Shown here in pieces: positions 1 to 64,000 of a stretch of DNA of 64,000 bases. This DNA is from Raja brachyura (taxonomy: Eukaryota): positions 36,828,001-36,892,000 of the forward strand of contig OY740801.1 in assembly GCA_963514005.1 (NCBI GenBank), given 5' to 3'. Each line of letters opens with the position of its first letter. Within the stretch, counting starts at the first letter, position 1. The position numbers and the translations under genes were made by a program. The notes under the pieces were generated by a model. The model saw only the letters and a list, made by a program, of their open reading frames with translations. It did not search any database and was not told the DNA's origin.

Positions 1-335
1 GTTTTAATTAACTTAATGGTTAGCACCAAGTTCTGGGAGCAGGAAATTGCAGGGGAATGCATTCTGAGTAAACACCAAGACCGTCTCCGGTTCAGCAACA
101 TTGATACAGACTATAGCAAGTGCTGCACCCTGCTGCCTGTGTCTGTGGCCAGACCTTTCATTTGGGCGAGGTTGTTACTACACCATGCTATCAAGCTCTT
201 TGTCTCCTTCCTGTACATCCTGTTGTCTGCAAACTTGTGAATGCGTGGAGAGCACAATTTGGCTGCACAGTTGTGACTATGGAGCATAGGAACAGGATGA
301 GAATGTAGCTTAGTGCCATGGGTGAATCGAGAAAT

Positions 336-3300
336 AGTCAAGAGTGTTTTATTGTCATGTGTCCCAGATAGAACAATGAATATGTAAACGTAGTACACTG
401 TAAACAATATGATAAACGAGAGAGNNNNNNNNNNNNNNNNNNNNNNNNNNNNNNNNNNNNNNNNNNNNNNNNNNNNNNNNNNNNNNNNNNNNNNNNNNNN
501 NNNNNNNNNNNNNNNNNNNNNNNNNNNNNNNNNNNNNNNNNNNNNNNNNNNNNNNNNNNNNNNNNNNNNNNNNNNNNNNNNNTAATAGTCTACAGTAGTT
601 TAGAGCTTATTTGAGGTTATAGTGCTTATAGCCTGATGGCTGTAGGGAAGAAACTGTTCCTGAACCTGGGCGTTATAGTTTTCAGGCTCCTGTACCTTCT
701 TCTGATGGCAATAGTGAAATGAGTGTGTGGCCAGGATGGTGGGTCTCTGATGATGCTGGCTGCATTTTTGAGGCAGTGACTCCGATAAATCCCTTCGATG
801 GTGGGGAGGTCAGAGCCAGTGATAGACTGGTTAGTGTTCAAAACTTTTTGCAGTCTTTTCCACTCCTAAACGTTCCAAGTTACCGTACCTGGCCATGATG
901 CAACCAGTCAATATGCCCTCTAGTAGAAGTTCAAGAGAATCCTCTTTGATATACCGAATCTCCGTAATCTTCTCAGGAAGTAGAGGCGCTGATGTGCTTT
1001 ATTTATAATTGCATCAGTGTGCTGGGTCCAGGAAAGATCTTCGGAAGTATGCACGCCCAGGAATTAGAAGTTTTTTTACTCTCTCCACCATTGTCCTGCT
1101 GATATAAACAGGATTGAGGGTCCCCATCCTTCCTCTTCCAAAGTCCACAATCAGTTCATTGTTTTTAGTGATATTGAGAGCCAGGTTGTTGTGCTGGCAT
1201 CATTTGGTCAATCGGTCAATCTCACCTAAACTCTTCGCCATCTGTAATTCACCAACAACGGTGGTGTCGTCAGCGAACTTGAAGGTGCAGTTTGCACTAT
1301 GTCCGGCGACATAATTATGGGCATAGAGTGGGTAGAGCATGGGGCTGAGCACACAGCCTTGAGGTGCTCCCGTACTGATTGTTAATGAAGAAGACGTATT
1401 TCTGCCAATTCGAACAGACTGTGGTCTGTGGATAAGGAAGTCGAGGATCCATTTGCAGATGGATGCGCAGAGACCCAGTTCCAGGAGCTTGGTAACCAGC
1501 TTGGAGGTGATGATGGTATTGAACGCCAGTGAGATCGCATCCTCCGTTGACCTGATGTGACGGTAGGCAAATTGGAGTGGGTCGAGGTTCCTGTTGAGGT
1601 ATGAGTTGATATCCACCATAACCAACCTCTCGAAGCACTTCATCACCACGGATGTTAGTGCTACTGGTCGATAGTCGTTGAGGCACATCATCGTACTCTT
1701 CTTGGGCACCGGTATTATTAATGCCCTCTTAAAGCAGGTGGGAACTTCAGACCTCAGAAGTGAGAGGTTAAAAATATCCGCAAAATCTCCAACCAGTTGG
1801 TCTGCAGAGGTTTGGAGAACTCAACTGGGTATAACATCAGGTCCAGGCGCTTTCCGAGGGTTCACCTCCCTGAAGGATCTTCTGATGTCGACCTCTGTGA
1901 CTGTAATGCCATCAGGGCGCATGGGGGCTCGGGAAGGCACATGAGTATTCTCCCTTTCAAAGCGTGCGTAGAACACATTGAGCACGTCAGGGAGTGATGC
2001 TTCGCTGTCGCTTGAGCTGCCTCCTGGTTTCGCCTTGTAGGAGGTGATGGCATTCAAGCCCTGCCACAGTTGCCGAACATCCGCCCCATCCTCCAGCTTT
2101 GAGCGGAAGTTCCATTTGGCTTTTTTGATGGCCTTGTCAAGGTCATATTTGGACTTCTTATAGACCTCTGCATCACCAGACCTGAATGCCCGGGATCTGG
2201 TCCACGGATGAGTGCAGTCCTTCTGGTTCATCCAAGGTTTCTGGTTAGGAAACACTCTGATGTTTTTTGTAGGAACGCAGTCCTCCACACATTACCTTAT
2301 GAAGTCTGTAACGACTGTGGCATATTCATTCAGGTCTGTTGCCGAGTCCTTGAACATTGCCCAGTCTACTGACACATGCAGTCCTGTAGTTCCTCTCCTT
2401 CCCCAGACCAGCTCTGTGCCGTCCACACCTCTGGGGGTGCTTTCTTCCGTTGCTGCCTGTATGCAGGAAGAAGCAGCACCGCTGAGTGGTCGGATTTCCC
2501 GAAGTGATGGTGAGCGATAGAGCGATATGGATCCTTGATGGTCGTATAGCATTGGTCAAGGGTGTTCTGGTGCTGCAGGCGACATGTTGGTGTAGTTTGG
2601 GAGTGATTTTTTCAGGTTGCCTTTGTCGAAGTCCCCGGCTATGGTGGTAAACGCTTCAGGGTACGCTGTCTGGTGCTTGTTGACCACGGCGTGCAGCTCC
2701 TCCAATGCTAGACGGACGTCTGCCTGGGGTGGGATGTAGACCGCGGACAGGATGATGGAGGTGAATTCCCTCGGGAGGTAGAAGGGGTGGCACCTCACCG
2801 TCAGATGTTCCAGGTGCAGAGAGCAGGAGTTAGACCGAACTGCCGCATCTGAGCACCACGAAGAGGTGACCATGAAGCAGATGCCTTTGCCTCTCCCTTT
2901 CCCAGATGCCTGCGTACGGTCCATAGAATGGATGGGGAACCCTTCAGGCTGGACCGCTGAATCTGGGGAGCTGGGGGTGAGCCAAGTCTCTGAAACAGAA
3001 CACAGAGCATTCCCTCAGCTCCCTTTGGTGAAGCGGCCTTGACCTTAAGTTCTCCACTTTATTTTCCAGTGATTGTACATTGGTTAGAAGGATGGTAGGG
3101 AGAGGGGGTCGTAGACCCCTGCGCTTCAGTCTGACTTGTACTCCTGCCCGTCGGCCACATTTCCGGACACAATGGAGACCTCCCCGGTGCTTCCACGTAC
3201 AGTACTTACTGTTCCTGCGATCGACCACCAGATCAGGGATTCCCCTGCGATCGGGAATTCCCTTACAGCGGCAGCTCCGTTGCTGCCTGCAGATCGCAAT

Positions 3301-3480
3301 TGTATTAATGCGTTTAAATGCATTAACAGCTTAATTTAATACAGTGTTTAAATTCATTAGCAGCTTGTCAGTTGCATCGCTGATTTCTGCTGTTTTGTAC
3401 AGGTAAGCCGAGAACTACTATATTTAATGATTTTCTGCTGTGTTGCTGGCAACATGTCGCCACAGATAGGCGCACCTTGG
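336..3480 (-). mobile_element. Near-full-length degenerate Rex1/Babar-type LINE in a ROGDI intron
   Basis: Minus-strand ORF fragments in order: GRRAGVQVRLKRRGLRPPLPTILLTNVQSLENK (N-terminus), AP-endonuclease (FYLPREFTSIILSAVYIPPQ, AGDF), RT ([35 protein letters not shown]) and C-terminal RFRNSFFPTAIRL. 3' tail near 336. Many frameshifts. Confidence 0.9.
425..582. other. Assembly gap (N run)
   Basis: 158 consecutive n. Confidence 1.
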
Positions 3481-3738
3481 ATTTATAGGAAATAGGAAAC
3501 ACTGATTTAATATACAAGGGTCTATCATTTGACACAGCACGAGATTTTACATTATTTATTATCCATGTATATTTGCATCACTTCTGTTATCTGAGCTTAC
3601 AAATATTTCTTCTTACTTGTCGGTTTAGTTGTTCTTCAAGAACATGAGCAATAAATTGGAGAAAGGATTTACGATGTATGAAATTTGTGAAGGTCTTTCT
3701 TGTGATGTCTTCTCATTAGTTTTGTTTTGACCTTTTAG

Positions 3739-3788
3739 AACTTCAAACCAGCTGGGAGTTCTGTGCTACACAACCCGGGATCCATGTT
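3739..3788 (+). CDS. ROGDI: ROGDI internal coding exon (NFKPAGSSVLHNPGSM/F)
   Basis: ttttag| acceptor and |gtaagt donor; 50 bp. Peptide resembles human ROGDI NFRPAGGAVLHSPGAMF (from memory). Phase 2 joins the next exon (TT+T = Phe). Confidence 0.92.
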
Positions 3789-4491
3789 GTAAGTGCTTTT
3801 CTGAATTTGTTCACAGGTAAAATGGATGCATCATGTCTACTCTGCCTGGAGCATTAGTTTGTTTTGGCAGGAAATATCTAATAACAAGCAAGATTCGTTC
3901 TCTTCATTTTAAATTGAAGCAAATGACATGCAGAAAAGATGCTATGTATATTCTAAATGGGAAGTGTTTACATTTAATTGACAGGAACAATGGGAACCAG
4001 AGAGAGCTGACTTGTGTATGCAGTTTGTATATGTGTTATATTTAGCACTTGCTTTCCAAGTTTCATTAATTACATTTTGAATGATTTCCATATTAGTTTT
4101 AGTCTGTTTTACAGCGAATACGGAATAGATGTTTGTCATCACTGTTTGGACATCACTAAAATGCATATTGGAAAGATTGGGGGGAAGAACAAAAATACTC
4201 TTAGAAATAGCAGCAGCTCTAAACCTACTGAACGGCAGATTATAGATGATGCATGTTTTAGAAGATGTTTGCTAAAATATTGGATGTGGTTTTACAGACT
4301 TGTGTTTGAGGTGTAACAGGCCTTCACAGAGATCTTATTGCCACAACAAAACAAATTGACTAACTGTAAAAGTCGGAATAATGCCCAGTATAGTTCAGTT
4401 TCACAAAATGCTGGAGTAACTGAGCAGGACAGGAAGCATCTCTGGATAGAAGAAATTAGTGACTTTTCGGATCGAGACCCTTCTTCACTAC

Positions 4492-4995
4492 CAGGGCTGT
4501 GGAGTCGGTACCCAAAACACCCGACTCCGACTCCTTGATTTCTTGTGTATCCGACTCCTAGGTATAATAATTCTAAATCTACTATGATGACATTACACAA
4601 GATAGCATTTCATAAGAAGTATATGAATCATCAGGCTACCTTTTAAACCCATGTCCTTGAGGTTTTGAGTCTAAAGGTTGTAGCTATGCTATTGTGGCTT
4701 TTATATTGTTTATTCTTGAAAAAAACCCAATTCATTATGCTAAAAGAAAAAAATATATATATAGAACTATGACAAAATTAGTAACGTCCTTAAGGACAGA
4801 ATTACTTCTGCCAGGTCCTCTTTCATTGAAGCCCTTAAATCTAATTTAATTATTTTCAGTGCAGAGTCTTGCGTAGTCTTACGATTTACATAGTCTCTAA
4901 AATTTATGTTATTGGAGTCGGGACTTTTTTACCGACTCCGACTCCAGCAGCACCAAAACTGCTCCGACTCCAACTCCACGACTACGACAGTCCTG
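4492..4995. mobile_element. hAT-superfamily non-autonomous element (MITE)
   Basis: CAGGGCTGT...ACAGTCCTG termini; exact 8-bp TSD TTCACTAC (4484-4491 and 4996-5003); subterminal CCGACTCC repeats at both ends. Confidence 0.9.
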
Positions 4996-5439
4996 TTCAC
5001 TACGGCCTTACTGCAACAAGAGTGCTTCTGATGTTACACTTGAAACTAATTAAATCATACAATATTATCATAGTATGTAGGAACAGGGAATTGTGGATGC
5101 TGGATTACAACAAAAGATGCTGTGTTGGAGTAATTCAACGGATCAGGCAGTAACTCTGGAGAACGTGGATACATGATGGTTCAGCTTGGCCCTTGTTCAG
5201 ACTGATTGTGGTGTGGGGAAGAGGGGAGAAGCTGGAAAATGAGGATCAGGACAAAGTCTACTAGGTGGATACACAAGGGGGAGGGGGGGGGGGGTTGATT
5301 GGCAGATGGTCGGACAATGGCCAGTGATAACAAGACACATTGTATGAGATAAGGACAGAAGAGTTGTGAATTGTGAAATGACTGATTTCATTAACTTTAA
5401 CTCTAACTTCCACTACTTGCTTCTATCAATTTCTCTGTC

Positions 5440-6210
5440 TCCGCTGCATCTACCACCAAAATGAGGCTTTCCATTCTAGGACATCCATGATAACCTATTT
5501 CTTGAGTAAATGTGGTTACCCCCTGCTGTCATAGATGGATCATTCATTCATGTCTCCTCTGTGTCTGGTAGTTCTACTCTTACACCCTTCTCCTCCCAGA
5601 CGGAACAAGGACAGAGATCTCCTGGTCCTCACCTTTCACCCCACTGCCATCCGCATCTAACACATCATTCTCCGACATTTCTGCCACCTCCAACATGGTC
5701 CCACCACCAGTCATATCTTCCATTCTCCACACCTTTCCAGATTGCCCAAATCTTCCTCCGTGTAGGTTAATTGGCTTGGTAAATGTAAAAATTGTCCCTA
5801 GTGTGTGTAGGATAGTGTTAATGTGTGGGGGATCACTGGTCGGCGCGGAACCTGTTTCCGCGCTGTATTTCTAAACTAAACTAGACCAATCCCACTGTTA
5901 TTCTTTTCCACCCAAACCACCCCTTTCCCATGCAGGAGGTGTACCACCTGTCCCTATATTACTTCCGTCACATCCTTCCAGCGACCCCAGCAGTCTTTCC
6001 ATGTGAAGCAGTTGGTTCACATGCATCTCTAACTTCGTCTGCATCTGGTGTTCCTGATGTGGCCTCCTGTACATCAGCGATACCATGCGTAGACTTGGCG
6101 ACCATTTCACTGAACATTTGCGCTTAGCCTATCAAGGCCTCCTGGATCTCCTGGTTGCTGAACATTTCAACTCCTCTACGCAATCCAATCCAACGCTGAC
6201 CTTTCTGGGA
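5440..6210 (+). mobile_element. Degenerate Penelope 3' fragment with a SINE 3' half inserted at about 5750-5885
   Basis: Resembles 46150-46710 (LTFHP region, GIY-YIG remnants); SINE tail gctgtatttctaaactaaa. Confidence 0.7.
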
Positions 6211-6568
6211 AATTGGAGATGGATGTTTCTCTAATGTGGGGATATAAAGCTTCACAACATTTAGTTGTGGATATACTGTAGATCAGTGAGATGAAAGGCA
6301 TTTAGGAGAAAATTATTTTCAAATAATTTTCTTGAATGTATAAATCTTGAATTCCTCAACACTTCGTACTGAACTCATTTGAAATTGGCTGCCATTCCAA
6401 CACTGTATACCGCAGTCAGTACATCAGGGTCAATAGAGAAGCCTTTTGGGTGTCATCTAGTTTTAGTAACCATAGTAATAGTAATGCATACGATTTTTAT
6501 TGGCTAAAAAAAAAAGGCGGTGAGAGCAAGCAATTAATTCAGATTTTTGTTTCACTTTTTCATTGCAG

Positions 6569-6695
6569 TGAGATTAATAACCAGAAATTCGAAGTTAGCC
6601 ATGTACACAAAGTGGAATGTGTGGTTCCCTGGCTGAATGATACGCTTGTTTTCTTTACCATTGCTCTACAGCTTTGTCAGCAACTGAAAGATAAG
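6569..6695 (+). CDS. ROGDI: ROGDI penultimate coding exon ([42 protein letters not shown])
   Basis: ttgcag| acceptor and AAG|gtatc donor; 127 bp. Close match to the ROGDI C-terminal motif [35 protein letters not shown]. Confidence 0.95.
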
Positions 6696-7070
6696 GTATC
6701 ATCTATTTTCCTTAATCTGTAAATTAACCCAAAATGTTTTACTTTGTGCACTTCAGTTATTGCAGATAGAAAATCAGTGATACAAACAGCTTGTTACAGT
6801 AACACATTTGTTATATGACTCTGACTGCAAATACTATCACAATTAAGTTTCAACTGATTGATTCTAGGTTGATACAGATTTATGTCGTTTTTGTCTTTCT
6901 TCAACCCTACTTTTTACCTTCTCCTGTCCTCTTCTACCCTCTGTCATTCACTGTCCAGCAGAGTAAACAACAGGCAAATTACTACTACAGCTAGTCCTAC
7001 TCTTTATTTCACTCTCTGCAATAAATTGCTGGAAGTAATCACTTTGCCAAACAAAGTGTGGAATCCATCA

Positions 7071-7347
7071 GGGTGGCGCAGGGGCAGTGTTGTTACCTAA
7101 CAACGCCAGATACCTGGTTTTGATCCTGACTATGGGTGCTGTCTGTACGGAGTTAGTACGTTCTCCCCATGACCCGAGTAGATTATCAACGGTTTCCTCC
7201 CACAATCGAAAGACGTACAGGTTTGTCGGCTAATTGGCTTGGTATAATTGAATATTTCCCCTAGAGTGTGTAGACTAATGTTAGTGTGAGGGGATCGCTG
7301 GGTGGTGTGGACTCAGTGGGCCGAAGGGCCTGTTCTCTAAACTAAAC
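7071..7347 (+). mobile_element. tRNA-derived SINE (HE1/V-SINE-like) in the last ROGDI intron
   Basis: A-box-like GTGGCGCAG, degenerate B box, V-domain-like core gtttcctcccaca...aaagacgtacagg, CR1-like tail gggccgaagggcctgt...(taaac)n. Confidence 0.85.
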
Positions 7348-7583
7348 ATAAACCTCTTTGCCATTTCATTCTGTTTGAAATTGAGTTTGATTTGAAATGA
7401 AGTCATGCAATAGCCTTAAGATTCAGAGCTGAGGTTTGGACTTAGTTAGAAGTTATGCTGAAATTATAAATGTTCATTCAAGGACAATCTAACATGGTTT
7501 TCCTCGACAAAACTGGCAGATTTAGGAATATGGATTTAAGATTTTACTATTGGGTGATGCAGCATTTGCATTTTTCCTCACAG

Positions 7584-7625
7584 GTCTCCGTTTTTTCCAA
7601 TTACTGGAACTTCAAGCCCTACTGA
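7584..7625 (+). CDS. ROGDI: ROGDI terminal coding exon (VSVFSNYWNFKPY*)
   Basis: tttttcctcacag| acceptor, in frame with the previous exon, TGA stop. Resembles the human end ISVFSSYWSYRPF. Confidence 0.93.
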   Translation, partial: VSVFSNYWNFKPY

Positions 7626-8868
7626 TGCTGATCAACACACTAAATGAAGATCAGTTTGCACTTTGTACTCACTTACTGCTGCAGCTCCTAGTCTGTCTAC
7701 TGTAAATGCTGTGTGTGTGAATTTTTTTAAATCAAATAAGTTACACTTGGTGCACTTTTCCCACCTTCCTTTGCCACGTTTTTAATGAGTTGGATCGCTT
7801 ATGGAGGAAGCCTGGCCTAACGATAATTGGAAATATCCCACGATGGTGACGTTTGAGCCACCAGCAGGCCTTATTTCCCTCAGAGCATTAGGCTTTATGG
7901 CATAGGCTGAAGTTCAACTGAAGAAGGATGGTAACACGCTCATTTAAGTTAAATAATTGGTGTTGAATTTTACAGATTTTGACCATTTTCAAGTTCTGGG
8001 TGAAGGGGAATGAAGAATGGAAAGTTTCCTCAAAGCTCAGTGTTCAACCACTAAAATCAGTCCTTATGAGCTATTTACTAGGAAGCTATAAGAACAAAAA
8101 CTATACATTATACCTCTTTTGGGTCAGACTTATCTTTTTGAGACTTTGCTTGTGTCTTCATCAAGATAAAATGGATAGTTAATAATGTAGATTAATTGTA
8201 AACACATCATGCTTACTCTACAATGTGTGTATTACATTTCCATGATATTGTGTTAGCCTTGCGTTTGTGCTGGCCATAAATTAATCAGATCCTGAAGTTA
8301 CTGTTGCACCAGAATTGAGATTCTTCCTGTAATCTGGGGTGTGCACATTAAAGGTTTAGCGATTTTGATGGACCAAAAAATAGAACCATCATTACAATGA
8401 AAATAGACTTCAGGGTTGTGCAATGCTAGGTGAAATGAGGTAGTTCATGGATTAATATGCAATGTAACAAAAGTGGGAGCTTTTCATGCAGTCAAGCAGT
8501 TAATAAGAATTAAGTTCACTTGTGTTGTGTATGTAATTTATATGGAGTCTTGCAGACATGAACATTTTAACCACTGGAAATACTGGATTTTAAATAGCCT
8601 AGCAAATGTAAATGTTTCATTTTGAACACTAATTTAACAAAGAACAGTATAACTACATTTATTATATATTCCAAAAAAGAGACCTCTTTGCTGGAAGTGT
8701 AGGCTGTTCTATGAAGTCAGCAGGCATTGATTCATGCCTGTGGTAAGTAACGTACGCACAAGGAACAAACTGAGAAAGTTCCCTAATGCTGGTCATAAAT
8801 GAGATGTATTTATGTATTTCAACTGAATAATTTTCTTTAGATAAAGGCGGTGTGTCTGAATTACCATT

Positions 8869-8874
8869 AATAAA
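8869..8874 (+). terminator. Candidate ROGDI poly(A) signal (proximal)
   Basis: AATAAA followed by T/GT-rich sequence after about 1.2 kb of unique AT-rich putative 3'UTR. Confidence 0.35.
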
Positions 8875-9351
8875 CATTCATATTTCTGTTTGCACTGGAT
8901 TTAGATGTTTGGCCTTCTTATGCGAGACAATTAGATTTTTCTATTGCAAAAACAAACTGCTGGAGGAGCTCAGCTGGTTGAGCAGCGTTTGATGGGAGGG
9001 AAAGGAGCCAAACCCCTTCATAAGGGCTAAAAATTGGGAACAATAATCTTTCCTCTCCACTCTTGGTCCTGACAGTTGTTTGTGTTCCAAATAGACTTTG
9101 ATCTTTCCAGTAACGATTGCATTTTTTCAGTGTAATAATTACAGGAAGGACTCTGTTAAAAAAAATTACAAACATATTATTCAAACTGTACTGTGATCAT
9201 TTTCAGTTCCAGCAATGGTTAGATTGAGCATTGTTCAAATTGTCTATGCTTTTAACTAAATAAGGTGGTACTCTCCAAACCACTTTTCTGTTCTCTTAAT
9301 TGTTGAATGAGTTCCATGATATTCAGACTTGCATTGCTTGTGTAGTTGTTA

Positions 9352-11001
9352 CAGTGCCCTGCATTATGTTTGGGACAAAGACCCATCATTTATTTATTTG
9401 CCTCTGTACTCCACAATTTGACATTTGTAATAGAAAAAATCACATGTGGTTAAAGTGCACATTGTCAGATTTTATGAAAGGGCCATTTTAATACATTTTG
9501 CTTTTGCCATGTAGAAATGACACTGTGGTTATACATAGCCCCCCCCCCCCCCCACATTTCAAGGTACCATAATATTTAGCTTCACATGTGTTTGTAATTG
9601 CTCAGGTGTGTTTAATTGCCTCCTTAATGCAGGTATAAGAGCTCTCAGCACCTAGTCTTTCCTCTAGTCTTTCCTTCGCGTTTGGAAACTTGTATTGCTG
9701 TTCATCAACATGAGGACCAAAGTTGTGCCAATGAAAGTCAAAGAAGCCATGATGAGACTGAGAAGCAAGAATAAAACTGTTAGAGACATCAGCCAAACCT
9801 TAGGCTTACCAAAATCAACTATTTGGAACATCATTAAGGAGAAAGAGAGCACTGATGAGCTTACTAATCACAAAGGGACTGGCAGGCCAAGGAAGACCTC
9901 CACAGCTGATGACAGAAGAATTCTCTCTATAATAAAGAAAAATCCCCAAACACCCGTCTGACAGATCAGAAACACTCTTCAGGAGTCCGGTGTGGATATG
10001 TCAATGACCACTGTCCGCAGAAGACTTCATGAACAGAAATACAGAGGCTACACTGCAAGATGCAAACCACTGGTTAGCCGCAAAAATAGGATGGCCAGGT
10101 TACAGTTTGCCAAGAAGTACTTAAAAGAGCAACCACAATTCTGGACTTGTGGACCAATGAGATGAAGATTAACTTATATCAGAGTGATGGCAAGAGCAAA
10201 GTATGGAGGAGAGAAGGAACTGCCCAAGATCCAAAGCATACCACCTCATCTGTGAAACTCGGTGGTGGGGGTGTTATGGCCTGGGCATGTATGGCTGCTG
10301 AAGGTACTGGCTCACTTATCTTCATTGATGATACAACTGCTGATGGTAGTAGCATAATGAATTCTGAAGTGTATAGACACATCCTATTTGCTCAAGTTCA
10401 AACAAATGTCTCAAAACCCATTGGCCGGCGGTTCATTCTACTGCAAGACAATGATCCCAAACATACTGCTAAAGCAACAAAGGAGTTTTTCAAAGCTAAA
10501 AATGGTCAATTCTTGAGTGGCCAAGTCAATCATCCGATCTGAACCCAATTGAACATGCCGTTTATATGCTGAACAGAAAACTGAAGGGGACTAGCCCCGA
10601 AAACAAGCATTAGCTAAAGATGGCTGCAATACAGGCCTGGCAGAGCATCACCAGAGAAGATACCCAGCAACTGGTGATGTCCATAAATCACAGACTTCAA
10701 GCAGTCATTGCATGCAAAGGATATGCAACAAAATACTAAACATGACTACTTTCATTTACATGACATTGCTGTGCCCCAAACATTTTGATGTCCTGAAATG
10801 GGGGGGACTATGTATAAACACTGCTGTAATTTCTACATGGTGAAGCCAAAATGTACAAAAATGGCCTTTATTAAAATCTGTCAATGTGCACTTTAACCAC
10901 TTGTGATTTTTTATTTTCTCTAATACAAATCTCAAATTGTGGAAGGCAGAGACAAATAAATAAATGACGGGTCTTTGTCCCAAACATTATGGAGGGCACT
11001 G
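9352..11001 (+). mobile_element. Full-length Tc1-family DNA transposon (IR/DR type) with inactivated transposase
   Basis: TA|CAGTGCCCT...AGGGCACTG|TA, TIRs of about 230 bp with internal DRs, 1650 bp total. Confidence 0.95.
9710..10739 (+). pseudogene. Tc1 DD34E transposase pseudogene
   Basis: HTH plus GRPRK, W(T)NEMKI (first D mutated), QDNDPKH, WPSQSSDLNPIE, C-terminal KGYATKY*; internal stops and frameshifts. Confidence 0.92.
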
Positions 11002-11149
11002 TAAATGCCTCTTAAAGATTTGAGCATTCTTTAATGAATAGAAACAAGTTTAGAGCCTTGAAATACAAAAAAATGCAGGAAACACTTCAGATAGACACAA
11101 AATGCTGGTGTAATTCAGCGGGTCGGGCAGCATCTCCAGAAAAAAGGAA

Positions 11150-11187
11150 TGGGCGACGTTTCGGGTTGAGACCCTTCTTCAGACCCA
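11150..11187 (-). ncRNA. Minimal type I hammerhead ribozyme motif in a Penelope pLTR fragment
   Basis: Minus strand reads UGGGU-CUGAAGA-A-GGGU(CUCA)ACCC-GAAAC-GUC-GCCCA: complete catalytic core, stem I UGGGU/GCCCA, stem II present. Confidence 0.7.
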
Positions 11188-12147
11188 CTCAACATGTCAG
11201 GCTGCATTTGTAGAAAGTACAAAACGGGGTTAACAATTCAAGAATGAGAACCTAACAACTGTTGACTCTTCTTCCTCCTTCCAGAGATGGTGCCCATCCA
11301 GCATTTTCTGGTTTATTTCAGATTTTCAGTAACTGCAATTCCTTTGACATTTATTGCAGAGCACTGTACTACTTTCATTGCTCCTGTATTTAGTAGATGT
11401 GTACACAGGATGGTATAGAGCATCTTCAACAGCTGATTCCTGATTTTACACATGGTCTTCAGAGTAACGGACTCTAATGCTTTTCCTGTTTAAATGAAAC
11501 GGCTTTCAATAGATCATAGTTCATTGCAAATAGCTGCCCTTTTGCTGCTTGTTGCCTTTACCTCTGTAGGTTCAGCATGCAGCTTGCAGTTTATTTGTGG
11601 GAAGATGTTACGCATCACTTCCTTGCCTGGTTTGCTGATGCCAAGCTAGATTTCTATCCTAAAAAGAATTAAACTGCAGCGTAAGTAGATCAAATACATG
11701 GATTCCTTATTTAAGGCATTCTCCTGATATATTGTTACACGTGAAACTGCACATTGTCAGACATTTTGAAGTTATTGGCAGAGACAATTAGATAGATCTG
11801 ATTTATTTCAAACTGAAGTAAAGCAGAATGGATAAGCTTGTAAAAAAATGTGATGTCTTCCAGTATCATGTAATATGAATGTAACTTAAATGTAGCTGTT
11901 CTGTTAATGTTCATGTGATCCAGCTTGAAAGAGAACATTTTGAAACTGCTACATATGTAAAAATGCCTACTATGTTCTGTTGTGCGAAGCAAACAAAGAA
12001 TTCCATTGTCCTGTCAGGGACACATGACAATAAACTCTTTTGACTTGACTTTGAAAATGAGACTGGGATCAATCATACATTGCATCGATTGTTAAATTGT
12101 TCAGAATATTGTGTGGACCACGCTAAAAACATTCGTAATGTATCTGC

Positions 12148-12153
12148 AATAAA
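12148..12153 (+). terminator. Candidate distal ROGDI poly(A) signal
   Basis: AATAAA with downstream GT/T-rich tract (tctgagttttctggtactgtttaatttcttt). Confidence 0.35.
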
Positions 12154-12944
12154 GTATAGCGTTCAAAGAATCTGAGTTTTCTGGTACTGTTTAATTTCTT
12201 TACGCATGCCAACAAATTAATGGCAGAATATAATTATCAATGATCCCTTTTCAGCAGCCTTCAAAGAAGGATGGAATGAATGGGAACCATACAAGAATTG
12301 CTAAAGTTGCAATCGTGAAAATGGTGTATACAATTATTTAGAAGTGGGTGAGTGAGGAATGTGTTGATAGGATTACAGCATGGAATTTTTGGTGTTCAAA
12401 ACTACAACTGACACTTTGGTTTGGAATAATGACCTTTTTGTAATATTCAAAGATGATTTAAAATGTTGGCCACACATGGTTCTAATTGGACAGCCACTGC
12501 ACCCTTCATTACCATTCATGAATGGCAATTGATCAAAAACAACTCAGCAGATACTATGTTTTCCAACACAGATGTTCTATGTGCATCTGTTTTCAGACAG
12601 TGCACTGTCATCAACCTGTTCTGTACAAGCAAATGACATATGTTCTAAAATGCTTGTCTTCACGGTAGGCTACTAAATGTGTATCTTGAATCAAAGGCCT
12701 GGGTTACCTTTGCCGTAGAGTATATGAAGGGAGAAGCAGCAATATTGAATAAAAGAATTTGCAGCATTCTTCAACACAGAGGTCAGGCAGCTGGAGCCAG
12801 ATATTTCTGCCACTGTTGATCACTGAGATGGAAAAACAAAACAGCTTTGCATTGTCCAGACTGGCATTTTGATGCATCTAGCAAAGGCATAGGTTTCCCC
12901 CAATATTCATTTAAGACCATGTTGGTAGAAGCAGGAATATTTAC

Positions 12945-13520
12945 TTACTGCCTGTTATGTAGGGCAGCAACGAAGGTCCTCCACTCCTGTCTGTTCTGGG
13001 CTACCTCCGGGTAGCTTCTGGACACTACCCCAGGTCAGGTCCATTGTTTTCATTTCCTCCTCTACAGTTTGACGGCAGGTGGTTTTGGTTCTCCCTCCAG
13101 TGTCCAGTGCAGGGCTATTCTTGGGATGCTGTCTGGTTCTCTTCTCAGTATATGGCCAGTCCAGTCCAGCGCCTTCTCATGATGATGGTGTCTTATGTTT
13201 GCTATTTAGAACTTCTACCTTCCTGGCTTCCTTTCGGCTTTCACCATTGACATTCATCCCAGCATCTGTTGATAGCCCTGGAAGTCCATCACGCCCAGTG
13301 GTGTTGATTCCTTCAGTTCCTGTTTCTGTAACATATTTATTTTACGAGACAGGGTTGTTAGCCCTGTGCTCAAGCTCCAACGTGGAGGACCAGTGGATCG
13401 CTCTTCATCTCGCCTCTACCCTTCTACCAGTCCAGGAGTCGAATCTCTCGCTGGAATATCTCTAGGGCTCACTGAGACACACAAGCTCCCCGACCATGAC
13501 AAGGTTGCAATCCAACGGGG
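12945..13520 (-). mobile_element. Internally deleted RTE-clade LINE derivative
   Basis: Minus strand encodes an RTE-like C-terminus (RRWTGLAIY.., RQEWRTFVAAL) fused to an RTE-like 5' segment (ggaggaccagtggatcgctc). Confidence 0.55.
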
Positions 13521-13679
13521 AATGAGAAGTAGGGATGTTTTTTGAATAAACCCCACCAAAAATCAAATTTATATTGTGCTAGATGTTTTTTGTGCATGAA
13601 TCACAAACTTACTTAAAGATAATTGGTACAAAGGGTTTTTGCAAGAGGATTGGAGTTTGGAAATAGTTAAGTATTGTGG

Positions 13680-14215
13680 GGTATATTAGGGTTACACTGG
13701 GAGTACATGCAGAGTTTGGTAATGGGGAAATATTGCTTCAATTGTACAGGGTACTATTGGGGCTACACCCAGTATTGTGTACAGTATTACTCCCTTTATT
13801 TAAGAAAGGGTATACTGCTATTGGAGGTGATCCAAAAGAAATTCTTGGAATTGAGAAAAAGTTGCCCTGACATGAGCAGCTAAAGAAATCAATTCTATTC
13901 TTTAGCGTTTAGAAGAGGGATGATGTTGTTGAAATATGACTTTACCAGGCATGACGGATGGGTCCACTTGTGGGGGAGTCCCAAATTAGGGGCCATGGTT
14001 ACAAATTCAGCAGAGAAGGAGGCAGTCATTTAAAACACATTCTTTCCTGCATAAGGATATATGTAGGGCAAATCATTAGGGGATTTGAAAAGGAATAAGA
14101 TCATTTAAGAGAGGAACTGAGAGCTCAGAGAACTGGCACAGGTGAAATGTGACCCAGGTAGACCAGCATTGTAATATTAAATGACAGGTCAGGATTGAGG
14201 GGACATGTGGCCTAC
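13680..14215 (+). mobile_element. Old degenerate CR1 LINE 3' fragment
   Basis: YCVQYYSLYLRK.. resembles CR1 EYCVQFWSPYLRKD. Confidence 0.65.
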
Positions 14216-14423
14216 TTATATTTTCTTACATCCCCAGTGGCATACAAGACACATGTATTGTTTCATGTTTTTGTGCATTGTTCAATACAATTCTCTCCCC
14301 ACCCTGAAATCAAAAACCTGTAAAGTTTCCACAGTCCATGTTTACTCTAGCTCATGAATCTCTATTGCCATCTGGTGGCTTCAACACACACAGCAATATC
14401 AACAAACTAACTGGAGCCAAGAG

Positions 14424-14588
14424 AGACACAAAATGCTGGAGTTACTCGGCAGAACTGGCAGCATCTCTGGAGAGAAAGGATGGGTGACGTTTCGGGTCGA
14501 GACCCTTCTTCAGACCGGAAACGTCACCCATTCTTTCTCTCCAGAGATGCTGCCTGTCCTGTTGAGTTACTCCAGTTTTTTTGTGTCT
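14424..14588. repeat. Inverted (fold-back) dimer of a Penelope pLTR fragment
   Basis: gacacaaaatgctggag...gggtgacgtttc is mirrored by gaaacgtcaccc...ctccagttttttgtgtc. Confidence 0.8.
14482..14516 (-). ncRNA. Minimal hammerhead ribozyme motif (intact core)
   Basis: Minus strand GGU-CUGAAGA-A-GGGUC(UC)GACCC-GAAAC-GUC-ACCC. Confidence 0.68.
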
Positions 14589-15177
14589 ACAGCAGTAGGT
14601 ACAGATGCTTGAAATCAAACACTGAGTGTAGAGGCAGTGTGTTCCAGACTTAGTAATGGCTTCTTCCCCCATTATCAGGCTTCCGAACTGCCCTTCCATA
14701 AGCCTGGGGACCATTTAATTCACTTCTACGTTTTTGAGGACATTGGACTTTGTCTAAGGATTAGATGTGCTACTAAGCTGAGAACTACGATCTGCACTTT
14801 ATCTTCCCCTTTCCTCGATCATACTTGAGTTTGAACTGATGGTCCCTATGTATGGTATATCAATCTGTATGGATAGCATGCATAGCTTTTACTGTACCTC
14901 AATACATGTGGCAATAATAAACCTAACCTATCATTTGTAAACATTCCTTTCCCTGTACCTGTCCAAGAGTATTTTAAATGCTATTATGGTACTTCCCTCA
15001 ACTCCCTCTTTTGGGAGCTCGTTCCATATACTCACCACCCTCAGTGAACAGTGAGCAAAAAAAAACATACTTGGACTTGATTGCCTGCACAGAAAGGTGG
15101 AAACAAAAAGCATCACATTTATCCAAGATCAGTTGCATACGAGGCATTTGATGGATCATCTAAATATGATGAGAAAA

Positions 15178-15905
15178 CAGTGCTCCCCATAATGTTTGGG
15201 ACAAAGACCCATCATTTATTTATTTGCCTCTGTACTCCACAACTTGAGATTTGTAATAGGAAAAAAAAATCACCTGTGGTTAAAGTGCACAGTCAGATTT
15301 TAATAACGGCCATTTTTATACATTTTGGTTTCACCATGTAGAAATTACAGCAGTGTTTATACATAGCCCGCTCCATTTCAGGGCACCATAATGTTTGGGA
15401 CAGCAATGTCATGTAAATGAAAGTAGTCATGTTTAGTATTTTGTTGCTTACCCTTTGCATGCAATGACTGCTTGAAGTCTGCGATTCATTGACATCACCA
15501 GTTGCTGGGTGTCTCCTCTGGTGATGCTCTGCCAGGCCTGTATTGCAGCCATCTTTAGCTTATGCTTATTTTGGGGGCTAGTCCCCTTCAGTTTTCTCTT
15601 CAGCATATAAAAGGCATGCTCAACTGGGTTCAGATCAGGTGATTGACCTGGCCACTCAAGAACTCCTTTGTAACTTTAGCTGTATGTTTGGGATCAGTTG
15701 AGGCATTTGTTTGAACTTGAGCTGATAGGATGTGTCCATATACTTCAGAATTCATTATGCTACTACCACCAGCAATTACAAACACCTGTGAAGCCATGTG
15801 TCCCAAATATTATGGTGCCCTGAAATGGGGGCAATGTATAAACACAGCTGTAAGGGCAAATAAATAAATGATGGGTCTTTGTCCCAAACATTATGGAGGG
15901 CACTG
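15178..15905 (-). mobile_element. Internally deleted Tc1 copy of the 9352-11001 family, opposite orientation
   Basis: Same TIR (CAGTG...gggacaaagaccc; ...ggagggcactg|TA); retains the reverse complement of the transposase 3' end. Confidence 0.9.
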
Positions 15906-16121
15906 TAGAGGAGGCCTTTCAGCCCATTTCATTCTTGCTAGGATAATCATGCATTAATTGCACACTTCAATCTATAAATTACAATTTTCTTCTGGCAACA
16001 AATGTTCATAAACATTTTAACAAATTGACAATAGGATCAATGCAAATTTCTTTTACTCTTGCAAAATAAATTAAAAAGACTGGCTTCTACACTTTGCCAC
16101 CAGTCACACAAGCGATGTCAT

Positions 16122-16373
16122 GTTTAGAGATACAGCATGGAAACAGGCCCTTCTGTCCACGCCGACCATCGATCTCCCGTTCACACTACTTGTATGCTGT
16201 CCTGCTTTTTCATCCACTCCAATAAACCTACAAACCACTCACCTTTGAGATGTGGGTGGAAATCACCCAGAGGAAATCGACTTGCTCACAGGGGAACATA
16301 CAAAGTCCACATAGTCAGCACCCGAGGTCAGGATTAAACCTAGGTCACTGGCGCTGTGAGGCAGCAGCTCTAC
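16122..16373 (-). mobile_element. HE1/V-SINE-like SINE
   Basis: Reverse complement of the SINE consensus seen at 7071 and 25517. Confidence 0.8.
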
Positions 16374-16533
16374 TAGGTAGACTTATGTTAGAATGTTTCA
16401 TTTATTTTGAATGCAAATAGGAAGTAATGTAAGTCGGCTACATATCGTGAATACAAGTCAGATTTACAAATTTGCTTTTAAAAAGTAATTTAATTGTAAA
16501 GAAACCAATTCAATTTTTACACCATTAAAATAA

Positions 16534-16539
16534 TTTATT
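16534..16539 (-). terminator. Candidate SMIM22 poly(A) signal
   Basis: TTTATT on + (AATAAA on -) about 610 bp past the stop, in unique AT-rich sequence; a second lies at 16401-16406. Confidence 0.4.
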
Positions 16540-17145
16540 CAGGAAAAAAAGCATTTGAAATAGTACATCTGTAAAATATTGTGTTGGCAATAACAATTTA
16601 TCCAGACTTGATATTGAATGTTGCTCTGTGGAAGTTAACAATTTAAACAAAGTGCACGCTGATAGGACCCAATTAATAGATTTTATACCTGCAATCAATT
16701 CATTTCAATTCGTATTTTAGCAAAATAAGAATTTAGAAGAGATTACAAATAATATTCTGAAGGAAAGCTATGCGTGTTTGAATCCCAACATGCTGCACAA
16801 ACCTGTGCCTACCCGCTTCCAATCTAATCTCAGTTACAGCTTAAAATGGTGGATTCCCTTTAAAAAATAAGGGATGCATTCATTTTCAAGATCTCTTTGC
16901 TTTACCCAGAGTGGTTATTAAGGGGCTGTAGAAAACATTGCTGCTAGTCATCTGCCTAACGGTTCACAGAGTGTGGATCCAAAGTAACGTTGGTACCAAA
17001 CTGAAGGAAAATTGCTAAAAGAAGCTAGATTTCTTTGCTGGATTAATTCGGAAAAGACGTCAGCCAAAAGGATTGCACTGGATTCTGTGACAGTGAAGGT
17101 GGTCGTTAAATGATCCGGTTGATGGTCAAAGATCCAATTTAAGTT

Positions 17146-17193
17146 CTACGGTTCTAGTGCCAGGTTGTCGACTCCCACTTTACGCTTTGAAGG
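17146..17193 (-). CDS. SMIM22: SMIM22 terminal coding exon (PSKRKVGVDNLALEP*)
   Basis: Minus-strand ttctttctctcttttag| acceptor; GVDNLALEP* matches the human SMIM22 C-terminus as recalled. Confidence 0.92.
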   Translation of the reverse strand, partial: PSKRKVGVDNLALEP

Positions 17194-17326
17194 CTAAAAG
17201 AGAGAAAGAATCAGCTCAAAATATTTGAAATTCATTTTGCTAGCTTATTGATCTGAATGTCTTACGAAGAATAACCATATTTTTTATGTACATGTGTGCA
17301 TGTGTATGTATTTATATATATCCATA

Positions 17327-18729
17327 TTTTTGCAAAGTAATTAAAAATAAATAACTGAAATATCACATTTACATAAGTATTCAGACCCTTTACTCAGTAC
17401 TTTGCTGAGGCACCTTTGGCAGAGATTACAGCCTCAAGTCTTCTTGGGCATGACGCTACAAGCTTAGCACACCTGTATTTGGGTAATTTCTCCCATTCTT
17501 CTCCGCAGATCCTCTCAAGCTCTGTCAGGTTGGATGGGGAGCATCGATGCTCCATTTTTCATGTCCCTCCAGAGATGTTCGATCGGATTCAAGTTCGGGC
17601 TCTGGCTGGGCCACTGAAGGCCATTCACAGATTTGTCACGAAGCCACTCCCGCGTTGTCTTGGCTGTGTGCTTAGGGTCGTTGTCCTGTTGGAAAGTGAA
17701 GCTCCGCTCCAGTCTGAGGTCCAGAATGTTGTGGAGCAGATTTTCAGCAGGAGCAGGAGCAGATCACTCTGTACTTTGCTCCCTTCATCTTTATCTTTCC
17801 CTCGATCCTGCCGCTGAAAAACATCCCCACAGCGTGATGCTGCCACCACCATGCTTCACCGTAAGTATGGTATTGGCCAGGTGATGAGCGGTGCCTGGTT
17901 TCCTCCAGACGTGACGCTTGGCATTCAGGCCAAAGAGTTCAATCTTGGTTTCGTCAGACCAGAGATTCTTGTTTAGGTGCCTTTTGGCAAACTCCAAGCG
18001 GGCTGTCATGTGCCTTTTACTGAGGAGTGGCGTCCTTCTGGCCACTCTACCATAAAGACCCGATTGGTGGAGTGCTGCAGATATAGTTGTCCTTCTGGAA
18101 GGTTCTCCCATCTCCATAGAGGAACTCTGTCAGAGTGACCATCGGGTTCTTGGTCTACTCCCCCAATTGCTCAGTTTGGCCGAGCGGCCAGCTCTATGAA
18201 GAGTCCAAAGGTGGTTTCAAAGTTCTTCCATTTAAGAATGACGGAGGCCACTTCGGGTCCTGTAATGCTGCAGAAAATGTTTTATACCCTTCCCCAGATC
18301 GGTGTCTCGACACAATCCTGTCTCGGAGGTTTACGGACAACTTCTTCGTCTTCATGGCTTGGTTTTTGCTCTGACATGCACTGTCAACTGTGGGACCTTA
18401 TATAGACAGGTGCGTGCCTTTCCAAATCATGCTCAATCAGTTTAATTTACCACTGGTGGACTCCAATCATGTTGTAGAAATATCTCAAGGATAATCAATG
18501 GAAACAAGATTCACTGAAGCTCAATTTTGAGTGTCATATGTAAATGTGATATTTCAGTTCGTTCTTTTTAATTACTCTGCAAAAAATTTTAAACACCTGT
18601 TTTCCCTTTTTTATTATGAGTTATTGTGTGTAGATTGATGATAAAAAATCAACTTAATCAATTTTAGAATAAGGCTGTAACGTAACAAAATGTGGAAAAA
18701 GTGAAGGGGTCTGAATACTTTCTGAATGG
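17327..18729 (-). mobile_element. Second Tc1 family (teleost/salmonid-like), degenerate, in the last SMIM22 intron
   Basis: AAGTATTCAGACCC TIR/DR motifs; transposase fragment [26 protein letters not shown]...[40 protein letters not shown]; KGAS.KY end. Confidence 0.9.
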
Positions 18730-19426
18730 TGTGTGTGTGCACACGCATGATCTATATATGTGTATTTGTGAGTATGTGTATATATGCACACGCACAGAAC
18801 TTTTTCCCCTCTCGTTTACTATATTGTTTACAGTACATTATACAACACGATAGAACTATATTTATCCTAGGAGGGAAATTGATCTGCCAACAGTTATAAA
18901 AACACAAAACGCATGAAACATGAAATTAAAGTGACAAGTGGAAAGGCTTGGGGGATGTGCAAAGATAGGGGAGGGAGAGAGTCAGTCTCAGTCTACCCCA
19001 CGACAGAAGGGGAGGAGTTGATTGCTGCAGGGAAGAAGGATCTCCTGTGGCGTTCTGATCAGCATCTTGGTGGAACTATATATAGTACACTTGGTTTACA
19101 TATTCTGCTGTGCTGCTGCAATTAAGAATTCCATTGTTCTATCTGGAACATATGACAATGAAATACTCTTGACGCTTGACTCATATTTATGTTAAATGGA
19201 ATTGCAAGAAACAGCTGGTTATTTTCAGATCAATCAGAAATAAAGCTGCCAGTAAGTACATATTATGCTACTTTTTTGAAATATATAATTTCCAATTACT
19301 TATTGTCCATGTGATACAAGTTGAATTTAGAAGAAAACAAAACAATAATAAGATAAAAAATCCAGGAAATAAAATGACATCCAAAAATCAACTCAGACAA
19401 GTCATTAATTTTTTTTAAAGTTTTAA

Positions 19427-20035
19427 ACATAGAAAATAGGTGCAGGAGGAGGCCATTTAGTTCTTCAAGCCAGCACCGCCATTCATTGTGATCATAGCTG
19501 ATCATCCACAATCAGTAACCCGTGCCTGCCTTCTCCCCATATCCCTTGATTCCACTAGCCCCTAGGGCTCTATCTAACTCTTTTAAATTCTTCCAGTGAG
19601 TTGGCCTCTGTGGCAGAGAATAAAATTCACAACTCTCTGGGTTTTTTTCTCATCTCAGTTTTAAATGGCATCCCCTTTATTCGGAGATTGTGGCCCCTGG
19701 TTCTGGACTGTCCCAACATTGGGAACATTTTTCCTGCATCTAGCTTGTCCAGTCCTTTTACAATGTTATACGTTTCTATAAAATCCCCTCTCATCCTTCT
19801 AAATTCCAGTGAATACAAGCCCATTCTTTCCAACGTTTCTGCATAGGACAGTCCCACCATCCCGGGTATTAACCTCGTGAGCCTGCGCTGCACAGTCTCC
19901 ATAGCAAGGATGTCCTTCCTCAAATTAGGAGACCAAAACTGCACACAATACTCCAGGTGTGGTCTCACCAGGGCCCTGTACAACAGCAGAAAGACCTCTT
20001 TACTCCTATACTCAAATCCTCTTGTTATGAAGGCC
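19427..20035 (-). mobile_element. CR1 LINE 3' fragment with tail
   Basis: YRALVRPHLEYCVQFWSPNLRKD...LYSLEFRRMRGD...RTRGHNL; tail ending tatgtttcta-like. Confidence 0.92.
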
Positions 20036-20862
20036 TCGTTGTGAATTTCAAATTATTACTTGAAACATCTTAAGCTTTGCTGCTGAGAATCCATGAATGG
20101 AATGAACTAATTTGATTGGAGAATTGCAGGTGCTTGTTTACGAAGAAAGACAAAGTACTGGAGTGACCCAAGGGTCCCAACCCAAAATGTTACTTATTCA
20201 TGTTCTCCAAAGATGCTGCCTGACCCGCTGAGTTTCTCCAGCACTTTGAACTAAAGTGATTTACTGGGGAGGTGTAGGAGACCAAGTTGTATAATCAATG
20301 CAGAAATACTTTTGCTCAGGCTGTCCCTTCTGCCGATCTGCAGCCCCGATGTGTAGGAAGGAACTGCAGATGCTGGTTTACATCGAAGATAGTCATAAAA
20401 CAATGGAATAACTCAGCGGGACAGGCAGCATTTCTGGAGACAAAGAATAGATTAAGTTTTGGGTCAAGACCCTGCTGGCTCCAAGCTTGGGAACTGGCTG
20501 AGTAAACAGCAGGAAGATGGAGGTACTGGAGGATGATCGATGGCCGTGAACTCACCACCTACGCTCTTGTAAAGAGCTCTAAAGTGCCATGGTCAGCTCC
20601 AGGAGTGAGGAATGACGGCCTCAGGGCATGGAAGTGGAGGGTTGGCTGCCGGAGGGGATGGATGGCGCTGTTGCCATGGTCACAGATTGGAGGGAGGTCC
20701 TACAGCAGCCGGGTGAGTGAGAATATTGAGTGCAACTTATGGCAGCTGCACAGAGTGGCGATGGGAGGTGTTGATGGCATCACACAGGGCCAGGACAACC
20801 GTTACTTCATCAATGCGGTGTTGCCATGACAGTGAGAGTATAAGAGGTTCCCTATGCCTTGA

Positions 20863-21185
20863 GCCACAATTGGACTTTTCAGAGACTTGGAAGTTCTTCA
20901 GGGGCTTGGAGGCAGCAAACAAAGAGGGACCCGGCGTGGGGGGGGAGGGCGAGAGAACAATGGGGACTAAATGGAATACTTTGTAACTTTGTCAGTGCCC
21001 TGTAATAATAAAGCATCATCGATTTATTCAAGTTGCTAGATGGCGCCAGAACATGGCGACTCTCTACATGCTGCTCCAGAAGAGGATCTATTATACTCAT
21101 GTATAGAATGATTTGACGGAACAGCATGCAGAACAAACTTTTCACTGCAATATGTGCACATGACAATAACAAACCAAACTAAGGT
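20863..21185 (+). mobile_element. Two-module non-autonomous retroelement with Rex1-like tail
   Basis: Module A (20863-21005) and module B (agatggcgccagaacatggcgac...cagcatgcagaacaaacttttcactg...tgacaataacaaacc) both recur at 24194-24582. Confidence 0.55.
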
Positions 21186-21607
21186 AAAACTAAACTTGCT
21201 ATTTAACACATTCTTCACATCTCTCATTCCGGGAGGAATTAGTTAAGCAGAGGAACACTGGCTCCGAGTATGTCAATTGTTAACTGCGTTTTCTTTTAGA
21301 CTAATGATGCAGATGCAAAATTTGTTCACGTTATAGGAGAAAAAGTAGGCCATTCGGTCCATCGCGTCTACACTGCCATTCAATCATGGCTGATCTCTGC
21401 CTCCTACAATGCAAGAATTTCATTGTCTTATGTGGGACACACAACAATAAACTCTCTTGAATCTACTCCCATTTTCCTGCCTTCTCCCCATAACCCTTTC
21501 TAATCAAGAAGTTGACTATCTCCTCCTTAAAAATATCCGCTAACTTGGCCTCCACAGCCCTCCGTGGCAATGAGTTCCACAGATTAACTGTTAATAGATT
21601 GTTAATC

Positions 21608-22155
21608 TGGAGTATGGTGTACAATTTTGGTCACCTAATTATAGGAAGGATGTCAACAAAATAGAGAGAGTACAGAGGAGATTTACTAGAATGTTGCCTG
21701 GGTTCCAGCAACTAAGTTACAGAGAAAGGTTAAACAAGTTAGGTCTTTATTCTTTGGAGCGCAGAAGGTTAAGGGGGGGACTTGATTGAGGCCTTTAAAA
21801 TGATGAAAGGGATAGACAGAGTTGACGTGGATAAGCTTTTCCCATTGAGGGTGGGGAAGATTCGAACAAGAGGGCATGACATGAGAATTGAGGGACAGAA
21901 GTTTAGGGGCAACATGAGGGGGAACTTCTTTACTCGGAGAGTGGTGGCTGTGTGGAATGATCGTCCAGCAGAAGTGGTGGAGGCAGGATCGATTTTAACA
22001 TTTAAAAGTAAAGTGGATAGGTATATGGATGGGAAGGAAATGGAGGGGTATGGTCTGAATGCAGGGAGATGGGACTAGGGGAAAATAAATGGTCGGCACG
22101 GACTGGAAGGGCCGAGAAGGCCTGTTTCCGTGCTGTAATTGTTATATGGTTATAT
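21608..22155 (+). mobile_element. CR1 LINE 3' fragment (adjacent inverted CR1 tail at about 21337-21590)
   Basis: EYGVQFWSPNYRKD..., IRTRGHDMRIEG..GNFFTRRVVAVWN; tail ctgtttccgtgctgtaattgttatatgg. Confidence 0.9.
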
Positions 22156-22940
22156 AATAGGAATTCAGACCCAGAGACGGCAGATACTGGAAATAACAAA
22201 CCGTCTGCAGGAGAACGCTGAAGCTCAAGCAGCATTCGTTGGGTGAAAGGAACAGTCGGTGTTCTGGGTTGAAACCCTGCAATAGGATTAAGAGTGCAGA
22301 GAGAAAATAGCCAATATAAAGAAGGGAGGGAGTGTTGAGACGGAGGCAAGTGAGTGATTAGTGGACCGAGATGGGGTGAAGAAGCATTATGAGCAGATTG
22401 AAGATCGATGCAAAATGCTGGAGTAACAGGCAGCATCTCTGGAGAGAAGGAATGGGTGACCTTTCGGGTCGAGATCCTTCTTCAAACTGAGAGTCAGGAG
22501 AGAGGGAAAGCAGAGATATGGAAGGGTACAAAGAGAATGCAAGGTGCGAAAAGAACAGATAACAGCAGAGGATGCTGAAGGAAATGTACAATGGTTCATT
22601 GATGGCTATGGGGAAGGTGACAACAGGTTGAGCCAGGTGGTGGTGGGGAGGGGGTGGGGGTGGGAGACAGGGGCAGGTGGATGACCGTTGAGGCTGCCGT
22701 GTTCCTCCAGCAAATTGCTTGTTGCAAAATTTGTTTTAATCCAGATAATGAAGCTTCCAATGAGAGATAGACCCAGTAGGCAGTGACAATAAAAGGCCTG
22801 ATTCTGAACCAAACCCCCTGCAGCATAACCTTGCTGATGAAGTTGACAGGTTGTTGCCAATTACTGGATAGGTCCCTGTGAAAGAGAGCCCGGATGGCTC
22901 TTCTTTAGGATTTAGCTCAGGGACACATGGATCTTCATAT

Positions 22941-23224
22941 AGTTTAGTTTAGATACAGCATGGAAACATGCCCTTCAGCCCACCGAGTCCATGCCGTCCA
23001 TCGATCACCCCGTGCACACTAGGGATCATTTTCAATTTTACCTAAGCCAATTGACCTACAAACCTGCACGTCTTTGGGACGGGGGAGGAAACCGGAGCAA
23101 ACAGACGCGGCCACAGGGAGAATGTACAAATTCCACACAGGCAGTGCCCCTAGTTAGGATCCGGGATCGAAACCGGGTCTCCGGTGCTGTGAGGCAGCAA
23201 TTCTAGCGCCGCGCCACTGTGCCC
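22941..23224 (-). mobile_element. HE1/V-SINE-like SINE
   Basis: Minus strand GGGCACAGTGGCGCGGCGCTAG...CCCGGTTTCGATCCC head and (taaac)n tail. Confidence 0.85.
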
Positions 23225-23343
23225 TGCTGTCACAGCGTGGTTGATGGTACATTCGGAGATTATGCGACACTGAGATGGCATCTCTCCCAGCTGCAACGGC
23301 AGGAAGTCCTGAACCAGTTCACCCCAAAAGAAAGAAGACTAAC

Positions 23344-23417
23344 CTTTTTGGAGGAAGAACAGCAGCAGCCCCAGAAAAAGCGAACAACAACCAAGAGAAT
23401 GAGGAACAATACAGCAC
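23344..23417 (-). CDS. SMIM22: SMIM22 middle coding exon (G/AVLFLILLVVVRFFWGCCCSSSKK), TM segment plus Cys cluster
   Basis: ttttaattttccag| acceptor and AAG|gttagt donor; 74 bp; phase compatible with both neighbours; resembles human GTVLLLLLLVVAHCCCCSS. Confidence 0.92.
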
Positions 23418-23956
23418 CTGGAAAATTAAAAGGGAAACAAGAAGGAAAAAAAAATGTAAATGAAATCAAGCAAAATTCACAACAGTGCAAATTATTTGCC
23501 ACTGGATTTGACAATCGGAAGGCAACTTTTCCGCCTTATACTATCTTGATAAAACAGTTGTGCATATTTTCCGAGGCACAAAATCTTCAAGATAACAAAG
23601 AAAATAATATCATTAACTTATTTTGCATGTTGGGTTTTCCAGTGAAATTCTTTTGCAAAACAACATTGCTGCAAGGACTTTAGGTCCACAGTTAACACAA
23701 TCTAGCTCAGGGAAATTTGAACACGTAAAATACCGCAAAACAGTTTTGCCCAACAGAAATTCAACAGCAGGATTCTTCAGACTGCAGAGTATCAATTTTA
23801 GAATGTTACTTCGATAATTAGAATTGCCATCTGAAATAGGCAAAGTGCTAAACTATTTATGAAGCAGTGAATGCCTGATCCACAAGTTGCCTAAGAACTT
23901 CAATGTTTCCATAGACCAGATTTGGAGTTTTGATATTTTGGACTAAGTAACAATGT

Positions 23957-24680
23957 GGGCGGCACAGTGACGTAGCAGTGGAGTTGCTGCCTTACAGCGG
24001 CAGAGGACCTGCGCTCGATCCCGACTATGGGTGCTGTCTGTACGGAGTTTGTACGTTGCCTCTGTGACCACAGGGGTTTTCTCTGGGTGCTCCGGTTTTC
24101 TCCCATACTCCAAAGACGTACAGGTTTGTAGCGTAATTGACTTCGGTAAAACTGTAAATTGTCCCTGGTGTGTAGGATAGTGTTATTCCTTGGGCCACGA
24201 TTGGACGTTTCAGCGACTTGGAGACGACGAACAAAGAGGGACCCGGCGTGGGGCCGGAGGGAGGGGGAGAGAACAAAGGGGACTAAATGGAACACTTTGT
24301 AACTTTGTCAGCTCCCTATACGTGGCGACACTTTGCATACCTTGTGTATGCAAAACAAAGAATCTCACTGTGACAAGGGTCTGAAGAAGGGTCTCGACCC
24401 AAAACGTCGCCCATCTCCTTCGCTCCTTAGATGCTGCTGCACCCGCTGAGTTTCTCCAGCTTTTTGTGTAACCCTTCATTCATTCAAGTTGCTAGATGGC
24501 GCCAGAACATGGCGACTCTCTACAGAGGATCTATTATACCCATGCATAGTATGGTTTGACTGAACAGCATGCAGAACAAACTTAGTGTATGTGGGATAGT
24601 GTTAGTGTGCAGGGATTACTGGTCGGCGCGGACTCGGTGGGCCGAAGGGTCTGTTTCCGCGCTGCATCTCACAACTAAAC
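23957..24680 (+). mobile_element. HE1/V-SINE-like SINE interrupted by a composite insert at about 24186-24582
   Basis: SINE head at 23957, body to 24185, resumes at about 24583 with a repeated gtg..taggatagtgtta segment. Confidence 0.8.
24377..24412 (+). ncRNA. Degenerate hammerhead motif (GAAA to AAAA)
   Basis: GGGU-CUGAAGA-A-GGGUC(UC)GACCC-AAAAC-GUC-GCCC; catalytic G12 lost. Confidence 0.55.
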
Positions 24681-25175
24681 TTTTGTGCATTAGGTTCCTG
24701 TCAGGTGATTAAAGGTCAGCTCTCGGTGTGGCGGAAATTTGACATATCTCTGGAAAGTAGCCAGCAACATGCCTTCTGGCAGGGTAGCCATGCGCTCAGA
24801 ACTTCATCACACAAACAGAAAAGGGACAGGCCTGCTCAAATTGAAATTGGCACCATTTGAAAACACAACCATCTGGCAGGTTTTTCCTGACGTTGAGACA
24901 ACAGCAGACACTAATACAAGGTACAAGAGAGAGTGCCAATGTTTGTCTCCCTTAACTGATTAGATATTTAGCAGAAAAAGCAACATATTTAACCACAACT
25001 TTTTAAGAGCGAGTTTCACTATCTCAGGATCTTATGAAAGAGTTAGGGCAATGATTTGCTGCATACTGAATGACAAAGATATTTTTTAAATTATATTCCT
25101 AAATATTAGCAATTGATCTATATGTAGAAACAATTGTTTACAATTATTAATCTTTGGTAGCCTTTGGCAACTTAC

Positions 25176-25305
25176 CAATAAAAATGAAGAAAATGGCAAA
25201 AGTGGCAATATCCCAGTCAGACTGAAAAAGTTGCTTGCTTTGTAGTCTCCTCACGACATCATTAAACTGGGCTTCAATCTGCGCCCCCACGTCTTGGTCA
25301 GCCAT
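25176..25305 (-). CDS. SMIM22: SMIM22 first coding exon (MADQDVGAQIEAQFNDVVRRLQSKQLFQSDWDIATFAIFFIFI/G)
   Basis: AAGATGG Kozak context; ATTG|gtaagt donor; resembles human VLGRLKSHQFFQSTWDTVAFIVFLTFMG. An upstream acceptor tgttgtgcag| at 25364 implies a further non-coding exon. Confidence 0.93.
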
Positions 25306-25516
25306 CTTTGGTAATGGCTGTTCTGAGATGGTTCAACAGTGGAGGTTTGGCAAACAACAGTAACTGCACAACATAAAACAAGAGTTGTTATGCACCCTGC
25401 ACAAAATATACCAACAAACCCTTCACAATATTACACACAATACAATTCCTTAACCACGTGCTTATAAATGGATTGTATTTTAAAAAGGTTACACAAGAAT
25501 GGTTTCCAGGTAATTA

Positions 25517-25809
25517 CATGGTGGCGCAGCGGTAGAGTTGCTGCCTTACAGCGAATGCAGCACCGGAGACCCGGGTTCGACCCCGATTACGGGTGCTGTC
25601 TGTATGGAGTTCGTACGTTCTCCCCATAACCCGCGTGGGTTTTCTCCGAGAACTTCGGTTTCCTCCCACATTCCAAAGACGTACAGGTTTGTACGTTAAT
25701 TGGCTTGGTAAATGTAAAAAATGTCCCCAGTGGGTGTAGGATAGCGTTAATGTGCGGGGATCGAAACAGACCGAAGGGCCTGTTTCCGTGCTGCATCTCT
25801 AAACTAAAC
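25517..25809 (+). mobile_element. HE1/V-SINE-like SINE, well preserved
   Basis: A box GTGGCGCAGCGGTAG, B box GGGTTCGACCCC, V-like core and CR1-like tail. Confidence 0.9.
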
Positions 25810-26046
25810 GTAAACATTGAATGCAAAACACATTGCAACAAAACCTTATGCTGGGAGAGGCAAGATAGGATGTGCAAATCTAATTAAATATTATTTTCCT
25901 AACAACATTGAGAGTTCCAAGGAAAACAAAGTATGGGAGTAAAAAATTATAGGACAGGAAATTCTCAATGTCAGCAAACACAGGGTAGCGCCACATCTCC
26001 ATATACTCCAGATCCCCCTGTATCAATGGAACAGCATTTACTTCAA

Positions 26047-26325
26047 TTTAGAGATACAGCGCAGAAACAGGCCCTTCGGTCCACCTAGTCCACATCGACC
26101 AACAATCCTTGTACACTAGCCCTACTGGGGGCATTTTACAATTTACCAAACAAATTAGCTTACAAACCTGTATGTCTTTGGAGTGTGGGAGGAAACCGGA
26201 TCAGCCGGAGAAAACCCACGTATGTCACGGAGAGAACATACAAATTCCATACAGGCAACACCTGTAGTCAGGATCGAACCCAGGTGTCTGGCGTTGTAAG
26301 GCAGCAACTGCGCCACCATGCCGAC
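26047..26325 (-). mobile_element. HE1/V-SINE-like SINE
   Basis: Reverse complement of consensus. Confidence 0.8.
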
Positions 26326-26572
26326 ATGCCGTGGTTCCAACATATTGGAATCATTGCAGCCAAACAGTCCCGTTGAAGTACACTCACTGCACATTCCATG
26401 TCAGCAGCTCACAACCAGTTTCAAGGAGATTTCAGGAATGAACAGTAGATGCAATAAATCCCACATTCCAGTAATTTAAAAAGAAACTGTAGTCTGAATG
26501 CATCCTAATTTCCTCCATCTGTTACATCTGTTTAGTTCGGAGTCATGGCATGGAAACAGGCCCTGTCTCCAT

Positions 26573-27400
26573 CTTAAATCCTCTCGCAATGAAGGCCAAC
26601 ATTCCATTAGCTTTCTTCACTGCCTGCTGTACCTGCATGCTTACTTTCAGTGCCTGATGTACAAGCACACCCAGGTCTCGTTGCATCTCCCCTTCTAATT
26701 TGACAACATTCAGATAATAATCTGCCTTCCTGTCCTTGCCACCAAAGTGGAGAACCTCACATTTATCCACATTATACTGCATCTGCCATGCTGCTGCCCA
26801 CTCACTCAACCTGTCCAAATCACCCTGCAGCCTCACAACATCCTCGTCGCAGCTCACACTGCTACCCAACTTTGTGTCATCTGCAAACTTATAGGTGTTA
26901 CATTTAATTCCCTTGTACTAAATCGTTTATCTATATTGTAAACAACTGAAAAGGACCCGTTAATTCCTACTCTTTGCTTCCTGTCTGCCATCCAGTTCTC
27001 TATCCATGTCAATACCCTACCCCCAATAACATGTGCTCTAATTTTGCACACTAATCTGTTGTGTGAGAACTTGTCAAAGGCTTTTTGAAAGTCCAGATAC
27101 ACCACATCCACTGGCTCTCCCTTATCCATTCAACTTGTAACATCCTCAAAAAATTACAGTAGATTAGTCAAGCATGATTAACCCTTCATAAATCCATGCT
27201 GATTTTGACTGATCCCATCACTGCTTCCAAATGCATTCTTATCACATCTTTAACAATCAACTCAAGCATCTTCCCCACAAGGCTAACTGGTCTATAATTC
27301 CCCATTTTCTCTCTCCCCCCCCCCCCCCCCTTCGTAAAAAGTGGAGTTACATTGGTTATCCTCCAGTCCACAGCAACTGATCCAGAGTCGAGAGAACATT
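26573..27400 (-). mobile_element. CR1 LINE internal RT fragment
   Basis: DWRITNVTPLF, VDVVYLDFQKAFDK, LQGDLDRLSEWA..WQMQYNVDKC. Confidence 0.9.
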
Positions 27401-27404
27401 GGAA

Positions 27405-27745
27405 AAAGTCCGATCAAGGATACTCCGAATGCCAACAAAGAGATAGACAGTCATTCAGCGCTGCTCTCCAGTTGTGGTTGGATGATTCAGTTGCCTGAAC
27501 AGGTGGGAAGAAACTGTCCCTGAATCTGGAGGTGTGCGTTTTCACACTTCTAAACCGTTTGCTCGATGGGAGAGGGGAGAAGAGGGAGTGGCCAGGATGT
27601 GACTCATCCTTGATTATGCTGCTGGCCTTGTTGAGGCAGCGTGTGGTATAAATGGAGTCAATAGAAGGGAGATTGCCTTTTGTGATGGTCTGGGCTGTAT
27701 CCACAATTCACTGCAATTTCCTGCGGTCTTGGATGGAGCTCTCAC
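27405..27745 (-). mobile_element. Rex1-type LINE 3' fragment
   Basis: IIKDESHPGHSLFSPLPSSKRFRSVKTHTSRFRDSFFP. Confidence 0.85.
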
Positions 27746-28095
27746 AATCTCTCCCCCAGGACAGAACAAAGACACAGATCTCCCGGTTTTCATCTTCTGC
27801 CCCACCTGCCCTGATCAGCAGATAATTAGTCAGTTTAGATACAGCGTGAAACTGGCCCAACGACCCCGCACTGACCAGTACCACCCATACACTAGTCCTA
27901 CACTACACGCTAAGGACAATTTACAGAAGCCAATTAAACTACAAACCTGCACGTCTTTGGGATGTGGGAGGAACCAGAGCAGCTGGAGAAAAATCATGCG
28001 GTCAAAGAGAGAACATACAAATGTGAATATTTACTGTTCACGACAGAACTGATGGACATTTGTCAGTATTGGGCCAAAACTTGCATCTCTTGAAG

Positions 28096-28277
28096 ATAGA
28101 CACAAAAAGCTGGAGTAACTCAGTGGGACAGGCAGCATCTCTGGAGAGAAGGAATGGGCGACGTCTCGAACCAAAATGTCACCCATTCCTTCTCTACAAA
28201 GATGCTGCCTGTCCCGCAGAGTTACTACAGATTTGTGTGTCTATCTTCGGTTTAAACCAGCATCTGCTGTTCCTACA
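28096..28277. repeat. Inverted dimer of a Penelope pLTR fragment
   Basis: agacacaaaaagctggagtaactc...gggcgacgt mirrored by tgtcacccattcc...gagttactacagatttgtgtgtct. Confidence 0.75.
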
Positions 28278-29434
28278 CTTGCATCTCTTGAATTGTTTCT
28301 TAAATTTCACTGATATATTTCTAGCTCCTTTACTTGTCTTCCCATTAGTGGAGACATCTCTTTGGAATCTATCCATCAGTTCTCTACAAAATCATCTTTC
28401 AACATGCTTAATCTTTCCTCATGGGCAGTCTTACGAGTAATTGAGCAACAAGGCGTGGAAACAAGCACTTCGAGCCCTAGGTAGCTGAATGACTATTACT
28501 CACCCATTTACAGCACATCCCAATTTTAAAAAAAAATTCTCCTCATCAACTCTACCCAGATCTATCCCGCACCTACACATTAGCAGTAATTTACAGGGGC
28601 CAAGTAACGTACCAATCTTTTGGATGTGGGAGGAAACTGGAGCACCCAGAGGAAACCAATGCAGTCATAGGGAGCAAAGATCCTATAGGTATAGGGAGAT
28701 TGGGCAAACTCCACACATGTGGAATCTAAGGTCAGGATTGAACCTGGTTCTCCAGTGCTCCATGGTGGCTGCTCTGCCCAATGATGCATTTAAGCCACTT
28801 ATCTCAAAAAATGAAAAGTAGAAAATACAATTGAACTTATCATAAAGGCAGATGAATGCAATTGTGGAGTTCTTTATTTGGAAATAGAACTCTTAAAATC
28901 AAACCTTTTTAGGATGGAACAGTCTCGACCACCTCTAGGTTACATCGGTTTAAGGAACGGATGACGTTTCGGGTTGGGTTTGAGTCGTCACCCATTCCAT
29001 TTCCCCAGAGATGCTGCCTGACCCGCTGAGTTACTCCAGCATTTTGTGTCTATCTTTGGTGTAAACCAGCATCTGCAGTTCCTTCCTACATACTCCTACA
29101 TAAATCGATTGAATGTTGGAGTGTGGGAGGAAGCTATTTTGCCTGCAGCGGTACATTGCTTCTTTTGGCCAGTTCCACCATGTAATGGAGATATTTTAGT
29201 GATTTTCTCACAGCAGGTACCAGTCTTGCTGTGTAGTTTCAGCACTTTTTGCTGCTAATGTAGAACGAGGCAAGATCAAGTGACATTAAAACGGAGAATA
29301 AAGAAACTCCGGAAACGGGTAACAATTTAAAGTATGGGGGAAATAATGGAGAAATTACAATACAAGTAGGTAACTAGTTTGTTAGGTGGGGGTGGAGAGC
29401 ACGAGTGTGGTTGCAAAGCAGAGAAGCCTCAACA

Positions 29435-29523
29435 TATTTGTTCATATCAACACACAAAAAGACATATGTTGTTTTGGTTTCATTTTATTTATATATTTGT
29501 AATTTGCTTGTTTTAATCGGTAA
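29435..29523 (+). repeat. About 88-bp direct repeat, copy 1 (copy 2 at 31457-31544)
   Basis: tatttgttcatatcaa...ttgtaatttgcttgttttaatc.gtaa occurs on both sides of the Harbinger fragment. Confidence 0.9.
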
Positions 29524-31456
29524 AGGGCCTGTCCTACAAGCATGCGATTGCATGCGGTTAGCGCGACCTACTGTGGTCGCTTGAGCCGTCTGGCCTCGCG
29601 GGGGTCGGTCCCACTTCAAACGCCGGCGCCGCGTGGAGTTGTGCAGAGCTGCTCCCGACATCGCGCGGAGCTTTGAAAAGCCGACACTGTTCAAAAATCC
29701 CGCGCTGCAAAATCCTGTCGGCCGCAGCCACATCGAGGACATGAGTAACGTCTTGACGTCATGCGTCTTCCACGTGGCATCGATCACCGGAGAACAAGGA
29801 ACCCCAGGATCATCAAGAAGAAAGCCATGCAGGATAAGGTGAAGCAGGTTATTATACAGAACATACAGACCCAGGAGGATCCAGCCACTGCTTCTGGCCA
29901 TGCTGCTGTTCCTGACCCTGCTCCTGATCCAGTTCCTGTCCCTGCTCCTGATCCAGCTCCTGCCCTATCTTCTACCTCAACACCCTGACCAATTCCTACC
30001 CCAGTTCCTTCCCCTTCTCCTTACTCAGCTCCTTACTCAGCTCCTGCCCCAGCTCCAACCTCAGCTGCTGCTGCAGAATGGGACTCAGATTTGGCTCAGG
30101 AGACTGATGCCTCAGCTGCGCCGGTGGGGAGGAAGAAGAAGAGGTTGGTCACAAGGCCTTATAATTTTACCAGGGAACAAGAGGGAGACCTGGTAGAATA
30201 GTATCAGGCCCACCGTGAACTGTACGATAAGAGCCATCGTGATTTCAGAAACACAGATCTGCGCACCGCGATGCATGAAGACAAGGCGAAGGAGTTCCCT
30301 GACTGCTCGTGTAAGTACATACTTTGTAGTTTGGCTACATTTCTGTGGTTGTGATTGCAGTTCAAATTAAGATTACAATTTGCTCAACACTGATCTTCAT
30401 TTATTCTATGTTTACACAGATGACCAACTGTGCCAGTGGTTCAAGAGCCAGAGGACACGGTTCGGGAAACTGTCGAGCGGTCTTGGCAAGTCTGGCTCCG
30501 CCAGTAAGCCACTGACTGACAGAGAGCAGTGGATAGTGGAGAAATGGGGGTTCGTGCGGAACCACATAGTCCGAGTGCAGAGCAAAGAGAGCGGCTGGAA
30601 GGTGAATAGTTAAGAAAATTATGGGGCAATTGAAATTTGTTGGAAAGTGAGATAGTCAATGAGAACTTGGTGGTCACCTTGCTTGCTACGTCCAGATGGC
30701 CTTGCACATTTCTGATACACATTTACTTTCTTCCAGCTCCCCGTGGGGATCTCATCGTGCGCCAACCCGAATGAGGGTGAGATGGATCCGCCAGAGGGAC
30801 CTCCAGAGGGACCCTCTGGGTCCGGCACTGCGGACAAGCAGCAGCACGCTAAACGGAAACCGGCCTGCACAACTGCGCCAGATTGCGATGCACCTGTTGA
30901 ACGACTTCAGCGAGAGATGTTCGCGGATGCAAGTGCTTTCGGGTGAACTGGCAGCAAATTTCTCATTCACTCCGCCCTACGTGCATGTTTCTCCATCGCT
31001 TCCCAGAAATTACTGACCAGGATTGCACTCTCTTTGCTGCGGATCATGCAACGGGCTAAGACCACTGCCGAGACAATAAGCGGTGTCGCAGCCAAGGAGG
31101 TCGAGGGAAAGACGCGCCGATGCCTTCTCAGCCCTACAGAGGGAGGAGATGGTGCAGATCCCCGACTCGCAATGGCACAGCTTCTGCGTGGAGGGCTTGG
31201 TCTTGGCAAGGGCACACAAGCTTCTTCTGCCAGTAAATCTTTTAATCAAAGTTTATTGAATTTATAAACGTTTTACTTTAATGCTTTTTATGAATTACTC
31301 ACTACAAATTCCTTGGTGTCGCAGAGTCCGATGAGGCCCATGCCATACATGCCGCAACCACAAATGGGGATGATGGCACCACAGCATGCTCCCCAGGTAC
31401 ACTGTGAAACCTTCAGTCTGACTCAAGATTGTCTCTGACACACAGCTTGTGATTTG
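29524..31456 (+). mobile_element. One-ended (truncated) PIF/Harbinger transposon carrying the Myb/MADF accessory gene
   Basis: TAA|AGGGCCTGTCCTAC TIR; the first ~240 bp match one end of the MITEs at 61416 and 62998; no right TIR found. Confidence 0.8.
29827..31397 (+). pseudogene. Spliced MADF/Myb-SANT-like DNA-binding protein pseudogene (Harbinger ORF)
   Basis: Pro/Ala-rich N-terminus, RKKKR, FTREQEGDLVE*YQAHRELYDKSHRDFRN...|YDQLCQWFKSQRTRFGKL...LTDREQWIVEKWGFVRNHI. GT-AG introns at 30311-30419 and 30602-30736, probably two more near 30942-31006 and 31233-31324. TGG to TAG at 30199 and a frameshift near 29985. Confidence 0.75.
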
Positions 31457-32399
31457 TATTTGTTCATATCAAACACAAAAAGACATTTGTTGTTTTTGTT
31501 TCATTTTATTTATATATTTGTAATTTGCTTGTTTTAATCTGTAAGGTGTCCTTGAGTGCTCTGAAATGCATTATTATTACTATTAAAAGAAGTAATTAGG
31601 TTCACACAGCACAATCCCTCGATCCACACTGGTGCAGATGCAGCAGGGAGTCCTACTGGCTTTCTGATTTAAAAATTTCTACCTCGGCATGGGAATAGAT
31701 ATCTGCTGAAAGATCATAGGATCTGCCACTTTGCTGCACAAAGATCAAGGCTTACAAATTGAATGTCACACCCTCCATTGGCGTGTAAAATCTTAACACT
31801 GAGGTGGGTTGGGATTCAACTTGTACCAAGTAATCCGTCAGTACCTGAAGCGTTTTGATGCTATCCCATTTACACTGATGGGATCTGACACTTTCCAATA
31901 TATGAGAAGCAATTGTCAAAGTATTCCTATTATGCCAGGCCACCTTAGAAAATAAACCTTAATACCCTCATGCAATTGGTTTCTGAAACTGGCACTTTGT
32001 TTGATTGTTTCCTTCCCTGCAGCAGCAGTGCTGTGTAAATTTACAACCCAAGTTACAGCAAACCATTACACTTTAAATATAATATGCAGAGGGTGATGGG
32101 TACATGGAATTAGCTGCCAGAGGAGGGAGTTGAGGCAGGAACTAATAACAACATTTAAAATGCATTTGGACAAGCACATGAATAGGAAAGATTGAGGGAT
32201 ATGAGGCAACCATTGGCAGGTGGTGCTAGTGTAGATGGGGCATCTTGGTCGGCATGGTAAAGTTGGGCCGAAGGGCCTGTTGCATATCACAAGGCCTTTG
32301 TTATGCAGGCCAAGAAATACGTTTTGAGGAGAAGGTTGATGGCGTGGGTTGGATTTCGCGAATACTTGATTTACTTGTAGCAGTTGGTTAAATTAACGG

Positions 32400-33312
32400 G
32401 CTCCCCAGTCTGGTTATTGGATTGGAGAAGCAGTAAGGCTGTGGGAACAAGAGTTATTGATAAAAATTCCTAACGATAGATGGGAAAAAAATCTATTATA
32501 TGTAAATAAATGTTCAATTAATGTAAGACATAACCTAATTCAATTTAAAATTTGACATAGATTATATTATTCTAAAACTAGACTGAATAAAATATTCCCA
32601 AATGTTCCCCCCTTTGTCTCGTGTATAAAACTGTATAAATTTTGGAATTACATTTTTGGAATTTTTAGAAAACTATTTAACACAAAATTGATCCCCAATA
32701 CAGAACTGATTATCTTTGGATCACTGGAAGAAGGAAGTAAACTAACTATATTCCAAGAGCTTTTCTTAATAATGGTCTAATAACAGAAAAAAACTTATAC
32801 TCAAATTTTGGAAAAATGCAATCGCGCCAACATTCAAAATGTGGATTTCAAATATGTCTGAAACGCTTCATCTTGAAGAAATTAGATTTCTCCCAATAGG
32901 CAAAGTAGACCAATTCTCGAAGACTTGGTCTCCTTTTATCAACTTTTTGCAAGCATATGGTGCAACATAACATAACCTTAGAAATTAAATGGTTTAGAAC
33001 CGGGTGACGGATGGGCAAAAATACGAAATAGGTAGATCTCTCCTAATCTCTCTTTTCTTTACTTTCTCCTTCTATTTCAATCTTTTCAACTTCTCCTCTA
33101 TGCCCTTTATTTCTTTTGCTATCCGTTTCTACTCACTTGTCTATCTATTCCGACACTCTTTATTTCTTTTTTCTCCCACTGTTCTTTTATTATTAAATCA
33201 AAAGTATGAAGTTGTACAAGAATGGAAATATGTATGTATGTATGTATGTATTAGGTACTTAAGTACCACACTATTGTACTTACTTCTAACAAAAATAAAC
33301 AACAAAAAAAAA
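32400..33312 (+). mobile_element. L1-clade LINE 3' fragment with poly(A)
   Basis: KKLILKFWKNAIAPTFKMWISNMSETLHLEEIRF...FSKTWSPFINFL, typical of fish L1 ORF2 ends; AATAAA plus A-rich tail at about 33294-33312. Confidence 0.75.
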
Positions 33313-34059
33313 GGCTGAGGTTGGTCTTTGCTGTGTACACGGCCACGCCGCGTACATGTGTCAGACACAGCAGCTGTTTTCCTGTTTGTGCCACGGACAC
33401 GCAGTCACCTCCCCAGAGAAATCACCCGAGATGAGCAGGTGTTTGATCCCAGCTTTGTGCGCTGGTGGATGTATATGCACGCCTCTCCCCGCTCTCACTA
33501 CTGAGGGCTGGACATAAATATCAATGCTTTAGATTCATGCACATTCATCATCCTGACAAATATGAAGAATGGTTAATTTGGTAGCACTTTGAGAAAAACT
33601 GCAGAGAGAAAAATAAATATGTGTTGCACTTTGTGTTGTATAATATCAGTGTCAGTATTCAACATGAGGAAATAAAACACAGCTCCGGGTTTGCATCCTT
33701 TATTTAAATCGACCTCTCCCATATGTCCACACTTTTATGTAGATATTCAGAGCCTGGTCGCCTGTTGGGTTTGGATTGGGGATTAAAAAAAGTTCTTCCT
33801 CGGAGCCCAACTATAAATAAATGCAGCAAGGCTCAATATTATTATGCAGAGCCAAGAGACCCAACCCAAATCCAATGGAGCCCAATGATGACCTTTGGGT
33901 GAAGGTCAAATTAATTCCTTGGGCTTGTGTCAAGTTTTAATTTGATCCCCAAGCAAATTCTCCACTCCCATTTCGTCTGTTGTGACCTTTACCAAGAACG
34001 TTTGCCGATCATTAAATCCTCATGGTGTTAAAGTTCATTATTTTATTCCCAATTAATTG

Positions 34060-34352
34060 ATTAGATACAGCATGGAAGCAGGCCTTTCGGCCCACCGAGC
34101 CCTCACCAAACATCGATCATCCGTTCACACGAGTTCCATGTTATCCCACTTACTTATCCACTCGCTACACACGAGGGACAACTTACAGAGGTCAATTAAC
34201 CTACAAACCTGCACGTCCTGGGGATGTGGGCACCAGGAGAAAACCCACACGGTCCCAGGGAGAACATGCAAACTTCACACAGACAGCAGCCAAGGTCAGG
34301 ATTGAACCTGGCGCTGTAAAGCAGCAACTCTACCAGCTGCGCCATGGTGTCC
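34060..34352 (-). mobile_element. HE1/V-SINE-like SINE
   Basis: Reverse complement of consensus. Confidence 0.8.
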
Positions 34353-36174
34353 CGCTCCTTTTTGTTAGTTTTGCCAAAGTATTTGTTTTTACTTTTAGCC
34401 CTGATGTGACTATAAGCCCAGCTCCCTCACTTTAGATCAGCTTCCTGGGGAGCTTTTACATTCATATCTTAGGATAGGAGTGATGAGTCCTATTTATCAC
34501 CATCACTCATAGAGACATAGAGTGATACAGGAAACAGGCCCTTCCGCCCAACTTGCCCACAACGGCCAACATGTCCCAGCTACACTAGTCCCACCTGCCT
34601 GCACTTGGTCCATATCCCTCCAATCCGGTCCTATCCATGTACCTGTCTAACTGTTTCTTAAACGTTGGGTAGTCCCTGCCTCGACTATCTCCTCTGGCAG
34701 CTTGTTCCATACTCCCACCAACCTTTGTGTGAAAAATGAGTCATGCGAAAGTGGTGGTGAACTGCTGTGTACTCCTTCAAATGGTGGCACAGTTGCAGTG
34801 TTGTTGTTGTGTGTCCATTGTCCATTCCTCATTGCTGCTGCCACGTATTAGAGGTGCTTTTAACTTTCATCAATTTTACAACTATTGATACATCCGGACA
34901 CCATCTCGAGACGTTCATAACCCGCAAGAAAAGTCAAAGCCAGAGGCACAAGGAACTGCAGATGCTGGGAATCTTGAGTAAAATACAAAGTGCTGACCTC
35001 AGCGGGTCAGACAGCATCTCCGGAGAACACAGATAGGCGACGTTTCGCTCACGGCACATCTCCAGAAGGACTCCCTGATACCAGGGTCATTCATAAGAAT
35101 CATATATTCCAAATGCCAACTCAAAAGAGGAAATTCTAGCACTTAGAAATACAACATTTCTTCATTGTTGCTCGGTCTAAGTCAGGGATGTAATATTGGG
35201 GAGGGTTAGGGGTGGGCAAAGACCCACAGGTGATGATGTGCCCATGTGCCTGCTGCCTTTAACCTTCTCCCTGGCCGAGTAAACAGGTGTGAGAGGTACT
35301 GTCAGAGTAACCCAAGTAACTAACTGCAGTCATTTTCAGTTTTCAATCCAAAACTACTGACTATTGCACAGGATCTCTGTGGTACCACGTTATGGGGAAC
35401 ATACACGTTGACCCTGGCTTCCCAATGACGAAGCAGTACAGGTCCAGGCTTTGCACGACACCAAAACAATTTCCTTTACCCCATTTATTGATAGACAGTT
35501 AATAATTCTGCACTGCTACTCTGTGAAAAAAGAACAGATTTCTAAGATTGCTGTGAATTATGTTGTAAGGTTGAAACTGCTTACAGGAAATTTATTGGCA
35601 ATTAAATTACACAGGGTGATGCTAAGATTGCCTCTCTGTTTGATTGCTATTCTGGAATCTTCACGTTGCTAACAACAGTTGCAGCAATTTAATGTAATTA
35701 TCAAAGGACATCAGGCACTGCAATCATGGCCCATCACGCCACTCTGCTGCCTACTAAACTGCCAACTAAACTGGTTGCCTTTTCCACCCCCCAATGTTAT
35801 GTTTCAAGAACTAGTAGGAATTGTTCAAAGCAAACAAAGAATAAGCTTGCAGCAGAATAAAGTGAAATTAGGTACATGGACAGGAATAGAGGATTAATCC
35901 TCCCCTTTGGCGACATGTGCAGCTAGGATTATTCCGATATAAGTGGACTCTGATTTCAATTAATTCAGCATGCAGCTAATACGCTGGCTGCCAACTAACA
36001 CAAACTTAAACAGAAGATAGACACAAAAAGATCTAAGGAATACAGTCCTATAAGGGTCTCGACCCAAAACATCATCCATTCATTCTCTCCAGAGATGCTG
36101 CCTGTCCCGCTGAGTTACCCCAGCATTTTGTGTCTATCTTTGGTTTAAACCAACATCTGCAGTTCCTTCCTTAA

Positions 36175-36655
36175 AGGGGCTGTCCCAATGCGGCGACCTA
36201 ATTGGTGACCTAGTTTAGAAGAGTTTGAAAAACATTAAATTGCTGCAACTGTTGTTAGCAACATGTTGAAGACCTTCTTCGACTATGTGCAAGACCGCCT
36301 TCGAGTATGTTCAAGACTAGCTTCGGGAAAATTGGACTCCAAATAGTGGAGAGTGAAGACGACCTCCTTCGATCACCCTTCGACTATGTTGAAGACTATC
36401 TACGACTACCCTCGATTACCTACGAATAACACGCCGTCCTACTACGACCTACCTCAACTAAACCTACAAGTAAAAAAAATATAGATTTTTTTCCATGGTG
36501 GGCATTTTTCCACACGTTGAAAAATACCCCACGACCTAGCATGAAGGAGAGTTACAAAGACCTCATAGGACGCCGTGTCGACCATGCTGCGAGTATGAGT
36601 CGAGGGCAAACTCGCCAGAACTTGCGGATTAGGTCACCGCAGTGGGACAGCCCCT
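36175..36655. mobile_element. PIF/Harbinger MITE
   Basis: TAA TSD on both sides; TIR AGGGGCTGTCCCA.TGCGG.GACCTAAT; internal CGACTA-type repeats. Confidence 0.9.
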
Positions 36656-37688
36656 TAACCCTCAAACAGAACGGGGGCAGCGTGGCTGGTGCACAGATGG
36701 AGTGAACCTCACCTGGTATGAAAGGTACAATATGGAACGGTGCCGGCCCACAGATGTCCAAACGTTGCATGGGCAGCCGTGGTTAAGGAGATGCAAACCG
36801 GGAGTGATGACCCATCCCTGCAGTATCTCCATAGTCCCAATTAGACAGGTGTGGGAGATGGCAATGTCATAGGTCTGGAGGGCTTGCGTGGATTACCAGT
36901 GTACTCAGTGACCTCACATGCAGACAACAACTAATACACCAGTCCCCCTAGTCCTCACCTTCCACCCCATCAGCCGTCGCAAACAGCACATAATTCTATA
37001 ACATTTCCACCACCACATTTTTCCTATTTGTGGATAGGAAAGACTTAGAGATATATGGACCAAACGCAGGCAGGTGGGACTAGTGTAGATGGGCCATTTT
37101 GTTCGACATGGGCAAACTGGGCCAAAGTGCCTATTTCTACGCTGCATGACTATGAGATGCTGCCCAAGCCACTGAGTTACTCCAGCACTTTGTGTTTTAT
37201 ATGGGTATCATGGTTGTTTTGGCAAGGCAGGCCTATTTCTGCACTGTATCATTCTATGGTTTAGTTGAGGTCCACCCCACATGTTGCATCATTCACTTGT
37301 TAACTTTGTTGTGAACAGAAACATAGATCATTGAACTGTGCAAAATAACACCTGCAGTCTCTTGTGTTTCTGATCATTGTACCGCCAGGTTAAGCAAAGG
37401 AAACCCAACAACTGTCAGGTTTGTGAAAAGACCAGGAAGTAATTTCCCTAAAAAAAAAACTGGCCTCACTCATATAAAACCTTTGTTCAGCCTGCACCCA
37501 CACCACCAATACATACCTCAACACTGATTTACGAAACCCACAAAAAAAGATTTTAAAAGTACCATAACATTTCTTATTAATAAGTCCGTTTAATGGAGTA
37601 CAAGGGTGTCCCTCAGTCTGGGGGGAATGGACTTTGAGATATAGTTCCAGATATATTTCTTGACTTGTTTCCTGATCTATTTTGTTAA

Positions 37689-37968
37689 ATAGATGGAGCA
37701 TGGAAACAGGCCCTTCGGCCCATCGAGTCCACCCCGACCATTATCCGTTCACACAAGTTCTACCCTCTCCCAACTTTCTCATCCACTCCCTACACATTAG
37801 GGGCAATTTTACAACTAATTTTACTACCTGCGCCTGTGGAAATACAGAGAACCAGAGAGGGGGGGGGGGGACGTGCAAACTCTACACAGACAGCAGCCCG
37901 AGGTCAGGATGGAACCGGGGTCTGTGGTCTGTGGCGCCGTGAGGCAGCAGCTTTAGCAGCTGCGCCAC
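37689..37968 (-). mobile_element. HE1/V-SINE-like SINE
   Basis: Reverse complement of consensus. Confidence 0.75.
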
Positions 37969-38454
37969 TCATACACCTGCTGCAAGTTATGTTGAAACAC
38001 AAACGCTATGATCAGAATGCGCGTTAAGCAGCATGATCGCTTACCCTTTGTAGCCTTCACTGTTGTTTTTTTTTTTAAATTGGGGGGTAATTCTTCCCCG
38101 ACTGTTCCCCTTCACTTGTCTTTCGTTTAGTCGGAGAGAGACGAGCAACAGTTCAGACCAAAGGGATCTTTGGTTCAGACTCGATGCCTCGCCTCTACCT
38201 GCCCCGGGCGCTCCCTGATTAGTCAAGGAACTCACCACTGCCGCTAGGTAGGAGGAGCACTAGTGTAGCAAGGTGTAAGCGGGGAGGGTAAGTAATTTGT
38301 TGATAAAACATTATTTAAAACATATATATTTATCAGTTTTAAATGCTTTACGTTAACTTTTTGTATGTTTAATTTTTTTGTAGAGTTTTTCATTTCAGTT
38401 CCTTGCCTTTAAGTGTCTCGGATTGTCAGGAACTTTTGTTTTTAATTATTGCAA

Positions 38455-39155
38455 AGCGCGAAGTGTTGGAGGAACTCAGCAGTCATGTAATATCTGTGGT
38501 GGTAAACAGGCATCATTTCGGGTCAGGACCCTTCTTCAGGTTGATTGTTGCAGAGGGGAGAAAGCTGGAAAAGAGTGGCAGAGGCGGGACAAAGTCTGGC
38601 AAATGGTAGCTGGAGACAGTGCAGGGGAGGGTTGGGTTGGTTGGTAGATGGATGGGTGGAGTTAGTGACAAAGGGTAGAGGTGAAAAGGAGACCGGTGTT
38701 CAGATCGTGAACGGGGAGGAGCAAAACCAAGGGGAAATGGAGATGGTGGGAGAACTCTATTCTTGAGATGGACACAAAATGCTGGAGTAACTCAGTTGGA
38801 CAGGCAGCATCTCTGGAGAGAAGGATTGGGTGACCCTTCAGTCCGAAAGTCTGGGGAAAGGGAGACTAGAGCTATGGAAGGGTAAGGTGTGAAAATGACA
38901 GGTCAAAGCAGGTGATGATCAAGGAAATGTAGAATGGTTCATTGTTGGCTGAGGGGGAGGTGACAAGGAGGTATACAAACAGTAACATTAATCAGGAGGA
39001 TGGTGAAACTAGTCGGAAAACTATAGTTGGGAGAGAGGGAAAGTAAGGGAAATTTATCCTTGTGTAGGAAGGAACTGCAGATGCTGGTTTCAATCGAAGA
39101 TAGACACAAAATGCTGGAGTAACTCAGCGGGACAGGCAGCATCTCTGGAGAGAAG
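38455..39155 (-). repeat. Cluster of tandem Penelope pLTR fragments
   Basis: Three repeats of ..gctggagtaactcag..caggcagcatctctggagag.. with purine-rich pLTR spacers. Confidence 0.75.
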
Positions 39156-39244
39156 TGTTAAGGTTCACTTCTTATAGACAGACAACTCACAATGGGTTAG
39201 GTAAACCAACACAAGCTTTACTGATCATCAGCCGGCGAGAGTGT

Positions 39245-41531
39245 CAGGGAATGCGGTATATAAGGGAAATCTGTAATTCTATCCCATTTCTACTTTTTCT
39301 ATATTGTTAATAAACATAATCCTCATAAATAAAGATTAAACCCTAAATGAATAAAGTGTTATTTTTTTTAATTATTCGATGCCCCTCCCCACCCGGAAAA
39401 CTGCATGTCCTGATGGTTTCTTGTGAAAATTCAAGTCGGCATATTTATTTAATGGGGATCTATCTGAAATGAAAATACTTTTCAACAATAGGAATTAATA
39501 ATTAAAATATTTATCACCCTTAAAAATATTCCTCTATTCTTGATAAAATTATAATTCTTACCTTTTATTAAAAAAAAACTGGAGATGTGTCCGTGCCATG
39601 TGCCATTCGTACAAACCATATGGCCAGACATGGCCTTCCGGCGAGGCCATGCTGGGCTGAAGGCATGGGCCACCATACCCGTCACGGCAATCTCCGTCAC
39701 TTAACCCCCGATCTCCATCTAGCTCCATCTCCAGCTCCTCCAGCACGTTTCTTCCCTAACTCTAACCCTAACCATCACTTACCCCCGATATCCCGGTGTC
39801 CAGCTCCAGCCAGACACAAAGGCCTGTTGCAGCCGTTGTCTCTTCCTGTGACCTGATGTCCCTCTCCACGCCCGGCCCTCTTCAGCCTTTGTTCCCCGGT
39901 GTGGGAGATTGGGGGTCAGTGACAGAAATGGCCGTGATGGACATGACAGATTAATACCTACCACAGCCGGCGTCAATGGCACAGAGGACAAGGTCCGAGG
40001 GTCTTCTCACCGGGCCCTTGTGCAGCGTCTGCCTCTGTCACCTTCTCCCACCCCACCACCTCTCCCATTACCAGTCCACGGGAGTGTTCCCGTTCACTGG
40101 GAGTATCCCGGCACATTAGTTCTGTTAGTTGATCGACGGGATAATTGCCGGGACTCCTGTCCATGCACGTAGTTTGCAGATGACGTGAATAGCCCTAACC
40201 CTAATGGGCCTGTCCCACTTAGGGGATTTTTCAGCGGGGGGGAGCGCTGTCTGAAATTCACATGGTGCAAAGCCAAGGTGATACAGACACACACACATAG
40301 CGATGAACGGGAAGGTTGGCGCTATAATTAAGGCGGCTAAATCACAGTGTACGATAAGTCCTTGGAGGGGGGGAGCGAGGATGGTGGGGGGGAGGAGAAT
40401 GAGTGGAGACAACTTTTAAGAAGCCAGACAACTTTTTAATAAACCAGACATACACAGCTGTGAAGTTCGGCGGCCATTTAACATTACCGGTTAGTTATCC
40501 TTGGTTCTGAAAAGTCCTGCTTACTTTTTTTTCCCCCATTGACCAATGAAAATGACCGGTCAGCAAAGGCGATTAACTAAAACTACCTACGACTACCTCG
40601 ACTACCTATAACTACATGGCGACCCCACTACAACTGTACCTATGACTACAGGATTATCGATTATCTCCATGGCGACTAATTATTGGTTGCAGAAATTTTT
40701 TCAACATGTTGAAAAATTTGAGCCGACCATATTCAGGCTGCGACTAGTTCCCCAAATGCGGGAACTCCTCGCAAGGAGACTCATCAGAGACCACCAGCGA
40801 ACATGTGGCGACCATGTGGCGAGCGCAGAGTCTCCTGCACTGGCCTAAAAAGTCGCCTAAGTGGGACAGGCCCATAAAGATAGTTTTAGTCATCTCCGTC
40901 ACGTGACAAACCTGATTCTGATTATCGCCATCACGCTGAGTCATATCCGTCACCTGTATTTTAAGTGCATAATGTGTAAAATAAGTCACCAATTACCATA
41001 ATTATGAATTGTAATTGATAAATGAACAGTATGCTTCTGCCTATTCATCTGCAGTTAATATTGTTTTAGAGGAAGTTGGTGAAAAATTATGTGAAGGTTA
41101 GCAATCTTGCTGAAAATCACCACTTTTTTCGGCTGTAAACTGTTATGAAGGTTTAAAATCAATGCGTTAGACTGAAAAAGTTTTTTTTGGTAGTTTATTT
41201 GAGTAAGATACTCTATAATTTGAAAGACTGCGACAAAAATTTAATTTTATATTCTTAAATCAGTTATTTTTTACTGTGTTATTCATCATAAAAATGCGAC
41301 GGATATGACTGAATGCAAAGGGCAACCTGGTAAAAGAAGAGGAAAAAATAAACTAAATTCTCTAAAAGATTGCGCGAAACATATTTTTCCCATAGTGGAG
41401 ATGTTCATCTATGTGAACTCAACATTAAAAGTTGCAACATTTTAAGTTTTATAATCGGGTTTCCAGAAACTTAAAAGTAGACACTTACTGAAGAATCACC
41501 CAAGTGTGCAACAGACACTTACCTCTCCCTG
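39245..41531. mobile_element. Unclassified DNA-transposon-like element
   Basis: TCAGGGA...TCCCTGA termini; repeated ATMYCCGTCAC motifs (about 39675, 39690, 40892, 40943; inverted at 41297); CCCTAA tracts; no clear TSD. Confidence 0.45.
40205..40874. mobile_element. PIF/Harbinger MITE nested in the 39245-41531 element
   Basis: TAA TSD on both sides; TIR TGGGCCTGTCCCACTTAGG.GA.TTTT. Confidence 0.9.
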
Positions 41532-41631
41532 AGCCACCATTATAATGAACAAAGACATACAGCATCTTTTATATTATCTTGGAAACATAGTCACATGTTT
41601 ATACAGAGTTGCAGCAATGATGTTTAACACA

Positions 41632-42540
41632 AATGAATGAATATGTTTATTGGCCAAGTATTCACATACAAGGAATTTGCCTTGGTGCTCCGCCCACAAG
41701 TGACAACGACATACAGTGACAGTTAGCAATGATGCATAAAACATTAAACATTAATAATAAAACATTATTGATTAAACATGTGAATTAAATAAAATACCAG
41801 AGCAAAAGGAGGCTAAAGATTTTTGGTTTTAGAGTAGAGCTACTACTTGTGGAAAAAAGCTGTTTTTATGTCTGGCTGTGGCAGCTTTGACAGTCCGGAG
41901 TCGCCTTCCAGAGGGAAGTGATTCAAAGAGTTTGTGGCCAGGGTGAGAGGAGTCAGAGATGATCTTGCCCGCTAGCTTCCTGGCCCTTGCAGTGTACAGT
42001 TCATCAATGGAGGGGAAGTTGCAGACAATAACCTTCTTACTGATCGAACGATTCACTTCAGCCTCCAGGTGTCGTGCTTGGTGGCTGAGCCAAACCAGAC
42101 CATGATGGAGAAGGTGAGAACAGACTCCACGATGGCCGTGTAGAATTGGACCATCATTGCCTGTGGCAGATTGTGCTTCCTCAGCTGCCATAGGAAGTAC
42201 ATCCTCTGTTGTGCCTTTTTGACTGTGGAGTGGATGGTGGCCCCTCATTTAAGGTCCTTAGAGATGATGGTTCCCAGGAACTTAAAATACTCCACAGACG
42301 TGACTGTGGTGTTGTTGATGGTGAGTGCGGCGAGGGGAGGGGGAGCTCTCCTAAAGTCTACAATCAATTCCACTGTCATACGAGCATTGAGCTCCTGGTT
42401 GTTGCGACGGCACCAGGCCACCAGTTGTGTCACTTCCTGTCTGTAGGCAAATTCCTCCCCATCCTGGATCAGTCCAATCAGGGTTGTGACGTCCGCAAAC
42501 TTGAGAAGCTTGACAGAGGAGTCAGTGGAGGTGCACAGGC
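41632..42540 (-). mobile_element. Rex1-type LINE, 5'-truncated, with tail
   Basis: VKLLKFADVTTLIGLI, FKFLGTIISKDLK, SHPGHKLFESLPSGRRLR...HKNSFFPQ; (ATTC)n tail. Confidence 0.9.
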
Positions 42541-42884
42541 TGTACCCATTCAAAGTATACTTGTCACTAATACAATACTTGTCATTCTGTGGTTATATCG
42601 ATCACAAACTTAAGTTACAAAATCCTAAACAACAGGAACTTAGTCAAAGGTCTATCATCTGCAGTACTTTCTTAAACAATGTAAGGATCTTTCTCAATTA
42701 CCCACAGAAGATTTCTGTTTACAGAAATGTCCAAGTGCCCAGAAAACGCATCCTCTCCAACTATTGGTCTTTTGCTTGGGCATAACAGGAAGCACTATCA
42801 AAAGACCTTGGTTTGCAGGCTTCTAACTTTCTGATTCCCACAGCTTATCAGTGTGACCAAGCAGAAGATGGGGTCTGGGGATAA

Positions 42885-43325
42885 GGTCATATGTGACAGG
42901 AGCAGAATTTGGTCCAGAGGCCCATCAACTCTACTCCGCCATTCAATCATGCCTGATCTATCTCTCCCTCCTAACTCCAATCTCCTGCCTTCTCTCCATA
43001 ACCCCTGACACCCGTACTAATCAATAATCTATCTATCGCTGCCTTAAAAATATCAATTGACGGCCTCCACAGCCTTCTGTGGCAAGGAATTTTGCAGCTT
43101 CACCACCCTCAGACTAAAGAAATTCCTCCTAATTTCCTTCCTAAAGGAACGCCCTTTAATTCTGAGGCTATGACCTCCAGTCCTAGACTCTCCCACTAGT
43201 GGAGACATCCTCTCCACATCCACTCTAACCAGGCCTTTCACTATTTGGTAAGTCATCCCCCCCCCCATCCTTCTAAACTCCAGCGAGTAAACGCCAGTGC
43301 CGTCAAACGCCCATCATATGTGAAC
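42885..43325 (-). mobile_element. CR1 LINE 3' fragment
   Basis: GESRTGGHSLRIKGRSFRKEIRRNFFSLRVV. Confidence 0.88.
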
Positions 43326-44574
43326 CACATCCCATTTTGGTGCAATGAACACAAATAAAGTGAAACAAAAACTGGACAAAAATATTTAATCTCCTAAAGA
43401 ATGTGAAACCACTGACAGGCGTTTTATAAATCATTATTCAGTGCTGGCTCAATTGTGGTTATGTAAGATGCAAGTCCTGAACAACAGGTTTATCGGGTTG
43501 ATTTTTATTTTCAACAAATGTAACGTGGTAATTTTATTTCCCCATGTCTGCTGCTTTTACTGCCTCTTCCTTTTCATGCACTCATTCCCCACTATGACTA
43601 GATTGGGCCTTGTTTCGTTTCTCACTCCACCACTGAGAGCGAACTCCGTAACCAAGGAACCACGGAAGGTTGTCAAAGTGATTGTTATCATCTATTTGGG
43701 CCACGACCTTTAGAAGTGGATTGATTTATTACCCATTTACACCTTCATTTGCAGCTCCTTGGCAGATACCTTGAGGGGTATTTCTGGTATTTATCACTGT
43801 TTAAACAAATTTGGCATGATAAGGAAGTAGCAATGATTGCTGTTTAAAGCATGTAACATGCTGAAGTATGTAAACCTGTGAGGAGACACAGGATTGTCCC
43901 AGCATCAATGAAAAAAGCAATACAGCTAACAAAATTACTGCTATTCTTATACCTACATAAGTTATGAGAGAATTAGGCCATTCGGCCCATCAAGTCTACT
44001 CCACCATTCAAACATGGCTGATCTATAAACATAGTAAAAAGGTGCAGAAGGAGGCCATTCGGCCTTTCGAGCCAGCACCACCATTCAATATGATCATGGC
44101 TGATCATCCAAAATCAGTACCCCGTTCCTGCTTTCTCTGCAAATCTATTTTTCCCGCCTCCCCTCCCCACCCCCCCCAATAACCCCTGACACCTGTACCA
44201 ATCAAGAATCTGCCAGTTTCCACCTTTAAAATATCCATTGATGAATCCATGTGGGCAAAGTCAAATAAAACAGATTGTGAGATAAGGCAGTGTAGCGAAT
44301 GCAAACTAATGTCCACAACACACTGCAGGTCCAACACTTCACACTCACTGCGGACATAGACTCATCCCAGCCATTAATGTTACAGGCAGGCCAGGAGATC
44401 ATGGGGTCACCCGACCACTCTGTGCAACGTTTTAGCGCTTGATCCCCTCTGCGGGAAGTCACTGAAAAAAAAAGCAGATGTTATAAATACGAAGTACAAG
44501 CAGAAACTGCTGGATAAACTCGGCAGTTCAGCCAGTGTCTATGAGAAGAAAGCATTTCAGGTCAGAGACCCTTC

Positions 44575-46712
44575 AGCAAAACAGGATTTCCGGCCCCAAC
44601 CCCCATCCCTGCCGCGTGTTCACCAACCCCCCTGACCTCCCCCTCTCTGATACCGAATGGTCTGCCCTCAGCAGAGGCCTCACCTATGTCCCCCTCCGTC
44701 CCTACCTCAATGAGTTCCGCCCCACCACGATTTGGAACTCTTCTACCATCGCCTCTGCCTCACAGCGATCTTCCATGGAAAGGAGTCCTCGCCCCCAATG
44801 ATGATCCCTTTTGCCGTCTCCAATGGACCCCCTCCTCTTGGACCCCCACTTGTGGCCTTCCAGCTTTAGACCTTTTTACTTTAAACTGCCGGTGGGACAT
44901 CAACCGCCTCAACTTCTCCACTCCCCTGTCTCACTCCAATCTCTCCCCCCCCCTGAACGTACAGCACTCCACTCACTCTGCAACAACCCAGACTTGGTGA
45001 TCAAACCTGCCGACAAGGAAGGTGCCGTGGTAGTCTGGTGCGCTGATCCCTACAAAGCTGAGGCCATGCGTCCCTCAGCATGTACTCCTGCAGTCTGCAG
45101 CGGGCCAGTCGGCAACATTCCCCGACGGACATCTAGCGCTGCTGGGTGGTGAACAACGTTCGCGCAGACCAAAGAGCGTCTTTCACCGAGTTGGTGACCC
45201 TCAGACACCTCCTCCTACTCATCCTTGGACCATGACCCCACAGACAAGCACCAGGCCACTATCTCTAGCACCATCGCTGACTTCATCAACTCCGGCTCAC
45301 TGCTCTCCCAAGCCTACGTCCTCATCGTTCCCCAGCCCCGCATGGCCCGATTTTACCTTCTTCCCAAAATCCACAAACCTGACTGTCTTGGCAGACCCAT
45401 TGTTTCTGCCTGTTCGTGCCCCACCAAACTTATTTCCACATACCTTGACTCCACCCTCTCCCGTTTGGTTAAATCTCTCCCTACCTATGTTCAAGACACC
45501 TCAGACACTCTCCGTCGTCGCCGGGAATTCCATTCTCCAGGCCCCCATCCCCTCATCTTCACCATGGACGTCCAGTCACTCTACACCTCCATCCCCCACC
45601 AGGAGGGTCTCAGGCCCTCGGGTTCTTCCTCGAGCGGAGAACCAACCAATCCCGGTCTACAGATACTCTCCTCCACGTAGCGGAGTTGGTCCTTACCCTT
45701 AATAACTTTTCATTTGACTCCTCCCATTTCCTCCAAATACAACGCGTAGCTATGGGCACGCGCATGGGCCCCATCTATGCCCGCCTCTTTGTCTGGTACG
45801 TCAAACAATCCATGTTCAAGACGTACCAGGGCCCCATCCCCGACCTCTACCTCCGCTACATCGACGATTGCTTTGGTGTCACCTCCTGCACCCACACACA
45901 ACTGACTGACTTCATGCATTTCACCACCAACTTCCATCCGGCACTCAAATACAACTGGACCATTTCCGACACTCCCCTACCATTTCTTGACCTTACTATC
46001 GCCATTGTAGGTGATGGACTTTTGACCGACATCCACTATAAACCCACTGACTCCCACGGCTATCTAGACTACACTTCTTCCCACCCAGCTTCCTGTAAGG
46101 ACTCCATCCCCTACTCCCAATTCCTCCGTCTACGCCGCATCTGCTCCCAGGATGAGGTGTTCCACATCAGGGCATCGGAAATGTCCTCATTTTTCAGGGA
46201 ACAGGGGGTCCCCTCACCTACAATAGATGAGGCTCTCACCAGGGTCTCTTCAAAACCCTGTAACACTGCTCTCTCTCCCCACCCCCCCCCCCCCACTCGT
46301 AACGAGGGCAGAGTTCCCCTGGCCCTCACCTTCCACCCCACTAGCCGTCACGTACAACAGATAGTCCTCCGTCATTTTCGCCACATCCAACGTGACCCCT
46401 CCACTCGCCACATCTTCCCATCTCTACCACCGTCTGCTTTCCGCAAAGACCGCTCCCTCCGCAACTCCCTGGTCAATTCTTCCCTTCCCACCTGTACCAC
46501 CCCCTCCCCAGGCACTTTCCCTTGCAACCGCAAGAGATGCTACACTTGTCACTTTACCTATCCCCTCGACTCCATTCAAGGACCCAAGCAGTCGTTCCAG
46601 GTGCGACAGAGGTTCACCTGCACTTCCTCCAACCTCATCTATTGCATCCGCTGCTCTAGATGTCAGCTGATCTACATCGGTGAGACCAAGCGTAGGCTTG
46701 CCGATCGTTTCG
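44575..46712 (+). mobile_element. Penelope-like element (RT plus GIY-YIG endonuclease), frameshifted and 3'-truncated
   Basis: SALSRGLTYVP, LVIKPADKEGAVVVW, FYLLPKIHKP..GRPIVS, FTMDVQSLYTSIPH, AMGTRMGP, YLRYIDDCF, YKPTDSH, NLIYCIRCSRCQLIYIGETKR; inverted pLTR remnant at about 44500-44575. Confidence 0.93.
45068..45202 (-). mobile_element. Internal fragment of a Tx1-like LINE embedded in the Penelope ORF
   Basis: Aligns by eye with 47022-47156; no poly(A) tail. Confidence 0.85.
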
Positions 46713-46724
46713 CAATTTTATTAT

Positions 46725-47975
46725 TATATTTTTTTTAATTTCAAAATAGACTTTATTCAAGTAATAAATATATACCATAGGGGAACTGTGCAAAAAATTA
46801 ATCCAACATTTTCGGAGGCTAGACAAATAATTCCATAGTCTCTATATTTCTTAAATCTGTCCCCCACCCATGCCACTCATGTGGCCCCCTGGCGTGGGAT
46901 ACCTTCCCTTATTTTGAGGGGCGTCTCCACCTTACCGTGCCCCCCATGTCCAGCAGCGGAAGGATCCTAGACTGTGGCCCTCCCCCACCGAGCCTTGGCG
47001 TTGGCTGCACCGAGCTTCAATGCATCCCTCAGCACGTACTCCTGCAGTCTGCAGTTGTCCATTCGGCAACATTCCCCGACGGACCTCTCGCTCTGCTGGG
47101 TGGTGAACAACGCTCGGGCAGACCAAAGGGTGTCTTTCACCGAGTTAATGACCCTCCAGCAGCACTCGATGTCAGTCTCTGAATGTGTCCCTGGGAACAG
47201 TCCATAAATCACAGAGTCCTCTGTGACGGAGCTGTTTGGAATAAAGCGTACCAGGGACCCTTGCATTTTTCTCCAGACTCTTTGGGCAAATCCACACTCT
47301 GCAAAGAGGTGGGCAACCGTCTCCTCTCCATAGCAGCTGTCCCGAGGGCAGCGTGTGCTGGTAGTGAGGTTCCGATGGTGCAGGAAGGATTTGACTGGGA
47401 GGGCTCCCCTCACCGCCAGCCAAGCCAGGTCTTGGTACTTGTTGGTGAGTTCTGGCGATGAGGCATTTTGCCAGACAAGCTGGGCAGTCTGCTGTGGGAA
47501 CCATGCCACCGGATCCATCGAGTCCTTTCCCTGCAGTGCCTGCCGGACATTCCATGCTGACCACTGCCCAATGGACCTGTGGTCACAGGGGTTGGTCCGG
47601 AAGAACCTTTCCACAAACGACAGATGGGGCGGCAATGTCCAGCTGACTGGCACATTGCGTGGCATCTGTGCCAGGCCCATCCTTCACAACACCGGGGACA
47701 GGTAGAACCTCAGCAGGTAGTGACACTTGGTGCCCACGTGCCTTGGCTCTACACTCCGCCTGATGCAGCCACACACGAAGGTGGTCATCAGGGTGAGAGC
47801 GACGTTGGGCACGCTTTTACCCCCGTTGTCTGCTGACTTGTACATTGTGGTCCGTCGCACCCGGTCCATCCTCGACCCCCAGATGAACTGGAAGACGGCC
47901 CAGGCGTTGGAGGGAGGGACAGGCCACACCTGCGCCAAGTACAGTAGCCCCGCGAGCACCTCACACCTGATGACC
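46725..47975 (-). mobile_element. Tx1/L1-clade LINE 3' fragment with zf-RVT domain
   Basis: LYLAQVWP, DLAWLAVRGALPVK, CPRDSCYGEETVAHLFAEC, AANAKARWG; 3'UTR with AATAAA and A tail. Confidence 0.88.
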
Positions 47976-48777
47976 AAATTTTGGCCATCTGCCTTTTGGC
48001 TGAAACATTAGATTGAAACCACCTCTCCTCTCAGTGGGGTGTAAAAGATATCATGGCACTAGTTTGCTGGGATGTTTTCACCTGGCCAATATTTTCCTTC
48101 AATCAACATCGATTAAAAAAACTTAAGTGGTCATTGTCATTGTTGTTTGAGCAGAAATTGTCTGGCACATTTCCTACTTGACGAACATCCCTCTCCAGAG
48201 ATGCTGTCCCTGCTCAGCCTGTCCCACTCAGTTACTCCAGCATTTTGTGTCTGTCTTCAGCAAAATTGATACATTACCATGGACGGTGCTGCAGAAATGC
48301 ACGTCGTTGTGGTTCCTCCTGGTTTTGGCATCTTGCTGGTTGCTTGACCACTAAACCACCTCTTACCTCGAGCAGGTTCCTGGGCTTGTACCTCTACAGG
48401 TAAGCCGGCACCCAGTAGAGTGCTGAGACCCTGGGTCAATACTGAATTCTCAGACGTGTCTGGACTGCTGGGGTTCAACCGCACCAACAGTCACCTGTTG
48501 AATGTTCAGGACTTTGGTTAGGCCGCAAACGTGTACAGACTTGGATTGTTTTCTCTGGATCACTGGCAGTTGAGAGGAGACGTGATACCTGTATATGAAA
48601 TTATGATAGGGGTATTAGATAGGGTAGACAATCAAAACCTTTTCCCCAGGATGGAAACCTCAAATACTAGACAACATTGCTTGAAGGTGAGAGGGGTAAA
48701 GTGTGGGGCAAGGTTGTTACAGAGAGCGTGGTGAGAGTCTGGAAGGTGCTGCTGGTGTGGGGGTGGAGACAGACATG

Positions 48778-49342
48778 CGTGCCCACCTCTTTGCAGAGTG
48801 TGGATTTGCAAAGACAGTCCGGAGAGGTATGCAGGGGTCCCTGTCACAATTTATTCCTTACAGCTCCATCACAGAGGACCCTGTGATTTACGGACTGTTC
48901 CCAAGGACACATTCAGAGATTGACATTGAGTGCTGCTGCAAGGTCATTAACTCGGTGAAAGATGCTCTTTGGTCTGCCCGAATGTTGTTGACCACCCAGC
49001 AGAGCGAGATGTCCGTCGGGGAATGTTGCCGACTGGCCCACTGCAGACTGCAGGAGTACGTGCTGAGGGACGCACTGAAGCTCGGTGCAGCCAACGCCAA
49101 GGCTCGGTGGGGGAGGGCTACAGTTTAGGGTCCTTCCGCTGCTGGACATGGGGGGGCAGGGTGTGGTAGAGACGCCCCTCAAAATAAGGGAAGGTATCCC
49201 ACGCCAGGGGGCCACATGAGTGGCATGGGTGGGGGACAGATTTAAGAAATGTAGAGACTATGGAATTATTTGTCTAGCCTCCGAGAATGTTAGAAGGAGT
49301 CTTGTAAGGATCATGTTTTAGATATATTTATTTCTCGAATAA
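48778..49342 (+). mobile_element. Second Tx1-like LINE 3' fragment, inserted in a CR1 tail and inverted relative to 46725-47975
   Basis: AHLFAECGFAK...KARWGRATV; 3'UTR nearly identical to the reverse complement of 46805-46965. Confidence 0.88.
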
Positions 49343-51088
49343 AGTATCTATTTTTAAAAAAGGAGGCTACAAGATAGTAGATTTGAGGCTTTTTCATTGG
49401 CACATGGATGTGCAGGGACTGGAGAGATAGGGATTGTGTGCAAGCAGATGAGAGTTGGTCTCGGCATCATATTTGGCACAGACATTGTGTGCTGAAGAGC
49501 CTGTTCCTGCGCTGCACGCACGGCTCTGTGTTCCGTTTCAAGTTCAAAAGCTAATAAACATGCTACTAATTTATTTTTAGATTAGATCAATTAAAAAGGT
49601 ATTTGTGAACAAACTGCTGGAGGAACTCAGCAGGTCAAGCAGCATCTGTGGAGGAAAAAGGATTGTTTCATGTTGTGATCTGCATTCAAATTTTGCTCCA
49701 GATTCCAGCATCTGCAGCCTCTTGTGCCCCCAAGCAGGCACGGAAATTGCTATCAAAACATGGGGGGGGGGGGGGGGGAACGACACAATTTCTTGCCGTG
49801 GGCCCTGTGGGCGGTGACATCGGGAGCTGACCTGGTTGGTGACCGACTCCGAACTCCAGCAACTGAAGCTTCGTCTGCCCCAAATTGTGGGGCTTGAATC
49901 GGGCCATTCACGGGGGCTTCAACATCGGGAGCCTCGATCGCCTCGATGCAGCAGTTTGATTTTAAGGCACTGCGAACGGGCCAATTCAGCCCCTAGAAAA
50001 CTTCTGATAAAGTCCGGATTACAGAACATTGTCCCCCACCTCTCAATGCAGGGGTGTGGGGGACGCATCCCCCCCCGCCCCAGGACTCCAAGTATAATTG
50101 CAAATCACACTCCCTCCTCACTCATGGCCATTTTACCATTCAGACGATAAACGGCAGGTTTAACCACAATGATACCCGAAACATCACCCTTTCCTTCTCT
50201 CCAGAGATGCTGCCTGTCCCGCTGCGTTACTCCAGCATTTTGTGTCTATCTTCGGTGTAAACCAGCATCTGCAGTTCCTTCCTACACAGGATGTGATTAT
50301 TCTCCTTTATGAGGTTTGATTCTACCCAGTTCTCGGCCTGCTGTGATGGCAATGTCCAACAGAGGTCGCTATAAAGCTGCCTTGAAATAATTCTGCAGTC
50401 AAAGTGTAACTTGTCAGGTCAACTACAGCTGATACGGGGTCTTGAACCCAGAGAAACTATCTGTGTTCCCCTCTCCTGAAACACCCTGCTTCCCATCATT
50501 TTTTTTCACGTTTCCAATTCCCAGGATTTTGCTTTTCAAAACAAATCTGAAAAAATGTGGCTAATATGGCTCTCTGCCATAAAATGTGGCTCTCTGCCTC
50601 AGAGGGCAGTGGAGGCCAGTTCTCTGGATACTTTCAAGAGAGCGCTAGCTAGGGCTCTTAAAGATAGCAGAGTCAGGTCATATGGGGAGCAGGCAGGAAC
50701 GGGGTACTGTTTGGGGATGATCAGCCATGATCACATTGAATGGCGGTGCTGGCTCAAAGGGCCGAATGGCCTACTCCAGCACATATTGTCTATTGTCTAT
50801 GTATGTATCTAACCATTGATGAAAGAGCTTCATGATCTCAGGAGAGACGGCTTCAATGCTCACAGTAGGTGACTCATTCATCATAATGATTAAATCAAAC
50901 TCAAAGCTCTCAGGTTGCAAATCTCACCATCCTTGAGGGGAATCATCTTGTGTGATGATATCTATAAGGCTCTTTTATATATTTTAACTTCCAAACTGTT
51001 TTGTCATTTTTTTAAAAATGGAATGGGACGGTACAAAATGTCCATCTTTTTTTGCCTTAATGCATTGTTCTTGGAGTCATAGAGTGAT

Positions 51089-51595
51089 AGAAACATAGAA
51101 ATTAGGTGCAGGAGTAGGCCATTCGGCCCTTCGAGCCTGCACCGCCATTCAATATGATCATGGCTGATCATCCAACTCAGTATCCTGTACCTGCCTTCTC
51201 TCCATACCCTCTGATCCCCTTAGCCACAAGGGCCACATCTAACTCCCTCTTAAATATAGCCAATGAACTGGCCTCAACTACCCTCTGTGGCAGAGAGTTC
51301 CAGAGACCCACCACTCTCTGTGTGAAAAAATTCCTTCTCATCTCGGTCCTAAAGGATTTCCCCCTTATCCTTAAGCTGTGACCCCTTGCCCTGGACCTCC
51401 CCAACATCGGGAACAATCTTCCTACATCTAGCCTGTCCAACCCCTTAAGAATCTTGTAAGTTTCTATAAGATCCCCTCTCAATCTCCTAAATTCTAGAGA
51501 GTATAAACCGAGTCTATGCAGTCTTTGTTCATAAGACAGTCCTGACATCCCAGGAATCAGTCTGGTGAACCTTCGCTGCACTCCCTCTATGGCAA
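51089..51595 (-). mobile_element. Relatively young CR1 LINE 3' fragment
   Basis: Open frame AIEGVQRRFTRLIPGM...SRARGHSLRIRG...NFFTQRVVGLWNSLP; (TTTCTATG)-type tail. Confidence 0.92.
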
Positions 51596-51884
51596 GTGAT
51601 ACAGTGTGGGAATCGGTCCAACTTGCCCTCACCGGCCAACGTGTCCCAGCTACACTAGTCCCACCTGCCCGCGTTTGCTCCATATCCCTCCAAACCTGTT
51701 CCTTCCAAACAGGCTAAAAATCACAGGTCTATAATAATTGAATTCCAATTGCAGAGTGATGTGGCTGTTGTCATCACGAGGCTACAGATATCCCTCAGCT
51801 ACAAAGATCTCTCTGCTGCCGAAGTTACCTCAATTTTGCTTTCTAGTATTTGTCGATGAACTGACCTTTATCAATATGTAATAA

Positions 51885-52650
51885 AAAGAAACTGCAAGTG
51901 CTGGTTTATACCAAAGATAGACACAAAATGCTGGAGTAACTCAACGGGTCAGGCAGCATCTTTGGAGAAAATGGATAGGTGACGTTTTGGGTCGGGATCC
52001 TTATTCAGACTGAGAGTCTTCGGAAACTGAAAGCAAGGGGAAAAAAGGACAAATCGGAGGTGGCAACAGATGATCTCAGGCAAGGAGGATCCCTGATAGG
52101 CTGATGTTGGCTAGAGACAGGTATGAGTCTATGGGGGATAGCTAGTTGCAAATTGTGGAGCTGATTAATGGACTTGGAGTGGAGGGGAGGGAGTGGGAGT
52201 GGGAGGAATGGGGAGGGGAGGGAGAAGTTTTTGTAGAAGGTACCTAAATTTGGAGAATATACTGTTTATACTGCTGGGTTGCAAGCTACCCGTGAAATAT
52301 GAGATTCTGTTCCTCCAATTTGTGGTTGGCATCACTCTGGCAATGGAGGAAGCTGAGGAAAGAAAGGTCAGTGTGGGAATGGGTAGGGTAGTTAAAGTGG
52401 TTAGCAACTGGGAGGTCCAGTGGGCCTTGGCAGACTGCGCGCAAATGTTCAGCGAAATGACCACCTCGCAAACGTCTCGCAAACGTAATATACAGTTTTT
52501 GCTCGCTTCCAGTTTCTTCCCTCACCCCCCTCCCCAACACCCCCCCAACTACAATCTGTCTGCAGAAGGGAGCCGAACCCGACCCGAAACATCACCTGCC
52601 CATTTTCTCCCTGACCCACCGAATTACTCTAGCATTTTGTGTCTATCTGA
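51885..52650 (-). mobile_element. Penelope 3' end with pLTR and an inverted pLTR piece
   Basis: HFAEHLRAV..DLPVANHFN...KLEEQNLIF (GIY-YIG C-terminus) followed on the minus strand by a degenerate HHR-bearing pLTR; opposite-orientation pLTR at about 52545-52650. Confidence 0.8.
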
Positions 52651-54215
52651 CTTTCGCCAATACTAAAGATGAGATGCAGGCTCTAAGACTGATGCAGTCT
52701 GAACTAAACCTCAGACTGTCGCTGGTTGGAGATTGAGTTTCAGATGTTAAACCGTGATAGTCATTTCCGATTTACTGCATGTCAAGAAGTCTGGATATGA
52801 TTAATTTCCACTGGAGAGATGCTCAGGATTACGAAGCAGGAGGGATTTAATGCTTTTGGTCACTACTTGGGTTTGGCAGTATTTGTATTCTCCACCCACA
52901 AGACAAATGAGTATTGCCAGGGAACTAAAACAGCCTGAGGTTAGGGCCAATGACCTTCTGAATACTTCTTTAATTTCAGAAATGTCATTTTATTCATAAA
53001 ATGTGCAACAATGTATAATGCAATGCCTTGAAATGTCACCAATCTCAGTAGAAATCATGCCATTCCATTTACATCTCGGCATGACATTAGATTTCCATTG
53101 CATTTATTTCTTTAGCAAACAGTTCAAGGAGCTTTTATATGTGTTTCAGCTCCTTCAGGAGGTCCTTCAGTTATAGAAGGGCCACCAATCTAGTTTCTGC
53201 TTCACCTTGTGGTCCTGCACTATCCTTTTTGTCTGTCCCCCAGCACATAGTCCTGGACCATAAGACATAGGCGTTAAATAAGGCCATTCGGCCCTTCCAG
53301 TCTACTCTGCCATTCAATCATGGTTTACCTGATTTTCCCTCTCAATCCCATTCTCCTTCCTTCTCCCCATATCTTGATGCCCAGGTACTGTCAGAAACAC
53401 CTTGATGTCTGTTCTTCGGACGAGAACACAATCCCATTATATTATTTCAATAAAAATAGTTAATTAATCTTGGTAAATATTTATTCCTCAGCCACCATCT
53501 CCAAATATTATACAACCTTGTTTTGGTCACATTGTCATTTATAGGCACTTGCTGGGGGTTAAATTCGGAGTTGTGTTTCTTATAATGCACTCCATTAGCT
53601 GTAAAGTACTTTGGAATAATGCGAGTCCTTTCCAAAGATACTAGAGCAAGAGCACGATTTTCCACTCAGCGAAAAAGCTGTAGTAGGTCATGGGTAATTT
53701 TTTTGCGCCATCTTGGGAATTGGCTACCGACATGGCGTCCACATCTACAAGCGTAACGTGATGCTCTGCTATAAATTGCCCGAATCGCCAAAGTAGGCGA
53801 CCCGACCTGTCTTTCTTCCCCACCTGTGATGTGATCGCTGCAGCGGGAATCATATCTCACTTTTTGCAGTGAAGACAAGAGCTAAATTGGCAAGGGATGG
53901 ACGTTTATTTGTGGCACGGTTTTGCTGTATGTGACAATGTGTCGATTCTGAATTAGAATTCACAATTTTCGAGACTATGTACAATTCGAGAGGTTTACCG
54001 GTGACTCCGTGGAAACCATAACCTATTCAAACCCACTTCATATATTAATTATATATCAATTATAAAATAAAATATGACTAAAACGAGAAACACGCGGGCG
54101 CAGTCACCCGCTAAAAACGTGGGGGTGTGCATAATTCCACGGGGAACCGTCAAACAAAAGACACAAAATGCTGAAGTAACTCTGCGGGACTGGCATCATC
54201 TCTGGAGAGAAGGAA

Positions 54216-54249
54216 TGGGTGACGTTTCGGTCGAGACCCTTCTTCAGAC
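54216..54249 (-). ncRNA. Minimal hammerhead motif (intact core, weak stem I)
   Basis: Minus strand GU-CUGAAGA-AG-GGUC(UC)GACC-GAAAC-GUC-ACCCA. Confidence 0.55.
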
Positions 54250-55119
54250 AAACAAATGATCGTGTCCCCTAAAAGGTTATAATCATTCGCTCGTCTGACC
54301 GTATCAGATCACCAGGGAAGACAATGAATTTCCTGATGAGGATTTTCTCTTCACCCCAGTATTCCCCCAACACAGCAAGGAATATCGACACCATATAGCG
54401 ACCAATTTTTGGAATTAGTGGAGTTAATAGGTTCAAGTTATTTAGTGGCAATCTTGCAATACTTGAAGCGTTTGAGTTAAATTGAGTGAGATGCACCCGA
54501 GTGCCTATTAGATTGGCAGACGGACGAACTAATGTACTGGAAACAAAATGCTGGAGTAACTCAACGGGACAAGCAGCACCTGTGGCAGGGAGGAAAACAT
54601 TTAAAAAGAAAATTAACAAAATTATGAATTTGGTAGATGGGCTATATCACACGCACATACTGTTCCCCCACAACACTGATTACACCAAAGATCATAGAGG
54701 GCTAAGATAGACCGCTCCTGCAAAATCCAATGGACTGACGGTGGATTTAACTGCGAGAGGCATAAAGGAAGTCGGATGTTGTATTCCCAAAATGGCGGTG
54801 GTTCTGTTCCGTTGCGTGCTACACGTCAGTCCATTGGATCTTTGGTCCTTTCCATCTGATGCAGCCTAGTGAAGCTGCATTTCAGCCACGCACACTCCCC
54901 CCACTTGGGAACACTCTGTATTAGACCATAATGTTTAAACGGAATTCTGTAGAGCTGTTTAATCTGTTCAGAAAGTATTCCTCGTGGCAAGAATAAGGGC
55001 TCAAAACCTCCTTGTGTTTTTTTTTTCAATTGAACGTGTCAAGAATTTCCAAAGTGTGAATGATTAACTGGTGGCTTGATTATTTTCAGTGGATTGCAGA
55101 ATCATTTTGTGCAATAGTA

Positions 55120-56250
55120 AAAGATTTAATAGGAATCTGAGGGGTAACTTTTTCACACAATGGGTGGTGGGGGTTTAGAACGAGCTGCCAAGGAGGCAGG
55201 GAGTGTCCCAATGTTTAAGAAACAATCAGACAGCTATATGTGGCTAGGACAGGTGTTTGAAGGTAGACAAAACTTCAAGGCCTGATCTGATATATCCGAG
55301 GACATTGTGGGAAACTGGAGAGGAAATTACGGGAACCCTGGTTGAAATTTATGAGTCGTCCTTAAATACAGGAGAGGTGCCGGAAGACTGGAGGGTGGCA
55401 AAAGTTGTGCCTCTTTTCAAGAAGGGCTGCAGGGAAAATGCTGAGAACTATAGGCCAGTGAGCTTAACATCTGTAGTTGGTAATTTACTAGAGAGTATTC
55501 TGAGGGATCTGATATACAGGCATTTGGATGGGTAAGGGCTGATTAGGGATAGTCAGCGTGGTTTTGTACGTGGGAAGTCGTATCTCCAAACCTAATTGAT
55601 TTTTTTGAAGACGTGACCAAAAAGGTCAATGAGGGCAGAGCTGTAGATGTTGTGTACATGGACTTCGGCAAGGCGTTCAACCACGTTCCGCATGGTAGGT
55701 TGATCTGGAAGGAGAGATAGCTGAATGAATAGCAAATTGGCTCCATGGAAGGAAGCAGAGGGTAATGGTGGAAGGTTGCTTTTCAGACTGGTTGCCTGTG
55801 ACTAGTGGTGTGCCTCAGGGTTCGGTGCTGGGCCCGTTACTGTTTGTCATCTACATCAATGATTTGGATGAGAACATACAGGGAAAGATTAGCAAATTTG
55901 CTGATGATACAAAAGTTGGTGGTTTTGCAGATAGTGAAGATGGTTGTGAAAGATTGTAGCAGGATCTGGATCGATTGACCAGGTGGGCGGAGGAATGGTT
56001 GAAGGGATTTAATACAGATAAATGTGAGGTGTTGCATTTTGGGACGTCGAACAAGGGCAGGACCTATACAGTAAATGATAGGCCTCTGGGTAGTGTTGTA
56101 GAGCAGAGGGATCGAGAAGTGCAGGTGCATGGTTCCTTGAAGGTCGAGTCGCAGGTACATAAAGTGGTCAAAAAGGCTATTGGCACTTTGGCCTTCATCA
56201 GTCAGAATATTGAGTATAGAAATTGGGAAGTCACGTTGCAGTTGTATGGA
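55120..56250 (+). mobile_element. CR1 LINE RT fragment
   Basis: GEVPEDWRVAKVVPLFKKG..NYRPVSLTS, SGVPQGSVLGPLLFVIYINDLD, KFADDTK. Confidence 0.92.
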
Positions 56251-56419
56251 ACATGACTTCCCAACAGCCGGGGTGACGCCTGTTTGGTGGTGACAGTTTC
56301 CAAATTCCTGTACCTTCAAGTGGTACATGAAATGTATTATGTTATTTTTGGCATACTACTGTACTCTACATCACTTCTAATAAAAATACATTTAAAAAGA
56401 ATTTTTAAAAAAACAACAA

Positions 56420-56867
56420 CATTTTGACTTTGGTATTCACCTCCCCTCTCACTCCTGTCACTATTGGCCCTGACCTTGCTCTCTTATCCTGTCTCGAACT
56501 TTCCTTCCCATTAATTGAGGAGTCTTTTGTAAGTATTCCTGCACTCACTTCCCCTTTAACTCCATCTTTATACTCCCAATTTGCCAATCCCTCCCCCCCA
56601 CTATTTAGTTTAAACCCACATGTGTAGCCCTAACAAACCTGCCTGCCAGAACGTTAGTCCCCCTCCAGTTAAGGTGCAACCCGTCCCTTTTGTACCCCAG
56701 AAGAGATCCCAGTGGTCTACAAAGCTAAAGCCTTGCTCCCTGCACCAGCCCTCCAGCCACACATTCAGATGGCCTATCTCCCTGTTCCTGCCCTCACTAG
56801 CACGAGGTACTAGAAGCAATCCAGAGATAACCACCCTGGATGTCCTGCTTTTCAGTCTTCTTCCTAA
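56420..56867 (-). mobile_element. CR1 ORF1 (SGNH esterase-like) fragment
   Basis: VVISGLLLVPRASEGRNREIGHLNVWLEGWCREQGFSFVDHWDLFWG, then (D)GLHLNWRGTNVLAGRF. Confidence 0.8.
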
Positions 56868-57096
56868 AGGGCCTCTCCCACTTGGCCATCATTTGCGCAT
56901 AAATTACGCAACATCATTTACGCGTCAAGACGTGCGCGACGTGACACGCACCTGATGCGCGCTTGGTGCGCATTACACGTGCATGGTGCGCGATGACATA
57001 GGCAGTGACGCCGGCCGCGAGCGGCGTCGCAGGATTTTGTGATGTACAAAATCTTCGTGCGTGACTCGCGCATGACGGCCAAGTGGGATAGGCCCT
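56868..57096. mobile_element. Short PIF/Harbinger MITE
   Basis: TIR AGGGCCT.TCCCACTTGGCC.TCAT; flanked TAA / TTA; CpG-rich palindromic interior. Confidence 0.85.
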
Positions 57097-57974
57097 TTAG
57101 GAAGAACATTGAAAAACAGGACTTCCAGGGTGGTTATCTCTGGATTGCTTCCAATACCTTGTGCTTGACTCTAAACTCGTGTTGCAGAACCTCCAGAATT
57201 TTGTGTCTTTCCTGTTACCCTTTAAACTTTGTCTTGTAGAAATGTATACAGGTATTATTTCTCAGAAACTAAAGTGGTTGCAAAGTATATTGCTTTAGCA
57301 AACCATTAATCTAACCTCTATTTGTGCAGATAATTGTCTTACTGTCAAATATGAGAGAACTATTTCTGTGCCAGATGGCTTGATGCCTTCAATGGGCTAT
57401 AAACTCGTTGAGAATGTTCATTAGGGACCTAATGCCAGTTGAAGAAACTCTTTCAGAATTAGTCAGTGATGCATTGAGATGGTGGTTCCACTCATCACAC
57501 ATCTCTACCCTACTAATTAAGACACTCCGAGATGAGCAAATGTGCAATCTTGGTGCTAATTAGTGACCAGATTGCATTCCTTTTATATGCACCAGAGCTG
57601 CAGCATTATTGAGGGATGAGGATAGTATAGGTGTGAGATATTGAAAGTAAACTTGCAGATACAGAAAACAACAGGGAAGGCAAATAGAATGTGGCTCTCA
57701 TTGAAAGAGGTTAGAGTGTGAGGATTCTTGTTGTGTTTGTGCAAATCTTTGGTGAGATTACTCGTGGAATATTATATTCAATTTTGGTTTCATTTGCCAG
57801 AGAATGATTGTTTAGAAAGTTACTTCCTCTTGGCGGCACTACTTGTGGCATCAGATAGTGTCAGATCATGGGAATTAGAGCCATAGAGTCAGACAACGTA
57901 GAAACAGGCCTTTCGGCCCAACTTGCCTATGTTAACCAAGATGCCTCATCAACATCAAGCACATTGTGTTTAAT

Positions 57975-58031
57975 GGGGATATGAATTTCTAGGCACATAT
58001 TAACAGGGGATATGAATTTCTAGGCACATAT
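57975..58031 (+). repeat. 31-bp tandem duplication in a degenerate CR1 region
   Basis: ggggatatgaatttctaggcacatat occurs twice. Confidence 0.9.
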
Positions 58032-58999
58032 ACTTGGGGTCTTGCAACAGATCCATTAGACTGATTTCTGAGATGAATTGTCCTCTGTAGAGAGATGTTG
58101 TTTGGTCTAGTCCTCAAGGAGTCCAGAAGAATGGGAGGGGAGAGATAATTACGAGGAGCTTTGATGAGAATCGTATCTACTCAAGCAAAACACAAAGTGC
58201 TGGAGTAACTCAGTGGAACAGGGCAGCGACTGAAGAGGGAATAGATAGGTGCTATTTTGGTACCACAAAAATGTTGCCTATCCATTCCCTCTCCAGATGC
58301 TGCCCGGCCCACTTAAGTTACTCCATCACTTTGTGCTTTGCTCAATATTTCAGCATCTGCAGTTCCTCGTGTCTATGTTTCCTCGCTTTGGTTGGCCTGA
58401 GCTTGAGTTGAATCTCTAATTAAGGGAGCCAACTGCTTAATACAGATGTATGGATGCATTTCATTACGGCGTGGGTTAAGTCGAGAAAATTCTTTTCAGT
58501 TGGGCACTTGTAGGTGTTCGGGCACTGAGCGTATTTGAGGTTGAGATGAATGGATTTTTAAACATGGAATATTGGGGAATCAGGTGGGAGAAGTTGACTT
58601 GAGAAACAGGCTCTGTCAGGGTGGCACAGGGGCACTGCAGAGGAGGGGGGGGGGTTACCAAATCACACCTGCAGCCATTCTGATTCAGTCCTGACTTCCG
58701 GTCCTGTCTGAGTGGAGTTTGCAAGTTCACCCTCTGACCACATATTATTCCTCAGCATGTTTCCTTCCTCATCCCAAAGACCAATGGGAGGGTAAGTCAG
58801 TTGGGCTCCGTAAGTTGCTGCTCGTGCAGTGCGGATGGTGGGAATATCTCTGAGAGTTAATGGGCATGTGAGGGAGGAGAAACTACATGGAAATTACACG
58901 GGTCAATCTGCCACAGAGTGGCTGGGCCGAATGGCCATCCTGTCTCATAAAGAAATATAGAAATGTTCCAGATGAATGGCTGGACAATGAAACAAGGAA

Positions 59000-59320
59000 G
59001 GCAGCATGGTGGTGCAGCGGTAGAGTTGCTGCCTTACTGCGCCAGAGACCCAGGTTCGATGCTGACTACAGTTGCTTGTCTGTATGGAGTTTGCACGTTC
59101 TCCCTGTGACCTGCATGGGTTTCTTCGAGATCTCCGGTTTCCTTCCACATTCCAAAGATGTACATAGGCCTGTAGGCCAATGGGCTCGGTATAATTGTAA
59201 ATTGTCCCTAGTGTGTATGGGATAGTGTTAGTTTGCGGGGATCGCTGGTCGGTGCGGACTCAGTGGGCCGGAGGCACTGTTTCCACGATGTATCTCTGAA
59301 CTAAAACCAACAAACTAAAC
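59000..59320 (+). mobile_element. HE1/V-SINE-like SINE
   Basis: GGTGGTGCAGCGGTAG A box, GGTTCGATGC B box, CR1-like tail. Confidence 0.88.
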
Positions 59321-61415
59321 TTAACTGCAAATGCTGGAATCTTGAGTAAAACACAAAGTGCTGAAGCAACTCGGCAGATGTCAGCACAATACACATAGAT
59401 AATGTGTAATTAACACAAAACATTGCATTAATAGTGCAGCCATAGACAGTTAAAGTTGAGGTCAGTGTTGTGCAGTGTTCAAAAACATGATGGTTGTTGG
59501 GATGACACTATTCTTAAACTTGGTGGTCACAGTTTCCAGACTCCTGTATCCTCTCGAGGGTAGGAGTGAAATGAGATCATGGCCAGGGTCTTTGACACCA
59601 GCTGTCATCAGCATGTGCGTGACATTAACCGATTGCCCATAAAACATGAGCCTCACTGTTTCTTAACATGCCACAGCAATTCTTCCAACTCACTCTTACT
59701 GCTAGCCTGTTGCCATTAGGTTTCATCGCCATTGCAGCACTGGAGGAGTTGCTGTGGCAGATTCACTGAGCCATAGAAGCCTCATTCCGTGCTGCTGCAA
59801 TCCTTGGACTTTGCTCAAAGCTAAAGCAAATTACTGAAACCTTCTGACCAAAGAAGGACACCATTCGACTAATTGTTCTGTCAATCGATAGAACCTACCG
59901 AACCCAATGTAAGCATCAAGAATTTGATCGATGGCCCTACTCATCAATCCTCTCCTCATCAATCAATACATACATATAGCCCTCCCTCGGGTGACCAAAC
60001 TGCACAAAGTATTTGAGTTGCCGAATAAGGAAATGGGAACATTTTGGCAATGAGTGAGCCTTTATTTTTAAGCAAGCCACTGCCTCTCGCATGCTTTAAG
60101 TCAGAAAGTATCACCAACTTAATCATCCCTTTAGGAAAGTAGATCATTGAGCAAAACTTAAGGAACTTTATTTGGCTGACTAACCATCTGGAAAAGGGAT
60201 GGATTTATTTCTTCATTTTTTGTTGTTTTTAAAATAACTTGCTAATCATGCCTGAAGATTGTTGATCAGTTTGACGCATTAATGCCCAATGTCGCAGAGC
60301 TGAGACAACATTAAAGTGACAAACCAACAAACAGGAACCTTTCCCCTGTCAGATCACATCAGTCAGCAATGAGAATGAACACGGGAGGTTTGTTGGTGTT
60401 ATGTAAGCAGCAGCCCAAGTACAAAGGTTCCCTTTGTTAATTTTCCTCTTTTAACGACACGGATCTGGATCTGGAAGTAGTAGCTGACAAGCTGTAGGTA
60501 GAGCATCACTCAGCACTGGACAATTCTATAGTAGTGGACATTTTAAAAAAAACATTTTTTACAAGCCAATTAACCTACAAACCTGCGCGTCTTTGGAGTG
60601 TGGGAGGAAACCGAAGACCTCGGAGAAAACCCACACAGATCACGTGGAGAACGTACAAACTCCGTACAGACAGCACTCGTAGCACACCCGTAGGGCAGCA
60701 ACCCTACCGTGACACAGACAGATTTACTAAACTGGTTTCAGATTTTTCTGATGGTTTTTCGTAATTTGTCAGTGTGCATTGGAATAACGAGAAAGGCATT
60801 GAGCAGAGAGCAAGACTGCACGAGGATGGTGTTAATGTGCGGGGATCGCTGACTCGGAGGGCCGAAGGGCCTGTTTCCGTGCTGTATCTCCAAACTAAAC
60901 ATGCAGAAGCCCATTGAAAGCAGCAGCTTCACAAAGGGCACATGGCCAGTGTTCACCTGGCCCTTGCTTGGCACATGCTGTACCCTGACAGTCGCTCGAG
61001 TGAACTTCCTCAAATAAAGCTTTGTACCATTAAATCGTTTTCAAAGAGGGTATAAGTTTTGGTTTGACTAGTGAAATAAAGAGAGTCAGAGATAGAGATG
61101 GGTGAAAAAGGTCTGAATGGAAGATCATCACTTAAAGAGCAACCGGAAATTAAGACTCAGAGACAGACCAGTCTAGTCAGGTCCGCTGTGGCGCATCAGG
61201 CAGCAAACTTTTGAAATTCATTCAACAGTCCCAGGAAGGAAAGTTCTACCTTTGTAATTTCTGTAAATCCACAGTGTGCCGTTATTTCTGTGTGCTTATC
61301 CATTTACTGCTCAACGCCTCTGTTTGCCAGTCTGTGGCTGATGTTATGCTCCTGCATGCTCTGCGCTGACAACCTGGAAGCCAACATGGTGTGAAGGGAA
61401 GTTTGCTGAAAGTAA

Positions 61416-61967
61416 AGGGCCTGTCCTACCAGCATCTGACTCCATCGATGAGCGCGATCTCACTAGAAGCGGGGGCCGCGCGGAGGTCGGGTGATCCCCT
61501 GTACAGGGCCATCCCACCAGCATGCGCCTACATGCGGCAAGCGTGACCAAACCGGCAGCGAGGGCCGCGCGGAGGTCGGGTGAGTGGAGCAACGCGGCGC
61601 AAAGTGAGGCGAACTTGGAGCGAAGTCTTAAGGTAACTTCGCCAGGACAGAGAGGGACACACAGAGAGGGGCACAGAGGCACACACATAGAGGGTCACGG
61701 AGGCACCTACAGATAGGTTCACGGAGGCACGATGTCGAGGCGGTGTGTAATGCGTCGAGGCGACTGTGAGCCGACAAGCTGTTGCCGCGCGGAATCTTTG
61801 AACATAGTCAGTTTTTCGGAGCCCCGCGCGATGTCGGGACGAACTCCGCACAATTTCGCACGGCTCCGGCGATCGAAGTGGGACCGGCCCCGCGACGCCG
61901 GACGGCTCAAGCGACCATGTTAGGTCGCGCTCATCGCATGGAGTTGCATGCTTGTAGGACAGGTCCT
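61416..61967 (-). mobile_element. PIF/Harbinger MITE, family shared with 62998-63506
   Basis: TIR AGGGCCTGTCCTAC; flanks TAA/TTA; duplicated subterminal unit of about 88 bp. Confidence 0.88.
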
Positions 61968-62997
61968 TTAGCTGCTGCTGTTTATGGCGTAAGCCGCGAA
62001 GGGTGAGACGCGTGTATGAAAGAAAGCAAATCTAGTGTCGCATCGCCGCCAACATTGTCACACATCGTGGTTGCGCTGATGAACATATTTTCATCCAGCA
62101 GAGAGTACAAGATGTCCCAGTGGATGTGATCCCCTCTGACTGCTGTCCCTGATATGCGTCGCCCATCACCACTTATGACAAGGAATGTGGGTCTCCCCCC
62201 CCCAACCTTGACATAAAACATGATTACAGCCAACACTGGGCGGTTATTAATCAATCAGTCTGGCTAGCTGTTTGGTTCCTCTAGTTGGAACGTCACAAAC
62301 CCAGGTCTCAGACCTCACTTGCACAGATAGTTTCGAACACATTTACCACCCTGCTCACGTTGTCTTTAATCGCACCCTTCAATCAACCAGTCAATAGGAT
62401 GGCATTTTGCAACCTTAATGCATAATCCTGGCAGTAATTTCTATAGATTCACACAACTAATGGCAATTTCGATTTTTGATATGAAATAAGTGACGGTAAA
62501 TCTTTCTCCAGATCAATAATGACAGCCCACAACACCTTGTTGAATTGATTAGCCGTGGGTTTCTAAGGTCCATAGCAGAAAGAGCATGCTCGCAAAACAT
62601 TCACTTTACTTTATGAGTGATGGCAGTCTTATAACTTTCTCTTTTAGATCGCTGCTTTACACACATTAATCGCAAATGCAGGTGATCATACTAAACTACA
62701 AACTGGCATCCGGCTGATTTACTAACGTTATGGGTTTATTAGTTACAAAGATACCCACACGACTTGCAAGGAATGTCTTCAGGCCTACAGGCACCTCCCC
62801 CAGCGAGATCAACAGCTATCAGAATGAATTCATGCCTGAATCTCAGCTTGTAGGGTATAGAGCCTCCTGGTTAAAGCAGCAGCCAAACACTAATGTTGCA
62901 TGTACTGGATGAGTTACATCTTGCTTCCAATAAACGCTGGGACATGTAGGCTAATTGTTTCAATCCTTGCACAACCAGAGCAGAAAAAAAAGGTTAA

Positions 62998-63506
62998 AGG
63001 GCCTGTCCTACCAGCATGCGACTCCATGTGGTGAGCGTGACCTCCATGTGGTCGCTTGAGGCATCCGGCTTCACAGGGCCAGTCCCACTTCGATCGCCGG
63101 AGCCGTGCGGAATTGTGCGGAGCTGGTCCCGATATCGCGCGGGGCTCCGAAAAACTGACCGTGTTCAAAAATTCCGCGCGGCAACGGCCTGTCGACCCGC
63201 AGTCGCCTCGACGCATTACGCACTGCCTCGACGTCGTGCCTCTGTGCCCCTCTCTGTGTGTGCCTCCGTGCCCCTCTGTGTGTCCCTCTCTGTCCTTGAG
63301 AACTTACCTTGCGGACTTCGCTCCAACTTTGCGCCACTCACCCGACCTCCGCGCGGCCCCCGCTGCCGGTTTGGTTGCGCTTCCCGCATGCAGGCACATG
63401 CTGGTGGGATCGGCCCTGTACACGGATCACCCGACCTCCGTGCGGCCCTCGCTCCCAGTTTGGTCGCGCTCACCGCATGGAGTCGGATGCTGGTAGGACA
63501 GGCCCT
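62998..63506 (+). mobile_element. PIF/Harbinger MITE, inverted relative to 61416-61967
   Basis: TAA TSD on both sides; TIR AGGGCCTGTCCTACCAGCAT. Confidence 0.92.
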
Positions 63507-64000
63507 TAAGGACTATCTGGGCTACAGTAGTCCAAGTACTATATCTCGACCCAGAATGTCACCCATTCCTTCTCTCCAGAGTTGCTGCTTGTCCCGCTGA
63601 GTTACTCCAACTTTTTGTGTCTACCATCAGTCCAAATACTCCGACTACTAAAGAGTACAATAATAATTTAAAATAAAGTAATTTATTTTAAAAAGTTATA
63701 AAATAATACTCCATGTGAGATGATTGTAAAGACCGTGAGTGTGGTAAGTCATGTTAATAGATTCAACATATCCTGATTTTGAGTCATGGAGAATAAAACC
63801 AGAGATGGTAGCACTGGCAACAAATATTGACAACAATATAGACCAAGTCAAGTCAAGTTTATTTGTCACGTACACATACGGGATGTGCAGTGAAATGGAA
63901 AGTGGCCGTGCCTGCAGACTTTGTGCAAAAAACAAACAACCAAGCAACAAACAACAAACAGAACGGAACAGAATCACATGTTCTTTTCCATATGAAATAT

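Follow-up and report, generated by a model that had tools for sequence, protein, structure and literature searches.

Repeat units in the window

The window is a 64,000-nt stretch of Raja brachyura contig OY740801.1, in which we counted 32 pLTR units. A first-pass annotation had listed the repeat at 11 places, and the unit was found at every one of them. The core, CUGAAGA-A-stem II-GAAAC-GUC, lies on the minus strand at all three sites where it had been called intact, with C3 at positions 11182, 14513, and 54247. That call stands for the core nucleotides but not for stem II, which is altered at two of these sites: the 11182 core carries a single mismatch in it, and the 54247 core, otherwise intact in its nucleotides, lacks one C. 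The strict core pattern is matched by only 2 of the 32 units, or 3 of the 32 if a shortened stem II is allowed. An Rfam search at E values up to 10 gave no match to a hammerhead family; its only matches were to miRNAs, hairpin-driven and under the gathering scores.

The core/stem check and the unit map identify the copy at 11089–11185 (minus strand) as a solo unit without a tail, with an intact core (11182–11155) and a 5′ end directly ahead of it. The copy at 54158–54250 (minus), with the shortened stem II, is likewise a solo unit. Two further sites had been reported as degraded (UUGA and AAAA), and the sequence bears this out: the unit at 22394–22519 (minus), which includes ∼30 nt of upstream 3′ UTR, carries C3U near 22485, and the solo unit at 24377–24470 (plus), which begins at the fixed point described below, carries G12A at 24401. 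A decayed solo unit with a broken core lies at 4398–4487 (minus).

Many of the remaining units are incomplete, and those near 20170, 28096, 36050, and 38770 break off within the core. These comprise two core-truncated units at 20170–20476 (20170–20248, plus; 20354–20476, minus), a tailed unit at 36050–36173 (plus), and two minus-strand units at 38758–39159 that break off in the core or past it (38758–38841 and 39065–39159). Other truncations fall near the core end in the tailed unit at 28986–29088 (plus) and in stem II in the tailed unit at 50174–50284 (plus) and the unit at 63544–63632 (plus), the last with a flank duplication of 12 nt. Head-to-head pairs were mapped as well. The first joins the core-intact unit at 14419–14516 (minus; core 14513–14486) as its left arm to a right arm at 14511–14590 (plus) that breaks off in stem II. 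The second, at 28080–28274, combines a tail-less and a tailed unit, both truncated in the core, within a flank duplicated over 21 nt with 2 mismatches. The third, at 58173–58368, is older and truncated in both arms.

The source element

The region around 51885–52480 had been annotated as a sense Penelope GIY-YIG fragment ending in the unit, and our mapping agrees. On the minus strand, a broken, frameshifted GIY-YIG endonuclease C-terminus (52295–52501), which shares 55% identity with an intact ORF from the same genome (E = 2e-20), is followed by a 3′ UTR (52013–52294) that joins it to a unit with its tail (51880–52012), the 3′ pLTR, whose core is dead, with G8U and G12A. Flanking this fragment on its 5′ side is an inverted, tail-less unit (52556–52649, plus), the classic inverted pLTR. 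An older fragment at 5421–6210 (plus) contains the RT thumb and endonuclease. A larger RT-to-endonuclease fragment with 87% DNA identity to the young element lies at 44589–46714 (plus); the first-pass annotation did not mention it.

The source element is a 3.97-kb Penelope-like element (PLE) with a single intact 1192-aa ORF that combines an RT with a GIY-YIG domain at its C-terminus. Pfam matches to RVT_1 (E = 2e-4) and GIY-YIG (E = 2e-3) are both under the curated cut-offs, and a CX2-5CxxC linker and a CCHH motif can be read off the protein sequence. The pLTR unit forms the first ∼135 nt of the element, opening it 36 nt upstream of the ORF, and the same unit returns downstream of the ORF as the 3′ pLTR. 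A 3965-nt tandem of the element was observed, and the family shows partial tandems, an inverted 5′ copy, and a 30–40-bp tail. A young family with intact ORFs is ∼1.5% diverged. The presence of the unit at both ends of the RT/GIY-YIG element supports the Penelope pLTR origin that had been proposed for the repeat, and the sequence supports the identification of the hammerhead unit as the pLTR of a Neptune-type EN+ PLE. The type was assigned from anatomy and motifs, and the linker is common to Neptune and Nematis.

Anatomy and predicted folding of the hammerhead

The motif is of the minimal type I form (min-HHR), as first suggested, and not the canonical type I form with a long helix I. The CUGANGA, GAAA, and UH boxes are all present, as is the extra base between positions 9 and 10.1; the G10.1-C11.1 pair is G-C in 12 of 12 rows, and helix III is palindromic and loop-less (ACGU). 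Helix I has only 2 bp, in which U-A or U-G is retained in 10 of 12 rows, and two-sided covariation is absent. No stable hammerhead structure was obtained when single units were folded (z between −1.5 and +1.0). Any cutting by the hammerhead would be weak and would need a dimer or the assistance of protein.

The first-pass annotation had also noted that units often form inverted dimers. Head-to-head pairs are indeed common and account for most close pairs (97 of 330 units), but their hammerheads lie on opposite strands, so a same-strand double hammerhead cannot form in them. A transcript through such a pair is predicted to fold into a long hairpin (−128 kcal/mol for the pair at 14419–14590).

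Genomic abundance and decay of the core

By extrapolation, the genome contains ∼1.0 million units. The core has been lost in ∼90% of them, and core-intact motifs number 105,171 (∼39 per Mb), so that the very high ribozyme density anticipated earlier is real at the level of sequence motifs. The core is not a chance pattern, because a genome-wide count of the exact 28-nt core gave 50,608 occurrences and that of its reversed control 0.

Core decay was compared in the 115 of 330 copies picked because they span the core. Non-CpG mismatch was 8% in the core versus 14% downstream, a difference that taken alone would seem protective; the same 8% was seen at N7 and the extra A, which are free positions, and invariant downstream sites showed 3–13%. 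The catalytic G12, which is part of a CpG, was changed in 30% of copies, and other CpG sites in 17–34%. We therefore rejected selection on individual copies, for N7 and the extra A differ as little as the core and G12 decays like any other CpG. A lack of core conservation above neutral flanks had been named earlier as a possible refutation; the individual copies read as decaying neutrally, with conservation lying among the source elements. The hammerhead is best read as cargo that source elements conserve and that decays once it sits in a stub.

A fixed 5′ end at an initiator-like motif

Short copies have a sharp 5′ end at (T/C)CAGT, an initiator-like motif just upstream of CUGA. In a count drawn from 311 of the 330 units in an 864-kb neighbor list, 112 of the 157 copies reaching the 5′ edge of the motif stop within 7 nt at this place (11.6 expected). 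In the young set, 53 of 87 copies stop within 8 nt (1.2 expected). Of 447 copies, 155 were of low divergence; among these, the start falls at −5 to +1 in 66, farther upstream in 25, and at +2 to +24 in 40, the 5′ end being ragged over about 7 nt. The motif is retained in most long copies, although their 3′ UTRs otherwise differ. Loose contig ends also pile up at the CAGT place in contigs of three runs from two other organisms; all 18 runs listed are assembled contigs, and the four compared with the unit, one of them marked as probably DNA, do not resolve RNA ends or expression. A search of openly accessible papers found none that treats this family in cartilaginous fish or describes PLE stubs with a fixed 5′ end.

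An extra G was found at the 5′ end in 13 of 21 solos, with 12 of 33 left out by a post hoc choice, and in 13 of 29 when only the class unable to show a G is dropped (about p = 0.05 by hand). An unbiased sample gave 15 of 31, after 26 of 57 had been set aside.

3′ ends, duplications, and junctions

At the 3′ side, copies end at one of two fixed points, which differ by the presence or absence of a tail of ∼35 nt. Target-site duplications of 9–21 nt flank 17 of 33 young solos, a count made without a shuffled control, and were positive in 2 of 15 tests on old window copies. Of the 47 head-to-head pairs that could be classified, 38 combine a tailed and a tail-less unit, where 49% would be expected to. 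One locus, L027, is a single insertion inside a 14-nt duplication: its cDNA ends at CAGT, gains a few bases, resumes from 234 nt of a second template, and ends at CAGT again.

Origin of the short copies

Together, the fixed ends, duplications, and junctions suggest that the short copies are probably run-off cDNAs made by the element's own enzyme from an uncut RNA 5′ end. RNA synthesis would start at the initiator-like CAGT. The element's endonuclease would cut the target, and the reverse transcriptase would begin at either of two internal positions in the RNA, ∼95 or ∼130 nt downstream, and run off the RNA 5′ end, often adding a G. The finished cDNA could then join the target, giving a solo stub; meet another cDNA that was primed on the opposite cut strand, giving a head-to-head pair; or go on into upstream sequence through a read-through template or a template jump, giving a long copy. 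The parts of these steps have precedents. For Poseidon of Anolis (PAc), a study describes in vitro starts of the RT at two internal sites, which set the tail, the cutting and extension of both strands, and cleavage as dispensable, with uncut RNA as the main template and an absence of RNA reads that end where the ribozyme would cut (PMC11167929). The Drosophila Penelope promoter is described as internal, with an initiator (PMC2377424).

The first-pass annotation had instead proposed that the short units amplified on their own as a retrozyme-like or SINE-like family. As a SINE-like family, they would carry an internal Pol II promoter and RT start sites, be transcribed alone, and be copied in trans by the Penelope protein. 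Such a family would share the defined ends, the target-site duplications, and the 3′ end common to an autonomous partner that we observe; units outnumber endonuclease-end loci (447 versus 30 in 1.2 Mb), and besides the internal Drosophila promoter, rotifer pLTRs are described as sufficient for trans mobilization (PMC3846280). The variants, however, point the other way. In the young subfamily, diagnostic variants are common to short and ORF-linked long copies (Fisher p = 0.33–1.0), and divergence is 1.5–1.7% in all classes. Among 87 young copies from 4.3 Mb of one contig, picked for an exact core, short-only shared variants that would mark separate source genes were not in excess (6 versus 5.1 permuted, p = 0.42). 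All five sequence clusters include long members, and neither Pol III A/B boxes, searched by pattern, nor a tRNA-derived head was found in the units. We consider this reading unlikely; a fixed-ended, duplication-flanked repeat may resemble a SINE without being one.

Alternatively, the fixed 5′ end could be a structural or protein-imposed stop, with the RT stalling on a longer RNA past the hammerhead or past an end-to-end helix. In the predicted fold of the young unit, the 5′ end does pair with the tail end, and of the five long-ORF elements extending as far as the 5′ unit, two break off within it and three continue upstream past the motif. That none of the five ends at CAGT also speaks against the run-off reading. 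The fold is not stronger than shuffles, though (z −1.5), and tail-less copies end at the same place. Stops at structures are expected on the 3′ side, whereas the observed end lies 2–5 nt past the 5′ edge, and a stop would leave the conserved initiator-like motif and the extra G without explanation. These points make a stop of this kind rather improbable.

A retrozyme-like cycle, in which tandem hammerheads cut out monomers that circularize and are reverse transcribed into new sites, seems very unlikely. The source elements do have a complete minimal core, non-LTR retrozymes related to pLTRs are described in vertebrates, including one chondrichthyan (bioRxiv 2026.07.22.740005), and short direct repeats occur occasionally (L027, 239-nt period; the C6 locus, 146 nt). 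A circular template, however, has no end at CAGT, and stops are not enriched in the cleavage window (9 observed versus 13.7 expected). A regular head-to-tail array of short monomers was not found in the 864-kb neighbor list, which holds isolated two-unit cases only, and of 41 same-strand neighbors no more than 300 nt apart, just 5 are complete at both 5′ ends. Most close pairs are head-to-head, stem I has only 2 bp, and a double hammerhead is predicted to fold 13 kcal/mol less favorably than the minimum. Among the 155 low-divergence copies, four have their start precisely at +28, the cleavage product (Poisson about 0.07 by hand), which hints weakly at some cutting. Of these four starts, one is at a segment edge, and two are within inverted pairs. 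Independent amplification, as a retrozyme or as a SINE, is thus not supported by the sequence.

Ordinary random 5′ truncation of all short copies, an outcome that the first-pass annotation had also raised, would fit the dispersed breakpoints upstream of and inside the unit but is most improbable and was rejected as the sole cause, given a pile-up at CAGT of about tenfold or more over the uniform rate.

Comparison with known systems

The motif shares with the min-HHRs of PLEs the core boxes, the extra base between 9 and 10.1, G10.1-C11.1, and the palindromic 15.2–16.2 without a loop. Those motifs likewise occur mostly as solos and opposite-strand pairs, ascribed to truncated PLEs, and are found in fish Neptune, Poseidon, and Xena; the 2-bp stem I is as in Drosophila virilis. 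Their counts are ∼4,000 in coelacanth and ∼9,000 in Xenopus versus ∼105,000 here, obtained with differing descriptors. The fixed 5′ end of solos is not described for them in the literature consulted. EN+ PLEs of Neptune type, as presented in two reports (PMC8557442; PMC3846280), have the same single RT-GIY-YIG ORF with a cysteine linker, partial tandems, inverted 5′ copy, optional 30–40-bp tail, target-site duplications, and initiator-like pLTR motif. In contrast to these accounts, most insertions here are 100–135-nt stubs with one preferred 5′ end, and the ORF start lies outside the pLTR. PAc belongs to the Poseidon clade and has its start codon inside the hammerhead (PMC11167929), whereas the ATG here lies beyond the tail. 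Non-LTR retrozymes (PMC7229834; bioRxiv 2026.07.22.740005) are also short, non-coding, and related to pLTRs, with a type I hammerhead, but are characterized by head-to-tail arrays, mostly canonical hammerheads, and circular RNAs. The axolotl figure given there is 126,247 motifs in 28 Gb (∼4.5 per Mb) versus ∼39 per Mb here.

Implications for Penelope retrotransposition

Motif density in this skate exceeds the vertebrate counts of the cited literature roughly tenfold, but the motifs are fossils of one element, not proof of a million active ribozymes. Retroviral minus-strand strong-stop DNA is a short cDNA that starts internally, reaches the 5′ end of the RNA, and can move to another template. 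By analogy only, as the cDNA here would be target-primed and left in the genome, we tentatively raise the possibility that Penelope retrotransposition includes a strong-stop step of which the million stubs are the fossil trace, in which a capped RNA begins at the hammerhead, so that the hammerhead makes up a 31-nt terminal redundancy. Were this so, a short cDNA primed within the 5′ unit that runs off the cap and jumps template would give the pLTR and the partial tandems, a protein dimer priming both cut strands from two start sites would give the tail/no-tail head-to-head pairs, and the hammerhead motif might double as a core promoter. PLEs are the sister group of telomerase, and this family, with its roughly one million footprints, gives base-level predictions of the RNA start, of the point at which copying begins, and of an uncut template, which bear on the broader question of how PLEs build their pseudo-LTRs, tails, and inverted ends and what role the hammerhead has.

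The hammerhead unit opens a Neptune-type Penelope-like element

A motif scan of both strands of the window found a hammerhead core at all three sites proposed by the first-pass annotation, on the minus strand in each. BLAST and a profile search seeded with 18 copies identified 32 units in the window, with a real unit at every repeat position that had been listed. Most are mutated or truncated within the core; two match the strict core pattern, and the third unit with a core has a shortened stem II. A broken GIY-YIG end at 52501–52295 (minus strand) is followed by 3′ UTR and a tailed unit, and an inverted tail-less unit lies beside it at 52556–52649.

Other repeats were also observed. A 2.1-kb Penelope RT-to-endonuclease fragment (44589–46714, plus strand; 87% identity to the young element) is interrupted near 45070–45197, with inverted arms close by at 46802–49294, and a C/T-rich tandem repeat of 12-nt period occupies 29885–30087. 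Further LINE fragments and short repeats (1203–1820 and 51180–51713, both minus strand; families D10, D13, D16, D17, D19 and D20) resemble Rex/Babar-type and CR1-type elements.

A protein search of the genome returned many element copies at 98–99% identity. Among 15 stretches retrieved in the search for long open frames, four contain a frame of 1203–1204 codons, whose first Met lies 33–36 nt 3′ of a unit, and one array of the element has a 3965-nt period. The encoded protein (1192 aa) matches both RT and GIY-YIG and carries the CX2-5CxxC linker and CCHH motif, described as marks of Neptune/Nematis (PMC8557442). The position of the unit before the ORF, the 3965-nt tandem and the protein matches together indicate that the unit is the 5′ end of the element and recurs as its 3′ pLTR, confirming the proposed pLTR origin.

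The tandem (L206–L208, G000:C18, about 46.36–46.38 Mb) holds four full-length elements head-to-tail, with five hammerheads on one strand and the 5′ part of the ORF out of frame with the remainder. Another locus (L204–L205, G000:C6, about 45.55 Mb) contains a 4.2-kb repeated structure. Within it are an intact ORF, one pair of units arranged head-to-head, and two intact cores on the same strand (146 nt), which make a naturally occurring candidate cis double hammerhead.

The predicted high density was upheld for the motif: the 2.7-Gb genome, whose repeat types resemble those of a cartilaginous fish, contains 50,608 exact copies of the core and 105,171 matches to a degenerate pattern that tolerates incomplete stem II pairing, against 0 for each control. 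Twenty-four blocks of 50 kb (1.2 Mb; two adjoining the window, the others at arbitrary round coordinates) held 447 units, 39 core-pattern matches and 30 endonuclease-end loci, which extrapolates to ~1.0 million units per genome, about one-tenth with a whole core. In one subfamily (e.g. G000:C1:180559–180586), stem II includes two U-G pairs and the cleavage triplet is GUU; pairing and the UH rule are both retained.

Short units share the history of long copies

The first-pass annotation had suggested that short units amplified independently, often as inverted dimers. Among the first 100 exact-core matches on contig 1, 87 form one young subfamily (34 long copies, 33 solo stubs and 20 inverted). 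Three common variants were found alike in its short and long copies, which are equally diverged, and there was no excess of shared variants confined to the short ones. Older copies fall into five sequence clusters, each with long members, and neither Pol III boxes nor tRNA was found in the units. Independent amplification is therefore not supported. Duplications of 9–21 nt flank 17 of the 33 young solos, and their frequency indicates that solos are insertions rather than deletion remnants.

Functional inverted dimers are likewise unsupported, because head-to-head arms, which hold 97 of 330 units, set their hammerheads on opposite strands. Such min-HHR pairs were already reported in 2014 (PMC4209133). 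A tailed and a tail-less arm are joined in 38 of 47 classifiable pairs; one-sided tails and inverted 5′ copies are known PLE features (PMC8557442, PMC3846280). The pair at 14419–14590 is predicted to fold into one long hairpin. Same-strand neighbours have both 5′ ends complete in 5 of 41 cases.

The L027 stretch (1386–1885) is a single insertion inside a 14-nt duplication, with two stops at CAGT. It consists of a tail-less unit in inverted orientation, a unit that extends 100 nt into the beginning of the ORF, a few additional bases and a further unit, an order that resembles a jump between templates; non-templated addition and template jumping are documented for R2 RT (PMC8857657).

Copy ends, cleavage and a possible promoter

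Unit 3′ ends form two groups ~35 nt apart, which agrees with the PLE tail and with the two internal sites at which RT starts in the anole element (PMC11167929). The 5′ ends are non-random, in line with the first-pass annotation: among 330 units, 124 end at the motif edge, 48 run into 3′ UTR and 158 end further inside. Where a uniform rate predicts 11.6 stops in the 7 nt at the motif edge, 112 of 157 copies stop there; the cleavage window has 9 stops, against 13.7 predicted. Of 150 profile matches in a new 400 kb, long copies included, 88 start at positions 2–8; in the low-divergence set of 155 copies, 66 have their start at −5 to +1 and 4 at +28. A second small peak at profile position 18, in the stem II hairpin (13/330 in the unbiased sample, 1/150 in the new 400 kb), possibly reflects fold-back joins in inverted pairs.

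Directly before the core, most long copies of different subfamilies carry (T/C)CAGT, which we take to resemble an initiator. Stubs are likely run-off cDNAs from the uncut 5′ end of an element RNA that would start at CAGT. Initiator-like motifs are present in pLTRs (PMC3846280), and the Penelope promoter of Drosophila is internal (PMC2377424). A G often precedes the copy start, a signal whose strength varies with the classes counted. Against this model, copy starts are ragged, and none of five long-ORF elements reaching the 5′ unit ends at CAGT.

The proposed hammerhead anatomy holds, the core matching published min-HHRs, which cut weakly as dimers (PMC4209133); in the anole element, min-HHR cleavage needs the element's own protein (PMC11167929). 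Helix I has 2 bp, and both double-hammerhead and monomer folds lie above the predicted minimum in energies that omit tertiary terms. Individual copies decay neutrally, G12 included. A small amount of cleavage may occur. The helix III palindrome ACGT, which falls at roughly +27 to +30 counting from the inferred start, lies near the position of the downstream promoter element of Drosophila Penelope (PMC2377424). The hammerhead motif might double as promoter and ribozyme.
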